A stretch of DNA of 64,000 bases, from the IMG/VR virus record IMGVR_UViG_3300007640_000027, one strand, 5' to 3'. Below the pieces are notes generated by a model, which was given only the letters and a program-made list of their open reading frames with translations, had not been told where the DNA came from and ran no database searches. Position numbers and translations under genes: made by a program. The DNA is from a virus. Positions 1 through 64,000 of this stretch are shown piece after piece; positions within the stretch are counted from its first letter, which is position 1, and every line of letters starts with the position of its first letter.

Positions 1-42
1 CATATCTGCCGGTCTAACCGTTCCGTAAGTTCCTAAACTCAT
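1..42 (-). CDS. 5' end of a gene running off the window (MSLGTYGTVRPADM...), probably structural
   Basis: ATG at 42, 2 nt after the stop of 45..1124; frame open to the window edge. Confidence 0.6.
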   Translation of the reverse strand, partial: MSLGTYGTVRPADM

Positions 43-44
43 AA

Positions 45-1124
45 TTATTGTTCATTTATCTTAAAGAAACCATATCCATAACGAACAAGATCTCCTAGGT
101 TATCAACTTCACCAATTCTTTGCAAAGCTTCAAAGGCTGAATTCTTCCCCCTTTGTATAAATATTTCCGATTGTATTTCTGGTGAGTCAACTACGTTCAT
201 TAATACTTCTTCTTTTGTAATTCCCGTGGCAACCAACATATTTGAGGTTAAACCCGATGAATTTAATACAAAAACCGTCTTACCATTCGCATAATCAAAA
301 TAGGTAACATTATCTATCGTATAAGACGTATAACTCGGATTTATGCTCAATACCTGACCATAATCCTGACCAAATTTCTTAACAATAACCGAAGGATTAT
401 ACTTAACCGTACCATATAATTTTAATTCATCCAATTTGGAAGAAGTATAACCCGTAACCACAAATGGAACACTTGTGAAATTGTTGGACGTTTGCTGCGA
501 AACCACATTTTCACTGTCACCCGTGAAAATAAAATCATAATTCAACGGAATACCCGACCAATTACCACCCTGAGGAGTAAATGTAATGTTACCCTGAGGA
601 TTGGAAATCGTTACACCAGAAAAAGGGGATTGAACCGTTTGCAATACCTGAGTCACACCCCAAGGATTGGTCTGCGTTAATGTAACCGTATACCCCGATG
701 GTGTTGGAGGATAAGTGTGTGACACCGCATTTGGTGAAGTTGTTGTTATAATGTCAGTCGTCCCATCACCCCAATCTACCTCATAAGAAGAAAGTTGCAA
801 AAACTTTTTAAATTGACTTGAGGTGTTATATAATAATAATTGGTATACGCTTGAGGGGTTGCCCGAATAAACAAAATTATTAACCACATCTTTTTGTAAT
901 ATAAAACCATCAAAAGGTGAATAAAAACCAATATCATTAAACTTTTGTGTAAATAATATTGGAATGGTTAATCCCGTTAACAAACTATCCCCATTTGTTC
1001 CACCAGATAAAAGGGCGGTCATTGCAGAATAAACACCAAAAGTCACCCCACTTAAAGTTTGTTGTGAAATATTGGTTAACAAACTCTCAGGCGAAACCTT
1101 AATATAATATTGTTCTTGTTCCAT
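45..1124 (-). CDS. Putative virion structural protein with PKD/Ig-like domain
   Basis: 359 aa; YEVDWGDG...SHTY...YTVTLT PKD-like signature; S/T/G-rich; translationally coupled within the baseplate operon. Confidence 0.6.
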   Translation of the reverse strand: MEQEQYYIKVSPESLLTNISQQTLSGVTFGVYSAMTALLSGGTNGDSLLTGLTIPILFTQKFNDIGFYSPFDGFILQKDVVNNFVYSGNPSSVYQLLLYNTSSQFKKFLQLSSYEVDWGDGTTDIITTTSPNAVSHTYPPTPSGYTVTLTQTNPWGVTQVLQTVQSPFSGVTISNPQGNITFTPQGGNWSGIPLNYDFIFTGDSENVVSQQTSNNFTSVPFVVTGYTSSKLDELKLYGTVKYNPSVIVKKFGQDYGQVLSINPSYTSYTIDNVTYFDYANGKTVFVLNSSGLTSNMLVATGITKEEVLMNVVDSPEIQSEIFIQRGKNSAFEALQRIGEVDNLGDLVRYGYGFFKINEQ

Positions 1125-1978
1125 TATGGATTAACATATTCATACCAGTTTATGGATTCATATTTTGTTCCCACTCTTCCCAAATTACCATAAGTTTTAT
1201 AAACCCCATATTCGTGAGAGTTATAATTTAAATCCAACTTATAATAAAAATAATCTTGTGGTGGAAAATTGGTCGGATCAATAATCTGACTTTGTGGTCT
1301 ATTCAAAAAGCGAACAAACTCACCAATTTTGGCGTTAAAGAATTTTGCCGACATATAAAACTCCGTAATGTTATAATAAGATATGTCTTTTAACCAATAA
1401 ACAAAAAACCCTTCCTTATCCCCAACAAAATCCAAATTGAAATTTGGGATGTTAACATCCACAATCTTTTGCAATTGAATTCGTTGTGATCCAATATTGG
1501 TTGAGGTTTTTAAACCTTGCTGGGTCGGAATAATAATGGTGAAATAAATTTTTTGATTTGCGGGATCAGGATTATCATAAAAGTCCAATTTGAAAAAACT
1601 ATTTTTAAATGAATTCACATAAAAATAAATTTCCTTGTTGGTGAAACTCCTTCCGCTAAATGAAGTACCCGTTGATGCGGTATATGATGTTAACCAATTT
1701 GATGCAGATGAGGTCGCCACCGATTGACCATAATCATAAAACTTGAAATTATAATCAATTACAGTTTTATATACATCATTTTGAATGTCCAACCATCTCA
1801 AATGTGAAAAACGATTGACCTCAAAATCTTCAATCGGATTAATCACCTTTTCCACCACATCTTGCTCATATTCTTGGATCAAATCCTCACGTCCCACCGC
1901 ATCCCAATCTATTTCAATCGGAATGTTGATGTATTGCTCATTCGGCTTTAATGATATTCTAAATTTATTCACAGTCAT
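1124..1978 (-). CDS. Hypothetical protein, probably virion/baseplate
   Basis: 284 aa ORF overlapping its neighbours in the structural operon. Confidence 0.55.
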   Translation of the reverse strand: MTVNKFRISLKPNEQYINIPIEIDWDAVGREDLIQEYEQDVVEKVINPIEDFEVNRFSHLRWLDIQNDVYKTVIDYNFKFYDYGQSVATSSASNWLTSYTASTGTSFSGRSFTNKEIYFYVNSFKNSFFKLDFYDNPDPANQKIYFTIIIPTQQGLKTSTNIGSQRIQLQKIVDVNIPNFNLDFVGDKEGFFVYWLKDISYYNITEFYMSAKFFNAKIGEFVRFLNRPQSQIIDPTNFPPQDYFYYKLDLNYNSHEYGVYKTYGNLGRVGTKYESINWYEYVNP

Positions 1979-3671
1979 CTATTACTGGTGGATATGACAC
2001 CACATTATAGTTTATTGCACTTTGTTTTTTCATCGGACGTTGCAAGAAAATAATCTGAGAAAAAGGATAATGCGCCCCATTTAAAAATGGATAATCCACA
2101 CCAATACCATCCGCATCCACATACCCATATTCAAACAAATCTCTCCACCTCCATTTATTTTCATACTCCGAGAAAAATGCATAATCAGGAATGTTATCAA
2201 CATCCTCCCGATTACCCTTTTCAACATAACTTGAATATTCTTTGATCTTCACCATATGGTGAGGCACATATGAATATCCATTCGGCGAATTGGAACTTGA
2301 ATTATTGGAAAAATGATTCGGATTAAATGAAAACTTATGCGACATCTTTGATACCACATACTCTTTTTGAAGATATTGATTGAACTCACAAAAATCACCC
2401 TTCAAAATATCATTTACACCCAACGTTCCGTTATATGTAAATACCCTCGCACCAACATTATAAAACTGCTTCGGGACATTTGACCTGTTATTTACCCAAT
2501 TTGAAAGATTCCACCACGCATCTGTATTATCCGGATTGAAATTAAAATCCCAACCAATCTGCAAATTCGTGTTATTGTTGTTACTGTTACCAAACCAACC
2601 ATAAAAACCCTTATGCACAATCGTAACAAATAACTCAGATATCGGACGATCCAAATTGTCCCTTAATAATGAAATATCCACATCCTTATCAAAACTAAAA
2701 GTATAACTCTGATTACCATTTAATGTGGATATCCTCGTCTTATGATCAGGAGTTATCGCAGAATATTCCAATTTTCTCCTTTTTGGAAATGCATTATTCT
2801 CAAAACCAGCACGAGTTAAATCCAAATCAGTCGGCGTTAACAATACCTGATGCCTTTTTACATAATACTCAGAAAGCGTCTCACCACTATTATTGATATC
2901 AACAATCCTCCTAAATGTCCCCAAAGCACCCTCCAAAGATACACCTTGCGAAAAACCAAAATTAAAAATGGAAAAAACCGTTTTTTCATTTCCATAACTT
3001 TTATCACCCAAAGAATATACCTCAAACTTATCACGACCATTTATCGTGAAATTTAAATATACATAATCACCCACACTCAAATTGTGATTACCACCACAAT
3101 AAAAAGTAATTAATTTTTTACCCGAAACAACCCTGTTTTTGATCACAAAAGGTATTCCGTCAGAAACATTAAATGTTAACGTGTTACCCGAAAACGGATC
3201 CTTAAATTGCATCGTCTGACCCGTGAAATTATCATAAGGTCTGGTCAAATAAATGTCCCAATTATACGTGGACGCACTCTTTGATAGAAATTTTGGATGA
3301 CCCGTAATTCCACTCGTTCTGAAAAAATCAAACTCAGGAAAGGGGGGATAACCTTTCCATACATTATTAACAATTGAAACTTCAGGTTCCAAATAATATA
3401 AAGAATTTAAATATGGTGGATATGTTGTTGTACCTGAAATTGTATTTTCAAAAATATTTGTTATTTTTCCCGAAATTCTAATAATACTACTTTCTTGTCT
3501 TTCCTTATTGAATCTCTGTTCCAAATCAACAATAACTGTTCTATCACCCTCAATCTTATTCAACTGAGAACTTTGAAAAGGTACTTGAACAAATAGATTC
3601 GTATTAGATGAAGACGCGAATCTATCCGACCCTCTAACAATTCTAATATCTGTTGTTTTTTTGTTACCCAT
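1965..3671 (-). CDS. Hypothetical protein, probably virion/baseplate
   Basis: 568 aa beta-rich ORF coupled to neighbours; several [S/T]GxT motifs. Confidence 0.55.
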   Translation of the reverse strand: MGNKKTTDIRIVRGSDRFASSSNTNLFVQVPFQSSQLNKIEGDRTVIVDLEQRFNKERQESSIIRISGKITNIFENTISGTTTYPPYLNSLYYLEPEVSIVNNVWKGYPPFPEFDFFRTSGITGHPKFLSKSASTYNWDIYLTRPYDNFTGQTMQFKDPFSGNTLTFNVSDGIPFVIKNRVVSGKKLITFYCGGNHNLSVGDYVYLNFTINGRDKFEVYSLGDKSYGNEKTVFSIFNFGFSQGVSLEGALGTFRRIVDINNSGETLSEYYVKRHQVLLTPTDLDLTRAGFENNAFPKRRKLEYSAITPDHKTRISTLNGNQSYTFSFDKDVDISLLRDNLDRPISELFVTIVHKGFYGWFGNSNNNNTNLQIGWDFNFNPDNTDAWWNLSNWVNNRSNVPKQFYNVGARVFTYNGTLGVNDILKGDFCEFNQYLQKEYVVSKMSHKFSFNPNHFSNNSSSNSPNGYSYVPHHMVKIKEYSSYVEKGNREDVDNIPDYAFFSEYENKWRWRDLFEYGYVDADGIGVDYPFLNGAHYPFSQIIFLQRPMKKQSAINYNVVSYPPVIDDCE

Positions 3672-6600
3672 TATTGAACTGTTAAATAATCTTTTATGAA
3701 ACGATCCATTGCGGTTTTACCTTTTTTCAATCCGAAATAAAAATGGAACGGAGCACCTACTTTAAATCCATAGTCTAAATAACCCTCACTATCATATCCA
3801 ATTATATTATTTGTTTGACCTGCAGTATTAAATATAGGTGCAGGTACACCATTTATACGGTTGTATATGTATCCAGTACCAAAACCACCAGCAGGATTAA
3901 CATAAGGACTCGGTGAAGTATTAAAATTATCACCTTGATATTCCCTTTTTGGGAATGTTCCAGTATTTGAATTCGCAACAGTATACCAGTTATTGGTTGT
4001 CCTACCCCACAAGCTGGCAGTAAATGCATCATACTTAATAATCCACGGATAACCACTTACTTCTTGTGTGTTACTATAACCAAATTTATTTTGAATACCA
4101 TTGGTTATTGGTCCAATTGTTATCTCGCCATCGGTCAATAATCTTCTATTTACTGTATTAGCACCATAAAAAATACCAATTGTTGTTCTAGCAGGAATAG
4201 GTATCGTAAAACCAAGGAAATTAATGTTTATTAGTTCAGGTATTAATTGTTGAGCACTGCTCGGATAATTACCATCAAAAAATGGTACTATTCCATATTC
4301 TGAATTTATACTGTAAGCCTGTGCAACATCTCCCGTTATTCTACCGTCAAATAATCTTTGGAAAGTCCCTGTTGTATTACTAACTACTCTGTTATTAAAA
4401 AACATATTAATACTCTGAGAATCAAACAAACTCAAACCAGTAGTTCCTTGTTGTTTATTCGCAGAATTAGTTAATATACCAATAGCAGATAAGGCACTAA
4501 TATCATCATTATTGTTATATGTTGTGGGTTTAAGAGTATTAACATAGTAACCCAAATAATTTGGATCCAAGTTAGCGTTAACCAAATATGGCGCCTTTGG
4601 TCCAAGTTCCATCACTGTAGTTGGAAACCATAAGTTTGTATCGTTTTGACCAAAATAACCCGTTCTTGAAGGTACCTGTCCTATAAAATCAAAATCATCA
4701 TTCGCAACATTGTATTTTGATGGTGTACTTCTATGATAAAAATTATTAGTACTATTATCAAAATATACCGGCCCCTGATGATTTAAACCTGAGAAAAAGT
4801 TATTATCATCACCACAATATTCATATCTTTGGACTTCATTGCTTGAATTATAAATTGTGTTTTTTTGAAAAGGTATCATATATAATGAACCGTTTACCCA
4901 ATTATTTTGGAACATTTCACCAATTACATTATCACATAACCCTTGAATAAACTTAATCCGTGAAACCCACTCAAAAAGCATTTTATAATCAACAGGAATA
5001 CTAAGAATAAATGGATCTCTAACTAATACATAACATCCATTTTTCATCCTGTTATATCTATTAATACTCAAACCATAATCACAATTCTTATCTGACGCAG
5101 GTTTTAAACCAAAACTATTACCAAATCCGTCATAACATTGCAAAAGATCCATATTACCACAAGAATAAAATTGATCCAATAATGATTGATCCAAAACTGT
5201 AGTATCTTCTTGTGAGTCCTGACCTGTACCTGATACATCAAAATTGGTGGTTGTCAGTTCTCCACCAATAATATCAGAAACAGACCCTTGATCATCAAAC
5301 AGATACGCCGTAAAATCTCGGTTTAAATGAAGGGCAAAATTTTGAAACTTTAATATAGTATTAATTGTATTATCAAACCCATATTTTTCAAAATCCGATG
5401 TTGGTAATCTGTCTGATCTAAAAACTATATTATTGGAATTTGACATTGTAGTTTTTGGATTACTCGTAGTACCTGAAAAATGATAACTAGATGATATTGT
5501 CCATACCTTTGCCGAAGGATTATTCACAATAATTCCATTGCCATTCGGATTGTTAAAATTAGAAAACTGATATGTTGACCCTTCAACTCTTTCAATTAAA
5601 GTTGTACTTAATTCATTATTAACTGTCTCATAACCGTTAGATCCAAAACTATATGCCGGATCACTCAAAATACTACTAACCGATTTATCTATTGAAGAAT
5701 AAAACGTAAACCCGCTCGTATCATAAGAAACATAATCATTACTATCAGGTACAAATGTAAATGAAGGGTGATATAAACTACTGTTATTATTAACAGAATC
5801 ATTATATAAGTTAGTTGAGGTTAAATAATCATAATGAGATTCTGGTGTTTTATAATCGTGGAACCACGTACCCACACCTGTATTCGGTTGAATTGGAACA
5901 TTTAAGAAATAATTACCTGATACCTCAACCGTCCCATTAAAACTTGTTTCACCAAATAATTTGGATAAATCATATTTTATTTTTTGTTTTGGTGTATATA
6001 CATCCACACCTCTAGTTAAGAAATAAATAACCGCATTTGAGTTACCAGGAATATTAGTTGGACTACTTGCACTTATATCCGTAGTAGCAACATCTCTGAA
6101 CAAATCAATATCCGTAAAATCAATTATACTTCCTGATGAAGTACAAAAAAACTGACTTGTTTTTTCAAAAATATATTTCTTTAATAAACTAACACCAGAA
6201 CCCAATTTACTTTCAGCCTCAGAAAGAGTCATTCCTGTTATAACCTGAAAATACTCAATACCTGAAGTGAAATTATATGAATTTGAAGTTTGCGTATTAT
6301 AAATATCAATATTAACTACCCCAACAGTTCCGTCTGGTTTTATATATGTGACCGAAGACCCCACATAATTTGTAGAACTATTTAAACTACTTCCCGTTAA
6401 ATTAAAATTGTTAAATTGATTTAAACCCGTACCACTATATAGACCAAAGTTATTGTCCGTAATACCAGAAGGGTTAACAAAACTCATAATTGTTGACGCA
6501 GATATGGTCGTACCTGAATCCATCACTAATATTAGTGGTAAATCAGTAAAGGCTTGTGAGTTGTTTGGAACACCCTGCAATTGATCATTAATTATTTCCG

Positions 6601-8674
6601 TTTCTATTATGTTTGGTGTTACAGAATCAAAATAAGTCGCTCTCTGATTCATAGAATTTAAAGACTGAGCCAAAGTTACATTACTACCTACCGTATAGTC
6701 AGTTGGACTCTGAGGTTGTGTATTATAATCTAAGTAATATACTGGTGATAAATAAAATTGATTAAAAATATTTTCATAACCTGTAACCGTATTCAAATTA
6801 GGGTCTACATTGTAACCTGACAATAATTGTGCAGCACGATAAAAAGATCCCACCGTACCCGTATTACATGCCAACGGAGGAAAATGATTTACTGATGTCA
6901 CATTCGCCAATATACCACTACCTGAAACACCTTCAACAACCTCAGGTGGCGGAATATAACCCGGTCTATAATCTGTAGTTGAAGCCGGCTCAGAATTACA
7001 TTCACATAATTCACAGTCAGGAAAAGATAACATTGGAAGTGTGATGTTTTTAAGTGGATTTGTTTTTGGTAGAATAAATCCAGTTAAAACTCTCAGAGGA
7101 AAATACAGTAAACCCAAAATATGTACGACAGGAATAAGAGCAATTAAAGTAGTTTGAATTAATGTAATGAATATATTAAAAATTATATAAGTCATTTTAA
7201 ATTCCTTTTGTGCATCATTTACAGGGAAAGGATTATTTTCATTTCTACAACTGTCATCATTAATTTGTTTTATTCCTAAATGACGATTACGATTTAAACC
7301 CCATTTAAATCTATCAATAAAAGATGCAACAGTATAAACTTTACTATAATCAAATTCATAAAACCTATCTTTACAAGTTACCGCTTCTCTAATCATTGCA
7401 CGACCTTCTGCAGTATTTGGATCTCCATAATCAAACCAATCTAAAGAAAAAGCATACGAATAATTCCTTTGGGTATCACTCGGCGAAGTTTGATTATCTA
7501 CCCAACCTACTTCTTTAATGTTTGGTAATAGATAATGCGGTCTTTGTACCGTTGAATCAGTAGTGTTATTAAACCATTTAAATTTAAATCTATATCTACC
7601 TTTTGTTGGAATACCTCTACTATCATCATTTGATACCACTCTCTCACCAAATTCATTTGTGTAGACATAGTCCAAATTCATCGGTAGATCAATTAAAAAT
7701 GTTCCATTTTCATCAATCGCATTTTCTGAATTCTCAACCCTATATTCCTCCAAAACAGGTAACCCATCAGAATCTAACTCACTAGTTTGACGTATCGCAA
7801 TAATTTCACCAGGCCCCGTCTCCATTCCACATAACCGACCTGTTTTTAATTTTGGCTTACAATTTCGCTTCAAATATTCGTCCCCATTTGAAGATAATAT
7901 AGATCCCATAAACACCGCAGTTGGCTCAATTTCAATACCCAACTCAGATAAATCAAAATCGTGTCTTACTATTCCAATATTACAGATATCATCCTCACCC
8001 CAAAATGGTGTTACATCAATATTAACCGTTTGATTTACAATTTGTGGAAGTGAACCCAAACTTTCTGATGTTTTAAAATTGGACCCTTCAAATTGTTCAA
8101 CGGTTCCTCTACCCATTCTTCTTAAATCTGAAGGTGTCAAAGAAAATTCACCAATATTAGATAAATCCAAATCCAATACTAATTGTTGATTACCTAATGG
8201 AACCCCAACAATCATAAAGTCACCCGACTCATTTGTTCTTACCGTATACTTATAATATTTTTCATAGACATATAATACTTCTTTTCTTGTTAAAACATCT
8301 TCTCGTGACGGAAAAGTACCTGTTGCTCTATGTCCTTGATATTCATCTACATATGGTAGTAGATTATACCTATAACCATCTTCATTTAATTCTGTAACTC
8401 TTTTATATGGGTACAAAGTGGAAATGATTGGATCCGCTTCATCAATTTCATCTAAAGGAATGAATATTGAAACGTGAGCATTAGGTATACCATAACCACC
8501 ATTAGCTATTACTCTACCTGCAACTACACCGTAATCGGCGCAGAAACGACTATATAAATCTTCTTGTCTTAATTTTAAAGATAAAATCTCCAAGTAATCA
8601 AAATCTTGATCTATTTTTACCTGTAAAGTTTTATCGGTATTTAACTCAGTTCTTAATCTATATGACTTAGGCAT
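3671..8674 (-). CDS. Large baseplate-associated structural protein with an internal hydrophobic hairpin
   Basis: ORF track 3671..8707; start revised to ATG 8674 (MPKSYRL) because a TATTTAT motif lies at 8692-8698; directly follows the gp6-like gene; N/S/T-rich. Confidence 0.6.
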   Translation of the reverse strand: MPKSYRLRTELNTDKTLQVKIDQDFDYLEILSLKLRQEDLYSRFCADYGVVAGRVIANGGYGIPNAHVSIFIPLDEIDEADPIISTLYPYKRVTELNEDGYRYNLLPYVDEYQGHRATGTFPSREDVLTRKEVLYVYEKYYKYTVRTNESGDFMIVGVPLGNQQLVLDLDLSNIGEFSLTPSDLRRMGRGTVEQFEGSNFKTSESLGSLPQIVNQTVNIDVTPFWGEDDICNIGIVRHDFDLSELGIEIEPTAVFMGSILSSNGDEYLKRNCKPKLKTGRLCGMETGPGEIIAIRQTSELDSDGLPVLEEYRVENSENAIDENGTFLIDLPMNLDYVYTNEFGERVVSNDDSRGIPTKGRYRFKFKWFNNTTDSTVQRPHYLLPNIKEVGWVDNQTSPSDTQRNYSYAFSLDWFDYGDPNTAEGRAMIREAVTCKDRFYEFDYSKVYTVASFIDRFKWGLNRNRHLGIKQINDDSCRNENNPFPVNDAQKEFKMTYIIFNIFITLIQTTLIALIPVVHILGLLYFPLRVLTGFILPKTNPLKNITLPMLSFPDCELCECNSEPASTTDYRPGYIPPPEVVEGVSGSGILANVTSVNHFPPLACNTGTVGSFYRAAQLLSGYNVDPNLNTVTGYENIFNQFYLSPVYYLDYNTQPQSPTDYTVGSNVTLAQSLNSMNQRATYFDSVTPNIIETEIINDQLQGVPNNSQAFTDLPLILVMDSGTTISASTIMSFVNPSGITDNNFGLYSGTGLNQFNNFNLTGSSLNSSTNYVGSSVTYIKPDGTVGVVNIDIYNTQTSNSYNFTSGIEYFQVITGMTLSEAESKLGSGVSLLKKYIFEKTSQFFCTSSGSIIDFTDIDLFRDVATTDISASSPTNIPGNSNAVIYFLTRGVDVYTPKQKIKYDLSKLFGETSFNGTVEVSGNYFLNVPIQPNTGVGTWFHDYKTPESHYDYLTSTNLYNDSVNNNSSLYHPSFTFVPDSNDYVSYDTSGFTFYSSIDKSVSSILSDPAYSFGSNGYETVNNELSTTLIERVEGSTYQFSNFNNPNGNGIIVNNPSAKVWTISSSYHFSGTTSNPKTTMSNSNNIVFRSDRLPTSDFEKYGFDNTINTILKFQNFALHLNRDFTAYLFDDQGSVSDIIGGELTTTNFDVSGTGQDSQEDTTVLDQSLLDQFYSCGNMDLLQCYDGFGNSFGLKPASDKNCDYGLSINRYNRMKNGCYVLVRDPFILSIPVDYKMLFEWVSRIKFIQGLCDNVIGEMFQNNWVNGSLYMIPFQKNTIYNSSNEVQRYEYCGDDNNFFSGLNHQGPVYFDNSTNNFYHRSTPSKYNVANDDFDFIGQVPSRTGYFGQNDTNLWFPTTVMELGPKAPYLVNANLDPNYLGYYVNTLKPTTYNNNDDISALSAIGILTNSANKQQGTTGLSLFDSQSINMFFNNRVVSNTTGTFQRLFDGRITGDVAQAYSINSEYGIVPFFDGNYPSSAQQLIPELININFLGFTIPIPARTTIGIFYGANTVNRRLLTDGEITIGPITNGIQNKFGYSNTQEVSGYPWIIKYDAFTASLWGRTTNNWYTVANSNTGTFPKREYQGDNFNTSPSPYVNPAGGFGTGYIYNRINGVPAPIFNTAGQTNNIIGYDSEGYLDYGFKVGAPFHFYFGLKKGKTAMDRFIKDYLTVQ

Positions 8675-8750
8675 TAATACTTGGTTTTTTGATAAATATT
8701 TATACAAGTAATTTTAAATAAAATAAAAAGAAAGTATATTGTTACAAGAA

Positions 8751-10589
8751 TCAACTGAAATCTACGTTAGTTAGATTTTTAATTCTTACTTTGATATCTT
8801 TTTGTGGGAATCTAATCTGATAAATCTGACTTGGTTCGGCAAAAATAGTATCATCAATCAATTGAATTTGTTTTGTGGTAGAATCTGAATATCTTTGTGA
8901 TGTCTCAGATGATGAATACTGACCCCCAACTTTATTGAATATTTTTAGATCTGATAATGTAACAACACCAGGAATATCTTGTACTATTCTTCTGATATCA
9001 GAAACATTCACATTTTTACCTAAATTATTATTAACAGGTGTCATATATGAATCAATAGAATTAACTATATTTGTAATCACATTACCCTGACTTTGTGTTG
9101 ATTCAACAACAACAGATACTTCAAACTCCAAATCAATAACTTGTGCTGTGGTTACTTCAATATAATCATTTATCATTCTGTAATTAGATAAATAATTTGC
9201 AATATTTTGTTTTAATGTGTTTGAAACCAAACTTGTTAATTTACCTGTGCTATCATAAGATAATGTCTCAATTTTTATCTTATTATCATCTTCAATTATT
9301 GAAACTTTTGCTGGTGATCCAAACTTTCCTGGCATAGTTCTTAATAAAGAATTATAATCATTAATGGTTACCGCTCTTTTTTGTGCCGCAAAGTTAAAAC
9401 TGACCATATTTCTGATCTCCTCAATTGTTGGTATATCTGCCCCACCAATAGCTGCGGTCACATTGTTACATCTCAAACTATTAATTACGTTTTGATTAAC
9501 TATATTTGAAGGACCGTTTACCGAAAAATATGTATTACCAAATGAAGTTAATGTGTTAACACCAATATTTGTTGCAACACCACCACCAATTCTATATTGA
9601 ACAAATAATGTGGTATTTGGTCTTACTGTTAATCCTAATCCAATATTATTTTGATATTGTTCCAATCTTAAAGGAACTCCCGTTCTTGCAAATTGAGCCA
9701 ATTGTTCGTCAGGTGTTGTTGTTCCACCACCAAAAGTTAACTTGCAAAAACCTTGTGGTGTAAATTCTGAAACAAAACGATTTTCTGTTTCCAAATATCT
9801 CCCAACTTTAATCCCTGGTTGGTCTGAAGCCTTTGTTGGATCTTCAATAAAAACTCTGTCTTCTGCTAAAGCATCAACCTCATACCATTTGTTTGGTGAA
9901 TTTATAAATTCATCATACGTTGGAGGTGTTTGATAATTCGTTCCACTTTTTTCAATAACCGAAGTAATACTTAACACATTCGGCTCAGGCAAAAAGAACT
10001 CAAAAAATGGTTTTACATTTGAAGGATTAATAACCCTTTTAAACGTTTTTGTAATACCGTTAACCACCACTTCTCTTTTTGTAATGGTGTAACTAACCAA
10101 AATGTTATTATTGTCAAATACAGGAACTTTGGTACGGTTTGGAAAACCATCGTTATTGTATTGTGATGAAAAATCAATATCATATATATTCTCAAATACT
10201 TGACCGGCACCGATGAATTGTGATCCCGCTCTCAATATTCCAAGATATCTAGTATCTTCTGAATCTCCGTTAGCAGGAACGGTAATACTCACATCCACAA
10301 TCGCAATTGAGGGTCTGTTACCAGGTATTTTTAAACCATAAGTTCTCGCAATGTTAAAAATAGAGGTTTTTTGTTGGGCATATTGTAGGACTGTTTCTTG
10401 AATACTACGGTCCATATGGTAATGTAAATTATCACCAATCGCAGCGTTTAAGTCCAAAAACACAGAATAAACAGACGCATCATTAAAATTATCAATAAGT
10501 TCTGGATAATACTGTCTTGTGTAGTTTATTAACTCTGTTCTTAATGATTCAAAATCTCTGTTTACGTATGATATTTTTCTATTTGCCAT
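8751..10589 (-). CDS. Baseplate wedge subunit, T4 gp6 / baseplate J-like
   Basis: N-terminal RDFESLRTELINY...DNFNDAS...IARTYG; AAIGGAD...EEIR...AQKRAVTINDY; follows the gp25-like gene. Confidence 0.85.
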   Translation of the reverse strand: MANRKISYVNRDFESLRTELINYTRQYYPELIDNFNDASVYSVFLDLNAAIGDNLHYHMDRSIQETVLQYAQQKTSIFNIARTYGLKIPGNRPSIAIVDVSITVPANGDSEDTRYLGILRAGSQFIGAGQVFENIYDIDFSSQYNNDGFPNRTKVPVFDNNNILVSYTITKREVVVNGITKTFKRVINPSNVKPFFEFFLPEPNVLSITSVIEKSGTNYQTPPTYDEFINSPNKWYEVDALAEDRVFIEDPTKASDQPGIKVGRYLETENRFVSEFTPQGFCKLTFGGGTTTPDEQLAQFARTGVPLRLEQYQNNIGLGLTVRPNTTLFVQYRIGGGVATNIGVNTLTSFGNTYFSVNGPSNIVNQNVINSLRCNNVTAAIGGADIPTIEEIRNMVSFNFAAQKRAVTINDYNSLLRTMPGKFGSPAKVSIIEDDNKIKIETLSYDSTGKLTSLVSNTLKQNIANYLSNYRMINDYIEVTTAQVIDLEFEVSVVVESTQSQGNVITNIVNSIDSYMTPVNNNLGKNVNVSDIRRIVQDIPGVVTLSDLKIFNKVGGQYSSSETSQRYSDSTTKQIQLIDDTIFAEPSQIYQIRFPQKDIKVRIKNLTNVDFS

Positions 10590-10594
10590 TACTG

Positions 10595-11056
10595 TTAAAT
10601 ATTAATTATAATGAAATCTTTTGATTCAAAAGCGGTATCTTTAAAACTATAATCTATTCTTAGTTTTGCTGTGTATTCTTCTGTACCTCTTCCTGCAACA
10701 CGAAAAACCTGACCCCCCAACTTTTCATAGTTTAATTCACCTTTGGCTTCATCATCTTCCAAATAAGGTTTTATAGATATTTCATTTATTTGAAGATTTG
10801 GTATGTATTTATCAACCGCATCTCTGATATCTGCCTTTATAGATTCAAAAGTTATTGTGTCTAACTGTTCAAAAATGAATTCATAAATTCTAGTACCAAA
10901 ATCAGGAAGATAATATCTTGATCCTTTTCTTGTTAAAATTAAATGCAATAGATCAGTCCTTATTTCTTCATCCGTTGTTTGAGATAAAGAAAGGTACTTA
11001 CCTTGATCACTTTCACGAAAAGGAAAGTTTATTCCATATGTTTTTCCTAGTGCCAT
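10595..11056 (-). CDS. Baseplate wedge / sheath initiator, T4 gp25-like
   Basis: GINFPF...LILTRKGSRYYLPDFGTRIYEFIFE motif; start revised to ATG 11056 (MALGKT). Confidence 0.85.
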   Translation of the reverse strand: MALGKTYGINFPFRESDQGKYLSLSQTTDEEIRTDLLHLILTRKGSRYYLPDFGTRIYEFIFEQLDTITFESIKADIRDAVDKYIPNLQINEISIKPYLEDDEAKGELNYEKLGGQVFRVAGRGTEEYTAKLRIDYSFKDTAFESKDFIIINI

Positions 11057-11101
11057 TTTAACATAAATATAATCGGACATAATTTTATATAAATAACAAA
11101 T

Positions 11102-11133
11102 AAAAAAGGTCAGACAATGTCCGACCTTTTTTT
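11102..11133. terminator. Intrinsic terminator (bidirectional shape) downstream of nrdA
   Basis: AAAAAAGGTC-AGACAATGTCC-GACCTTTTTT inverted repeat with A and T runs on each side. Confidence 0.75.
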
Positions 11134-11210
11134 CTTCCTTAACCTTAATTTTAGTATTTAGTCGTACAATATACCATTTTTTGGTACATTGCGTGATTAT
11201 TTACTAAAAA

Positions 11211-12917
11211 TTAACCTTCACATGCAACACACTGCAAATCATTCAAATTCAATTTTCTACGAGAGAACGCCTGTGCTGAATTCATAGAGTGTTGATAATA
11301 AAGGGTTTTTACTCCCAACTGCCAAGCTTCAATAAGAAGTTTGTTCACATCCTTTGTTGGCATGTCAGGTGATATCATCAAATTAAGTGATTGTGACTGA
11401 TCAATATAATCTTGTCTTACCGCCGCTTGATTGATGATTGATGACTGATTGATCTCAGCAAAAGTCCTAAATACATCCTTTTGTTCATCAGTCAGAAAGT
11501 CCAGATGTTGTACCGAACCATCTTTTTTCTTAATACTATCCCATACCTCTTTGGTATCCTTACCCATTTCAATGAGAAGTTCTTTAAGTACCGGATTTTT
11601 AATCGTAATTTTAAGTTTTGCAACATCTTTTACAAAACAGTTTGAGAATAAAGGTTCTATTGATTGAGAAACTTGACCCAAAATAAATGCTGATGAAGTT
11701 GTTGGTGCAATCGCATTCAATGTAACATTTCTACGACCATAACCTTCCAAATATTCAGGTTCACCAAATATATCAGCAAGTTCTTGAGATGCTTTATATG
11801 ATTTTTGTTGAATTAATTTAAATACTTCAACATTCAATCTCGCAGTCTCTCTAGTATCAAAAGGTAATCCTTTTGATTGTAGTAATGAATGCCAACCTAA
11901 CACGCCCAATCCTAATGCTCTTTGACGTTTTGCGAAATTATATGCCTTTTCTAAGTAAAAGAATGCTCTTTGACCCTCAATCGTACCATTGTCTCTTAAA
12001 TCTTCAATTTTTGTTAAGAACTCAGTAACAACTGCGTCCAAGAAATAAACCATCGTTTCTACCGCATCAGTATCTTTCCATTCATCATAATGTAAAAGGT
12101 TCATTGATGATAAAACACAAACGAACGACTCTTCTTCAGAATTATGTAATGCAATTTCAGAACATAAATTTGAATTATAAATCTTCGCACCTTTATCTTT
12201 ATAAACTTCAGGAGCCTTATTGTTCATTGTGTCGTGGAACATAATATAAGGATATCCAATTTCTCCACGTCTTTGAATTACTTTTGCCCAAATCGCTCTT
12301 TTTTCTTCATCACCTTCAATCATTTGTTTCATAAAATCATCAGTTACTGTAACTGCGTGAGTTAAATCCTGAATAGGAAAACCTTCAGTACCAATTTCCA
12401 AAAATTCCATAATATCGGGATGTTCCAGTGGTAAATATGGTGAAAAACGACCACGACGAGTTGATCCTTGTGAAATGTTATCAACCACACTTTCAAATAA
12501 ATTCATAAAATGAACCGCACCAGGTGCATGACCATTATCTGTTACTTTTGCACCTCGTCCACGAATGTTACCAAAGTATCCTGATGTTCCACCACCCATC
12601 TTACTCATCTCACCAACTTCTGCTTGAGTATATAAAATAGACTCAATATTATCACCTATATTAGAACCGAAACAACTAACAGGTAACCCTCTTCTTTTAC
12701 CAAAGTTTGCCCATACGGGTGATGATAATGAATACCACCCACGACCCATATAGTCATAAAATTTATCAGCGAACCCTTCAATATTTAATAACTTTTCTGC
12801 GTGCTCAGCAATAACTCTAATCCTATCCAAAGGTTCTTCACCTTCACTCAAATATCCTCTACGAAGAAATGTGATTGACTCTTCATTAATCCATTCAAAA
12901 GGTTTTCTTTCTTTCAT
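11211..12917 (-). CDS. nrdA: Class I ribonucleotide reductase alpha subunit lacking an ATP-cone
   Basis: PVSCF, SNLCSE catalytic loop, IAPTTSS, DQSQSLNL, KTLYY, C-terminal CVAC; only 568 aa. Confidence 0.95.
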   Translation of the reverse strand: MKERKPFEWINEESITFLRRGYLSEGEEPLDRIRVIAEHAEKLLNIEGFADKFYDYMGRGWYSLSSPVWANFGKRRGLPVSCFGSNIGDNIESILYTQAEVGEMSKMGGGTSGYFGNIRGRGAKVTDNGHAPGAVHFMNLFESVVDNISQGSTRRGRFSPYLPLEHPDIMEFLEIGTEGFPIQDLTHAVTVTDDFMKQMIEGDEEKRAIWAKVIQRRGEIGYPYIMFHDTMNNKAPEVYKDKGAKIYNSNLCSEIALHNSEEESFVCVLSSMNLLHYDEWKDTDAVETMVYFLDAVVTEFLTKIEDLRDNGTIEGQRAFFYLEKAYNFAKRQRALGLGVLGWHSLLQSKGLPFDTRETARLNVEVFKLIQQKSYKASQELADIFGEPEYLEGYGRRNVTLNAIAPTTSSAFILGQVSQSIEPLFSNCFVKDVAKLKITIKNPVLKELLIEMGKDTKEVWDSIKKKDGSVQHLDFLTDEQKDVFRTFAEINQSSIINQAAVRQDYIDQSQSLNLMISPDMPTKDVNKLLIEAWQLGVKTLYYQHSMNSAQAFSRRKLNLNDLQCVACEG

Positions 12918-12938
12918 TTTTACTTTTTTTAATTGTTT

Positions 12939-14219
12939 TTAAAATAAATCGTTTGACGTAATAGACTTTGTCTTCTTACTATAATTAATACTTCTTTTAT
13001 TGAAGAAGTCTGTATGTTTTGTGGTTAAAATTTCATCATCAAACCACTCGGTAGTTTCTAATATTGTTTCATTAACATCAAAAATACTATCAATACCTAT
13101 TGAATTTAATGATATATTAAATCTATGTTTAATAAATTCCATAGTTTGTGATTTAGTTAAAAAATCCAAATCCCCTTTCTCAAAAATCCAATCCACAATT
13201 TCTTTTTCTGCTTCATATGCCTCCATAGTGGCAGAAACTAAATCTTCAACTAATTGATCAGTCCACCAGTTTGGATTTTCAGATTTAATCGTGTTAACCA
13301 AATCAAAACCAAATTCCGCATGAATGTTCTCTTCTTTTGATGTCGCTTCAACAGCATTTGAAATACCTTTTAACATATTTTTATGCTTATTAAAAGACAT
13401 TATAACCAAGAATTGAGAGAATAACGATACATTCTCAACAAACATTGAAAATAATACTACAGACTCAAAGTAATCACGGTTCTCAACCGCTTTTGAATTG
13501 GTAATTGATTTTTCCAAATACTTGATTCTTCTTCTAATTGACGGAACTTCCAATAAGTTTTCAAATTCTTTGTTTAACCCTAACAATTGAATCAGGTGAG
13601 AATATGCATCTGCATGTCTAACTTCAGATTCCGCAAATGTTGCACCAACATTACCAATTTCAGGTTTTGGCATTCTCTTATAAATGTCACCCCAAAATGT
13701 TTTAACTGCAACTTCAATCTGAGAAATAGCCAACATCGCTCTTTCAACCGCAGATCTTTCTTTTTCGTTCAAATGAACTTTAAAATCTTGAATGTCTGAA
13801 GTGAAATTAAATTCAGTATGAACCCAGTATGAGTGACGAATAGCATCCACATATTCGTTCAAATTTGGATATTCAAAAGGTTTTAAGTTTACTCTTTTTG
13901 AAAAGATATTTGGTCGGTTTTTTGCCCGATAAATGATATATTCTTTTGCAACATCATTTAATCCATTATCCATCAATTTGTTTTCCACCATATCGTGAAT
14001 TTCATCCACGTGTGGTACGTGATCTTTATTGTTTCTGAAAATTGCTTTGGTTGAAATTCTTGCAATTTTTTCGGCCATTTCGTCGTCAACTGTTCCGACG
14101 CTATTCATCGCTTTTAAAACCGCCATTTCAATTTTTTCACTTTCAAATAATACTTTGTCTCCGTTTCTTTTTATTACGTAACGAAGATCCTTATTTACAT
14201 TGTCTACTAAACTTTCCAT
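12939..14219 (-). CDS. nrdB: Ribonucleotide reductase beta subunit with N-terminal ATP-cone (class Id type)
   Basis: VIKRNGDKVLFESEKI...VAKEYIIYR ATP-cone; ferritin-like ligands QIEVAVK, ESEVRHADAY, FVENVSLF, KEENIH. Confidence 0.93.
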   Translation of the reverse strand: MESLVDNVNKDLRYVIKRNGDKVLFESEKIEMAVLKAMNSVGTVDDEMAEKIARISTKAIFRNNKDHVPHVDEIHDMVENKLMDNGLNDVAKEYIIYRAKNRPNIFSKRVNLKPFEYPNLNEYVDAIRHSYWVHTEFNFTSDIQDFKVHLNEKERSAVERAMLAISQIEVAVKTFWGDIYKRMPKPEIGNVGATFAESEVRHADAYSHLIQLLGLNKEFENLLEVPSIRRRIKYLEKSITNSKAVENRDYFESVVLFSMFVENVSLFSQFLVIMSFNKHKNMLKGISNAVEATSKEENIHAEFGFDLVNTIKSENPNWWTDQLVEDLVSATMEAYEAEKEIVDWIFEKGDLDFLTKSQTMEFIKHRFNISLNSIGIDSIFDVNETILETTEWFDDEILTTKHTDFFNKRSINYSKKTKSITSNDLF

Positions 14220-14245
14220 AATCTTTGTTTTTTTTTGTCGGTTAA

Positions 14246-15619
14246 TTAGGCTTCTTTTTGTTTGCGTTTTGCCATTAACTCTTTGATTCGTTCTTTATTC
14301 CTTTCTTCTTTTTGTTCTTCAATACCTAAGAACGTACTTGATTGTTCAGTATCAATAACCAACATTTCATTATCATACTTACAGTTTTCAAATACAATAC
14401 CATCTTTACCAATACGAGATTTGGTAATTGCGATTGTCGCCAGGTTCATCTCTTTTTGTACAAGTGATTTTGCCACTGAAATAATAACGTGACCCACTTG
14501 TGCTTTTTTAATTGAACCCCCCATCTGATCGGTAGTTACAACTTCAGATGAAATAGAAGATCGGTTACCTTGAGTTGCGGTCCATCCTGCGATGTCCAAC
14601 TCGTGACACATTGATTCAAAACCTCTCATTACAGCCCCCTCACTTTTCCATTCATCACCTAAGTTACGATCAGGTAAAACACAGTCAATATAATCCAAAG
14701 TCACCAAATCAATCTTAGTACCTTCAGCAATCATCTTGCGGATTTGATTTTTAATTTGTGACATTGTCATCTGATCTGAAGGTAATTTTTTTAAGATTAA
14801 ACGATTTGGTGCACTTTCCTTAATTTCTTTAACTTTTTCCATAACGTGTTCACGGTATTCTGACAGATTGTCAGGAGCGATACCTGTCCACATCGTAAAA
14901 TGTTTTCTTTGAATGATCTTTGGGTTATCCTCAAAGAATATCTGAAGAACATTGTAACCCAATCCAAAAGCGTGATTTGAGATCTTACTTAAGAATGTTG
15001 TTTTTCCCACACCGGTGGGTGCCAAAATAACACCGATTTCACCCTTTGCTAAACCACCTTTCATAAGGTTATCTATACCTGGAACACCTACCGGAATTGG
15101 GTGTCTGTAATCATCATTTAATACATCGTCCAGATCACTAAAAACATCGTTTGTACCTGTTTCAATTTCACCAACCTGTAGTGCGCCTCTAACCATTTCT
15201 TCTAAGTGATCATAACTTTCAAAATCACCTTTATCAATGATGTTCTGTGCTTTTGACATCACCTTTTGTAATTCTTGTTGTTTGCAGAATTTCAAAGACT
15301 TTTCTTGTACAAATGTGTGACCTGTTTCAGGTGCATCTTTTATGTCTGAGATAGTGTCAATAACCATTTTTCTCGCCATATGTGATGTTACTTCTGACTT
15401 GGCAATCTGTTCTAAAGTATCATAAGAAGGTGTATGTTCGTACTTCTTATAGTACTCTTTGATCATCTGTACGATCAACTTGAAATATTGATTGTCAAAA
15501 TATTTTGGTTCTATGACATCAATAATTGAATTTGAAAAATCTTTGTATAAAATGATGTTGTTTATTAGTTGTAATTGAAATGTATTTCCGAGGTATCCGA
15601 AGTTCTTTTCTGTTGACAT
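14246..15619 (-). CDS. dnaB: Replicative DnaB / T4 gp41-like helicase
   Basis: Walker A APTGVGKTT, Walker B LDYID, ATQGNR, KSRIG. Confidence 0.88.
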   Translation of the reverse strand: MSTEKNFGYLGNTFQLQLINNIILYKDFSNSIIDVIEPKYFDNQYFKLIVQMIKEYYKKYEHTPSYDTLEQIAKSEVTSHMARKMVIDTISDIKDAPETGHTFVQEKSLKFCKQQELQKVMSKAQNIIDKGDFESYDHLEEMVRGALQVGEIETGTNDVFSDLDDVLNDDYRHPIPVGVPGIDNLMKGGLAKGEIGVILAPTGVGKTTFLSKISNHAFGLGYNVLQIFFEDNPKIIQRKHFTMWTGIAPDNLSEYREHVMEKVKEIKESAPNRLILKKLPSDQMTMSQIKNQIRKMIAEGTKIDLVTLDYIDCVLPDRNLGDEWKSEGAVMRGFESMCHELDIAGWTATQGNRSSISSEVVTTDQMGGSIKKAQVGHVIISVAKSLVQKEMNLATIAITKSRIGKDGIVFENCKYDNEMLVIDTEQSSTFLGIEEQKEERNKERIKELMAKRKQKEA

Positions 15620-15660
15620 ATATTCTGAGTTTTATTCGTTTGTGTGAAATATAAATATGC

Positions 15661-16113
15661 CTAAACTAATCTATGTTCAAGATATTTCGTTGTAAAATTT
15701 TCACCTGAAAAAATGTCAGTCAGGTCTTTAAGTAGCTTTTTTAACTGTGGGCGGACATCTACGGTATATCTTACCTTCGGAGGGTATACTTTTGCATCTA
15801 GTCCTCTCTGACAAATTGTCTCATCTCCAATCTTAATTGTTAAGTAAAAATACTCAGGACCATCCGTATTTGCCGTATCCAAAACTGTTGGATCTTCAAT
15901 AATTTGATGATAATTGTCCATCATATAAACTAATGTTTTTTCCCTCAAATAATCTTCAAATACTGTAGTAAATTCTTTGATGGTTTCTTGTAATTCTAAG
16001 CTTCTACGAGCAACAGAATTATACCCCTTAACATTGAAGAATCTCTGTACTACAATGTTGTCATTCAAAGTTAAAATAAACTCCAATTTGGTTAGATTTT
16101 TTTTGTCTTTCAT
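15661..16113 (-). CDS. Hypothetical protein
   Basis: 150 aa ORF with ATGA overlap to the upstream exonuclease. Confidence 0.6.
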   Translation of the reverse strand: MKDKKNLTKLEFILTLNDNIVVQRFFNVKGYNSVARRSLELQETIKEFTTVFEDYLREKTLVYMMDNYHQIIEDPTVLDTANTDGPEYFYLTIKIGDETICQRGLDAKVYPPKVRYTVDVRPQLKKLLKDLTDIFSGENFTTKYLEHRLV

Positions 16114-17126
16114 AATTTACGTTTTTTTGTTTTAAATCTACGTTTTTCACTTCTTGTTAATTTCATAAATGGTGTTAGAAAATTTACCCAAGCGTTATCA
16201 TATTTACCCAAGTATTTAAAAATACCATCTTCTCTCATAAGTCTCATTAAGTTCTTATATCCCCTGTTTTCAGGGTCAATATCTTCTTCGTAATAAGACT
16301 TTATTGTTTGTTTGGACTCATCATCCAAAAGAGGGTTAGAAAGGTCCACAAGTCTTTTATTTACCTCAAAGAACTCATCACCAAAAACACCTTTTCTTGT
16401 TTTTCCTGATAATAAGTTCATCAATGCCCTATTACCTTTGTCTTCACTTAATAACCTCTCAGCCTTTTCTAAAATATCCTCAATTTTTATGACATCATCA
16501 ACTAATTCAGGAAATAATTTTACAAAAGTTTTTTCACCCAAATATTGTATACCGTCAATATTATCTGATTTATCTCCCGATATTGTTTTAAAAACCGCAA
16601 TGTTTTGGTGAGGAATAGAAATGTGGTATAAATCTATTTTATCACCGTACTTATAATACTTTTTCTTACTTGGAGAATATATCTGAACATTTTCAGATAT
16701 TAATTGGGTGAGATCTTTATCTGAAGAAAAAATTGTAATTTTCTCATCTTCAGCAATCTGACAATAGTATGCAATTGCATCGTCACTCTCAGCCCCATCT
16801 ATTTCAACCTGACGAATAAACATCTCTTCCAAATATTTTCTAATTCGGAGATTTTGCCATTCATAAGATTCTTTCTTTTGTGGATTAAGAGTTTCTTTTC
16901 TATTGGATTTATATTCAGGATAAAATAATCTTCTTTGGGAAGAGTTATCCACTCCGTCCCAAAAGACAATAACTTTATTAAAGTTATGTTCCTCAATAAA
17001 TCTTCTTATGGTGTTTACGAAGTGATAGATTGCACCAATGTGCTTTCCTTCGTGATAGTATTCTCTAACACCGTGAAAACCAATTTGAAACAAATTATTT
17101 CCGTCAACCAATAGGGTTTTTGTCAC
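16110..17126 (-). CDS. 5'-3' exonuclease / flap endonuclease (PolI N-terminal domain, T4 RNase H-like)
   Basis: LLVDGNN, YPEYKSNR, ESDDAIA, SSDKDLTQL, GDKSDNIDGI..LGEKT. Confidence 0.9.
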   Translation of the reverse strand: MTKTLLVDGNNLFQIGFHGVREYYHEGKHIGAIYHFVNTIRRFIEEHNFNKVIVFWDGVDNSSQRRLFYPEYKSNRKETLNPQKKESYEWQNLRIRKYLEEMFIRQVEIDGAESDDAIAYYCQIAEDEKITIFSSDKDLTQLISENVQIYSPSKKKYYKYGDKIDLYHISIPHQNIAVFKTISGDKSDNIDGIQYLGEKTFVKLFPELVDDVIKIEDILEKAERLLSEDKGNRALMNLLSGKTRKGVFGDEFFEVNKRLVDLSNPLLDDESKQTIKSYYEEDIDPENRGYKNLMRLMREDGIFKYLGKYDNAWVNFLTPFMKLTRSEKRRFKTKKRKL

Positions 17127-18154
17127 GACTGACTTGATTCAGATTCAACTTCTTTTCCTTCTTCCGATACTACCAAATTAAAGTCACCTTCAATTCCAAT
17201 GATTTCTTTCCAATAATCAGAATTTTCCGTTTTGTAACCTTCAATTGATTTCTTTTCTTCTGCACTGTCTTTACCAGAAAGAAATCCGTGTGCCGTCACA
17301 ATAATCTTTCCGTCCTCATAACCAAGTCCGTTGATATGGTTTTTTAAAACAGAAACTTTTGTTCGGGTTGCAAATTTAACCTTTCTTTTGTTTTTAACAG
17401 CAGAAATTTTTGTGGTTCCCGCATTTTTTTGATTTCCAAATAAGAAAACCAAAGATGAATTCAACCAAATTGATTCACCACCTTTCGCCTTAATTTTTGG
17501 TTGACCAAAAGGATTATCAGGTATTTCAACCCAAGGTTGATTAACAATAACCAAAGTATTTTCATATTTTGATGTGGATTTGCGAGAACCCGAAATTCTT
17601 TGATTAATACCCATACCTATTTTATCCGCCAAAACTGCGGCGTTATGTTGTTTACCACCTTTTCCATCATATGTCATTTTACAAGGAACTGATCCAACAG
17701 AATCCCATAAAAATAAAAGATCATATGGTAAATCACCTTTTTCTTGTGCATCCAAAAGTTCATTTATGTAATCGGTGATTTGCTCAATATAACTGAAGTC
17801 ATTATTAAAAATAAAAAATCCATCCCATTCAATCTCACCCGTTTCTTGATCAACCATCTCCTCACATTCAAAACCCATAAGTTTAGCATGTTCAAAAGAC
17901 CACTTTTGTTCCGTGATAATAAAAACAGGTAATACATCATTCTGTTGTGCCCAAACAGCACTCTTAACTAATGCGGTTGTCTTTCCCGTATCTGAATGAC
18001 CCAAAAACATATTTAAATGACCAATTGCCGGACCAGGTAAACCCACCGCATCCAAAAACACCTCTCCCAAATCAATAAATCTCTGATTTTTGTATTTGGC
18101 ACTCGCAGAAAACTTTTTCTTAATTGAGTTAAATTCTTTTTTCTTAATTGACAT
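17123..18154 (-). CDS. RecA/UvsX-like recombinase
   Basis: P-loop GHSDTGKTT, WDSVGS, VNQPW, KGGESI, KNHI; start revised to ATG 18154 (MSIKKK) because the longer track start lies inside a terminator hairpin. Confidence 0.8.
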   Translation of the reverse strand: MSIKKKEFNSIKKKFSASAKYKNQRFIDLGEVFLDAVGLPGPAIGHLNMFLGHSDTGKTTALVKSAVWAQQNDVLPVFIITEQKWSFEHAKLMGFECEEMVDQETGEIEWDGFFIFNNDFSYIEQITDYINELLDAQEKGDLPYDLLFLWDSVGSVPCKMTYDGKGGKQHNAAVLADKIGMGINQRISGSRKSTSKYENTLVIVNQPWVEIPDNPFGQPKIKAKGGESIWLNSSLVFLFGNQKNAGTTKISAVKNKRKVKFATRTKVSVLKNHINGLGYEDGKIIVTAHGFLSGKDSAEEKKSIEGYKTENSDYWKEIIGIEGDFNLVVSEEGKEVESESSQS

Positions 18155-18167
18155 ATCTTCAAACAAT

Positions 18168-18196
18168 AAAAATGGTGCAGACATCGCCTGCACCAT
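18168..18196 (-). terminator. Intrinsic terminator after the SSB gene
   Basis: ATGGTGCAG / CTGCACCAT 9-bp stem, 7-nt loop, followed by TTTT on the minus strand. Confidence 0.7.
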
Positions 18197-18209
18197 AAGT
18201 TAATTTTAA

Positions 18210-19059
18210 TTAGAAAGGTAATTCATCATCCACATCTTGATAACTTTGTGGATCCTCATCCTCAGACTCTGAAGAAGAAGAACCTCCAATTACCGATTGC
18301 GATTCTTCACCATATACGAATTTTTTCAATTCACTATCCCATACAGGAACCTCTCCTTGTGCTACCGCCTCCAAATACTCAACAGGTTTTTTAGCATATA
18401 CATCATTCCATGTTAACTCATCTGCTAACCACTCATCCATCAGTTCTTTTTCTTCGTGAACAGGACAAGGATCATCATACATAACAGTTTGAACTACAGT
18501 ATACTCAATACCTTTTGGTGTTTTTGCTTTAGCAAGTTCAATAATAAGATCACGACCTTCTTGAGGATCAGTGATATCACCTTTTGCCCTCCAAATTGGA
18601 ATAATCTTATCCAAAATACCTTCTTGCTTAATTGTCTTTAAATCTCCAAAACTTAGGTCCGTGATCTTCGTTTTCACGATCAATTAGTTTTACAATATAA
18701 AACTTACGAGGACGGTATTGCATCGCCAATTTCTTGTCCGATTCTTTACCTGTTGACATCAGTTCTTCATAAACTTCAGACAAAGGAGAACGTTCTCCAT
18801 CATTTTTACCGGGATCGTACAGCTTAGTCCATTTTCCGTCAATCTGAACCTCGTGATACCATACCTCTTTGAAAGGTGATGTACCATCTGAAGTTGGAAG
18901 AATACGGACGCGTTTTTGTCCTGATTTACTACCTTTTGGTAAATAAGTTGTGAAATACCGCTTTAAACGGTCTTCTTGTGACATTGCACCATTTGATGAT
19001 GCACGTTGGGTGTTTTTCTCGTACTGAGATAAAACAGAATCCAGTGTTGTTTTAGACAT
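18210..19059 (-). CDS. Single-stranded DNA-binding protein (T4 gp32-like), split by a frameshift at about 18630
   Basis: 5' part has VRILP...PFKEVWYH...RKFYIVKLIDR...KFWRF; 3' part in the +1 frame has DITDPQEGRDLII and an acidic tail ending DDELPF; together they form one SSB. Confidence 0.75.
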
Positions 19060-19101
19060 AATTTCTCATTTTTACTCGTTAATATTTGTTCTTATACACA
19101 A

Positions 19102-19134
19102 CAAAAATATAAACAAATAAAAGATTATGTCAAA
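19102..19134 (-). promoter_or_regulatory. Host-sigma (early/middle) promoter upstream of SSB
   Basis: TTGACA-N16-TATATT; also fits Bacteroidota TTTG-N21-TAnnTTTG (TATTTTTG). Confidence 0.55.
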
Positions 19135-19140
19135 TGTAAA

Positions 19141-19776
19141 TTATAATTCTTCAAAGGGTTTGTCAAAACTTTTTGCAATGTCTGATTCAGAATAATTTTC
19201 AACATCATCTGAAGTTAACACATACTCATTTTTACCCGATGCCTCTAATTCATTTTCTTTATCCTGAAAAAAATCCGTAAGTTTCTGATTATAAGGATAA
19301 CTATCCAAACTTCTCAACTGAAGTCTCTCCGTTGGTGTTTTTGGTTTCATTTTCTCAACCTTCTGTTCCAAATCATTAATCTTCATTAATATTTTATCCA
19401 TATCCTCTAACTTGTTTGTTAAAGAATCCAATTTTTGGAACATAGTGTCCATATATTCATCCTGTTTGTCTGAAATATTTTTTTGAGTTGTAACTAATTC
19501 AGTAACGTCTAATTCTTCTGTTGATGCTGACTCACCACCCATATCAGGTGTTTCTTCAGTAGATTCTTCATCATCTACAATTTCTACATCAGGATCTGAT
19601 TCTACATCAATAGGTTCAGGAATTTCTTCCGCACCTTCATCAGACGCAACATCCATTTCACCACCTTCTTCAGGTGTATCCTCATCAGGTACTTCACCTA
19701 ATCCCTGTTCATTTAAATAACTAGAGATATTTTGATATCTACTAATTTCATCTAATATTTTTTTCTCTATTGACAT
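19141..19776 (-). CDS. Acidic coiled-coil protein, possible prohead core / internal protein
   Basis: E/D-rich middle, heptad region, N-terminal ILDE...LNEQ; likely start MSIEKK at 19776. Confidence 0.5.
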   Translation of the reverse strand: MSIEKKILDEISRYQNISSYLNEQGLGEVPDEDTPEEGGEMDVASDEGAEEIPEPIDVESDPDVEIVDDEESTEETPDMGGESASTEELDVTELVTTQKNISDKQDEYMDTMFQKLDSLTNKLEDMDKILMKINDLEQKVEKMKPKTPTERLQLRSLDSYPYNQKLTDFFQDKENELEASGKNEYVLTSDDVENYSESDIAKSFDKPFEEL

Positions 19777-19786
19777 TGTAATATTT

Positions 19787-20011
19787 TTAACCATTTAAAA
19801 GGGACTTTACTCCCTGTGGCGTTTCAACTTTAAGAGTTCTGTTAATTTGTTTTGAATTATCATATCTCTCAATTAATCCGTCTCTCATTCTAACGGTATA
19901 ACAATCACCAGTATCTAAGTCACAAACTTCTTTGTAACCTTCACCCATATCTCTCTCGGTGATTCTGGTATCTTTTTTTAAAAAATTATCAAGTAACGTT
20001 TTAGTATCCAT
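19787..20011 (-). CDS. Small hypothetical protein
   Basis: 74 aa; TATTTAT motif 12 nt upstream. Confidence 0.6.
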   Translation of the reverse strand: MDTKTLLDNFLKKDTRITERDMGEGYKEVCDLDTGDCYTVRMRDGLIERYDNSKQINRTLKVETPQGVKSLLNG

Positions 20012-20061
20012 GCTTTTTTATATATAAATATATCCAAATTCAATAAATTTTCAATTTTTTA

Positions 20062-23000
20062 TTAAATTAGTTCTCGTATTGTATTTTTAAAGTAACGTTT
20101 TGCACGAGTAATTTGATTATTAGTAGTGGTAATTGACTGATTATAAGGATTACCTTCAACCCATACCTGATACCATAATTGTGCCAAATCCTCAGATACA
20201 TCATCTTCTGCATTTTGAATATTCGGATTATTGTCTCTTATTAGATTTAAATATGTACTGAATTTTGAATTCATATATCTAATTGAATCTGTAAAATCAT
20301 CAAAAGAAACATAAAAGTCATTTGACCCATTCACACTGTAATTTGTATATTCACTGATATATGAAGATAAATTACCACCAGGTTTTTGATAATTACCCTC
20401 ATACGGTTTAATGTTGTAAATGTTATTATTGTAAACATTTGATAATTCATTACAATCCTCACGAGAACATTTCATTAATTTTGCAGTACCCAATAAGAAT
20501 ATTCTTGTTATTAGACTATAACCACCAATAGATGAAGTTATTCCTGATATAGGAACCGTAGTTAATACTGTATTAACCTTTTCAACACCTTGATCGGGAT
20601 CTGTAAACCAAGCATCTTCAGGTGCCGCAATCTCTTGTGCTTGTATTGCGGTATTTTCATCAACAGAGTTTTCATTCGTACCACGAGTATTTGATTTGAT
20701 ATCTAAGTTTCTTAATCTTTCCTGATACCTTTTAACCAAATCCAAATTTACACTAGCAGCTTGCTTATCAATATTCTTTAATACAAATTTAGGAACCCTA
20801 ATTCCATCAAATTGAGTTTCAAAACTACCAGGCCCAATAGTATGATTAACATTTAAAATATAATAAGGTCCCCTAAACATCGGAACATATCTCAAATTAA
20901 AATACATTGTTGGTTGAATCTGAGCATTACCGATAGTTCTTATACTTGCAGTATATGTTAGACTTTGATAATATTGATACAATGATTGTGATTGTTGACT
21001 CACTTTCTTTCCACCCGCTTCACTACCCATACGGGCAAGTACATCATATACAGGTGCCGCATTTTTGTGTGTATTCATATCAATATCCAAATCTTTAAAT
21101 ACCCCTTGATTTGGAACTCCAAAATCCACAGTAAAACCAACACATCTGTTGGAAGCCGCAGGATCACCCGTATTTTCCGAAACAACACCATTACCATTCG
21201 GTACCGATAAATCAAATGCATCATTTGCAAATACATAATTTGGATTATCGGGTTGATCCAAATATTCTGAAGGTTTTCCGACATAAATTAAAAGAATTTT
21301 AGGTCGGGTATCAACAGTTTCAACTTCCATATGTGTTCCGAATAAATCATTGGCGAGATTTTCAATTCTATTTGGTTCTGAACCTGAAACTCTTCCTGGT
21401 AAACCATAAAAGTTGGTATATGTTGGAAGGGGCATATAGGTCATATTGGTATTTTCAATTAACGAACCCACCAAACTATACAATGAAGTTGAATCTCTTT
21501 TTACTTTTAAGTAATTTCTGAGATCATTTATATTGATGACTACTTTATCTCCAATATCACGATTGGCTCTATCTAAGAACAAAAAGTCTTCAAATAATGT
21601 TCTTCTTTTAAAATCTTGACCTGCAACCCACTTATCATTTAATAACTTAAGATTATAATAAATTTCAGTTTTTATCTCATCGCTATCAACAGAAGATTTT
21701 TGTATGTTTTCTGATTCTTCAATTATTACACTCGGTAATGTATTTGATTTTGTTAAAATATTATTTAATAAACTTCTTTGAAGGTTGGTTTTGTTTCCAA
21801 CATAATTATTAAATAAATCTCTAAAGTCATCTGAAGTTAAGTTTGAGTTTAACTTTCTTTGTGTAATATATATTTTTATAATTTTTTCAAAGTTTCTAAC
21901 ATTTGCCGCAGTAAAATCAATATTGAAATTAATGAAGAAGTCCGTAATATATGAACCCGAATCTTTGTAAAATAAATCACCATCTTCAAAATTACCAACT
22001 CTTAAATATAATTCATCCCAAGCATCAGGATATTGATTTTGACTATTAATTAATGTTGTTTGTGGCGGTAAACTGTTGTTTATATAACCCGAATATTGAG
22101 TTTGAATAATTTCTGGCGATATAAGATCAGAATTGTTCGTTACAAAATCATTAAAATATTTTCTGTTATAATTTGAAGGATTACCCAATTTTAATACCAC
22201 ATCTTTTTTCAATAAATCTTCAGATAACTTATTGGACATTGAATTGATCTGTTCAACCGCAATTTGTTTTGCAATCGTGGTCGGATCATTTGAAAGATTA
22301 TCAGGTTTTTGAACAATAAATGTTGATTTCATCATATCAAATAATGAAAAAGTGGCAATATTTCTGTTTTGTTCAAAAAAGTTTGACTTAACCTCAACTT
22401 CATTAAAAAATGAAGGTGCCGAAAATTTATCACTTTTCTGGCAAAAATTTAAAAATAACTTTTCAAACTCATCCAACAAATCTTTATTAAAAACCGAGAA
22501 TATTTCTTCAATATTCGCATAACCATATTGATTTGTTGTATTTGTTAAACTGAATGGTTCTTGAACCTGTTGATCGTTTTTTACTATTTTTAAGTACTCA
22601 TCGGGTGTCGGCTGACCAATAATATTATTATCAAAATAACCGAAGTTAGATACATTCCATAATGATCTCACACCACCATTAAAAATGGAAGGATAGTTAT
22701 TAGAAAAATCATTATTCAATTCATTTTCCACTTGATCTGATCTTAAGTGTCCAACAGAAGGAAACACCAATACGTTATCTTGATCTGAAGATGCAAAGTC
22801 AGAATTACCTAATATTTCACCATACACAAAGTAATTACTAATAACATTTTGGACATCAGTACTCTGATTTTCTATTTCTCCAATCTTAATATTTTTGTTT
22901 AATATACCTGTACCTACATCAGAAGAAGAGTAACTATTAAATAAATCATTACTTGTAAAATAATAATAAAAATCATTTAATACTTGCGGATAAAATCCAC

Positions 23001-26000
23001 GATTAATATATTGTGTATTATTTATTGTTTGATTATGTGAATAATTTAAAGAATTACCATTTAAATCATTAAAGACATATTGTTTTTGCAAATTTCCGGC
23101 AACGGGGTCATAACCATTTTGATAATCAAAATCACCCCAAACATTAGATAAAATATCGGTATTTGACGTATAATATTGTTTATATCTGTGCCATATTGAG
23201 CCATATTTTAAAATCCAAAGATAAGGTATTTTATGTATTGCTGAATATTTGTTAAACACGCTTGAAATGTAATTTAAATATTCCACCGAACCTTGTCCTG
23301 AATTTTCATTTTGGGTAATATAGTTGGTAAATTTTTCTTTCAGTGTTGAAAGTGGTAATGAATTTAAGAATAGATAACCCAACGCAACATATGGATTAAC
23401 ATTATTATTTTTTTCTTTTGCAACACCATCTATTATCGCATTGATAAAGTACGGTGTGTTTAATATTGATGTGGTCTGTTTGGACGTTAGTCTGTTTGTT
23501 GTTGGATATAATGAGGAATAATCAATATAAGATTCAGTTAAATACAAATTATTTTCTGTGCGAGTTTCATAATAAGTTTTTAATTGTTCCGTTGTATTAA
23601 TATTGTCTGAGGGTTGTGGAGATTGATCATCTGATGTGGATTGATTTGGACCACCCGATCTGTTATTCAACCAACCAAAATTCGTTAATAATTTCTTTTC
23701 GTAATTGGCATCCACATTATCAAAAGATGCGATTGTTTTTTTCGGTTCATAAACAGTCAATACCTTTGTGGTATCATTTGATTGTTTGGCGTCCTGAAAT
23801 ACAGAACCGTTTGCCATATTTTCTTGAATCCACTGTAAATCACCAAAAGGATATGTATCCAAAAATGATGAAGTATTAGTTAAACTATTCGCTAAAAGAT
23901 TTCTTAACTTTGCAATCGCATCTCCATCTGACGACGAATTCGTTGATTTACCATTATTTAACGTCTCAATTGAGTATACCCTATTTGGGTTTTCTAACAT
24001 TACTTTTATTCTATCAGTAACATATTCGTTTCTCTTAAATAGATTCCAATTCGTTCCTTGACCATTTTGTGATGTGGATTTTAAAAATGATAATAAGTTG
24101 GTAAGATTAAATTTACTCTCTTTTAAGATCTTCAATAATTCGGGGTTATTTTCAACGCTATTTAAAATGTTATTGAACTCAATTTGAGTGAAAATTTCGT
24201 TTGATTGTTTTTCTAAATCATCTGTAATGATTTTACTGTAGTTAGATAAAACATAACTTCTTTCAAATATCTCAAATAAATAATTTGTGATAATGGTATT
24301 TTGATAAGGCAACCTATTAAAAGGGAATTCGGTCGCAATAATTGGCGATAATTTTGTTTGTTGAAGGTCGTTTTCAAAGTTAATAAACGCAGTAGGAGTT
24401 TCTTTCTGAACTGCAGCCGTTAAATATTGTTCAACAAATTCAACCTCAGGCCAAGTGATTGGGTTTGTGTTGTCTGAAGCAATTCCTGTAATACCAGGAT
24501 ATTTTAATTCAAATTGTGAATTTCCATCTTCATCTTCTTCCAAAACAAAATATTGTGGCCAAGGATAAATAACTTTGTTTGTATCTGTTATGTTTTTGGA
24601 TTCTGAAGATAATGCTTTTTTGTTTTCACTTAATACACTATTAATTCTATTTGTATTACTTCTTTGATTCCACGCGTCTTCGTGTGTGTCATCCATAAGT
24701 TGTAAAAATGTGTCTGCATTTGCACAGACCACAGCAAAAACATTTCTTATTGTTGGTTTAAACCCTAAACCTATATTTGGATCTACAATTTTTTTGGATA
24801 ATGCGTCAGTTAATTTTTTCTGTATTTCTTGTACTTTTGTATCGTAATCTTTTTCTAGTTTGTTTAACTTATTTAAAAAACTATTTGATTCTGTACTATT
24901 ACCATTTTGACCAGTTACACCAACAATATTACCAAATTTAAAAAATGAATTTGAATTTCCTTTCTCAACTTCAAAAGTTTTTGCATTTATTCTATAACCA
25001 TCCAAAAACAATTCTCTAATAAATTCACCCTTAAATAATTCAACTTCATTATCTGTTAAACCAGCACCCAATCTTAACCTTGCAGTTTCACTGAAATTAA
25101 CCTGATCTGTTGGATTTGTTATATTAACCAAAAAGTCATCCAATTTAATATCAAATGATAAATTTGAATCTGTATAAACTTTATTATCTATTTTATATCT
25201 TCCGTTTTCACCAAAAGAAGGGTTTTCTTTTAATAAACGATTATAATTCTCTATCTTTGATTTTAAATCCGTTATCGCATCTTTATAAAATTGTAAATTA
25301 TTATCATTTTTCTTTAATTGATATAAGATACTTTTACCTATACCTTCGGCTGAACTAGGAACAACATAACTTTTTGGATCAATAAATTTAGTAAAGAAAT
25401 TTTCAACTGTAGTACTTAAACCATATACCGCATTTCTATATTCATCCAAATTTTTTTTATATTGATTTGCATCAATTAAAACGGAAAAATCTTGTTTGGA
25501 ATATGTATCCATCACAAACTTATCAAACCTTTCCAATCGGTTAACCATTTCACCCATGCTGATTTGTGAGGTCACAGGGAAGTCGTTACCAATTAAACCT
25601 TTGTCCCTATATACTTGATATACTTGTTGTAATTTTTGATATCCTCTTGTTGTATCCACAACATTAATTCGTGTGGTTGTATTATCATTACCTGTTTGTG
25701 CAACACTTTGTGATTCACTATTAGATGAACTATTGGAATTAGTTTGAATTGTTGTCGGATACATCTTTGATACCGTAAACAACTGATTAAGATTAATATC
25801 ATTTAATAATGCGTGTGTTCGTGCAATGAATTTTGTTGATATTATATAGTTACCCGTATTCGCATCAAACCTCGCATTAAAAGTTTGTAACATCAATTCA
25901 TATCTCAACGCCTTTCCAAAATACCCTTTTAATGTTAATTCAAATAAAGGATATGGCATTTGCATAAAAGCAGAATAAGGTGAATCTTCTCCCTGTTCAA

Positions 26001-26544
26001 ATAAAGCCCTTCCTTGTACATCCACAAAATCAATATCCACAACTGGAGTATATGAAGAATTAATTTTTATATTTATATTGGTAATACCTAAGAATTGACT
26101 ATCTGTTTTGTTGATAATTTTTTGATCCGTGAATTTTTGTGTTTTACCATCAGATAAGGTTTCGGTATTGGTATATTGTTGTATTTGATTTAAACCCTTA
26201 CCTTCCAAACTACCTTTACCTGTGATCTGATCAGACCAATCAGTAGTATAATTACCCGCATTAGGAAACGTGAAATTGGTTTTTAAATTTCTATCTTGAT
26301 TTAATTGACCGACTCTTAAATTAGTATAAATCGGCTCTTCCAAACCCTCACCTACAGCTAGTTTTGTTCTAGGTAATATCTTTGCAGTCAATTCTGCATA
26401 CATCACCATATCCTCGTGATTTACCAATCTTTCTTTTACCTGCCCTTGACTATCAACAACTTTGTTTGGGTCAACCACGTAAATATTTTGGAAATCACTC
26501 TCTACATATATGTTTTGAGAATTTGAATAATCCTTATTTGCCAT
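20062..26544 (-). CDS. Giant baseplate hub protein (gp27/VgrG/P2 gpD-like) with possible C-terminal lysozyme-like domain
   Basis: 2160 aa; TASIRTIGNAQIQPTMYFNL...GPYYILNVNHTI...FETQFDGIR hub signature; follows the LysM/gp53-like gene. Confidence 0.65.
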   Translation of the reverse strand: MANKDYSNSQNIYVESDFQNIYVVDPNKVVDSQGQVKERLVNHEDMVMYAELTAKILPRTKLAVGEGLEEPIYTNLRVGQLNQDRNLKTNFTFPNAGNYTTDWSDQITGKGSLEGKGLNQIQQYTNTETLSDGKTQKFTDQKIINKTDSQFLGITNINIKINSSYTPVVDIDFVDVQGRALFEQGEDSPYSAFMQMPYPLFELTLKGYFGKALRYELMLQTFNARFDANTGNYIISTKFIARTHALLNDINLNQLFTVSKMYPTTIQTNSNSSSNSESQSVAQTGNDNTTTRINVVDTTRGYQKLQQVYQVYRDKGLIGNDFPVTSQISMGEMVNRLERFDKFVMDTYSKQDFSVLIDANQYKKNLDEYRNAVYGLSTTVENFFTKFIDPKSYVVPSSAEGIGKSILYQLKKNDNNLQFYKDAITDLKSKIENYNRLLKENPSFGENGRYKIDNKVYTDSNLSFDIKLDDFLVNITNPTDQVNFSETARLRLGAGLTDNEVELFKGEFIRELFLDGYRINAKTFEVEKGNSNSFFKFGNIVGVTGQNGNSTESNSFLNKLNKLEKDYDTKVQEIQKKLTDALSKKIVDPNIGLGFKPTIRNVFAVVCANADTFLQLMDDTHEDAWNQRSNTNRINSVLSENKKALSSESKNITDTNKVIYPWPQYFVLEEDEDGNSQFELKYPGITGIASDNTNPITWPEVEFVEQYLTAAVQKETPTAFINFENDLQQTKLSPIIATEFPFNRLPYQNTIITNYLFEIFERSYVLSNYSKIITDDLEKQSNEIFTQIEFNNILNSVENNPELLKILKESKFNLTNLLSFLKSTSQNGQGTNWNLFKRNEYVTDRIKVMLENPNRVYSIETLNNGKSTNSSSDGDAIAKLRNLLANSLTNTSSFLDTYPFGDLQWIQENMANGSVFQDAKQSNDTTKVLTVYEPKKTIASFDNVDANYEKKLLTNFGWLNNRSGGPNQSTSDDQSPQPSDNINTTEQLKTYYETRTENNLYLTESYIDYSSLYPTTNRLTSKQTTSILNTPYFINAIIDGVAKEKNNNVNPYVALGYLFLNSLPLSTLKEKFTNYITQNENSGQGSVEYLNYISSVFNKYSAIHKIPYLWILKYGSIWHRYKQYYTSNTDILSNVWGDFDYQNGYDPVAGNLQKQYVFNDLNGNSLNYSHNQTINNTQYINRGFYPQVLNDFYYYFTSNDLFNSYSSSDVGTGILNKNIKIGEIENQSTDVQNVISNYFVYGEILGNSDFASSDQDNVLVFPSVGHLRSDQVENELNNDFSNNYPSIFNGGVRSLWNVSNFGYFDNNIIGQPTPDEYLKIVKNDQQVQEPFSLTNTTNQYGYANIEEIFSVFNKDLLDEFEKLFLNFCQKSDKFSAPSFFNEVEVKSNFFEQNRNIATFSLFDMMKSTFIVQKPDNLSNDPTTIAKQIAVEQINSMSNKLSEDLLKKDVVLKLGNPSNYNRKYFNDFVTNNSDLISPEIIQTQYSGYINNSLPPQTTLINSQNQYPDAWDELYLRVGNFEDGDLFYKDSGSYITDFFINFNIDFTAANVRNFEKIIKIYITQRKLNSNLTSDDFRDLFNNYVGNKTNLQRSLLNNILTKSNTLPSVIIEESENIQKSSVDSDEIKTEIYYNLKLLNDKWVAGQDFKRRTLFEDFLFLDRANRDIGDKVVININDLRNYLKVKRDSTSLYSLVGSLIENTNMTYMPLPTYTNFYGLPGRVSGSEPNRIENLANDLFGTHMEVETVDTRPKILLIYVGKPSEYLDQPDNPNYVFANDAFDLSVPNGNGVVSENTGDPAASNRCVGFTVDFGVPNQGVFKDLDIDMNTHKNAAPVYDVLARMGSEAGGKKVSQQSQSLYQYYQSLTYTASIRTIGNAQIQPTMYFNLRYVPMFRGPYYILNVNHTIGPGSFETQFDGIRVPKFVLKNIDKQAASVNLDLVKRYQERLRNLDIKSNTRGTNENSVDENTAIQAQEIAAPEDAWFTDPDQGVEKVNTVLTTVPISGITSSIGGYSLITRIFLLGTAKLMKCSREDCNELSNVYNNNIYNIKPYEGNYQKPGGNLSSYISEYTNYSVNGSNDFYVSFDDFTDSIRYMNSKFSTYLNLIRDNNPNIQNAEDDVSEDLAQLWYQVWVEGNPYNQSITTTNNQITRAKRYFKNTIRELI

Positions 26545-26851
26545 AATAGAAGAAATAATTATCTAACGCATCTTTATAATCTTGAAGGGAAGCAACCAAC
26601 GGAAAAGGTACGGTCAATACACTACCATCAGTTATATTATTTTCCAATCCACCATATTCAGGATTGCCCATCAAAATTAGCCAACCAAAATAAGGGGTAC
26701 CATATATTTCATAACTCAATTTGTCCAAACGACTACTTTCCTGTCTATAAACATAACGCTTATCTGTAGGTTTTGAAGGTATTTTTACAAAAGGAACAAT
26801 AGTTTGTTCTCCATTGACTATAAAATTCTGATATCTGTTATAATATCTCAT
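26534..26851 (-). CDS. LysM-like baseplate protein (T4 gp53 / P2 gpX-like)
   Basis: RLDKLSYEIYGTPYFGWLILMGNP...GSVLTVP. Confidence 0.75.
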   Translation of the reverse strand: MRYYNRYQNFIVNGEQTIVPFVKIPSKPTDKRYVYRQESSRLDKLSYEIYGTPYFGWLILMGNPEYGGLENNITDGSVLTVPFPLVASLQDYKDALDNYFFYYGK

Positions 26852-26853
26852 AG

Positions 26854-29800
26854 TTAATTAAAACTTTTTTTACCGTTAAATGTCTGACTATTTCCACTAT
26901 TTTTGGTAGAATAAATCTGATCAAAAAACCCTTTCTTCGTTTGATCGGTAAGAGATGAAGGTGTTTTAATATAATTAAATTTCCTTTCTTTATCCCGATC
27001 ATATGGTTTATATTCGTCTTCAAATTTTTCAACAATTGACTCCAAATTAAAACGAGCAACTTTACTTTCACCCCAATTCTTTAATGTATTATAATATCTA
27101 TATAATGAATTTGAATTGGTTTTAACCAATTTTGTTACATAACTATTCCATTCAGGTATTGCTTGTAAACCACCAGCCAATAGATCTTCAATAACTTTAT
27201 TTGTGTTATTTATTACATTATAGTATAAAATATTTGCAAGTCTAATATCCACGGCCCCCAATCCTAATAATGTATTTAAACCTGAAAAATCATAAGAGGT
27301 ATCATTATATGGTTTGGTCGGATCCATTAATACATTACTTGCAAAAATTAAATCATAAAAACTTTGTAAATCGGTACCCACTTTTGAAATATCATTTTCT
27401 AATTCTTGATATGTGTTAGTTGGTGTCGGATTATTTGAAGTATCACTCACTTCAGTTGTTGCAGTTAATTCATATATAAATGCCGTGTTTTTTCTATTGG
27501 CATAACCATCAGAATTTGTTAAGATAAAATTAAGTTTATCAACGGTTTGAATTAAATTGAGTTGGTTATTTACCAAATCAGTATTCAACTTATCATATTC
27601 CGCCAAATATTCTTGTTTGGTGTTTTGAATAAGATTTATAATGTTATTTACATATTTTTTCTTATCTCTGTTTCTGAAGTTTTGGTTTCCGATATTTTTA
27701 AACAACGGTCCCGTTTCATTATTCACATCATTAATTGTCTGAGAATATAAAGTTTCAATACGGTCTTGTAATCCTTTTGATTTACCAAAAATATCTAAAC
27801 CTTGTGTGGTACCCGTATAATAAGATCCTGAACCAAAATACCCTAAAATAAGACCTGTAGTGTAGTTTCTCTCTGCAGTATAATATTTTAAACCATCAAC
27901 TGAATATCTATCACTAATTGTCTGTATTGTTGAAACAATATTATTAACATAATTTTTAGAATCATCAATTAACTGATTGGATATTTCTTTATATGATGTT
28001 TCACCTGATAATGTTTCGTTTGAACCAACCGTAATTAAATTCTCATTTTGGATAACACCAATGGTCGTTTGATTTTCTTGACCCTGATTTGTTACGTTAT
28101 TCTGCAACCCAAACTCAGTTTCATTCTGTATCGCCTCTTGAACCTGTTTGTTAATATCATCCCTATTTTCTGTTGACTCCGCCCTTTCATCATACATTTC
28201 TGTATTCGCATAATAATTAAAGGATAATGCATTTTGTAATTGTTGGATCGGCTCTTTTAAACCACTACCACCAATAAAATAAAATGAAAGTGTTACACTC
28301 GCAATCATTGGCTGTACTCCAATACCTTCGGGGTTAATATCCAATAAAGGTTCATACTGAATGCTCAATTGATTAATTGCTATTTTGGTATGATAAAAAT
28401 CACCAATTCTTAAAACACAAATTGGAGGTGCTCCGAAAGCCGTGTTTTTTGCCACTTCTCTTTTGATTTCACCATCTTCACTAATAATTGGAATTGTTTC
28501 TCCAGGTCTTAAACATTGTTGTAAAAATGTTAACCTACCGTTAAGACCTTCAGGTGTTGTTGAATGAAATGCTGGATGGAAATATTTTAACTTTTCACGC
28601 ATAGAATCAAACACCAACGGTGTTTCGGCTTGGACTTGTTGGAAGTAATCACATTCAGTTAAAAGTTTTCTAACAACAATTTTAGACACATCTTGTCTAA
28701 ACTCTAACGAACTAGTTTGTTGTGGTATTTTAGTTTTACCATTTATTGATTTTTCACTTGTTTCTTCATTTTGAACCTCAGGTACTTTCAATTCGGAATT
28801 TTCATCTTCAACGATTTGAGTATCTAGTAAGGGTTGACTAACGGTAATTGCCCTTATAAATGCACTACGACAAGCCATTGCTCTTACTGTGTATATTTCG
28901 TTACCCGTTTGACTACAATCATACCCATCAATTTGTCCTTCAGCATTCACTTGCTCATCAAAAGTTAAAAGATCATTCAAATACTCACCAATTTGTTTAT
29001 CCTCTACTTGAAAACTTGTTATATAATTTTTAATGGTATTTATTCTTCGTTTTGCCAACGAATCGTTATATGTCTGACTACCCAATGCTGATGTATTACC
29101 TTGTATTGTTATCTTAACTTCACTACCCTGAACTAACGCATCACCAATTTTTTGTGTTAATGAACTTAAATTACTACTTATTGTTTCAATATTTTGATCA
29201 AAAAAGGTATTAACTGATTGTTGTTCAGACGCATCTGCATTTGATATATAAGTACTTTTTTGTGAAATGTATGCCAATAATAAATCCTGATAATTTTCAG
29301 TACTTGTAGTAACATTCGCGTCATTTGGACCCGGTTCATCATTATCAAAATAAAAATTGAAACTATAATCTTCAGTAGTAATTTGTGGAACATTTGTATT
29401 GTCGGCAACAACAGGTGAATTATCTGCCGGCTCTTGTGGATTAACCTCTTTCTCTGCCCCTTGATACACACTAATATCTTGAGTCTTCGTTACAATATTA
29501 TAAATGTCCGAATATGTGAACTGAGGGAAACGTGTTGCCAATTCATAAATATCATATGTTCTAGCCCCCGCCAAGAAACTTTCAATAACACCATTTACCC
29601 TTTCAATTGTATTAATATTTTTTAATTCCTTATCGGCAATAGCATTTAAAATAGAAGGGTGATCCACCACAATTTTAAATCTTAAACTACCGTTTCTATC
29701 GGTATTTTGATATGTATAAACAGGTTCAGGTCTACCCAAAAACGAATTTGAGTTCCATTGGACACTTGAATTTTCATCAAAACTTAAATCATATGGTGCG

Positions 29801-31518
29801 AACCACATCACACGACCTCCATTTGGTCCTTTCTCACATGCTGGCAAATCGTCATACGTATAACCAGGTGTTGATGAAGTTCTCCAAGCCAAATTTTCCA
29901 AAGATAACATATATTTCTTGGCATGTTTTCCGATTTCATCACCTTCAATAATATTAGTACTATCTGTGCCTCTATTTGGTGCAATATTAAGATTATATGT
30001 GTTATCTAAAACAGAATAACTAAACTTTCTAATGTTACCTTCCGTTTTTTGTAAATTAAGCATTTTTGAATATGGTATGTCTTTGGTGAAAACTCGGGCA
30101 TATTCTTCCCCCACAATAATACCATCAGACTGATTTACATAACGAACAACTTGAGATCCCTTTGTGATCTTTCTAATACCATCGTGAAATATTTTGGACA
30201 CCTGATCAATTGCGTTACCAACGTGTTGCAATTTTTTATCACCTTGCAATCCCGCAGCTGAATTAACCAACCTCTGAGTATTATCCAATATGGTTCCACT
30301 TGCAAATGATTGATCAGTTGATCTTGTTGAATCAAAATTTGTGTCCAAATTGCTTGATGATGATTGATAACCACTCGGACCTTCCACAATACCAATAGGG
30401 GACTCACTGTTAACCCAACTTAATCCTGATTGTAAGTTACCACCATCGGCATAATTCAGAGCGTTTAAACCGAATTTAAATTGATTTGCGGTCGTTCCGT
30501 TGTTACCCGATTCCAATGTGGTTGCCATTATACCATAACCTCTAACCGCAGTGTTATAAGGTTGATTGAACTTATCCAACGGCAATTCATTTTGAGGTGC
30601 AACCAAATCACCAATATCTACATTTCTATCACCCAAATAATATAACCCCTGAGGTGCATTTAAATTGGGGTTACTTAAGAAATTAAATCTATAATCAGGG
30701 GTATACTGGTTTTGTTTTAAATTTCTAAATAACTGATCACGAGTAGCCTTACCTGTGTTTGCAATCCAAACATCCATCGGTGTTTTTTCAGTTTGCAATT
30801 TACCTCTACTATTTAAACCAATTTCCGTTAATACCTGATTAAAAATTGATTTTTTATTATCATTTGAAAAATAATCACCAGGTATCCAAGAAAAAGGTGA
30901 ATATACATCAGTAATACGACTGATAAAATCTAATCCCTTACCAACCAAACTATCAGGAACAGAAATATTCCAATTTGGTTCAATAACTTCATTATTACCT
31001 GATACAATATTTAATAAATCATAAGGATCACTTAATGCACCAATAATGTTTGCACGACCTAATGTCTCTTGAAAAATTTCCTGAGCAATTCTCGCTTCAA
31101 ATTCACTCTTTAATCTTTCAGCACCAATCTTCGCCAATTCTGAATCTTCAGATAAAGGACCATTTGTTCCCGTTGGATTATTACTTAATAAAATCTGCCC
31201 AGGTGAATAAAATGAAGAAACAAAAGTGAAATATTCACTTCTGGGATCAATAATATTATCTATAATGGTCTGAATATACCTTTCAGTATATCCCTCAGGA
31301 GGTCCGTATCTGTTCTTTAAAAACATATTAACAGATGCATTCTCCGTCTGATTGAATAACGGTTCTGAATCAACAACTGAATAATTATCCTGAACATATC
31401 CACCATCCGCTGGTGAAGTAGTTGAATTGAACGCCTCAGCAGTATATGGAGGTAAATTTCTTACCAATAAATTATTTCTAAGTTGTTGTGTTGCACTAAA
31501 ACTTAAAGGACTGTTCAT
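26854..31518 (-). CDS. Large tail-tube initiator / baseplate protein (gp48/gp54/gpU-like) with an inserted OmpA-like domain
   Basis: FDENSSVQWNSNSFLGRPEPVYTYQNTDRNGSLRF and APPICVLRIGDFY...IASVTLSF tube-like segments flank FYFDND...IQGNTS...YNDSLAKRR; lies between tape measure and LysM genes. Confidence 0.6.
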   Translation of the reverse strand: MNSPLSFSATQQLRNNLLVRNLPPYTAEAFNSTTSPADGGYVQDNYSVVDSEPLFNQTENASVNMFLKNRYGPPEGYTERYIQTIIDNIIDPRSEYFTFVSSFYSPGQILLSNNPTGTNGPLSEDSELAKIGAERLKSEFEARIAQEIFQETLGRANIIGALSDPYDLLNIVSGNNEVIEPNWNISVPDSLVGKGLDFISRITDVYSPFSWIPGDYFSNDNKKSIFNQVLTEIGLNSRGKLQTEKTPMDVWIANTGKATRDQLFRNLKQNQYTPDYRFNFLSNPNLNAPQGLYYLGDRNVDIGDLVAPQNELPLDKFNQPYNTAVRGYGIMATTLESGNNGTTANQFKFGLNALNYADGGNLQSGLSWVNSESPIGIVEGPSGYQSSSSNLDTNFDSTRSTDQSFASGTILDNTQRLVNSAAGLQGDKKLQHVGNAIDQVSKIFHDGIRKITKGSQVVRYVNQSDGIIVGEEYARVFTKDIPYSKMLNLQKTEGNIRKFSYSVLDNTYNLNIAPNRGTDSTNIIEGDEIGKHAKKYMLSLENLAWRTSSTPGYTYDDLPACEKGPNGGRVMWFAPYDLSFDENSSVQWNSNSFLGRPEPVYTYQNTDRNGSLRFKIVVDHPSILNAIADKELKNINTIERVNGVIESFLAGARTYDIYELATRFPQFTYSDIYNIVTKTQDISVYQGAEKEVNPQEPADNSPVVADNTNVPQITTEDYSFNFYFDNDEPGPNDANVTTSTENYQDLLLAYISQKSTYISNADASEQQSVNTFFDQNIETISSNLSSLTQKIGDALVQGSEVKITIQGNTSALGSQTYNDSLAKRRINTIKNYITSFQVEDKQIGEYLNDLLTFDEQVNAEGQIDGYDCSQTGNEIYTVRAMACRSAFIRAITVSQPLLDTQIVEDENSELKVPEVQNEETSEKSINGKTKIPQQTSSLEFRQDVSKIVVRKLLTECDYFQQVQAETPLVFDSMREKLKYFHPAFHSTTPEGLNGRLTFLQQCLRPGETIPIISEDGEIKREVAKNTAFGAPPICVLRIGDFYHTKIAINQLSIQYEPLLDINPEGIGVQPMIASVTLSFYFIGGSGLKEPIQQLQNALSFNYYANTEMYDERAESTENRDDINKQVQEAIQNETEFGLQNNVTNQGQENQTTIGVIQNENLITVGSNETLSGETSYKEISNQLIDDSKNYVNNIVSTIQTISDRYSVDGLKYYTAERNYTTGLILGYFGSGSYYTGTTQGLDIFGKSKGLQDRIETLYSQTINDVNNETGPLFKNIGNQNFRNRDKKKYVNNIINLIQNTKQEYLAEYDKLNTDLVNNQLNLIQTVDKLNFILTNSDGYANRKNTAFIYELTATTEVSDTSNNPTPTNTYQELENDISKVGTDLQSFYDLIFASNVLMDPTKPYNDTSYDFSGLNTLLGLGAVDIRLANILYYNVINNTNKVIEDLLAGGLQAIPEWNSYVTKLVKTNSNSLYRYYNTLKNWGESKVARFNLESIVEKFEDEYKPYDRDKERKFNYIKTPSSLTDQTKKGFFDQIYSTKNSGNSQTFNGKKSFN

Positions 31519-31569
31519 AATGAATAATTATTTATTCATAAATAGATGTTTGAATCGTTTTTATATTAG

Positions 31570-33405
31570 TTAACCGTAAGCTGTACTAGAATCATTAATG
31601 GCATCTTTAATTAATGTTTTTAAATTACCTTGTATTTCTGTATCCGTTCTAATAATATTTGCGATTTCATTTGCAGCCATTTGATTACCTCTCACATTCA
31701 CATCTAATGATATCTGCATAGGTTGATTAAATTTAACCTCAGCAACTGTATTATTTGAATTAGGATTAAGTGCTTTAAAATCAATAAATTGTGGGGGTGC
31801 TGAAGTAGTATCTGATAGTTCAGATTTAACTTGTGATGGTCTCACTTCTCCATTATTATTATTTTGTGGTGTTTCCGTTACTACCTCTTCACCAGTAATT
31901 ACTCTACCTTCTTTACCATAAACATTAGTTTTTTCTGAATTAACTTTTAATTCCTCAGTTTTGAATGCATCTAACATTTGATTAAATACTTTATCAGCAT
32001 AACCCTCTTCACTAGCTAATCTTTTTAAATCTATTTGTGCAATTGATTCTATATATTCTGTTATTACAGTCTCACTAGTGCTGATCATTTTACCTAAGTT
32101 TTCTTCTATAAAATCAGAAGTTGCACCATAAAAAGTTTTTAAACTACTTGTTATTCCTACAACAGCATCTCTTCCTTCTGTTAGAAGTGCAGCACCAGGT
32201 TGAAACTCAATTTTAGATATTTGAGCGAGTATCTCTTCTTGAACACTAAGTTGATCGTCGGCGATTTGCTTTTGACTTTTTCCCTCTAACTCTTGTAAGT
32301 CTCTTAATTCTTTAAAATTACCAGCAGTAAGTCGTGAAACTTCAATACTATCATCCATATTCGGAAGTTTAATTTTCAACTCCCCTTCAGTATCAAATTC
32401 TGAAAGATTTTTCACCAATTCTTGATACTCCATAGGTATAGTACCAAGACCTTCAATTACTGATAATTTTTCTTGTTCTTGTTTAGAACGCATCGCCTGT
32501 TCGGCCAAATCACTATAAGACATACCCAGCTGATCTGCCATAGTTCTCAAACGATACATTTGAGTAACAGGAATATCAAATTTACCTGTTTCTTTGTTAA
32601 AACTCACCGCACTTGCCGCTGCTTCCATAATTGAATCTTGTAGACCACCCATATCTTGTTGTGCCATATACAACATTTGCATAGGGTCACCCAACTTACC
32701 TATCTCACCACCCATCATTTGGAAACTTGCAGCCATTTCAATTGCTTGTTCAGGATCCATTAACTTATCTGCCAATTCAACAGTTTTGCCAAAGTCAAAA
32801 CGTAATGATTGTGCACGTGCAACCATTTCAGAAAGACCATCAATACCATTTTTGAAATTATATCCAGCCAAAAGTTTTACGTTATCGGCAATAACCCCCA
32901 TGAATTGATTCACATTCAATCCATAATTTCTTGCCATATTGGACATATCTTCCAAATTATCAATCATATAATCCGTACTCAATCCCAATGTGTCAAAAGC
33001 CTCTTCAAATTTTGCCATTTCATCAGCTGCCAAACCTGTGTTTCTGGCAATCAGTTGCATATCAATTATTTGATTTTTGGTAAAGAAATTAGTTCTTTGT
33101 AGCGATTGATTGAGTTTAGAAAATAAATCAATATTGTCCTCAATAGAAACACCAAATTCCAGTGTCGCCATTGTAGTGTCCGTTAAAACTTTTTCTAATT
33201 GTCTAACAGTTTCGGGTCCTCTCTGTAGTACTTCCCTATTTAAATTTACAATCTGCTGATTTATATTCAAAGCAGATTCAAACATCTTATTAGGAACTAA
33301 ATTTTTTAATGTGTCTTGTAATTTGAATAAACTATCAGTAGTTGCATTTGTAGAACTACTTAAATTTTTCATCGCATTATTTGCATCACCAATTGTACCC
33401 GCCAT
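31570..33405 (-). CDS. Tail tape measure protein
   Basis: 611 aa, helical A/M/Q/L-rich (RLRTMADQLGMSYSDL); canonical position after tube and chaperone genes. Confidence 0.65.
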   Translation of the reverse strand: MAGTIGDANNAMKNLSSSTNATTDSLFKLQDTLKNLVPNKMFESALNINQQIVNLNREVLQRGPETVRQLEKVLTDTTMATLEFGVSIEDNIDLFSKLNQSLQRTNFFTKNQIIDMQLIARNTGLAADEMAKFEEAFDTLGLSTDYMIDNLEDMSNMARNYGLNVNQFMGVIADNVKLLAGYNFKNGIDGLSEMVARAQSLRFDFGKTVELADKLMDPEQAIEMAASFQMMGGEIGKLGDPMQMLYMAQQDMGGLQDSIMEAAASAVSFNKETGKFDIPVTQMYRLRTMADQLGMSYSDLAEQAMRSKQEQEKLSVIEGLGTIPMEYQELVKNLSEFDTEGELKIKLPNMDDSIEVSRLTAGNFKELRDLQELEGKSQKQIADDQLSVQEEILAQISKIEFQPGAALLTEGRDAVVGITSSLKTFYGATSDFIEENLGKMISTSETVITEYIESIAQIDLKRLASEEGYADKVFNQMLDAFKTEELKVNSEKTNVYGKEGRVITGEEVVTETPQNNNNGEVRPSQVKSELSDTTSAPPQFIDFKALNPNSNNTVAEVKFNQPMQISLDVNVRGNQMAANEIANIIRTDTEIQGNLKTLIKDAINDSSTAYG

Positions 33406-33443
33406 GTGTAGATTTCTTTTCTAATAAATATTACACCTAAGAA

Positions 33444-33599
33444 TTATTTGCTTTGATTTTCTTCAATCAGCTTGTTAATGAAGTATTTTCTTTCATAGGT
33501 AGGCATAATCATTATATCCCCATAAGAAAAATGAGCATATTTAATCAGATAATAAATTTCATCTAATAAGTTTTTTCTATGTTCAGAAGAAAGGGCGAA
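33444..33599 (-). CDS. Unannotated 51-codon frame (FALSSEHRKNLLDEIYYLIKYAHFSYGDIMIMPTYERKYFINKLIEENQSK); likely C-terminal tail-chaperone segment reached by frameshift
   Basis: Open +1 frame relative to 33583..34329 that fills the gap up to the tape measure gene; no ATG at its 5' end, only a TTG at 33608. Confidence 0.65.
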   Translation of the reverse strand, partial: FALSSEHRKNLLDEIYYLIKYAHFSYGDIMIMPTYERKYFINKLIEENQSK

Positions 33600-34329
33600 A
33601 AAACTCAACCCCGAAAGAGATATTAATCTCTACATTCTCTCCTGACGGGGCTTTTACATTTCTTTTTAGGTCCAATCTTGGTTCAGCTTTTGCCATCAAT
33701 TTTTTGATGTGTTTGCTATCCATAATTGGTAAGTTATTTATAAATTCACTTTTTTTGCTTTCGTCTACTCCTTCAATTTTAACGATCATTCGTTCCAAAC
33801 GAGTAGTTGATACGGGTGCAATCACACCATCAGGATATTGTTCAATAATATTGTTAATTTCTTGAAGATCTTTTGATGATAAAATTCTACAATAAACTTT
33901 TTTATTTGATTTCGTCAAACTAATTTCAAATAGACCCTCTTCATTTGGTGTAATTTCAGGATCCAATACAGATACACGGTCCAACATTACTGAAGATTCA
34001 AAAAATTTGTTTGTTGCAGGATCTTTTACTTTAAAAGTATATTCAGGACCGAACGAGGAGTTCCTTAAGAAAATAAGGATCGCTTGGATATCCACGTCCA
34101 ACAATTCATCAATATTTACATCGGGTTCATAAATTTTTTCTCTTAATAATGTTTTAATAAGATTATCATTCTGATTAGCGTTCATTATTAAATTTTCATC
34201 TTTGGCTGTTAAATAACCAACCTTAACTGATTTTTTCCCATTTTTATAGAACTTACCTTCAGAGGGTAATTTAACCACATCGTGTGGTAAATCAAAGTTC
34301 ATTTGTCCATATTGTGTTGTTTGATCCAT
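33583..34329 (-). CDS. Baseplate hub assembly / tail assembly chaperone (T4 gp26-like)
   Basis: VKLPSEGKFY...YLTAKDENLI...DIQAILIFLRNSSFG; between tube and tape measure; ends in FF. Confidence 0.7.
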   Translation of the reverse strand: MDQTTQYGQMNFDLPHDVVKLPSEGKFYKNGKKSVKVGYLTAKDENLIMNANQNDNLIKTLLREKIYEPDVNIDELLDVDIQAILIFLRNSSFGPEYTFKVKDPATNKFFESSVMLDRVSVLDPEITPNEEGLFEISLTKSNKKVYCRILSSKDLQEINNIIEQYPDGVIAPVSTTRLERMIVKIEGVDESKKSEFINNLPIMDSKHIKKLMAKAEPRLDLKRNVKAPSGENVEINISFGVEFFRPFF

Positions 34330-34385
34330 AGTTTTTAACCTTTTTAATAATTAAATATAATTGAAGAAATAATTTTTTGTAGTAT

Positions 34386-34427
34386 AAAAAAAGAAAATCC
34401 ACAACCTACCGAAATAGATTGTGGATT
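34386..34427 (-). terminator. Intrinsic terminator after the tail tube gene
   Basis: AATCCACAA / TTGTGGATT stem followed by a T-rich run on the minus strand. Confidence 0.7.
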
Positions 34428-34452
34428 GTATAAAATATGTATTGTTTTTAAA

Positions 34453-34944
34453 TTAGTATACTAATATACATCTGTCAGGACGTAACGTAGCTGAAATTGT
34501 TGCCAACCCGTCATCACCATAACTTAAATCGTTAAAGTTAACGTTCGTTAAGAAAGTTCCCTGTAAAATCCATTTTTCAACAGCAACTCCTGTAGGATCC
34601 AACATTTCCAAAGTAACGTCATCTTTTTTGTAACCCGCAGCATAACCCATTCTACCTGTTACAGATTCTGCGTGTAATCTAACCCACTCCATCAACGCTT
34701 GTGCAGCTGAAGGTCCGATTGGATCTCTAAATGTTACGTTTATTGTTTCCCAAGTAAAACGTCCTGCAACATATGTTTCCGTATTTAAAAACGGTATTGG
34801 TGTTGCTCCGATGTTTATTTGTGGTCTTGATGCCGACTCTACAAACCATGAATTAATTCCCAATGAAGAAGGAAAAGATAAGATAAATCTATTCTTTCTT
34901 TTGGGTTCATACGGTACGGGCATTTTCATTAATAAATCTGCCAT
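34453..34944 (-). CDS. Tail tube protein (T4 gp19-like)
   Basis: EPKRKNRF...YVAGRFTWETINVTFRD...EWVR...YKKD...LDPTG..VEKWILQG. Confidence 0.88.
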   Translation of the reverse strand: MADLLMKMPVPYEPKRKNRFILSFPSSLGINSWFVESASRPQINIGATPIPFLNTETYVAGRFTWETINVTFRDPIGPSAAQALMEWVRLHAESVTGRMGYAAGYKKDDVTLEMLDPTGVAVEKWILQGTFLTNVNFNDLSYGDDGLATISATLRPDRCILVY

Positions 34945-35035
34945 GGTTTAAATTTTTTTGTTTTTTATTTATTTATAAATATCTCTTAAAGATTTTTCTA
35001 TTTACTTTTTTTTTGATCCAGTTAAAATCTCTATA

Positions 35036-35893
35036 CTAGACTTCTTTTTTCTCCCCTTTACTAGTTAAATATGTTCTAACTGGATTATCTTCATACTCTT
35101 TTTCAAGAAAATCTTTAATCTTTTCAATATTTCTTACATCATCATCAGAAAATCCAATACTAGGTATGAAATTATTAGAAATATCATTCTTTAAAAACGC
35201 TTTCTTACCTAAATTAGAAGACATTTCCTTAACATATGCAATAAATTCTTTTAAAGCCTCTTTTTTAGCCTCTTCAGGATTTGCTTCAGCATTGGTCCCA
35301 AAACTAACAGGATAATACTTACATAAATCCAAATAGTCATTAATTAATTTATTATCATCTTTAATTTTTTCACCCACCAAATCCCTGTATTTTTTAAGGT
35401 TATAAACCAAGATCTCTTTGTTTATACCCATATGGTTCGTTTGAATGAAATTATATATAGATTCCCTTAAAATAGTCGGTGTGTGACCCCTTGCAGTTAT
35501 AATTGCAAAAATAGATCCCGCATTGATACATTCCACAAAATCATTCCACGACGGTCCTGGTTTTGCCAACATTGAATCCACAACAAATTGTTTATCACCC
35601 TCCACTCTAAAGTTTTTAAACGGATTTTCAGAAAAACCAACAATCTTGTGTCCCTTATAATCAAATTCCTCCACACCGATCATTGTACGGTACTCTGCAA
35701 AATCTTCGGTACTCATACCAACTTCCTTTCCATCTTCGTCCAAAACAATAATTTTGGTCGGCATCTCAAGAATGTTGTCGTCCCAATCAAATGCATAATA
35801 CTTTAAATCGGGGTTGTCCTGATCATCAAAACCTTCAAAAAGTTGTTTTGTTTGATAAACCTCGTTTAAGTGTTTTCTTATAATGTGTTTCAT
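35036..35893 (-). CDS. HAD-superfamily phosphatase-like protein
   Basis: Motif I FDWDDN, motif II IITARG, motif IV GFSDDD. Confidence 0.7.
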   Translation of the reverse strand: MKHIIRKHLNEVYQTKQLFEGFDDQDNPDLKYYAFDWDDNILEMPTKIIVLDEDGKEVGMSTEDFAEYRTMIGVEEFDYKGHKIVGFSENPFKNFRVEGDKQFVVDSMLAKPGPSWNDFVECINAGSIFAIITARGHTPTILRESIYNFIQTNHMGINKEILVYNLKKYRDLVGEKIKDDNKLINDYLDLCKYYPVSFGTNAEANPEEAKKEALKEFIAYVKEMSSNLGKKAFLKNDISNNFIPSIGFSDDDVRNIEKIKDFLEKEYEDNPVRTYLTSKGEKKEV

Positions 35894-36033
35894 TTTTCAG
35901 AAGAAATAGTTCCGATTAATCTTTCAAATTGTTCTTCAGTTATCACAATGTTTTGTGGTTTTTCTGAAAAGTATTTTTTTTCAGACCCCTCTAATTTAAG
36001 AGATTCAGTAATTACATTTTTTTTAAATTGCAT
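35890..36033 (-). CDS. Unannotated 47-aa peptide (MQFKKNVITESLKLEGSEKKYFSEKPQNIVITEEQFERLIGTISSEK)
   Basis: ATG 36033; TGA overlaps the ATG of the HAD gene (ATGA); TATTTAT motif upstream; two VITE motifs. Confidence 0.7.
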   Translation of the reverse strand: MQFKKNVITESLKLEGSEKKYFSEKPQNIVITEEQFERLIGTISSEK

Positions 36034-36063
36034 TTTCTTATAGTTTTAAAAAATTTAATTGGC

Positions 36064-36089
36064 AAAGGGGGATCAATTGGTGAACCCCC
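36064..36089 (-). terminator. GC-rich hairpin after the tail sheath gene (terminator or mRNA stabiliser)
   Basis: GGGGGTTCA-CCAAT-TGATCCCCC followed by TTT on the minus strand. Confidence 0.55.
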
Positions 36090-36113
36090 ATAATATAAAT
36101 ATAAGTATATTAA

Positions 36114-39100
36114 TTATACATCTTCAAATGAAGCACCTGTTGGTGTGATCAAGAATTCAATATCAATAAATTCTAATGCTCTTGTTGGTTTGATATAAAT
36201 CTTACCTGTTAGAGTATTTGAATCAAGATCTTCAGGTGTGTCTGTTACTACAACTCTAAAGTCAATAAGACCTCTGTCACGTCTGATGTTTTCCAAGATT
36301 GGATTAACTGAATCCAAGAATTCTTGACGAACCTGTTGATCATTTTGATCAAACAATAGACGTACAGCAACCGCTGAAATCAACTTACGTGCTTGTAATA
36401 ACAATCTTCTCACGTTAATTCTATCAAGTGCTGATTCTCTAACTTGAAGAGTTTTGTTACCCCAAATTACAGTTCCCACATCAGAGAATGTTGCAATTGG
36501 GTTAATTCTTCCTTTATAAAGAATATCACGATCTTCTTGTGTGAGTTTCTTTCTTGCTTTCACTGAATTCACAAGACCACGAGTGTAACCCGCTGAAGCG
36601 AACCAAGGGAATGCGATGTTATCCGTCAACGCCAAGTTTCTTACAACTTCAGCTGTCGGTGGAATATAAACTTGTGTGTTATTAACACTGTCTCTTGTAA
36701 GAACCCAAGGATAATACGTTGCCGTATAGTTTGAGTCAATACCTGTTTCATCTAAATTATCTACTGATTCTTCAGGATAAATGAAATCGGTTGTGAAACT
36801 TCTTGTGTTATTAACAAACATATTGTAATCAGGTGTAGTACAGATATAAACTGAATCAGCACGATCTGTTTCAATCATATCAATTGCACTTTCAACCAAG
36901 TTTGAGTTATTAACATAATCTATACCAGGTGTTACAAACAAGTTGATGTTAACCGCTTCAGGGTTCGCAAATGTTGATTGACCCCATAAGTAAGCATAAT
37001 AATCGGTGTTTGCCCATCTTTGTTTGTCTGGTCCCACGATTTGTTTGAATGCACCCCATCCTGTTGCGTTTGAATAATTTACAGAAGTTGCTGCACCTTT
37101 AAGATAACCTGTATTACCTAATGTAAATGAATCTAAGTTTGTTCTATATTCTCTGTAAATATCCCAACCATCAAAACCACCTGAAGGTGCGATTGTGAAT
37201 TTACGAGCAGATAAACTGAAATATGGGTTATCATTGGTTGATGGATCATTTCTGAATTCTGCAACACCAACCTCAAATTGTGATTGACCTGATGTAATAT
37301 AATTTGAAGGAACTGTAACTACGGTAGCACCTGAATCCATATGGAAACCTTTTGTAAGGTAAGCCCAAGGTGATGATTCTAATGCTTGACCTAAGTTAGT
37401 TGGATTTTGTTTTCCTTTATATTGGAAGAAATCAACATCAATTCCAACTGTATTTGAAACACCCAAATAAGTTCTACGAACTCTATCACCTGCACTTCTT
37501 GTAACATTGTCACCTGAAGCGGTACCAAATGGTGGGTTAAATAAAACTTCACCCGGTGTGTTATATTTTGTTTTATATAATAAATGTGGAGACTTGATTG
37601 AGTTGGACTCATATCTTCTCGTTAAATATCCTCTGAAACCACAAGGTAATGCATCTGTCGGTGCGTCCTCGCTCATTTCCAACATAATAAATGATGATCT
37701 CAATTGATATTCTCCGTTTGAAGTACCCACTTTTTTAGCAACGAAACCATTTTGATTTGGATCTAACGTACAGTTTGTGAATTTTTCTAACACAAATGGA
37801 TTCGCATCCGTATCAAAGAAATCTCTAACAATAATATCAAAAGTTAAGTTTTGAAATGACATATTCACGATTGAAATCTTAACTTGTTGATTCGCTGAAT
37901 TACCATCAGAAATCAATACAAATTTAAATAAGTCATATACTTCATTACCACGCAATTCTGAAACCACATATGGAGTTTCAGGTGTTTGGTAACGATCCAA
38001 ATACCAACCAATTGATGTATTAGTTGCATTATCATTTCTTGCAGAAGGAAGATCAATTAATGTGCAATTTAAACCACGAATCTTACCTTCACGGTATCCA
38101 TAATTTAATAAGTTATAATATGCTTCTTCAACAAATAAAGGAATTTCAGTTCTTGGTTTTGCAAAATTACTCTGACCAAATACTTTGGTAATATAATTTG
38201 TATTAGCCAATGAGAATGAAGTTTCAAATTCAAATGTGTTAGAATCTTTTGTGATACCTGAAATTTTAAATGTATCAAAAGGATTAGAAGTAACTCCCGA
38301 ATACACACCTGAACAGATCATTTGAACATCGGTTAATCCTGATACTTCATATATTGGTCCATCACCTGTACCGTAATCACTAATACCTCTTGAACGTAAA
38401 GTTGCAATTACCATATCATTGTAATCACTAATAGGTGTTCCCGAATAGTTGGTTACATATATAACTGCAGTACCTGAATAAGATCCAGCACCTGTTGAAG
38501 TTAAACCTGTTGTTACCATACCAAAACCAACACCTGTGTATTGACTTGAGTTACTTGGGAACATCGCATAATACCAAGGATCATTTTCTGGTGCAGTGAA
38601 ATCTGCAACATCAGTTGTGATACCATCAACTCCAAATGTTTCACTGAAGCCTGTATATGAAGACGAAGCACCTGTTACTGAACTAAATGTAGATGCCGAT
38701 ACGGTACCCCAAAACTGTGCAGTAGCACCTGAAGTCGCCACATCATTAATCTCACCATTAAAGTGAGCGATAAAATCATCTTCCAATGAAGACTCACCAC
38801 CACTGAATGTAGTATAAGGAAGTGAGAATACCGATGAAATTGATGCTGGTAAATTTTGATTGAAAATTGAAATGGTCGTACTATCACCTGTTACCCCTGA
38901 AAAATCTACACTATATACTGTAGCAGGAGCACTAGTTACGGTAAGACCTGATGAATCCAAATTACCAACTGTGGTAATTGACCACGAAGGACCTGCATCA
39001 TATCCTGAAAGACCCAATACTCTTGTTACGAATAATTGGTTAGATTGTTGAAGATACGCCTTTGCAATGTAGGCTGCTTCGTATTTAGGAATCTGTGTGT

Positions 39101-39305
39101 TCACAAATTTTGCAGGGTTTGTACCACCAAAAATTGTTTGGAATTCATCATAATTTGAGATGAAAATTGGTTCAAATGCCGGACCCGATAAAGTTTCTCC
39201 GACCAACCCTAAGGTTGTAACCCCGACGCTTTGTGCCACAAAACTTAAGTCTCTTTCTGATGTATAAACACCCGGTGAGACAAATACTTTGTTTGATGTC
39301 GCCAT
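36114..39305 (-). CDS. Contractile tail sheath protein (T4 gp18-like)
   Basis: FVSPGVYTSERD, GPAFEP, TATYYPW, PWFASAGYTRG, LYKGRINPI, WGNKTL, RINVRRL, KPTRALEFI. Confidence 0.95.
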   Translation of the reverse strand: MATSNKVFVSPGVYTSERDLSFVAQSVGVTTLGLVGETLSGPAFEPIFISNYDEFQTIFGGTNPAKFVNTQIPKYEAAYIAKAYLQQSNQLFVTRVLGLSGYDAGPSWSITTVGNLDSSGLTVTSAPATVYSVDFSGVTGDSTTISIFNQNLPASISSVFSLPYTTFSGGESSLEDDFIAHFNGEINDVATSGATAQFWGTVSASTFSSVTGASSSYTGFSETFGVDGITTDVADFTAPENDPWYYAMFPSNSSQYTGVGFGMVTTGLTSTGAGSYSGTAVIYVTNYSGTPISDYNDMVIATLRSRGISDYGTGDGPIYEVSGLTDVQMICSGVYSGVTSNPFDTFKISGITKDSNTFEFETSFSLANTNYITKVFGQSNFAKPRTEIPLFVEEAYYNLLNYGYREGKIRGLNCTLIDLPSARNDNATNTSIGWYLDRYQTPETPYVVSELRGNEVYDLFKFVLISDGNSANQQVKISIVNMSFQNLTFDIIVRDFFDTDANPFVLEKFTNCTLDPNQNGFVAKKVGTSNGEYQLRSSFIMLEMSEDAPTDALPCGFRGYLTRRYESNSIKSPHLLYKTKYNTPGEVLFNPPFGTASGDNVTRSAGDRVRRTYLGVSNTVGIDVDFFQYKGKQNPTNLGQALESSPWAYLTKGFHMDSGATVVTVPSNYITSGQSQFEVGVAEFRNDPSTNDNPYFSLSARKFTIAPSGGFDGWDIYREYRTNLDSFTLGNTGYLKGAATSVNYSNATGWGAFKQIVGPDKQRWANTDYYAYLWGQSTFANPEAVNINLFVTPGIDYVNNSNLVESAIDMIETDRADSVYICTTPDYNMFVNNTRSFTTDFIYPEESVDNLDETGIDSNYTATYYPWVLTRDSVNNTQVYIPPTAEVVRNLALTDNIAFPWFASAGYTRGLVNSVKARKKLTQEDRDILYKGRINPIATFSDVGTVIWGNKTLQVRESALDRINVRRLLLQARKLISAVAVRLLFDQNDQQVRQEFLDSVNPILENIRRDRGLIDFRVVVTDTPEDLDSNTLTGKIYIKPTRALEFIDIEFLITPTGASFEDV

Positions 39306-39436
39306 TTTGTTAATTTTATTTGAAATTTATTTTTACTATAAATACTTGGAAAAAAAACAAAAAATTATATTTTCTGTATTTATTTATGGGTCAGTAAGAA
39401 AATTTTCTACCTTTTTTCTGCCAAAAACATTTACCG

Positions 39437-39592
39437 ATGGGGGATATCAAAAACATAAAAATATCAAAAAGAAGTCACGAAGTACTAAAGAAGTATTGTG
39501 AAAAAGAGGGATTGGTTTTGTATAAGTTCTTGGAAAAACTGATTGAGGATCACTGTTCAGAACCGACTGATATATATGGTGATAAATTATAA
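39437..39592 (+). CDS. Unannotated 51-aa ribbon-helix-helix DNA-binding protein
   Basis: MGDIKNIKISKRSHEVLKKYCEKEGLVLYKFLEKLIEDHC...: beta strand (KNIKI), helix, G turn, helix; TATTTAT at 39377-39383 upstream. Confidence 0.7.
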   Translation: MGDIKNIKISKRSHEVLKKYCEKEGLVLYKFLEKLIEDHCSEPTDIYGDKL

Positions 39593-40627
39593 AAGTTGTA
39601 CGTTGCAATAAAGAATCGCTTCTTTTGAATTATCATCTTTTACTATTTCAATAACCACAACATCATTAGTATTAACGGAAATTTCGGTCATATCATCACC
39701 ATAATAATTTCCATTTATATATACTGAAAAACTATCCACATTTTCGCTATTAATGATTTTGATATCTGCGGTGTATCTATATGTTTCGGTAAGTGCGGTT
39801 ATACCTGTGGCAAAATTAATATTTAAATCAAACTGATCTGAATTTTTATTTGGATTGTTAAATCTTTTTGAACTTGATGAAACATCTGTTTCCAATAAGG
39901 TAAGACTTCTTGATATTGCTGGTTTCACTTCAAACTCTTCTTCATCCAACAAAAATCCCATCATCATAAATTCATAATTTTGAACATAATATTTCCTTTT
40001 CTCAATATCCAAAACTGATTCATCGCTGATGCTGTTTAATACGATTGGAATATAATGTCCTTTGATTGTTGCATAAGACTGACGTGATGCAAACTCCTGA
40101 AGAACTTTTTTGTTAAAATCATTCAAATGTCTCATCTTATTGCAGAAAATCTTAATATTATATGTAATATCAACAGGTATTGGTTGAGGTATGGTATATA
40201 TGTCCATACCTTTTCTTTGACCATCCCAAGTTGGAACTTTCGCATATATAAATTGTCTGCGGTTTGGAATATTGTATTGTGTTGAAGGATTGGTACCATA
40301 AGGTACTTCTGGCTTTCTAACTGTAGCAACAAAAGGTGGTCTGATATTTTTATCTAAATCTTGGAAGTTCCAACTCTCCGTGAATTGTGCCCAATTTTGT
40401 GTCGTAATAATAATGTCTATTGTTGGAACCTTTTTTCCGTCTGCAGAAATTTCCAAATTTTCTTTTACAAAATCCAACATACCTCTATCCAAATCAGAAT
40501 GTTGTATTCCTTTTGGAAGATACGTTCCGTCTCTTTCAATATTTTCAAGCAATTCTTCTCTTCTCCTCAATAAAATTTCATCAGGAGTTAAGGGTAATGT
40601 CTTTTTTATTTTTTTTGGTAATGCCAT
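39587..40627 (-). CDS. Tail terminator / sheath stabiliser (T4 gp15-like)
   Basis: PQPIPVDITYNIKIFCNKMRHLNDFNKKVLQEF resembles the gp15 core; between neck and sheath genes; start revised to ATG 40627. Confidence 0.55.
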   Translation of the reverse strand: MALPKKIKKTLPLTPDEILLRRREELLENIERDGTYLPKGIQHSDLDRGMLDFVKENLEISADGKKVPTIDIIITTQNWAQFTESWNFQDLDKNIRPPFVATVRKPEVPYGTNPSTQYNIPNRRQFIYAKVPTWDGQRKGMDIYTIPQPIPVDITYNIKIFCNKMRHLNDFNKKVLQEFASRQSYATIKGHYIPIVLNSISDESVLDIEKRKYYVQNYEFMMMGFLLDEEEFEVKPAISRSLTLLETDVSSSSKRFNNPNKNSDQFDLNINFATGITALTETYRYTADIKIINSENVDSFSVYINGNYYGDDMTEISVNTNDVVVIEIVKDDNSKEAILYCNVQLL

Positions 40628-40652
40628 TAACAATAAATACTAAAGTATAGAA

Positions 40653-41168
40653 TTATAATCCCGTAAATTCACCATCGTTAACTGGTGATGCAACAATGCT
40701 TCTATAAAAAGGTTTGTAACCTCCATAAGTGTGTTTATTATCGCTCACCACACGACCATCATTTACCACCGTATAATAACGAACTCGTGTTTCAGTTTCA
40801 TAATATCCAATGTAGTCACCATATTCAATTTCAATATTTAATTCGTCCAAGTGATTTTGATAAACACCGACTTTTAAATTACCAGGTTCCATTTGAGACA
40901 TTCTTGAATTACCATAATCTTGGTTTTCAGGTTGTTCAATTGTAACATAACCATTAAACTGAACGGGTGGAAGATATTTTATACCATTTTCAACTGTTTC
41001 ACCATATACATCATCTGTTTTTGTTTTTTGACGATCCACACGGTATAACACCAAACTGAAATTCATATCACCCTCCAACCACTCACGGCCCATTGCGATA
41101 TCCAAATCATAATCTTCGGCTCCGAAGAATTTATTTAAGCGAGTAATCGGGACTTTTCTTTGCGACAT
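40653..41168 (-). CDS. Neck / head-closure protein (T4 gp14-like)
   Basis: LYRVD...DDVYGE...IEYGDYI pattern; synteny with gp15-like and sheath genes. Confidence 0.5.
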   Translation of the reverse strand: MSQRKVPITRLNKFFGAEDYDLDIAMGREWLEGDMNFSLVLYRVDRQKTKTDDVYGETVENGIKYLPPVQFNGYVTIEQPENQDYGNSRMSQMEPGNLKVGVYQNHLDELNIEIEYGDYIGYYETETRVRYYTVVNDGRVVSDNKHTYGGYKPFYRSIVASPVNDGEFTGL

Positions 41169-41212
41169 ATTGATTATTTATATAAAATAGATTATATTAT
41201 AAATATTATCAA

Positions 41213-42976
41213 ATGGAAAACAATAAAGAAATATTATCTTCAATCCCCGAAGTTAAAGCCCACCGTATTTTAGAAAATTACAGTGGGTTTAATAATTATA
41301 TTCTATCCATTAAATCAAAAAAAGAAAAACAAAAACATTTTAAACTGACTCGTGCACAAGCCGATTACATTAACAAATACCATAAAGTAGTTCCAAAGGT
41401 GGCAAGAAAATGGGTGGAATTGGACAGTTATTTTGCAAAAAAAATGATGGAAGATAACCTATATACCAAAATACCTGAGAAAATATATGTGGAAAAACTG
41501 TTGGTTGAAAAAGATAAGGCATACCACATTTGGGGAAAAACATTTGAATCTGAAAAACTACATCCATTTTGGTTACCAAAAGTCGCAATCTTGCAAAATC
41601 AAAATCAGGTTGAGGTTAATATTGATTATGAAAAATATTCTCATAGACCACCATTATCTCATCAAAAGGAAGCGATTGAAAAATTGGTTGGGAACAAAAA
41701 ATTCATTTTGGCGGATGATATGGGATTGGGAAAGACGACCTCAACTGTTATCGGAGCATTAGAAACGGGTGCAAAAAAGATAATGATTGTTTGTCCCGCA
41801 TCCTTAAAACTGAATTGGAAACGGGAAATTGAAAATTATACAGATAGGTCAATTTCTGTTATTGAAGGGAAAAAATGGGAAAGTGCAGACTTTGTGATCA
41901 TCAATTATGATATTATCAAAAATTTTCACGATTCCAAAAATAAAGAAGAATCAATCATCTTGCAAGAAGATTTTGATTTAATTGTATTAGATGAGGCCCA
42001 TTATATTCAGAACACACAAGCCAAAAGAACCAAACTGTTAAATGATGTGATATCACAAATTGATCGGGTTTGGTTTTTAACAGGAACCCCAATGACCTCA
42101 CGTCCAATTAATTATTATAATTTGTTGGATTTGGTGGAATCACCCGTCGCTTACAATTGGATGGCGTATGTTATTCGTTATTGCGAAGGTTACCAATTTA
42201 ATGTCGGAGCAAGAAAAGTATGGAACGTAAATGGGGCATCCAATTTGGAAGAATTAAGAGATAGAACCAAATCTCACGTATTAAGAAGATTAAAAGAAGA
42301 TATTTTAGATTTACCTGAGAAAATTATAACTCCCGTCTATTTGAGATTAAAATCAAAAGAATATGAAGAATTAATGGGGGATTATTATGATTGGTACGAA
42401 AATGATGATGAAAAAAAATCTTTGACCGTTCAATTCACAAAATTAATGAAAGTTAGACAATGTATCGCAGAAGAAAAAATAAAAGATACGATTGAACTTG
42501 CTGAAAATATTATTGAACAAGGAAAAAAGGTTTTAATATTCACCAATTTTACTGATACATTAAATCAAATTGCGGATCATTTTGGAAAGAAATCCGTTAA
42601 GTTGGACGGAAGAATGTCAAAGAATGCAAGACAACTCTCTGTTGACCAATTTCAAGAAAATGATAAAATCAAAGTTTTTGTTGGAAACTTAAAAGCAGCT
42701 GGTGTTGGAATTACATTAACCGCGGCCGAAGCCGTTATTATGAATGACTTATCATTTGTCCCATCTGATCACGCACAAGCAGAAGATAGAGCATACCGTT
42801 ATGGTCAAAAATTTTCCGTGTCCGTTTATTACCCGATTTTTGAAAATACTATTGAAGGAGTGATTTATGATATTTTAAATAAGAAGAAAAAAATCATCCG
42901 AACAGTAATGGGGGACGACGAAGGATCAACAGATACGTTTGAAGAAATAATGAATTTGATCAATAAACGAAAATAA
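41213..42976 (+). CDS. SNF2-family helicase/ATPase
   Basis: LADDMGLGKT, VCPASLKLNW, LDEAHY, LTGTP, RRLKEDIL, GVGITL, QAEDRAYRYGQ. Confidence 0.92.
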   Translation: MENNKEILSSIPEVKAHRILENYSGFNNYILSIKSKKEKQKHFKLTRAQADYINKYHKVVPKVARKWVELDSYFAKKMMEDNLYTKIPEKIYVEKLLVEKDKAYHIWGKTFESEKLHPFWLPKVAILQNQNQVEVNIDYEKYSHRPPLSHQKEAIEKLVGNKKFILADDMGLGKTTSTVIGALETGAKKIMIVCPASLKLNWKREIENYTDRSISVIEGKKWESADFVIINYDIIKNFHDSKNKEESIILQEDFDLIVLDEAHYIQNTQAKRTKLLNDVISQIDRVWFLTGTPMTSRPINYYNLLDLVESPVAYNWMAYVIRYCEGYQFNVGARKVWNVNGASNLEELRDRTKSHVLRRLKEDILDLPEKIITPVYLRLKSKEYEELMGDYYDWYENDDEKKSLTVQFTKLMKVRQCIAEEKIKDTIELAENIIEQGKKVLIFTNFTDTLNQIADHFGKKSVKLDGRMSKNARQLSVDQFQENDKIKVFVGNLKAAGVGITLTAAEAVIMNDLSFVPSDHAQAEDRAYRYGQKFSVSVYYPIFENTIEGVIYDILNKKKKIIRTVMGDDEGSTDTFEEIMNLINKRK

Positions 42977-43031
42977 CCTCATTTTTCTTAACATTTGGTT
43001 CATAAGAATATTTATATATTAAAAAGACAAC

Positions 43032-44612
43032 GTGAAATTTAATATTTTAAGAAAAAAAGTTGATCTGATTACAGAACAAATAAACGGAAACCAAAGGTAC
43101 CCGAAAACAGCCGTTCTCAACGAAATCTACAAAAAGGTACCTCAAGAAATATTACTAGAAATGAAAGAAATAGGTATTGAAGAATTGCCCTATTCTTACG
43201 GTGCATTAAAACGTTTTATTGATGCAGAAACAATGGATATTCATTATAATAGACATTACAAAGGGTACGTAAAGAAATTAAATAAAGCCTTGGAAAATAA
43301 AGAAGACGGTGATTTGGAATTAGAACAAATCATCAAAGGAATATCAAGGTTCAATAAAACCGTTCGTGATAACGCCGGTGGAGCATTTAACCACGCCTTA
43401 TTTTGGAAAATGCTAAGCCCAAAAAGACAAAGAGCACACGGAAAGGTTTATGAAAAAATCAAAAAAGACTTCGGTGATTTTAATGGTTTTAGAAATCGTT
43501 TTGAAACCGTCGCAAGAAAAAGATTCGGTTCAGGTTGGGTTTGGTTGGTATTAACCAAAAGAGGTGACCTTAAAATTATGTCCACCGCAAATCAAGATAA
43601 TCCGTTAATGAACGTAATTAAAAATGGGGGTTACCCAATTTTGGGATTGGACCTGTGGGAACACGCATATTATTTAAAGTACAAAAATAAAAGAGATGAA
43701 TACATTAAAAACTTTTGGAAAGTTATAAATTGGGAATTTGTTAATCAACTTTATAACCTCAGAACACAAAAAAAAGTTAATGAGTCTCGTAATATCAAAC
43801 AAGTAATTAGTGAAGGAAAAAGTTTGGGTTGCAACAGAAAACAAGTTGGTTTTTATGCTCAACTTTTTAACAAAAATTACAACATTAAAAACCGATACAA
43901 AAATACCATTATGAGTATTTTGAAAGAACTTTTTCACGATTATTGGTACGATGCTGATGAATACGGAAAAGATGAATTATCGGGTGTTTATGATTTTGAA
44001 CAACCTGGTCGTTCGGTAATTAACAAATTGAACACTAACTATACCGCATTCTGCACATTGGTTAATGATTTAAACCAATATCTTAAACTTAATGGTATTG
44101 ATCCCATCGCATTTAACTTAGATGATAAAAGACAACAGTTATCAGAATTGGACCGTTTTTTAAGATACCTAATGGAATTGAGATATAGAATCTTTTCACC
44201 AGAATCAGAGACATTCAAAAAAGTAATGTCAGGTTTGGATATCAATAACCGTTCAGGTGACAAACGAGAAGTTGATGCGGTGAAAGATTTAAAAATAATC
44301 TTTAATACCGATGAAGTGGAAAAAGAAGGGGGTCTTGGTAAAAAAGTGGATGCACTCGGTGGTGTTGATGCTTATGTAATGACACCCGAAGGTAAAAAAA
44401 CCGTTCAAATTAAACCCCTAAGTGGTTATGAAGTTAAAGATGGTTTTGTTATTCTTTATGGAACAGGTAATGTTGCACCATATAAAACAGACTATATGGC
44501 GTTTAAACATAACACCAAAGGAACCTTCGTTTTTGATAACGCACAGACAAAAATTATTGACGGAAAATACGTTTATCCGATCTCTGCACTTTATAATAAT
44601 ATAGATTTATAA
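43032..44612 (+). CDS. Fe/Mn superoxide dismutase fused to a C-terminal PD-(D/E)xK nuclease-like domain
   Basis: LPYSYGAL, IHYNRH, NAGGAFNHALFW, FGSGWVWL, TANQDNP, DLWEHAYY; C-terminal RE...GGVDAY...TVQIKP; GTG start 16 nt after TATTTAT. Confidence 0.85.
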   Translation: MKFNILRKKVDLITEQINGNQRYPKTAVLNEIYKKVPQEILLEMKEIGIEELPYSYGALKRFIDAETMDIHYNRHYKGYVKKLNKALENKEDGDLELEQIIKGISRFNKTVRDNAGGAFNHALFWKMLSPKRQRAHGKVYEKIKKDFGDFNGFRNRFETVARKRFGSGWVWLVLTKRGDLKIMSTANQDNPLMNVIKNGGYPILGLDLWEHAYYLKYKNKRDEYIKNFWKVINWEFVNQLYNLRTQKKVNESRNIKQVISEGKSLGCNRKQVGFYAQLFNKNYNIKNRYKNTIMSILKELFHDYWYDADEYGKDELSGVYDFEQPGRSVINKLNTNYTAFCTLVNDLNQYLKLNGIDPIAFNLDDKRQQLSELDRFLRYLMELRYRIFSPESETFKKVMSGLDINNRSGDKREVDAVKDLKIIFNTDEVEKEGGLGKKVDALGGVDAYVMTPEGKKTVQIKPLSGYEVKDGFVILYGTGNVAPYKTDYMAFKHNTKGTFVFDNAQTKIIDGKYVYPISALYNNIDL

Positions 44613-44643
44613 AAAGTAAGATATTTATAATAAAAATATCACT

Positions 44644-45756
44644 ATGTCTATAATTAACGAACCAGATAGAAGTAAACTTTATACGAGAGTTAAACACCTA
44701 TTAGGTGCACCTATAAGAAGTGTTGAAATAGAGGATGAAATGATGGATTCTCTACTTGAACTTTCAATTCAGGACTATGCACAATACGTTAATGATTGGT
44801 TGATTGAATCACAATGGACATCTTTATATGGGCTTAATTTAGATGAACAATCTTTAACTCGTGCATTTACATCACGATCATTAGATTGGGAAACTCAATA
44901 TACATACGCTTACTCTAAAATTGTTGGACTACAAGCGGGGGGTGATTCTGAACTTAAAAAAGATTATATTGATCTCGTACCAAATCAACAAATATACGAA
45001 ATTCCTGCGGGTAGAGAGGTAAATGAACTTTTATGGTTTAGTAGATCTGAACTTGATGCCGCATTCTTTGATCCGTTTATGGGTGGATTCGGAGGATTTG
45101 GTGGTATCGGTTTGGGTGGTGCTGCTGGTTTTTCACAAATGGGTACAATGGGTAACTACTTTATTACACCCGCCTTTGATATCTTATTAAGAATGCAAGA
45201 TATTAACATTAAAAGAAGAATTATTTCTGGTGAACTTACTTATCGTATTACCGCACTTGCTGAAGGTAAAAAAGCATTACATTTAATGAATGTACCTGGT
45301 GGTAAGTTTGACTTCGGTAATATTCAATTTAATGAATATAGAGTTTGGTATTGGTATTATGATACTTTTGATAGAGAAGATTGTTTGGCAAAAAATCCTG
45401 ATGTGGTACGTTTACCGTCAGATATTCCAATTGACGAAATGAAATGGGACGAATTAAATACACCCGCACAAGCATGGGTTCGTAAATGGTTTGTTGCATA
45501 TGTAAAAGAAACTGTTGGTCGTGTTAGAGGAAAATATCAGGGTAATTTAAAAACACCTGATAGTGAAATTCAAATGGAATATGATTCTTTATTAACTGAA
45601 TCTAAGGACGAAAGATCAAAGTTAATTGAAGAACTTACACAAAGATTGGAAAGATTAAGACCAGAAAAAATGATGGAGAGGGAAGCATCCGTTGCTGAAA
45701 ATCTTAACAAATCACTTCAATACCGAGCATTCCCAAGACAATTTTATGTAATATAA
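44644..45756 (+). CDS. Neck / head-tail adaptor protein (T4 gp13-like)
   Basis: VKHLLGAPIRSVEIEDEMMDSLLELSIQDY; WVRKWFVAYVKETVGRVRGKY. Confidence 0.75.
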   Translation: MSIINEPDRSKLYTRVKHLLGAPIRSVEIEDEMMDSLLELSIQDYAQYVNDWLIESQWTSLYGLNLDEQSLTRAFTSRSLDWETQYTYAYSKIVGLQAGGDSELKKDYIDLVPNQQIYEIPAGREVNELLWFSRSELDAAFFDPFMGGFGGFGGIGLGGAAGFSQMGTMGNYFITPAFDILLRMQDINIKRRIISGELTYRITALAEGKKALHLMNVPGGKFDFGNIQFNEYRVWYWYYDTFDREDCLAKNPDVVRLPSDIPIDEMKWDELNTPAQAWVRKWFVAYVKETVGRVRGKYQGNLKTPDSEIQMEYDSLLTESKDERSKLIEELTQRLERLRPEKMMEREASVAENLNKSLQYRAFPRQFYVI

Positions 45757-46103
45757 TGGCAATTTATAAGTCAATACCCTCAATTAGAATTATCAATGGA
45801 AGGGAAATTAGAACTTCCGATAATGCTATTGTAAGTAGTCCAAGATACCGAACAAGTGGTGAAAGTTGCATTATAGTAAAAGATATACCTGAGGCACAAA
45901 TTATATTGGACGAAACAAATACGGATCACCTAACAATCAAATCAATAACCAAAACTATTATTCAAACAAACTTATTGATTGATGATAAGTTTAAAGAAAT
46001 TGAACTCGGAAATGAATCTTCAGTTGAGTTAAAATTTGTTATGGGTGGTTGGTACATCTTATCTTCTGATGGTTTGAAAGAAGAAGATTTAAGCATTGAC
46101 TAA
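45756..46103 (+). CDS. Hypothetical beta-rich protein
   Basis: 115 aa, coupled to the gp13-like gene. Confidence 0.55.
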   Translation: MAIYKSIPSIRIINGREIRTSDNAIVSSPRYRTSGESCIIVKDIPEAQIILDETNTDHLTIKSITKTIIQTNLLIDDKFKEIELGNESSVELKFVMGGWYILSSDGLKEEDLSID

Positions 46104-48917
46104 ATCTAACCCCACCAACTTCTTATTTTTTTCCACATAATTCATATCAACCAAATCCAATGTATTTTCCAAATACATATAAAACGGATCTTTTTGCATT
46201 TTCTTCCAAAACACAATTTCCATATCTGAAAGGGTTAATACCTCATCCAAATCATCTTGGTCCCCATCTCTTCTCGGATAACCTCTCACCAATTCTGTTT
46301 GGGTGTGAGTAAATAAAGGACGATCCGCAGGATCTTCAATCAATATTTCATCACGAATATCAGGATGAAAAACAACCAATAGGGGTTCAATTCTTTTATT
46401 AAATGAACTGATGTAACGAGCGATGTTATATTCACCCAATTTATCGGGATAATTTTCAATATCTTTTTCATCAATTAAATAACAATTCAATTGAATATCA
46501 ACATCATCTGCGGGCATTGTTTTTCCGTATTTTGCCTTGTATTCACGTTTTTCTTGTGCGGTTGCGTTCCAAACATTTTTCTTAACCACATCGCCGTGTG
46601 ATTTTTTCTCACCATTATTCACATAATAAATGGTGTCACCCAAACCAACAGGAAGGTTATGTTGAATTGCAAGTTCCATATGTGCTTGACGTGACATTAA
46701 TGATCCCGCTTTGGTTTTCTTTGTAATATGAACTTTATATTCATTAATACTTTGTTTTACCCTTGCTTTGTTTGCAATCTTTGCAATTGGAATTTGTTGG
46801 TTATAAATCTTCTCCAAATATTCATAATAGTAGTCCAAAAATTCGTGTCCCTTACCGTCCAATAACAATCTTAATCCGTGATCCAAAAACTCTGCAACAT
46901 ATGTGGGTAATTTTTTTGACTTAATGGTGTTACCTGTAAGTTTTACTTTACCCTTATCAGTAAGAAGGGCATAGTTTTTACGGGCAACATTTATGGTTGA
47001 CGGCCAAATACCATCTGTATCCAACCCCATTTCACCTCTCATAAACAGATCATTATATTCAGCAACATCGGCTTCGGTTCCGTGATATTCTTTTCCTTCA
47101 ACAACCAAATCATTTAATCCTTTTCCAATATAAGTTTGCGATTCACGACCAGGTGGTGATGAGAAGTTCACACCATCCGTATCCATAACGAGGGGTTTGT
47201 AACCTCTATCCATAAACCACATAATCATCTGACGAAGGTATTGACGACCTGTACAGGTGATCTGTTCACCCATATCCATATCACCCCACGGGAATACTTG
47301 TGGTGCGGATAATGAACCAAAGAATGCGTTAATAAAGATTTTAATTGGCAACTGTTTGCGGTTATATTTTAAAGATTCTTTTGGGTTGGTTTCATATAGG
47401 TCCGCAGCCAGTTTTTTGTATTTGATACGAGTATCACGGAAATACTTTAACATACTTTTCATTGCACCTGTAACATCACATTCAGGGAATACATCGTGAA
47501 CCAACTGAATGGATGGGTATAGTGAAGAATAGTCAAGTTTTAATACATTAGTTGAATACCCAACAGCAAGTAGTCGTGATAAACCACCGGTAAATGATCT
47601 TTTTTCACCTTTTTGGGGTATTGCAAGACCTTTTTTATAAGACCATGCGGCCATAATCATTTTCCATAATGTTGCAGTTCCCATCGTTGATAACCTTTCA
47701 TATGTGGTCGGAACCAGTTTTGAAAGAAGGAAATTTGCCTGATTGAATTCTTCATCAACCACCATCGTTTCCCAAATATCATCATAAAGGTATCTTTCAA
47801 TGATGTATTGACCATTAACCTTTTCAAAAGCATCAGGGAACCGTTCCATAAGATTTTCGGTACCAGGTGCACCAACTTCTTTATAACCACCTGATTTTGG
47901 ATTAAAATAATAATCTTTGTTATCAAAATAGATTTTTCCGATTTTATCTCCCTCAACATAAACCCGATTTTCTTTTTCTGCTCCGATGAATTTGGTAATA
48001 TATTTCAAACCCCAACTTTTGATATCCGAGTTGATGGCTTGCGCTCTGCGAACCGCATGAGCAATGTCCACAATATTATAACCCCACATTTGAATTTGGG
48101 TATATTCCTCCATCTCATTTGCCAATTTGAGCATCCCTTGTTTTTGTTTGATTTTGGATTGAGGATTTAATGTTTTTGCAATCTTTTTGGGGTTCAAACC
48201 CAAAATCTCCGCTCTCCTTAAAATAAAAGGAAAGTCAAAGAATGCCGAGTTATAACCTCCGACCAATGAAGGACGAAGTTGCGCAATTGTATTGAAGAAC
48301 TCAATAATAACCTGTTTTTCTTCATCATCATTTTCACATGCGATAACCTTTTCAAAACCACGGTTATCTTTCATTCCGATTAAGAATATTCTGCTGGTCT
48401 CGGGAGATAAACCTGTGGTCTCAATATCAAATACAAATCGGTGAACCTCATCATATTCATCAAATCCTTTGAATAACCTTTTGTTTTTCTGAACGAGATA
48501 TTGTTCGGTTGGTGATAATATGATGATGTGTTTTGAATTTCCGCGTTCCCACGGATCCAATCCACCGTTTTTGAAAAAGTTAACCAAGTTTGCATATGAT
48601 TTGGTGGATTTAACCAAAAACTTAAAACCCTTTTCCATGCGAGGATCACCCATTGTATCTTGCTTCTCAATGATAATCCCGTGTTCAGACATCGCCTCTT
48701 TCTGTTGAGCCTTTGATCCGTTATAAAATTTTAATCCGTGAAGATTTCCGACCCATGCGAAGGGAACAAAGGAGTCGGTCTTAATTACCTTACCTTGTTC
48801 GGGGTGTTGAATGATTTTGTATATTTTTCCTGACGCATAATCATATTCAAGTGATACGATATATTTTTCAGGGTCCTCTCCATTGAGGAACTCTTCAATT
48901 TCTTGTTGTGATACCAT
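46089..48917 (-). CDS. polB: Family B DNA polymerase
   Basis: ExoI FDIETTG, ExoII GYNSAFFD, motif A LDYSSLYPS, motif B KIFINAFFG, motif C DTDG, RKNYA; likely start ATG 48917 (track uses GTG 48953). Confidence 0.93.
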   Translation of the reverse strand: MVSQQEIEEFLNGEDPEKYIVSLEYDYASGKIYKIIQHPEQGKVIKTDSFVPFAWVGNLHGLKFYNGSKAQQKEAMSEHGIIIEKQDTMGDPRMEKGFKFLVKSTKSYANLVNFFKNGGLDPWERGNSKHIIILSPTEQYLVQKNKRLFKGFDEYDEVHRFVFDIETTGLSPETSRIFLIGMKDNRGFEKVIACENDDEEKQVIIEFFNTIAQLRPSLVGGYNSAFFDFPFILRRAEILGLNPKKIAKTLNPQSKIKQKQGMLKLANEMEEYTQIQMWGYNIVDIAHAVRRAQAINSDIKSWGLKYITKFIGAEKENRVYVEGDKIGKIYFDNKDYYFNPKSGGYKEVGAPGTENLMERFPDAFEKVNGQYIIERYLYDDIWETMVVDEEFNQANFLLSKLVPTTYERLSTMGTATLWKMIMAAWSYKKGLAIPQKGEKRSFTGGLSRLLAVGYSTNVLKLDYSSLYPSIQLVHDVFPECDVTGAMKSMLKYFRDTRIKYKKLAADLYETNPKESLKYNRKQLPIKIFINAFFGSLSAPQVFPWGDMDMGEQITCTGRQYLRQMIMWFMDRGYKPLVMDTDGVNFSSPPGRESQTYIGKGLNDLVVEGKEYHGTEADVAEYNDLFMRGEMGLDTDGIWPSTINVARKNYALLTDKGKVKLTGNTIKSKKLPTYVAEFLDHGLRLLLDGKGHEFLDYYYEYLEKIYNQQIPIAKIANKARVKQSINEYKVHITKKTKAGSLMSRQAHMELAIQHNLPVGLGDTIYYVNNGEKKSHGDVVKKNVWNATAQEKREYKAKYGKTMPADDVDIQLNCYLIDEKDIENYPDKLGEYNIARYISSFNKRIEPLLVVFHPDIRDEILIEDPADRPLFTHTQTELVRGYPRRDGDQDDLDEVLTLSDMEIVFWKKMQKDPFYMYLENTLDLVDMNYVEKNKKLVGLDLVNA

Positions 48918-48989
48918 AATATTTGTTTTTTCCGTCTGAGATATTTTGCTCACACCGCAATGATGTGATTACTCTTTGACATTTTTCAA

Positions 48990-49018
48990 AATATAAGACA
49001 AAAAAAACCTTAAGTCAA
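48990..49018 (-). promoter_or_regulatory. Sigma70-like promoter for polB
   Basis: TTGACT-N17-TATATT on the minus strand. Confidence 0.6.
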
Positions 49019-49039
49019 TTTGGGGTAAGTAATAATTTT

Positions 49040-49687
49040 TTACTCTTCGCTGTTATCATCATAGAAGAAGACATCTTGATCACCAACACTCCACTTGGTC
49101 CCGTCTTCACAATAAAATTCTGTAGTTGATACTTTAAAATCAGGTATTTTAATACCTTTTGGTGTCAATGATTGATCATAATATAATACGCGATTATTTG
49201 GTTGTGCCGCGAATTGCCCATTTTCTAATTTTATAATATTAAATGATTTGTGTTCGTTAGGTGTTTCAGAAAGGGATACATTTAACTCATTCGGATCCGA
49301 ATGGCAAGAATCTATTGTAAACAAATAGTTACCACTATAAAATTTTTTATTTTTCATATAAACTCTACAATCTAAATTAGATAATGTTGATTTTTCAATA
49401 ACAGTTATATTATATGAAAACGCGTCCCACAATTCTAAATGATCCAAAGGTAACAACTCATCTTCATTTAAATCTGTTTTCCAAACATATGCCGATATGG
49501 GTAACTTATCATATACCGCACCATAATTGGTTAAATAAGACTCAAAGTATAGTGCACTACCCTTAATGGATTTTACTGATACCCAATAACAAGGCTCAAA
49601 CTCACCGTAACCTTTTTCAAAATCATACAAATATTCTTTTCTAACATAACATTCTAATGGTGGTAAGTTCGCAACTAAGTAACTCAT
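49040..49687 (-). CDS. Phage protein of unknown function
   Basis: 215 aa clean ORF (YLVANLPP..CYVRKEYLYD...GQFAAQPNNR). Confidence 0.6.
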   Translation of the reverse strand: MSYLVANLPPLECYVRKEYLYDFEKGYGEFEPCYWVSVKSIKGSALYFESYLTNYGAVYDKLPISAYVWKTDLNEDELLPLDHLELWDAFSYNITVIEKSTLSNLDCRVYMKNKKFYSGNYLFTIDSCHSDPNELNVSLSETPNEHKSFNIIKLENGQFAAQPNNRVLYYDQSLTPKGIKIPDFKVSTTEFYCEDGTKWSVGDQDVFFYDDNSEE

Positions 49688-49697
49688 ATTTAATACA

Positions 49698-50051
49698 TTA
49701 AATTATGTTTATATATAAAATTTCTCGTATCGGTGCAATTAACTCACCCATTGAATTCACAATATGAAATTCACCTTCATATCTCCCTTTTCTATTAGTG
49801 TCTCTTTTTGAGAATTTGTAGTAGATATAATATTCCGTTGGTGAGTCGGGGTTGTTTTTTGTTTTTGTTGTGATGTAAGCATTATTCATCAAAATCTTTT
49901 GGATTCCGTTATCCGTATTCTTCATTGAAAAACGAATGGTTGCGGTATCCAAATCGGCATCAAATATTTTGTAAGCATCTGTTCTTCCGTCACGGACAAC
50001 TTGCATCTTTAAGATTGGTAATTCACTATTTTGTTTGATAAAAAATTCCAT
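49698..50051 (-). CDS. Ig-like / BppU N-terminal-like structural protein, paralog 2
   Basis: MEFFIKQNSELPILK...GRYEGEF; clear paralog of 50052..50447. Confidence 0.55.
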   Translation of the reverse strand: MEFFIKQNSELPILKMQVVRDGRTDAYKIFDADLDTATIRFSMKNTDNGIQKILMNNAYITTKTKNNPDSPTEYYIYYKFSKRDTNRKGRYEGEFHIVNSMGELIAPIREILYINII

Positions 50052-50447
50052 TTATTTATTTGGTTTGCAACATAAATCCACCTCACTGAATGAATCATCA
50101 ATGTTTATAAATAGTTTATTTCTTAAAGGCAAAATAATTTCACCCTGACTATTTGTAATCTTAAACTCCGCTTGAAATCTTCCCATTTTTCGGGTTTCTT
50201 TTCTGGTGAATTGATAATAAACAAAATAATCTTCTTCAGGTCCGTCACCGGTCGTATTTGTTTTTTTAACTACAAATGCGGGTTTATTAACAATAACATC
50301 CATATCCGTTTCCACGTTTTTCATAGAAAAAGTAATGGTTGAACTGTTGGTTAAATTATCAAACTCACGAAAATCTAATCTTCCGTCCTTAATAATTTGA
50401 ACCTTTAATATCGGTAACGTACTATTTTTCTTTATAAAAAATTCCAT
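50052..50447 (-). CDS. Ig-like / BppU N-terminal-like structural protein, paralog 1
   Basis: MEFFIKKNSTLPILK...GRFQAEF. Confidence 0.55.
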   Translation of the reverse strand: MEFFIKKNSTLPILKVQIIKDGRLDFREFDNLTNSSTITFSMKNVETDMDVIVNKPAFVVKKTNTTGDGPEEDYFVYYQFTRKETRKMGRFQAEFKITNSQGEIILPLRNKLFINIDDSFSEVDLCCKPNK

Positions 50448-50458
50448 ATTCTGTTATA

Positions 50459-52513
50459 TTATACATTCGGATTATTATCAACAATGTTAAATCCGAAATC
50501 ACATTCAATTTCGTTGGCAATAAAGTCAAAGTCACAAGCCACGGTTTCCAATGAGAAGTTGAAGAAACAACCCAATAAACACGGATAACATTCAGGACAC
50601 CAATAATCATATAAGTCAAACCTGTCCTTTAATAATCTCGCGTTATGTTGAATCTGCGGTGTACTTAATGGTTCCACATACATTCTGAATTGTGAAATAC
50701 CACCCATAAATGTCCCACCAAAATTTTGTTCCAAAAGAATATCGGTCGTCAAACCAGATAAACTGGTACCTGATAATGTTTCATTTGGCATACTCTCAGG
50801 ATCCTGAATATATGGTCCTTCCAAAGCAGAACAACCACTAAACATCAAACTTTCTCTTAACCCTTGAGTACCACCACCCCAACTGATGTTAAACGGAACA
50901 CCCAATTGTTTTTCCTTCTGAGTATTGAGTTCTCTTGGAATAATCTCCTCAAAATCTTCAATAACCATAAACAGATAACCGTTTACGTATAGTTTCAATA
51001 ATCCCTTTCTTTTATCTCTTTCTCTTAACCACTTGCGGTTTAATTCCACAATGTTTTCCTTCTTTTCTTTGGTTGAACCTGGATGTGTCTGTGGTGGCAT
51101 AATGAGATTATATGCAGCACCATTTATCGCAGAAGGATATAACTGTTCCCGAATATCACCCAATCCACCCCAATTCAATAAATCACACCCCTCCAAACTC
51201 TGATATCTTTCAAACACGGCAGTTATCATAACCCATCTTTCCTCAGTGTTTGCTGTCACACAAATAGGGTTATTGTAATTACAATCATCATAAATTCCAC
51301 GAGTGGAACAAATTTCATTAACACAATAACCTGATGAATATGTTAAACCAGTGGTCTCACAACTTCCCGTTGTTACACAATCACCAGTTAATTTTAAATA
51401 TTTCACACAAAGTTGGGGATTTTTGGGGTCACCCTCAAACTTTAAAGACATTGCATTTGAAAACACATCTTTTCCTGGATCAACAGGTGGATTTTCCACC
51501 GTTGTATTATAACCACCACAAGGACCAAGATTATGTTTTATGGTTGTACCCGTGGTTGGAAATACGGTTAAACAATCTGAGTTGGTTACACCAGTGTTTG
51601 CACATGCACAAGTTTTAATACAATTTGTTAATCCTGATGTTACACGGTTATAGGTCCAACCTGACGCATCGCCTGATATATCAATATTAAAATCACACGT
51701 AAATGTTTCGGTTGTTTGAACGTCACCCGATGCTGGATGGTAATACTTGTTTTCGGCTCTCGTTCCAAAGAAAAAGAACGTATTCGCATTATCAGGATAA
51801 ACATCATTTAAATAAACTTCAGAAGGTTGAATTTCATATTCTTCTCTTTGACGAGGTTTAAGAAGAAACTCCGCAGACCAACCTTTATTTACCCTTTCAG
51901 GAAAAACTTCATAATCATACCCGAATAACTTATAAAACCCCTGATAAAAACCACCATATAATTCATTGTAATAACCAACAGTTTCACCACTTTTGGAAAC
52001 TATATTATATATGGTTTTTGAATTACCTGAAAATCTATGGTTTGGCCAATCGGCATAACTGGTAACAGGAAACATTTTCATTCTCCTATCAAAATAATGG
52101 GGATTAAATGTTTCACCAGTATTAATACCCATCGTGAAAGTTAAAGTTTCACCAGTCATCTTATTGTATAATCCGTTGTCCGTCCCCGTTAAACCAATAT
52201 CACATAACGTGCTTGCAGTTAAACAAGTGAGATCCACATTGTCAGGATTATAATAATTCTTTGATACAACAGGATTACCTGAATAATGAACATTCCATAA
52301 TAAAGTCATTTGTTGCGCAGAATCAGATGATGATAAATCCATATTGATCGGCAACCTGTTTCCGTCATTTTCGGCGATTAAATTGGTTGAAAATACAACT
52401 TCTTCATCATAATCACGTTCATCCGACACCAAAGTTAAATCAAAATAACTGGAATCATCAAGACGGAGATCATACCTGTTAAAATAGTAGTTGTTGATAT
52501 TCTGACTCGCCAT
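50459..52513 (-). CDS. Cys-rich virion protein with LamG/ConA-like elements
   Basis: LKLYVNGYL, FMGGISQFRMYVEPLS..QI..N LamG-like motifs; many Cys; nine [S/T]GxT motifs. Confidence 0.55.
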   Translation of the reverse strand: MASQNINNYYFNRYDLRLDDSSYFDLTLVSDERDYDEEVVFSTNLIAENDGNRLPINMDLSSSDSAQQMTLLWNVHYSGNPVVSKNYYNPDNVDLTCLTASTLCDIGLTGTDNGLYNKMTGETLTFTMGINTGETFNPHYFDRRMKMFPVTSYADWPNHRFSGNSKTIYNIVSKSGETVGYYNELYGGFYQGFYKLFGYDYEVFPERVNKGWSAEFLLKPRQREEYEIQPSEVYLNDVYPDNANTFFFFGTRAENKYYHPASGDVQTTETFTCDFNIDISGDASGWTYNRVTSGLTNCIKTCACANTGVTNSDCLTVFPTTGTTIKHNLGPCGGYNTTVENPPVDPGKDVFSNAMSLKFEGDPKNPQLCVKYLKLTGDCVTTGSCETTGLTYSSGYCVNEICSTRGIYDDCNYNNPICVTANTEERWVMITAVFERYQSLEGCDLLNWGGLGDIREQLYPSAINGAAYNLIMPPQTHPGSTKEKKENIVELNRKWLRERDKRKGLLKLYVNGYLFMVIEDFEEIIPRELNTQKEKQLGVPFNISWGGGTQGLRESLMFSGCSALEGPYIQDPESMPNETLSGTSLSGLTTDILLEQNFGGTFMGGISQFRMYVEPLSTPQIQHNARLLKDRFDLYDYWCPECYPCLLGCFFNFSLETVACDFDFIANEIECDFGFNIVDNNPNV

Positions 52514-52527
52514 TATGGTTTTTTTAG

Positions 52528-52553
52528 ATAAATACTTTCTTTGCGGTATTTAT
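52528..52553. promoter_or_regulatory. Back-to-back TATTTAT putative late promoters
   Basis: ATAAATA 52528-52534 (minus strand, 14 nt from ATG 52513) and TATTTAT 52547-52553 (plus strand, 16 nt from ATG 52570). Confidence 0.55.
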
Positions 52554-52569
52554 TATAAAAAGTTATATC

Positions 52570-53307
52570 ATGGAAGATATCTTTAAGAGAAAAAGTTTCG
52601 CAGAAAAAAGAGCAGAAGAACTTGGTTGTGAAGGAATACACAAACATAAGGGGGGGTTTATGCCTTGTTCTACTCACAAAAAATATGAAGAAAAAGTCAA
52701 AGCAAATAAATCCAAAGAAGAAATGGAAGAGGTAATTGACTTTGATGGAACAATGAATAATTCAAAAATTCCAATCTTAGATCCAAGAGTAACCAACAAA
52801 GGTACAAATACTATGGATAAAACTGTTGCTATGACCAGAATAACACAAGATCCTTTAATGAGGGGTTATAGAGTATATTACGGAGAATCATTGGTAAGAG
52901 AAGAAGATATGGAAAATGCATTCGGATATGAGGAAACAAATGATATGAATGCAGAAGAAACAATTGATTATTTTATAAAAGAACTTGGTTTTGATAAAGA
53001 TGATGCTGAAGACAGGGCGGTTGAAATGGGTAAAGATCCCGATATTCCTGATAATCCTGAATTGAAAGATGAAGAAGATTTTATTGATACAATGAGATTA
53101 GTTGAAAAGAAATTCACAAAAAAAGACATTATACAGATGTCTGAAGATCTTTTGGTTAAAAAAAGCGAAGATAAAGATATCAAAAAGAAAACCGATGATG
53201 GTGTTTCACCAATTTTATTAAGAAATATTAAAGCATTAAAAAACCAAGCAGATGTGTTAGGTTTATCAGATGAAGAATTAATACGTTTAATTAAAAATGA
53301 ACAGTAA
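52570..53307 (+). CDS. Hypothetical protein with N-terminal Cys/His motif (DUF3721-like)
   Basis: AEKRAEELGCEGIHKHKGGFMPCSTH. Confidence 0.55.
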   Translation: MEDIFKRKSFAEKRAEELGCEGIHKHKGGFMPCSTHKKYEEKVKANKSKEEMEEVIDFDGTMNNSKIPILDPRVTNKGTNTMDKTVAMTRITQDPLMRGYRVYYGESLVREEDMENAFGYEETNDMNAEETIDYFIKELGFDKDDAEDRAVEMGKDPDIPDNPELKDEEDFIDTMRLVEKKFTKKDIIQMSEDLLVKKSEDKDIKKKTDDGVSPILLRNIKALKNQADVLGLSDEELIRLIKNEQ

Positions 53308-53755
53308 ACTATACGATAGAAAAGCAAAACTACCTGATAGTTTGAAACAACATTTGGAAGATTCTTTTAAGAATATTGATGCAGATAGCAATACTGAAGG
53401 TTTTAATAGAAATAAAGAATTAAGAGAATCAGGTATTGCAACGTATCAACAAATTAAGAGAATTAAAAACTGGTTTGATAGTTATCAAGGTAACGAAGAA
53501 GATGCTCCGTTTATTTTAAATGGAGGAAAAAGAATGCACAGATGGTGTGATCAAGTACTTGACCATTGGAGAGATACAATGGAAAAAGGAAAGAAAATTA
53601 AAGCCGATACAGGAATGGAAAATCAATTTATTGACACACACGACAAAGAGGGTGGATCAGTTAATCCTCACGATAGTCACGAAAAAAGTATTAATAAATT
53701 TGATACCGCAGTTACGGAACAAATAAGAATAATAAACAAATTAATGTCCAATTAA
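53297..53755 (+). CDS. Hypothetical protein
   Basis: 152 aa coupled ORF. Confidence 0.6.
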   Translation: MNSKLYDRKAKLPDSLKQHLEDSFKNIDADSNTEGFNRNKELRESGIATYQQIKRIKNWFDSYQGNEEDAPFILNGGKRMHRWCDQVLDHWRDTMEKGKKIKADTGMENQFIDTHDKEGGSVNPHDSHEKSINKFDTAVTEQIRIINKLMSN

Positions 53756-53757
53756 TT

Positions 53758-54096
53758 ATGGCAACACAAAACGACGAATTAGATTTTTCTCAACCAAATA
53801 ACGAGTTGACACAAATCGCAAACTCAAGAAGATCAGTACTTCTTCCAAGAAATGATTTTCAACCTGAAGGTCAAGAATATGGCGTTTCACACCCTGACGC
53901 AACTGCCGATGGTGATAACGCTGGTCGTGGTACAGGACAATTTCTTGATATTTTTAATTACAATGCAGGTACATTACAAGATATTCAAGAAAGAATTGGT
54001 GACATCAAAGTGAACAAATATAACAACAACAAACCGTATTATGTTCAAGATGATCAAAGTCCAAATACACCTAATAACCCATTACCAGTATTGTAA
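53758..54096 (+). CDS. Hypothetical protein
   Basis: 112 aa coupled ORF. Confidence 0.6.
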   Translation: MATQNDELDFSQPNNELTQIANSRRSVLLPRNDFQPEGQEYGVSHPDATADGDNAGRGTGQFLDIFNYNAGTLQDIQERIGDIKVNKYNNNKPYYVQDDQSPNTPNNPLPVL

Positions 54097-54494
54097 TGAA
54101 ACTAATAAGTACGTTTAAAGGTTTATTGACAGAAATTGCGTCAATTCAAGACGTTCAAAAATCTATTCAGGATAAAAAAGTTATGACCATTTATTATGAT
54201 GGTGATATTCCTGGAGGTAAAGGTTTAAGACGTATTGAACCTGTATGCTTGGGATATAGCAAAGCAGGAAACCTTGTATTACGTGCTTGGGATATTGACG
54301 GTGCATCGCATACAGCGACAACAGGTGAACAACCGTTACCTGGTTGGAGGTTATTCAGGTTAGATAAAATCTTTACTTATAACCCTACTGGTGATAATTT
54401 TAATACACCAAGACCCGGATACAACTTTAATGGTGATAAAAGTATGGAGAGGGTCATTTTAAACGCGCAATTTAATACAGAACAAGATGAGTGA
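54096..54494 (+). CDS. Stand-alone WYL-domain protein
   Basis: IYY...RRIEPVCLG...LVLRAW...WRLFRLDKI; no HTH. Confidence 0.8.
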   Translation: MKLISTFKGLLTEIASIQDVQKSIQDKKVMTIYYDGDIPGGKGLRRIEPVCLGYSKAGNLVLRAWDIDGASHTATTGEQPLPGWRLFRLDKIFTYNPTGDNFNTPRPGYNFNGDKSMERVILNAQFNTEQDE

Positions 54495-55092
54495 TTTAAT
54501 GCAAAAATTAGCAGCTTCAAAAAAGATGATGGATATACATAATGCAATTCCAAGAGGACAAGCGACCGGCCAACTTCCTGTGAATGAAAATGTTAATGCG
54601 ACATATAACGTACCACAAGAAGTAGTTAGTCAGTCACCCGCACCTGTACCACAACCACCAATTACACAATCAGTCACTACTAACCGACCTGTTACGGAAG
54701 ATGCAATTAAAAACTCAAAACTCCCTGATGAGATTAAAAGATTAATGTTAGAAAATCCAATTGAACAACCACAAATGAATGGTCCTGTTTTATCTGATGA
54801 CATTATTGAAGGAGCAACAAGACTTATGGGTCAAAAACAAAGTAACACGCCAGTGACTGAAACACAAACTAATAACATTCCTACATCATCTGTTAATAGA
54901 AATGACTCAGACTTAAAACAAATGATCAGAGATGTCGTTCGTGATACAGTTAGAGATGTAGTTAAAGAAGAATTATCAAACGCAGGTTTAATATCTGAAT
55001 CTTCACAAAAAACAAATGATACTTTATCATTAAGAGTCGGAAAACACGTTTTTGAAGGGAAGGTAACTAAGATAAAAAAACTTAAACAATAA
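54487..55092 (+). CDS. Hypothetical protein
   Basis: 201 aa, P/Q/T-rich linker regions, several VNE/VTE/ISE motifs. Confidence 0.6.
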   Translation: MSDLMQKLAASKKMMDIHNAIPRGQATGQLPVNENVNATYNVPQEVVSQSPAPVPQPPITQSVTTNRPVTEDAIKNSKLPDEIKRLMLENPIEQPQMNGPVLSDDIIEGATRLMGQKQSNTPVTETQTNNIPTSSVNRNDSDLKQMIRDVVRDTVRDVVKEELSNAGLISESSQKTNDTLSLRVGKHVFEGKVTKIKKLKQ

Positions 55093-55093
55093 C

Positions 55094-55122
55094 TTGTCTT
55101 ATCTTTTGTTTTTTGTTATACT
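55094..55122 (+). promoter_or_regulatory. Sigma70-like promoter ahead of the glycosyltransferase/dUTPase operon
   Basis: TTGTCT-N17-TATACT, 17 nt upstream of ATG 55140. Confidence 0.5.
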
Positions 55123-55139
55123 TCTTGTAAAACAAAAGC

Positions 55140-56348
55140 ATGAGTAAAATTAATGTATTATGTCTGCCCTCAGACCGTAGCGGAGTCGGAAAGTTCCGTT
55201 CTGTAGAACCTCACATTTTCTTACAAAACAAGTATCCTGATGATTTTCACGTGGATATTGACTATGAACCAAAAATCAATGATGATAACTATTGGAAACA
55301 ATACGATATCGTACATTTTCATAGACAGATAGGTAAAGATTTTTTAAAATCACCTATGATTATTGAAAAACTCAATAAGATGGGTATTGTAACCATTATG
55401 GACTTAGATGACTATTGGTTACCAGGACCTGAACATCCTGCACACTCTTTGGTCAAGCAAGAAAAAATAGATCAACATATCAAAAACAATCTGAAAGTTG
55501 CAGGTCACGTAACCACAACTACTTCAGTATATGCGGATTTAATTAAAAAGTTAAATCCAAATGTTTACGTATTACCAAACTCAATTAACCCTGATGAAAG
55601 CCAATTTAAGGCAGAAACTTTACCATCAGACAAACTTCGTTTTGGTTGGTTAGGTGGTTCTTCACACTTAAAAGATTTGGAATTATTAAAAGGTACGGTT
55701 AATAAACTTTCAAGTATGAAAGATCAGTTTGAAATGTACATTTGTGGTTTTGACTTACGAGGAACTGTAACTGAGATTAACCCTCAAACAGGTGAGAAGA
55801 AACAAAGACCAATCAAACCAACAGAAACCGTTTGGGCAAGATATGAAGAATTCTTCACGGACAATTATAAAATGATTGACGAAGATTACAAAAAATTCTT
55901 GATGACTTTTCAAGAAACAGAATATCCCAATGCAAACTTTTACCATAGAGTATGGACCAAACCTGTTACATCATATGCAAAAAATTATTCAAGATTTGAT
56001 GTATCTTTGGCACCAATTAAGGATAATACATTTAACCGAGCAAAATCACAACTTAAAGTTATTGAAGCAGGTTTTTACAAAAAAGCATTAATCGCATCAG
56101 ATGTGGGCCCTTATACAATTGATTTGAAACATGCATTAGATAATGGAAAATTCACCAATGGAAACGCATTATTGGTAGATAAAAACCGAAATCACGGTGA
56201 TTGGGCAAAATATATGAAGAAATTAATTCAGAACCCATCTTGGGCTGAAGATCTAGGAGAAAGACTTTATGAAACCGTAAAAGATACGTACAATTTAAAT
56301 ACAGTAACAAAAACACGAGCAGAACTTTATAAAACATTAGCAAAATGA
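55140..56348 (+). CDS. GT-B fold glycosyltransferase (GT4-like)
   Basis: MDLDDYW, VLPNSIN, FGWLGGSSH, DVSLAP...FNRAKSQLKVIEAG...IASDVGPY. Confidence 0.85.
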   Translation: MSKINVLCLPSDRSGVGKFRSVEPHIFLQNKYPDDFHVDIDYEPKINDDNYWKQYDIVHFHRQIGKDFLKSPMIIEKLNKMGIVTIMDLDDYWLPGPEHPAHSLVKQEKIDQHIKNNLKVAGHVTTTTSVYADLIKKLNPNVYVLPNSINPDESQFKAETLPSDKLRFGWLGGSSHLKDLELLKGTVNKLSSMKDQFEMYICGFDLRGTVTEINPQTGEKKQRPIKPTETVWARYEEFFTDNYKMIDEDYKKFLMTFQETEYPNANFYHRVWTKPVTSYAKNYSRFDVSLAPIKDNTFNRAKSQLKVIEAGFYKKALIASDVGPYTIDLKHALDNGKFTNGNALLVDKNRNHGDWAKYMKKLIQNPSWAEDLGERLYETVKDTYNLNTVTKTRAELYKTLAK

Positions 56349-57046
56349 TTAATTACCCAAAAACAAAATTATTATTCTTTGATCTTGAAACCGTTGGAAT
56401 TGAAAAAGACCTTCCAACATTAAGAGATAAAAATCCCGAACTGGCAAGACTTTTTGAGAGTTATAAAAACTGGTTTGATAAGAAATTTAACGATGAAGAC
56501 AAAAATACCGTTGAAGAAACTTTCGTGAACCGAGCAGCACTCGTTCCTGAATTTGCAAAAATCATCGTTGGAACATTCGCATTCGTTGATCAAAATGGAA
56601 AAACCCACATTAAAACCTTCTCAGGTGATAATGAAAAAGAAATTCTTTTGGAGATGAAAGAACTTATTGATCGGGTGAATAAATTGGATTTTTGGTTATG
56701 TGGTCACAACATCAAAATATTTGATATTCCAATGCTCGGAAAACGATTTGTTATTAACGGAATCAAACCACCAAAAATTCTTCCAACATATGACACCAAA
56801 CCGTGGGAAATGAAAGCGTTGGACACAAAAGATGTTTGGGGGTTTGGGAATAATTATTCCATTTCATCTTTGGACTTAATGTGTGTATCATTGGGTATTG
56901 AAAGTCCAAAAACAGGTGAGGTATCAGGAAACCTTGTTCACGATACATATTGGAACAAAAACGGTCTTGGACCCATCGCAGAATATTGCGAAAGAGATGT
57001 TAAGGTTTTAATTGATGTGATGGATAAACTTTATAATATGAAATAA
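56345..57046 (+). CDS. DEDD 3'-5' exonuclease related to the PolB exonuclease domain
   Basis: FFDLET, GHNIKIFDIP, YCERDV. Confidence 0.8.
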   Translation: MINYPKTKLLFFDLETVGIEKDLPTLRDKNPELARLFESYKNWFDKKFNDEDKNTVEETFVNRAALVPEFAKIIVGTFAFVDQNGKTHIKTFSGDNEKEILLEMKELIDRVNKLDFWLCGHNIKIFDIPMLGKRFVINGIKPPKILPTYDTKPWEMKALDTKDVWGFGNNYSISSLDLMCVSLGIESPKTGEVSGNLVHDTYWNKNGLGPIAEYCERDVKVLIDVMDKLYNMK

Positions 57047-57047
57047 A

Positions 57048-57647
57048 ATGTTAAACAACATTAAAGAATTAAGAGATAGTTTAAAAAAAATTAAAGATTT
57101 AAAAAATACACTGGAATCAGACGGAAGTGCAGATCCGATGAGCATCTTTACAGATTTGGGAATTGATGTGAAAGATTTGGATAAAGAATTCGCAGATCAA
57201 ATGAGATTAAAGGTTACCCTTCGTTATCAAAAAGATGGTGATAACCCTGAATTACAATATCATTATCAAAGTGATTCAGGTTTTGATTTAAGAGCAAATG
57301 AAACCGTAACACTTGAACCGTTTGAAAGAAAACTCGTACCCACAGGAATATTCTTTGAAATACCCGAAGGTTATGAAATTCAAGTTCGTCCAAAAAGTGG
57401 ATTAACAATCAAAAGAGGATTGACCGTTTTAAACACACCAGGAACCATAGATCAAGGTTATACAGGTGAGATTAAGTGCATCATCATCAATATGGATAAA
57501 AACCCTCAGACCATAGAAAAAGGGGATAAAATTGCTCAAGCAGTTCTTTGTCCCGTGATGACAGGAAGAAACGTGACCTTACAACAAATAGATAAAGTTC
57601 AAGATAAAGAGAGAAAAGACAATGGGTTCGGATCAACAGGAAATTAA
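57048..57647 (+). CDS. dut: Trimeric dUTPase
   Basis: SGFDL, RPKSGL, NTPGTIDQGYTGEI, GDKIAQ, R..NGFGSTG. Confidence 0.93.
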   Translation: MLNNIKELRDSLKKIKDLKNTLESDGSADPMSIFTDLGIDVKDLDKEFADQMRLKVTLRYQKDGDNPELQYHYQSDSGFDLRANETVTLEPFERKLVPTGIFFEIPEGYEIQVRPKSGLTIKRGLTVLNTPGTIDQGYTGEIKCIIINMDKNPQTIEKGDKIAQAVLCPVMTGRNVTLQQIDKVQDKERKDNGFGSTGN

Positions 57648-58026
57648 TATTAGTCCCGTCTTACCTGATGGGAAAAAGAATTATCTAATTGATATTGACG
57701 GAACAATAACCGATGATATTCCAAATGAACAACCCGAAAGAATGGAAACTTGTTTTCCTTATGAAGGTTCAGTTGAAATTATAAACGGATGGTATGATGA
57801 AGGACATATTATTACCTTCTTTACCTCACGTACAGATGAACATAGAGAAATAACAGAAAAGTGGTTTGAAAAACATAATTTTAAATACCACAACTTATTG
57901 ATGAATAAACCCAGAGGAGGTAACTACCATTGGATAGATAATCACATAGTTAGAGGGACACGTTATAATGGAAAATGGACACCACTAACGGAAAAAGAAA
58001 CCACCATACAAGTATTTGAAGACTGA
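57622..58026 (+). CDS. Small HAD phosphatase (capsule-biosynthesis phosphatase-like)
   Basis: LIDIDGTI, FFTSR, MNKPRG..YHWIDN. Confidence 0.75.
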   Translation: MGSDQQEINISPVLPDGKKNYLIDIDGTITDDIPNEQPERMETCFPYEGSVEIINGWYDEGHIITFFTSRTDEHREITEKWFEKHNFKYHNLLMNKPRGGNYHWIDNHIVRGTRYNGKWTPLTEKETTIQVFED

Positions 58027-59675
58027 TGATTACAATAGGATACAGCACCAAAAAAATTGATCCCGAGTTTAAAAACTACATAGAAAAATCTTGCGGTTTA
58101 CACAACGTGGAAATTATACCATTTGAAAATCCCGGTACTCACTCACTAACCGAAGCATATAACATCATTTTGGAACAATCCACAAATGATATTGTTGTCC
58201 TGTGCCACGATGATATCTATTTTGATACCAAAAATTGGGGTAACAAAATCTTAAAACATTTTAAGAGAAATCCTGAATATGGGATTTTGGGTGTCGCTGG
58301 TTCCATAAAAATACCTGAAAGTGGAATGTGGTGGGAGGACCAAACAAAAATGAGGGGGATCGTAAATCATCAACACGAAGGAAAAAAATGGGAGTCAAGG
58401 TATTCATCCAGTTTGGGTAATAAAATTGAAGATGTGGTACTCGTTGATGGTCTTTTTATGGTGTTAAACAAAAAAAACATCAAAAATCAATTCAGCACCG
58501 ATGTTCAGGGGTTCCATATGTATGATGTTGATTTTTGCATCAATAACTTTATAGAAAAAGTAAAAATAGGTGTATTATACGACATTAGAATTACTCACTT
58601 ATCTATCGGACAAACCAATGAACAATGGGAGAAAAATAGACAATTATTCTCAGAAAAATTCAAAGATCAATTACCTATTCGTATTTATGATAATTTTGAA
58701 AATAGACCATTAAAAGTTTTACTCGGGGTATTAAATTTTCAAGGTCTTACCGGTTCTGAGGTGTCCACATTAGAATTAGCCAAAGGTCTTTCAAAAAATG
58801 GTTGTGACGTATCAGTTATTTCAACAAGCATCGGCAAAAATTTTGATCAGATCTGCAAAAAACATAATATCAAAACATATACCACATCAAATCCACCTGG
58901 GTTTTTGGTCGGAGATGGAAACCAAATTATTAATACTCCACAAGGACAAGTTAGAACAGAAAAAGGAAAATACTATAAAGTTGGTGGTGTTGATTTTGAT
59001 GTTATTCAAACTAACCACACACCAATTACCAACTTATTGTTAAATCTTTATCCTGAAAAAAAATTCGTAACAGTGGTTCGGTCTGAAATAATAGATTTGG
59101 AAAATCCAATTGTGGATGAAAAAGTTAAAAAATACATAACAATACGACCATCAATAAAAGACTATTTAGTTAATGAGTTTAACATAAAAGAAAATATTAT
59201 TGATGTGATTTATAATCCATTTGACACTTCAAGATTTAAAAAAGGTCCCGAACCAAACAATGAAAAAGAAATAATACTTTTTGTTGGAACAATGGATTAT
59301 TTGAGAAAACAATCTATTGAACACTTAATTGAAAAGGTAACATCAGAAAATAAGACGTTATGGTTGGTGGGAAAAGATACAATGGGATACGCGACCGAAT
59401 ATTCTAATAACTATGATAATGTAAAATATTTTGGTGAAAGTGATAAAGTTGAAGATTTTTATCAAAAGTGCGATGTTACCGCAGGAATAATGTTGGGAAG
59501 AACAACGATTGAAGGGTATTTATGTGGAAAACCTGCTTGGATTTATTACGTTGATAATTCAGGAAACATTCAAAATTTTGAATATACAGAAGTACCTGAT
59601 AATCTTAAAGTTTTTGAAAAAGATTATTCAATAAACAAATTTAAGCAAACATATTTAGAGGTTTATAATCAATAA
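58026..59675 (+). CDS. Two-domain glycosyltransferase (GT2-like N-terminal, GT-B/GT4-like C-terminal)
   Basis: SLTEAYN...LCHDD...VDGLF...FHMYDVD; then GSEVSTLELAKGL...IYNPFD...GRTTIEGYLCG. Confidence 0.8.
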   Translation: MITIGYSTKKIDPEFKNYIEKSCGLHNVEIIPFENPGTHSLTEAYNIILEQSTNDIVVLCHDDIYFDTKNWGNKILKHFKRNPEYGILGVAGSIKIPESGMWWEDQTKMRGIVNHQHEGKKWESRYSSSLGNKIEDVVLVDGLFMVLNKKNIKNQFSTDVQGFHMYDVDFCINNFIEKVKIGVLYDIRITHLSIGQTNEQWEKNRQLFSEKFKDQLPIRIYDNFENRPLKVLLGVLNFQGLTGSEVSTLELAKGLSKNGCDVSVISTSIGKNFDQICKKHNIKTYTTSNPPGFLVGDGNQIINTPQGQVRTEKGKYYKVGGVDFDVIQTNHTPITNLLLNLYPEKKFVTVVRSEIIDLENPIVDEKVKKYITIRPSIKDYLVNEFNIKENIIDVIYNPFDTSRFKKGPEPNNEKEIILFVGTMDYLRKQSIEHLIEKVTSENKTLWLVGKDTMGYATEYSNNYDNVKYFGESDKVEDFYQKCDVTAGIMLGRTTIEGYLCGKPAWIYYVDNSGNIQNFEYTEVPDNLKVFEKDYSINKFKQTYLEVYNQ

Positions 59676-59691
59676 TATTAAAATTTTTTAG

Positions 59692-60513
59692 GTGAAAATT
59701 GAAGCATTTGACGAATTTGGCTACATTTTGTGGTATTACGCACCAGTAGCTTATAATAGTTTTTTAAAAGGAGAATTAGAGTACACTAAAAGTAAAATAG
59801 GCACTAAACCTGTTTTTTATTTTTCTGAAAATCATTCAGAAGAGAATAAACATTTTGATCCACCTATTTTAGCAAAAATATTACATCCTGAAGAACATAA
59901 TACTTCGTGTTATACACTTAAAGGTCCAAAATTTATTAATAATAATTGGACTCCTCCACCTTATAATGAAGTATATAAAAATGATAAATTTGTTTATGAT
60001 AAACCAATATTAACAATTCACAATAAAAACACTAAGGAATGGATGTCTCACCCACATAATTACTTTGATTCTGTTACATTAGACAAAATGTTTTCTATGT
60101 TAAAACATAAATTTCAAATAGTGTATTTTAGACCTCCTGATAACTCAGAAAAATTTAAATTACAAAAAGATAAACATCAAAACTCTGTAGATATTGGAGA
60201 TAAAGAAGTTTTAACTAAACATCCTGAAGTTATTGATATTGAAAATTTGTTATTAGAAACAAATAAAATTTACAACGAAGTTCAATTTATGATATTAGCT
60301 AACTCAGATCATCATATCTCACCCGCAGGTGATGCAGTAATACCAGCATATTTTGGTGGTGATCTTTTTATATATAATTGTCCTAATTGTACCTCAGCAA
60401 ATAGAGAAGTTTGGAGAACCGGATCTTGGATGGAAAAGTTATCGGGATCTAAAATTTTTGGTCACAATAATTATGACGAGTTGTTAAATAACATAACTGA
60501 AAAATGGTTATAG
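59692..60513 (+). CDS. Hypothetical protein in the glycan island, possibly glycosyltransferase-like
   Basis: 273 aa, GTG start; context only. Confidence 0.45.
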   Translation: MKIEAFDEFGYILWYYAPVAYNSFLKGELEYTKSKIGTKPVFYFSENHSEENKHFDPPILAKILHPEEHNTSCYTLKGPKFINNNWTPPPYNEVYKNDKFVYDKPILTIHNKNTKEWMSHPHNYFDSVTLDKMFSMLKHKFQIVYFRPPDNSEKFKLQKDKHQNSVDIGDKEVLTKHPEVIDIENLLLETNKIYNEVQFMILANSDHHISPAGDAVIPAYFGGDLFIYNCPNCTSANREVWRTGSWMEKLSGSKIFGHNNYDELLNNITEKWL

Positions 60514-60587
60514 AACTTTTAAATTAAAAATGTATTTAATAATACATATTTTATATAAAATGATTAATTTTTTAAAAAATTAAAATT

Positions 60588-61769
60588 ATGAAAAAAATAG
60601 ACTTATTTAAAGTTTTTATGTCACCTACCGCAGCTGAAGAAGTGGGTAAAGTTTTAAACAGTGGTTACATAGGTCAAGGACCAAAAGTAGATGAATTTGA
60701 AACAATATTAAAACAAAGATTTAACCACGATTATATTTCTACTGTAAATGCAGGAACATCTGCCCTACATTTAGCACTTCATTTATTAAAAAAGCCTTCA
60801 ATAAATCAATTGACTAAATTTGGTAGTTTAATGTATGAATCAAAATGGCCAGGTTTAGAAGATGGAGATGAAGTTTTAGCTACACCGATGACTTGTACCG
60901 CCTCAAACTGGCCTATATTGGCAAATAATCTTAAAATAAAATGGGTAGATATTGACCCAACTACTTTAAATATGGATTTAGATGATTTAGCCAGAAAAAT
61001 TACACCAAAAACAAAAGTAATAATGTTGGTACATTGGGGTGGTTATCCGAATGACTTAGAAAAAGTTAAACAAATTCAAGAAAGAGCATATAGTATGTAT
61101 GGTTTTAAACCCGCTATTATTGAAGATGGTGCACACTCTTTTGGTTCAGAATACAAAGGTAAACTTATCGGTACACATGGTAATTTAACAATGTTTTCTT
61201 TACAAGCAATTAAACATATAACATCTGTAGATGGTGGGTTGCTTTTTTCACCACATAAAAAATTAAATGACAGGGCAAGGTTAATTAGGTGGTATGGTAT
61301 TGACAGAGACAGTGATAGAAAAGATTTTAGATGTGAGGCCGATATTGAGGAATGGGGTTTTAAGTTTCATATGAATGATGTTTGCGCTACGGTTGGTATT
61401 GAAAATTTAAAACATGCTGATGAAATTATTAGTAAGCATAGAGAAAATGCCAAATACTACGATGAAAACTTAAAAGAGGTAAATGGTGTTACATTGTTAA
61501 AAAGAGAAGATGGTTTTGATTCTGCATTTTGGATATACTCAATGTTAGTTGAAGATAGAGATGGTTTTTATAAACATATGGAAAAACACAATATTTCAGT
61601 ATCTCAAGTTCATGAAAGAAATGATAAACACACTTGCGTTAGAGAATATGTTAGTAATCTACCTAATTTAGATAGAACAATAAACAAAATTGTTTCAATA
61701 CCTGTTGGTTGGTGGGTAACACCTGAAGAAAGAGAATATATTGTTGAGACAATAAAAAAAGGTTGGTAA
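60588..61769 (+). CDS. DegT/DnrJ/EryC1/StrS PLP-dependent sugar aminotransferase
   Basis: GPKVDEFE, NAGTSALHLAL, VHWGG, IEDGAHSFG, FSLQAIKHITSVDGG. Confidence 0.92.
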   Translation: MKKIDLFKVFMSPTAAEEVGKVLNSGYIGQGPKVDEFETILKQRFNHDYISTVNAGTSALHLALHLLKKPSINQLTKFGSLMYESKWPGLEDGDEVLATPMTCTASNWPILANNLKIKWVDIDPTTLNMDLDDLARKITPKTKVIMLVHWGGYPNDLEKVKQIQERAYSMYGFKPAIIEDGAHSFGSEYKGKLIGTHGNLTMFSLQAIKHITSVDGGLLFSPHKKLNDRARLIRWYGIDRDSDRKDFRCEADIEEWGFKFHMNDVCATVGIENLKHADEIISKHRENAKYYDENLKEVNGVTLLKREDGFDSAFWIYSMLVEDRDGFYKHMEKHNISVSQVHERNDKHTCVREYVSNLPNLDRTINKIVSIPVGWWVTPEEREYIVETIKKGW

Positions 61770-62191
61770 TGAAATTGAGACCATTAACCATAAATGATAT
61801 TGATTTCTTACTTGAAGTTAGAAATGATGATTCTACACGTAGATTTTTAGAAAATGATTCTATTTTTACGTATGATGAAAGTTTAAATTGGTTTAATACT
61901 ACAAAACCTAATTGGTTTATTATTGAAGTCAATAACGAAAGAGTTGGTTATATTAGAACTAATGGTGATGAAGTTGGTTGTGATATTCATCCTAATTTTC
62001 GCAGAAAAGGTTATGCTCGTCAAGCTTATTTAGAATACTTAAAAGATAAATCATACGCCACTTTATGGGTTTTTGAAAATAACTTTGCAAAAAACTTATA
62101 TAAATCTTTAGGTTTTATAGAAACAGGTGAAGTTAAAATCATTAGAAATCAAAAGTATATATTTATGAAATATGAAAGAAGAAATAGTTAA
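61763..62191 (+). CDS. GNAT N-acetyltransferase (PseH-like, for an amino sugar)
   Basis: IHPNFRRKGYA acetyl-CoA motif, N..AKNLYKSLGF; follows the aminotransferase. Confidence 0.8.
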   Translation: MVMKLRPLTINDIDFLLEVRNDDSTRRFLENDSIFTYDESLNWFNTTKPNWFIIEVNNERVGYIRTNGDEVGCDIHPNFRRKGYARQAYLEYLKDKSYATLWVFENNFAKNLYKSLGFIETGEVKIIRNQKYIFMKYERRNS

Positions 62192-62801
62192 TAAAATTTT
62201 TATTGGTGGTTTTGGTGGTACGGGAAGTAGAGTTATTACTGAAATATTTGAAGCGTTTGGATACTATATCGGAAGAGAAATTGGTGGAAATTCATTAGAT
62301 TTTGGTAAAGGTAAATTTGTAGGTGCATTTGACAGATCTTGGAGAGTTAAAAATTTTAATGAAGTTATTAAGTTTATTAAAGATAATCTAAAAAACTCAG
62401 ATCGTTTTGCCATTAAACATGGTCATTTTATGTTTATTAATGATGTACTTAAAGAAAATTTTCCCGGATGTAAAACAGTATATATTATGAGACATCCAAT
62501 AGATATGGCGGTTAAAAATCAATATAAACCTCATTGTAAATATAGTAATATTAAGTGTAATGATTTAGACGGTAAAATAAAATATTATATAAATGAATCT
62601 ATTAAATCCTGTGAACAATCAGATTTAATTATAAAATATGAAGATCTTTGTGTTGATTTAGAAAATCAACTAAAAATAATTAAGCAATTTATTGGTGATA
62701 ATACTTTATTTTTACCTAAAATAAACATAAAACCTTCATCATCAACAGGTAAACAAGTACACTTATATGATAAGTACGATGTTTCAATGTTAGGGTATTA
62801 A
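62172..62801 (+). CDS. Sulfotransferase-family (P-loop) protein
   Basis: IFIGGFGGTGSRVI 5'-PSB-like loop, YIMRHPID 3'-PB-like motif, IKYEDL. Confidence 0.6.
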   Translation: MKEEIVNKIFIGGFGGTGSRVITEIFEAFGYYIGREIGGNSLDFGKGKFVGAFDRSWRVKNFNEVIKFIKDNLKNSDRFAIKHGHFMFINDVLKENFPGCKTVYIMRHPIDMAVKNQYKPHCKYSNIKCNDLDGKIKYYINESIKSCEQSDLIIKYEDLCVDLENQLKIIKQFIGDNTLFLPKINIKPSSSTGKQVHLYDKYDVSMLGY

Positions 62802-62812
62802 ATTCGTAAATT

Positions 62813-63490
62813 ATGAATATAAAAAATCATCCAATAGAATTTTATATAGATAAGTTAAATAAAAAAGAACATTTTTCATTTACCAGATGGGGAGATGGAG
62901 AGTGGTTTTGTGCTATGGGAGTACAGGGTCAAAATTGTGACTCACATATTTACTTTCCAGAATTAAAAGATGGTCTTAATTTAGCATTAAAAAATAATAA
63001 AGGTTATTATAAGGCAATATGGAATTTAGATCATGGACAAATAAAAAATATCTTAAATAGATTACTACCTTTTTTAAATGATAATAAAATATCTGTAGAT
63101 TGGGTAAATGCCGGAATATGGGAAGATGTTACTCTTAATGGTAAATTAAAAACTTTAATAGATTCTTTAGAAAAAAGAAATTTTGTAATAGTGTCAAACG
63201 ATAACTTAAAAAACTTAAACATCAAATATTGTGATTTTATTACCGTACCTTCACGTAATTGTTTTTTAGATAAAGAAAGGATTAAACTCGACATGATTAA
63301 AATGACTGAAAAATATAAAGATGTAGTATTTGGTTTATCGGCATCTATGGCCACAAATGTAATTGTAGACGAACTTTACGATGTTATCGGAGATAGATGT
63401 ACTATGATTGATTTTGGATCTATATGGGATCCATTTGTTGGTAAACAAACTAGAAGTTATCACAGACAATATAAAACCAATAAAATATGA
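62813..63490 (+). CDS. GT-D fold / DUF1792-like glycosyltransferase
   Basis: FSFTRWGDGE and C-terminal IDFGSIWD. Confidence 0.65.
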   Translation: MNIKNHPIEFYIDKLNKKEHFSFTRWGDGEWFCAMGVQGQNCDSHIYFPELKDGLNLALKNNKGYYKAIWNLDHGQIKNILNRLLPFLNDNKISVDWVNAGIWEDVTLNGKLKTLIDSLEKRNFVIVSNDNLKNLNIKYCDFITVPSRNCFLDKERIKLDMIKMTEKYKDVVFGLSASMATNVIVDELYDVIGDRCTMIDFGSIWDPFVGKQTRSYHRQYKTNKI

Positions 63491-64000
63491 TTCATTGTAG
63501 ACCATATGGTGGAATTTCAAATAGAATGAAATGTATAATTTCATGTATTGCAGAGTATGATGAAATTAATTTAATATGGAAAATACCTGAAACCGGTGGT
63601 GGTGTTAGATGTGAATTTAATGACATTTATAAAAATATCTATAAAGGACATTCAAGCAAAATAGTAAATAGTTGTAAATTTATACATGAAGAAATGAATA
63701 CCTTAGAAGATGAAGAAAAAAACACATTATCTAATGAACTTAAACAAAAATACTTAAATGTAATAAAAACATTACAACCTGTTGATTATATTTTAGAAAG
63801 AGTTAAAGAAGAAAAAGATAAATTAGGTGATTTTAATACTGTTAGTGTAAGAACTTTCAGAAGTTTTGAGCAAGAGTATGAATCTTGGGGTAAATTTTTT
63901 AAAATAGAAAATTTATTTAAAATTATGGATAATTTAGAAGGTAAAATTCTATTAACTTGTGACGATAATGATGTTACAGACGTAATAAAAAATAAATATG
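63487..64000 (+). CDS. Partial fucosyltransferase-like (GT11/NodZ-type) glycosyltransferase, truncated by the window end
   Basis: ATG 63487 (ATGA overlap); MIHCRPYGGISNRM..., VSVRT, ILLTCDD; open to 64000. Confidence 0.55.
   Translation, partial: MIHCRPYGGISNRMKCIISCIAEYDEINLIWKIPETGGGVRCEFNDIYKNIYKGHSSKIVNSCKFIHEEMNTLEDEEKNTLSNELKQKYLNVIKTLQPVDYILERVKEEKDKLGDFNTVSVRTFRSFEQEYESWGKFFKIENLFKIMDNLEGKILLTCDDNDVTDVIKNKY

Follow-up and report, generated by a model that had tools for sequence, protein, structure and literature searches.

The virions of mycobacteriophages are reportedly O-glycosylated by glycosyltransferases (GTs) that the phages themselves encode (Freeman et al. 2023, as cited in PMC12619734). 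The glycans are said to be carried by C-terminal extensions of the capsid and tail-tube subunits, with the GT genes beside the genes for those subunits. To our knowledge, virion glycosylation by phage enzymes has so far been shown for actinobacteriophages only, and no short sequon is known to have been defined for the mycobacteriophage system. In Mimivirus, the fibril glycosylation cluster combines an aminotransferase, an N-acetyltransferase and several GTs, leading to viosamine- or bacillosamine-type sugars. Xylosyltransferase uses Ser-Gly-x-Gly as acceptor motif in animal proteoglycans, where the chain is later sulfated. The general O-glycosylation system of Bacteroidota, the presumed host phylum here, also uses a short sequon, D-[S/T]-[A/I/L/V/M/T], and is periplasmic and dependent on an oligosaccharide carrier. 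Finally, BclA-type collagen-like glycoproteins of the exosporium offer a comparison, and in Clostridioides difficile, the soluble GT-A enzyme SgtA adds O-GlcNAc to Thr of G-P-T triplets in BclA3, with Ser tolerated, and its gene adjoins that of its substrate, a surface fibre protein (PMC7157674).

The uncultured jumbo phage studied here, represented by a 64,000-nucleotide stretch of viral DNA (the window), carries the motif [S/T]GxT in several virion proteins. Like the mycobacteriophages it encodes its own GTs, which are proposed to act in the cytoplasm, before assembly or in its course, and to decorate virion proteins of the phage, giving a surface glycan coat. Unlike in that system, the GT genes do not adjoin capsid or tail-tube genes and are found at a distance from the head and tail modules, the tube is devoid of the motif, and the motif is internal, its copies being dispersed among many proteins, both in insertions and in fibres. 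The host also differs, being Bacteroidota-like and Gram-negative (Flavobacterium-like). As in Mimivirus, where they serve particle coating, amino-sugar tailoring enzymes (a DegT-type aminotransferase and an acetyltransferase) adjoin the GTs; this likeness is one of enzyme type, Mimivirus being a eukaryotic giant virus with no acceptor sequon defined. The motif shares G-x-T with the SgtA acceptor, and collagen-like fibres occur in the phage clade. However, SgtA has a TPR domain, whereas Pfam finds none in either phage GT or in the 824-aa orthologue of one of them in the relative G006. Moreover, the G-P-T acceptor lies in collagen repeats, whereas the motif-bearing proteins of the window have none, Pro is depleted at the x position (0.4-fold), and G.T without a preceding S/T is depleted as well (63 observed against 87 expected). 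The resemblance to the xylosyltransferase motif, a short Ser-Gly-centred acceptor of a priming O-glycosyltransferase, is a resemblance only, since that Golgi enzyme is eukaryotic, its motif differs in the fourth residue and it requires an acidic context. As originally noted, the motif is also distinct from the Bacteroidota sequon, and the five focus proteins show no excess of D-[ST]-[AILVMT] (10 against 15.7 expected).

Motif counts and specificity profile

The numbers of [S/T]GxT copies first given for the five focus proteins (8, 5, 5, 8 and 9, in order of position) were identical in our recount. Enrichment was evaluated against composition-preserving shuffles, both global and local, the latter confined to blocks of 15, 25 or 50 residues as a correction for local richness in S, T and G. 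Under both, p was ≤0.002 for four of the five proteins; for the 1678-aa protein, whose excess is marginal in the window, it was about 0.04 (Table 1). RNR, helicase, PolB, SNF2, tube, wedge and Baseplate_J proteins contain 0-1 motif each, in agreement with what had been claimed for enzymes and for the tube, gp6-like and gp13-like proteins, the tube and Baseplate_J proteins having none. No motif avoidance was seen in non-virion proteins, those of the complete relatives G006 and G009 included.

Table 1. Window features, with [S/T]GxT counts and the numbers expected from shuffles
Coordinates	Strand	Feature	Description
45..1124	-	359-aa baseplate-distal or fibre-associated protein	Weak PKD-like domain; 8 motifs (SGVT, SGGT, TGLT, SGYT, SGVT, TGYT, SGLT, TGIT), shuffle mean 0.68; highest density in the window
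1965..3671	-	568-aa virion protein, no known family	5 motifs, 0.35 expected
3671..8707	-	1678-aa virion protein adjoining the Baseplate_J gene	5 motifs, 1.79 expected
36114..39305	-	Tail sheath, 1063 aa	Pfam Phage_sheath_1 and Phage_sheath_1C, residues 780-1051; 8 motifs, 1.6 expected
38250..38951	-	Motif cluster in the sheath N-terminal insertion	Residues 119-352; 7 of the 8 sheath motifs, at residues 119-349
50459..52513	-	684-aa Cys-rich protein	9 motifs, 0.66 expected; confidently modelled core possibly a lectin-like jelly roll (fold matches weak)
55140..56348	+	Core GT-B glycosyltransferase, 402 aa, virus-only family	Weak Pfam Glyco_trans_1_4; phrog_7162, E 1e-46
58026..59675	+	Core fused glycosyltransferase	GT-A (Glyco_tranf_2_5, E 7.5e-29) and GT-B (Glyco_transf_4)
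59692..60513	+	273-aa island gene, no known family	In some relatives only
60588..61769	+	DegT-family sugar aminotransferase	Best NCBIfam match PseC, below cut-off; variable among relatives
61763..62191	+	GNAT acetyltransferase	Weak PseH-like match
62172..62801	+	Sulfotransferase-like protein	Weak matches below Pfam cut-off

An artefact of composition, repeats or post-hoc choice might be suspected, as these proteins are rich in S, T and G (13.9%, 12.7% and 10.6%, respectively, in the sheath insertion) and the motif was picked after being seen. This explanation was tested and rejected, and we give it practically no credence. Local block shuffles contradict it, and so does the order of the elements: in the four strongest proteins, [ST]G.T occurs 30 times, against 1-15 times for each of the eleven remaining orders. 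An unbiased triplet scan of all a-b-x-c, a-x-b-c and a-b-c patterns also contradicts it, with SGxT ranking first (24 against 2.54 expected, p 7.5e-16), TGxT second, and the best pattern after these reaching a p of about 1e-4. In addition, the enrichment is replicated in orthologues from two complete relatives, with three unrelated phages as controls. A DNA-level cause was ruled out as well: codons at the motif are diverse and all three fixed positions follow background usage, which places the signal at the protein level.

The motif has the form hydrophobic-[S/T]-[G>A]-x-[T>>S] and is compact, without longer context. Among 529 non-redundant instances, only position -1 differs from background (hydrophobic 1.6-fold, charged 0.3-fold), and there is no periodic context. 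The x position is often L, V or I, and Thr is much favoured over Ser at position 4. [ST]G.T is observed 121 times against 24.6 expected. Of the two variants originally noted, [S/T]-A-x-T is enriched 2.7-fold (31 against 11.3) and [S/T]-G-x-S just 1.3-fold (24 against 18.7). There are 15 conserved motif columns; most permuted patterns have 0-3, and the overlapping TG.[ST] has 8. Gains specific to the clade are in excess as well, with 68 rare columns compared with 24-45.

Motif-bearing virion proteins across the clade

Two complete relatives, G006 and G009 (297 and 318 kb), were compared; the closest record, G001, is a fragment of 18 kb that lacks the gene for the 359-aa protein. The enriched ORFs (11 of 321 in G006 and 9 of 389 in G009) are orthologous virion families, and the remaining proteome is at expectation (65 against 75.6 and 107 against 110, respectively). 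For example, the orthologues of the 359-aa protein have 6 motifs against 0.82 in G006 and 7 against 0.77 in G009, and the G009 orthologues of the 568-aa and 1678-aa proteins have 4 against 0.44 and 8 against 1.84. The enrichment is clade-wide and, in the two complete relatives, confined to virion proteins. Across the whole clade, the motif occurs in outward-facing virion proteins four to ten times above chance, the 684-aa protein being the most enriched family (7.6-fold). Phages outside the clade are not enriched: T4 has 18 motifs against 14.9 expected, ESCO5 20 against 13.3 and the Microcystis phage Mel-JY01 3 against 6.4.

Where it can be mapped, the motif sits in clade-specific insertions of the sheath and of the major capsid protein that are predicted to be outer ones. 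The sheath insertion is absent from the outgroup, the Mel-JY01 sheath aligning to residues 435-1060 only, and in the major capsid protein the motifs lie in an expanded segment that replaces residues 126-248 of T4 gp23. The original description of a motif scattered over unrelated proteins was borne out for four tested families, among which profile-profile comparison with hhalign detected no homology (Prob <1%), so that the motif is not one repeat fold. One shared repeat domain was ruled out for these families, and no co-enriched triplets lie beside the motif; a true repeat domain of Mel-JY01, in contrast, gives several overlapping enriched triplets. No Pfam or PHROGs repeat family was found for the 359-, 568-, 1678- and 684-aa proteins.

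AlphaFold2 models of the 684-aa and 359-aa proteins (mean pLDDT 54.8 and 42.8, respectively) were too poor for motif exposure to be mapped, most motifs falling in segments with pLDDT <50. Foldseek searches against the PDB gave nothing beyond weak matches to lectin-type jelly rolls (best E 0.011). In the few confident regions, motifs lie at strand boundaries, as does the SGYT that starts a PKD-like strand. This is what would be seen if the motif were purely structural, a turn and strand-start (ST-turn-like) element that carries no modification and is favoured in the β-rich accessory modules and fibres used and shuffled by the clade, with the GTs serving elsewhere. Such a reading also fits Gly and hydroxyl residues conserved at fixed columns, the hydrophobic -1 position, the frequent L/V/I at x, runs with copies 9-17 residues apart, and the bias towards Thr at position 4, which a β strand predicts. 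Moreover, one relative has a fibre with LPLSGGTVTG, a classical fibre motif that contains the [S/T]GxT pattern, and with TGGT-containing repeats. However, a general structural preference should show in other myovirus virion proteins, and the ratios in T4, ESCO5 and Mel-JY01 are only 0.5-1.5. The lack of detectable homology among the four families and of periodic context also argues against it, as does the continued gain of copies in clade-specific insertions and at non-homologous columns, and Pfam found no fibre-repeat or β-helix repeat family in the window proteins. We regard the structural explanation as rather unlikely, though a serious contender; were it correct, the motif would still be a sequence signature, specific to the clade and unusually sharp, that marks exposed virion modules.

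Glycosyltransferases and a candidate acceptor sequon

At least four GT genes had been claimed for the window; Pfam supports two, with three GT domains between them. The accompanying aminotransferase, acetyltransferase and sulfotransferase-like genes are supported by Pfam, the last by a weak match. The two GT genes are core to the clade, being found in every relative tested, distant marine ones included, and both are better conserved than the virion proteins (54-69% identity across the whole clade for the 402-aa GT-B). The adjoining sugar-tailoring genes are variable, with a pyruvyl transferase or a cytidylyltransferase in relatives, and the 824-aa G006 orthologue of the fused GT has an extra pyruvyl-transferase domain. 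A pseudaminic-acid pathway was considered and rejected, as the PseC and PseH matches are below cut-off; there is no complete nonulosonic-acid route, since no NeuB was found in five relatives. Literature searches on PF13712 yielded nothing useful.

The presence of the GTs and motif enrichment co-vary over one phylogenetic contrast only, because no GT-less clade member was found among the relatives examined. In Mel-JY01, which is not enriched, no homologue of either core GT was found. ESCO5 (Phapecoctavirus) has GT-B homologues together with rml genes and yet no enrichment, and is uninformative as a co-variation test because the GT-B identity is just 27%.

The motif may be a sugar-attachment signal, given its enrichment in virion proteins and the two virus-specific GTs always encoded in the clade. 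A clade-specific reader acting in trans would fit best, since the enrichment is specific to the clade and extends over unrelated exposed proteins. With a confidence slightly below even, we propose a selected short linear motif whose likeliest reader would be a phage-encoded protein O-glycosyltransferase; SgtA offers a precedent among soluble GT-A enzymes. The original prediction of a phage-specific sequon for a glycan coat holds as regards enrichment, clade-wide occurrence, confinement to virion proteins in two complete relatives and absence from three outside phages, while the link to glycosylation, with the GTs acting on proteins, the motif as acceptor and one of its residues bearing the sugar, is one that we infer.

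In the proposed mechanism, selection would keep the motif on exposed accessory parts of virion proteins in this aquatic jumbo-phage clade, namely the sheath and capsid-protein insertions, the baseplate periphery, the fibres and the 684-aa protein. One of the two core GTs would add the first sugar to the motif Ser/Thr in the cytoplasm, the two candidates for this priming step being the virus-only 402-aa GT-B and the GT-A domain of the fused GT. The remaining GT domains would extend the chain, and tailoring of the sugars by the variable neighbouring genes would leave every phage with a charged glycan coat of its own. Several findings count against O-glycosylation: the GT operon has replication and nucleotide genes for neighbours and is without the TATTTAT element described below, ESCO5 has GT-B homologues and rml genes without enrichment, non-virion proteins do not avoid the motif, the LPLSGGTVTG fibre motif contains the pattern, and the hydrophobic -1 and x positions, conserved Gly and 9-17-residue spacing also fit a β-turn or strand-start element. 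In addition, we know of no O-glycosyltransferase that reads such a sequon, and literature searches for one with a matching sequon found none.

A more specific version of the glycosylation reading, which we consider doubtful, is that hydrophobic-[S/T]-[G/A]-x-T is the true O-glycosylation sequon of a virus-only priming GT, from the 402-aa GT-B family or in the form of its partner's GT-A domain, in a widespread clade of aquatic Flavobacteriia jumbo phages. Sheath, capsid, baseplate and fibres would then be coated with a tailored glycan, charged through amino, acetyl, sulfate or pyruvate groups, and related phages would show serotype-like differences. If true, phage virion glycosylation would have its first defined sequon, a four-residue rule that would make glycosylated virion surfaces predictable from sequence in thousands of uncultured aquatic phages. 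It could also provide a portable tag for cytoplasmic glycoengineering, because a short sequon and one or two soluble GTs would suffice. The coat would then be a surface layer that varies and bears on adsorption, aggregation, grazing or host defences in widespread environmental jumbo phages.

Genomic context and other possible readers

The GT operon lies between the late gene block of the 684-aa protein and exonuclease, dUTPase and HAD genes, the gene for the 684-aa protein being ~2.6 kb from a core GT gene in all relatives. TATTTAT is present upstream of the sheath, tube and 684-aa genes and absent from the GT operon, whose upstream region resembles that of the PolB gene. It is no clean marker of virion genes, as it also precedes the helicase, SNF2 and SOD-fusion genes. 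The T4 late promoter TATAAATA is not enriched (17 against 12.2 expected).

This placement among nucleotide-metabolism genes, with an upstream region of non-virion type, would suit a GT island that modifies DNA or the host envelope, the motif having another clade- or host-specific reader. That reader could be a different modification (phosphorylation, sulfation or ADP-ribosylation), a chaperone or assembly signal, or a host polysaccharide bound by a Thr-rich patch. Clade-specific enrichment in unrelated exposed proteins speaks for a trans-acting reader of some kind, and G006 has a gene of the thymidylate-synthase family. However, its PF00303 match (321 bits) could be a plain thymidylate synthase or hydroxymethylase, and no kinase or other modifying enzyme is conspicuous among those conserved neighbours that were examined. 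The aminotransferase, GNAT, sulfotransferase-like and pyruvyl-transferase genes would moreover suit a tailored surface-type glycan better than a DNA base modification. We hold these alternatives to be improbable, and prefer a protein O-glycosyltransferase as the reader. T4-type DNA glucosylation pairs a GT with a hydroxymethyl-pyrimidine pathway (dCMP/dUMP hydroxymethylase). A PF00303 member is also present in G004 (317 bits), with no match in G002 and G005, both incomplete genomes. In G006, the tail module spans 110-165 kb, the GT operon 187-192 kb and the head module 195-225 kb.

Motif counts and specificity in the window

The candidate O-glycosylation motif [ST]G.T was counted in translations of the window's 50 non-overlapping ORFs, with the shuffle mean as the expectation. 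Translation and counting exactly reproduced the original hand counts in five proteins, and also the expectation of less than one match in the 359-aa protein (table). As originally noted, RNR, helicase, PolB, SNF2 and the tube have 0-1 motifs each, as do the wedge and Baseplate_J proteins. The enrichment held in composition-preserving shuffles of each protein, including shuffles confined to blocks of 15, 25 or 50 residues, which cancel local S/T/G richness (p<=0.002 for four proteins, p about 0.04 for the 1678-aa protein).

Coordinates of features in the window, with motif counts, enrichment in families of relatives and domain matches
Feature	Coordinates	Strand	[ST]G.T (shuffle mean)	Enrichment across relatives	Match
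359-aa protein	45..1124	-	8 (0.68)	3.9x	
568-aa protein	1965..3671	-	5 (0.35)	4.5x	
1678-aa protein	3671..8707	-	5 (1.79)		
Sheath	36114..39305	-	8 (1.6); 7/8 at residues 119-349	3.1x	
684-aa protein	50459..52513	-	9 (0.66)	7.6x	
GT-B (402 aa)	55140..56348	+			weak Pfam match; phrog_7162, E 1e-46
Fused GT-A plus GT-B	58026..59675	+			Pfam
DegT aminotransferase	60588..61769				Pfam
GNAT acetyltransferase	61763..62191				Pfam
Sulfotransferase-like	62172..62801				weak Pfam match
1554-aa tail-module protein	26854-31518				OmpA-family peptidoglycan-binding domain
526-aa protein	43032-44612				Sod_Fe_N + Sod_Fe_C
215-aa protein	49040-49687				phrog_3704 ('ferredoxin'), E 3e-93

The effect is tied to residue order: 30 [ST]G.T are present among the four strongest proteins, compared with 1-15 for each of the 11 alternative arrangements of the same elements. 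The objection that the motif was chosen post hoc is answered by an unbiased scan of all a-b-x-c, a-x-b-c and a-b-c triplets in the five proteins, in which SGxT ranked first (24 vs 2.54 expected, p 7.5e-16) and TGxT second, all other triplets having p about 1e-4 or worse. That the enrichment is an artefact is considered extremely improbable. Codons at the fixed motif positions follow background usage, which places the signal in the protein and rules out an origin at the DNA level.

The motif profile was built from 529 non-redundant instances in 129 enriched proteins, taken from the window and from loci related to it. Deviation from background is confined to position -1 (hydrophobic 1.6x, charged 0.3x, Gly 0.4x); position x is poor in Pro, and no periodic or extended context was found around these instances. 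[ST]G.T was observed 121 times (24.6 expected); the variants [ST]A.T (31 vs 11.3) and [ST]G.S (24 vs 18.7) do occur, as originally noted, [ST]S.T is at expectation (28 vs 29.3), and G.T without a preceding S/T is depleted (63 vs 87). The specificity profile is sharp, and these counts together with the position -1 bias define the unit as hydrophobic-[S/T]-[G>A]-x-[T>>S].

Distribution across relatives and within proteins

The window derives from an uncultured, T4-like jumbo phage of 32% GC with many relatives in IMG/VR; isolated phages offer no more than distant relatives of its sheath. Across the IMG/VR relatives the enrichment is a property of protein families (table): the Baseplate_J, wedge and tube families have zero matches, and enzyme families range from 0 to about 2x, with an average below one match per protein in each. 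Two complete relatives were rebuilt, G006 (297 kb, syntenic with the window) and the more distant G009 (318 kb). In G006, enrichment reaches p<0.01 in 11 of the 321 ORFs: collagen-like fibres bearing an S74 chaperone domain, the fibre array, the orthologues of the 359-aa and 684-aa proteins, two unknown proteins adjoining head genes, and the gp23-like major capsid protein. The same orthologous families are enriched in G009. With the remaining ORFs at expectation (65 motifs vs 75.6 for 310 ORFs in G006; 107 vs 110 in G009), proteins that do not belong to the virion set show no general enrichment and no avoidance of the motif. Fibre ORFs of relatives also carry many motifs (1555 aa, L168 13210.., 39 vs 7.6; 1864 aa, L090 15317.., 18 vs 2.9); the former contains LPLSGGTVTG-type units, so the clade-wide fibre signal partly overlaps a classical fibre motif.

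Virion proteins of T4 (18 motifs vs 14.9 expected) and of the Phapecoctavirus Escherichia phage ESCO5 (20 vs 13.3) and the virion block of Microcystis phage Mel-JY01 (3 vs 6.4; sheath 0) are not enriched, and the motif is therefore not general to myovirus virion proteins.

All four motifs of the G006 capsid protein lie at residues 137-304, in a 227-residue segment replacing T4 gp23 residues 126-248. This is the region of the E-loop and insertion domain, on the outside of the capsid. The G009 capsid protein has three in the same segment, one conserved and two at new positions. In the sheath, the motifs are located in an insertion near the N terminus; the sheath of Mel-JY01, the phage that is the nearest isolated relative, aligns to residues 435-1060 only. 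Within families, fixed columns occur alongside turnover: 15 motif columns are conserved, where most permuted patterns have 0-3 and TG.[ST], itself overlapping the motif, has 8, and 68 are rare, against 24-45 for permutations, some within clade-specific insertions.

The motif carriers appear otherwise unrelated, as had been proposed: profile-profile comparison found no similarity between the four families (Prob <1%), and neither Pfam nor PHROGs showed a repeat family in them. One shared repeat fold was rejected for these four families on these grounds and because the motif stands alone in the triplet scan. The same scan of Mel-JY01 virion proteins returned several overlapping triplets (DWG, WDG, GFH, FDW; p about 1e-20), all stemming from a single tandem repeat. 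The giant virion proteins of this phage (L209:24535-35359) carry a tandem repeat marked by FDWDG and GFH (13-14 copies vs about 0.2 expected). AlphaFold2 models were too poor for exposure mapping (pLDDT 54.8 for the 684-aa and 42.8 for the 359-aa protein). Most motifs of both proteins fall in low-confidence segments, and the few located in confident regions at strand boundaries. Foldseek weakly relates the confident core of the 684-aa protein to lectin-type jelly rolls (best E 0.011).

A purely structural role, as a turn or strand-start element, would fit the hydrophobic -1 position, conserved Gly and Thr preference, the runs of motifs spaced 9-17 residues apart, and the LPLSGGTVTG motif in a relative. 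Protein physics alone would be expected to operate alike in T4, ESCO5 and Mel-JY01, and hardly accounts for the clade-specific enrichment; we regard this role as rather unlikely. That a compact, context-free motif is enriched throughout the clade, in exposed virion parts without homology to each other, suggests a trans-acting reader specific to the clade.

Candidate readers of the motif

The glycan island was only partly as predicted: Pfam identified the aminotransferase, the acetyltransferase and, weakly, the sulfotransferase-like gene, but two glycosyltransferase (GT) genes with three domains rather than at least four genes. Every relative tested, distant marine ones included, encodes both GTs, with identities of 54-69% and 41-57% where virion proteins share 30-40%, and the Atlas clusters nearest to the GT-B consist almost wholly of viral members. 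This core status and virus-only family make the GTs the obvious candidate readers. Genes beyond the two GTs differ between close relatives. G005 has a cytidylyltransferase near the GTs, and the second GT of G006 (L184:136-2610, G006 190136-192610) carries a fused third domain, a polysaccharide pyruvyl transferase (PF04230, E 4e-9), implying a putatively pyruvylated glycan. PseC is the best match of the aminotransferase and PseH a weak match of the GNAT, both below cut-off; NeuB was not found in five relatives. The arrangement recalls surface-glycan loci, with a presumed core pair for priming and extension beside an island of tailoring genes that varies.

That the motif is a phage-encoded O-glycosylation sequon is tentatively proposed, at somewhat short of an even chance. 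No homologue of either core GT was found in Mel-JY01 by a search that recovered both in G002-G006. Against glycosylation, GT/motif co-variation rests on one contrast, a GT-less clade member not having been found among the relatives tested, and ESCO5 has distant GT-B homologues yet lacks motif enrichment. ESCO5 (L190:30493-33771) carries two homologues of the 402-aa GT-B and an annotated dTDP-rhamnose-type pathway (thymidylyltransferase, 3,5-epimerase, two nucleotide-sugar epimerases), the acceptor of this sugar system being apparently unannotated. The setting of the GT operon also weighs against glycosylation: it sits among exonuclease, dUTPase and HAD genes, lacks the TATTTAT element found before the sheath, tube, wedge and 684-aa genes, and has an upstream region resembling that of PolB. 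Another reader or function of the motif is considered fairly improbable. The sequon of the host type, D-[ST]-[AILVMT], shows no enrichment, which excludes general O-glycosylation by the host as an explanation.

In mycobacteriophages, phage GTs reportedly coat the phage's own particle, with C-terminal tails of capsid and tube as targets. If the motif is a sequon, the present system would be alike in this respect, but with another host phylum, internal motifs in many proteins, a different GT gene placement and a definable sequon. A soluble GT-A, SgtA, is documented to glycosylate Thr in G-P-T triplets of BclA3 (PMC7157674); the window GTs, which lack a TPR domain, are not of this type, nor does G-x-T on its own form the signal. 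A recent survey of large aquatic Bacteroidota phages ('moraphages') described four core GT groups and raised virion glycosylation as no more than one possibility (PMC12619734).

In all relatives the gene of the 684-aa protein holds a constant position next to the core GT genes; the protein could therefore be a component that binds or processes glycans, and not just a substrate. It is Cys-rich, with conserved CxxC-type pairs near the C terminus.

Upstream elements and neighbouring genes

In 14 genes, TATTTAT precedes the start codon by 12-62 nt (e.g. 39337-39350, 52530-52545, 34970-34985, 41175-41205), including sheath, tube, wedge, 26854, 31570, 684-aa, DUF3721, SNF2, SOD fusion and helicase, and may form the core of a middle or late phage promoter; no enrichment was seen for the T4 late promoter TATAAATA (17 vs 12.2). 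Upstream of both the GT operon (55093-55139) and the PolB gene (48954-49039) stands TTGTCTTAT[A/C]TTTTG, which resembles a -7 element of the Bacteroidota type and suggests that the GT operon may be transcribed together with replication genes.

The 526-aa SOD fusion contains a complete Fe/Mn superoxide dismutase in residues 50-239, followed by a long C-terminal extra part. The OmpA-family domain of the 1554-aa tail-module protein spans residues 772-843, and the 215-aa protein has a homologue in just one of the related loci compared.
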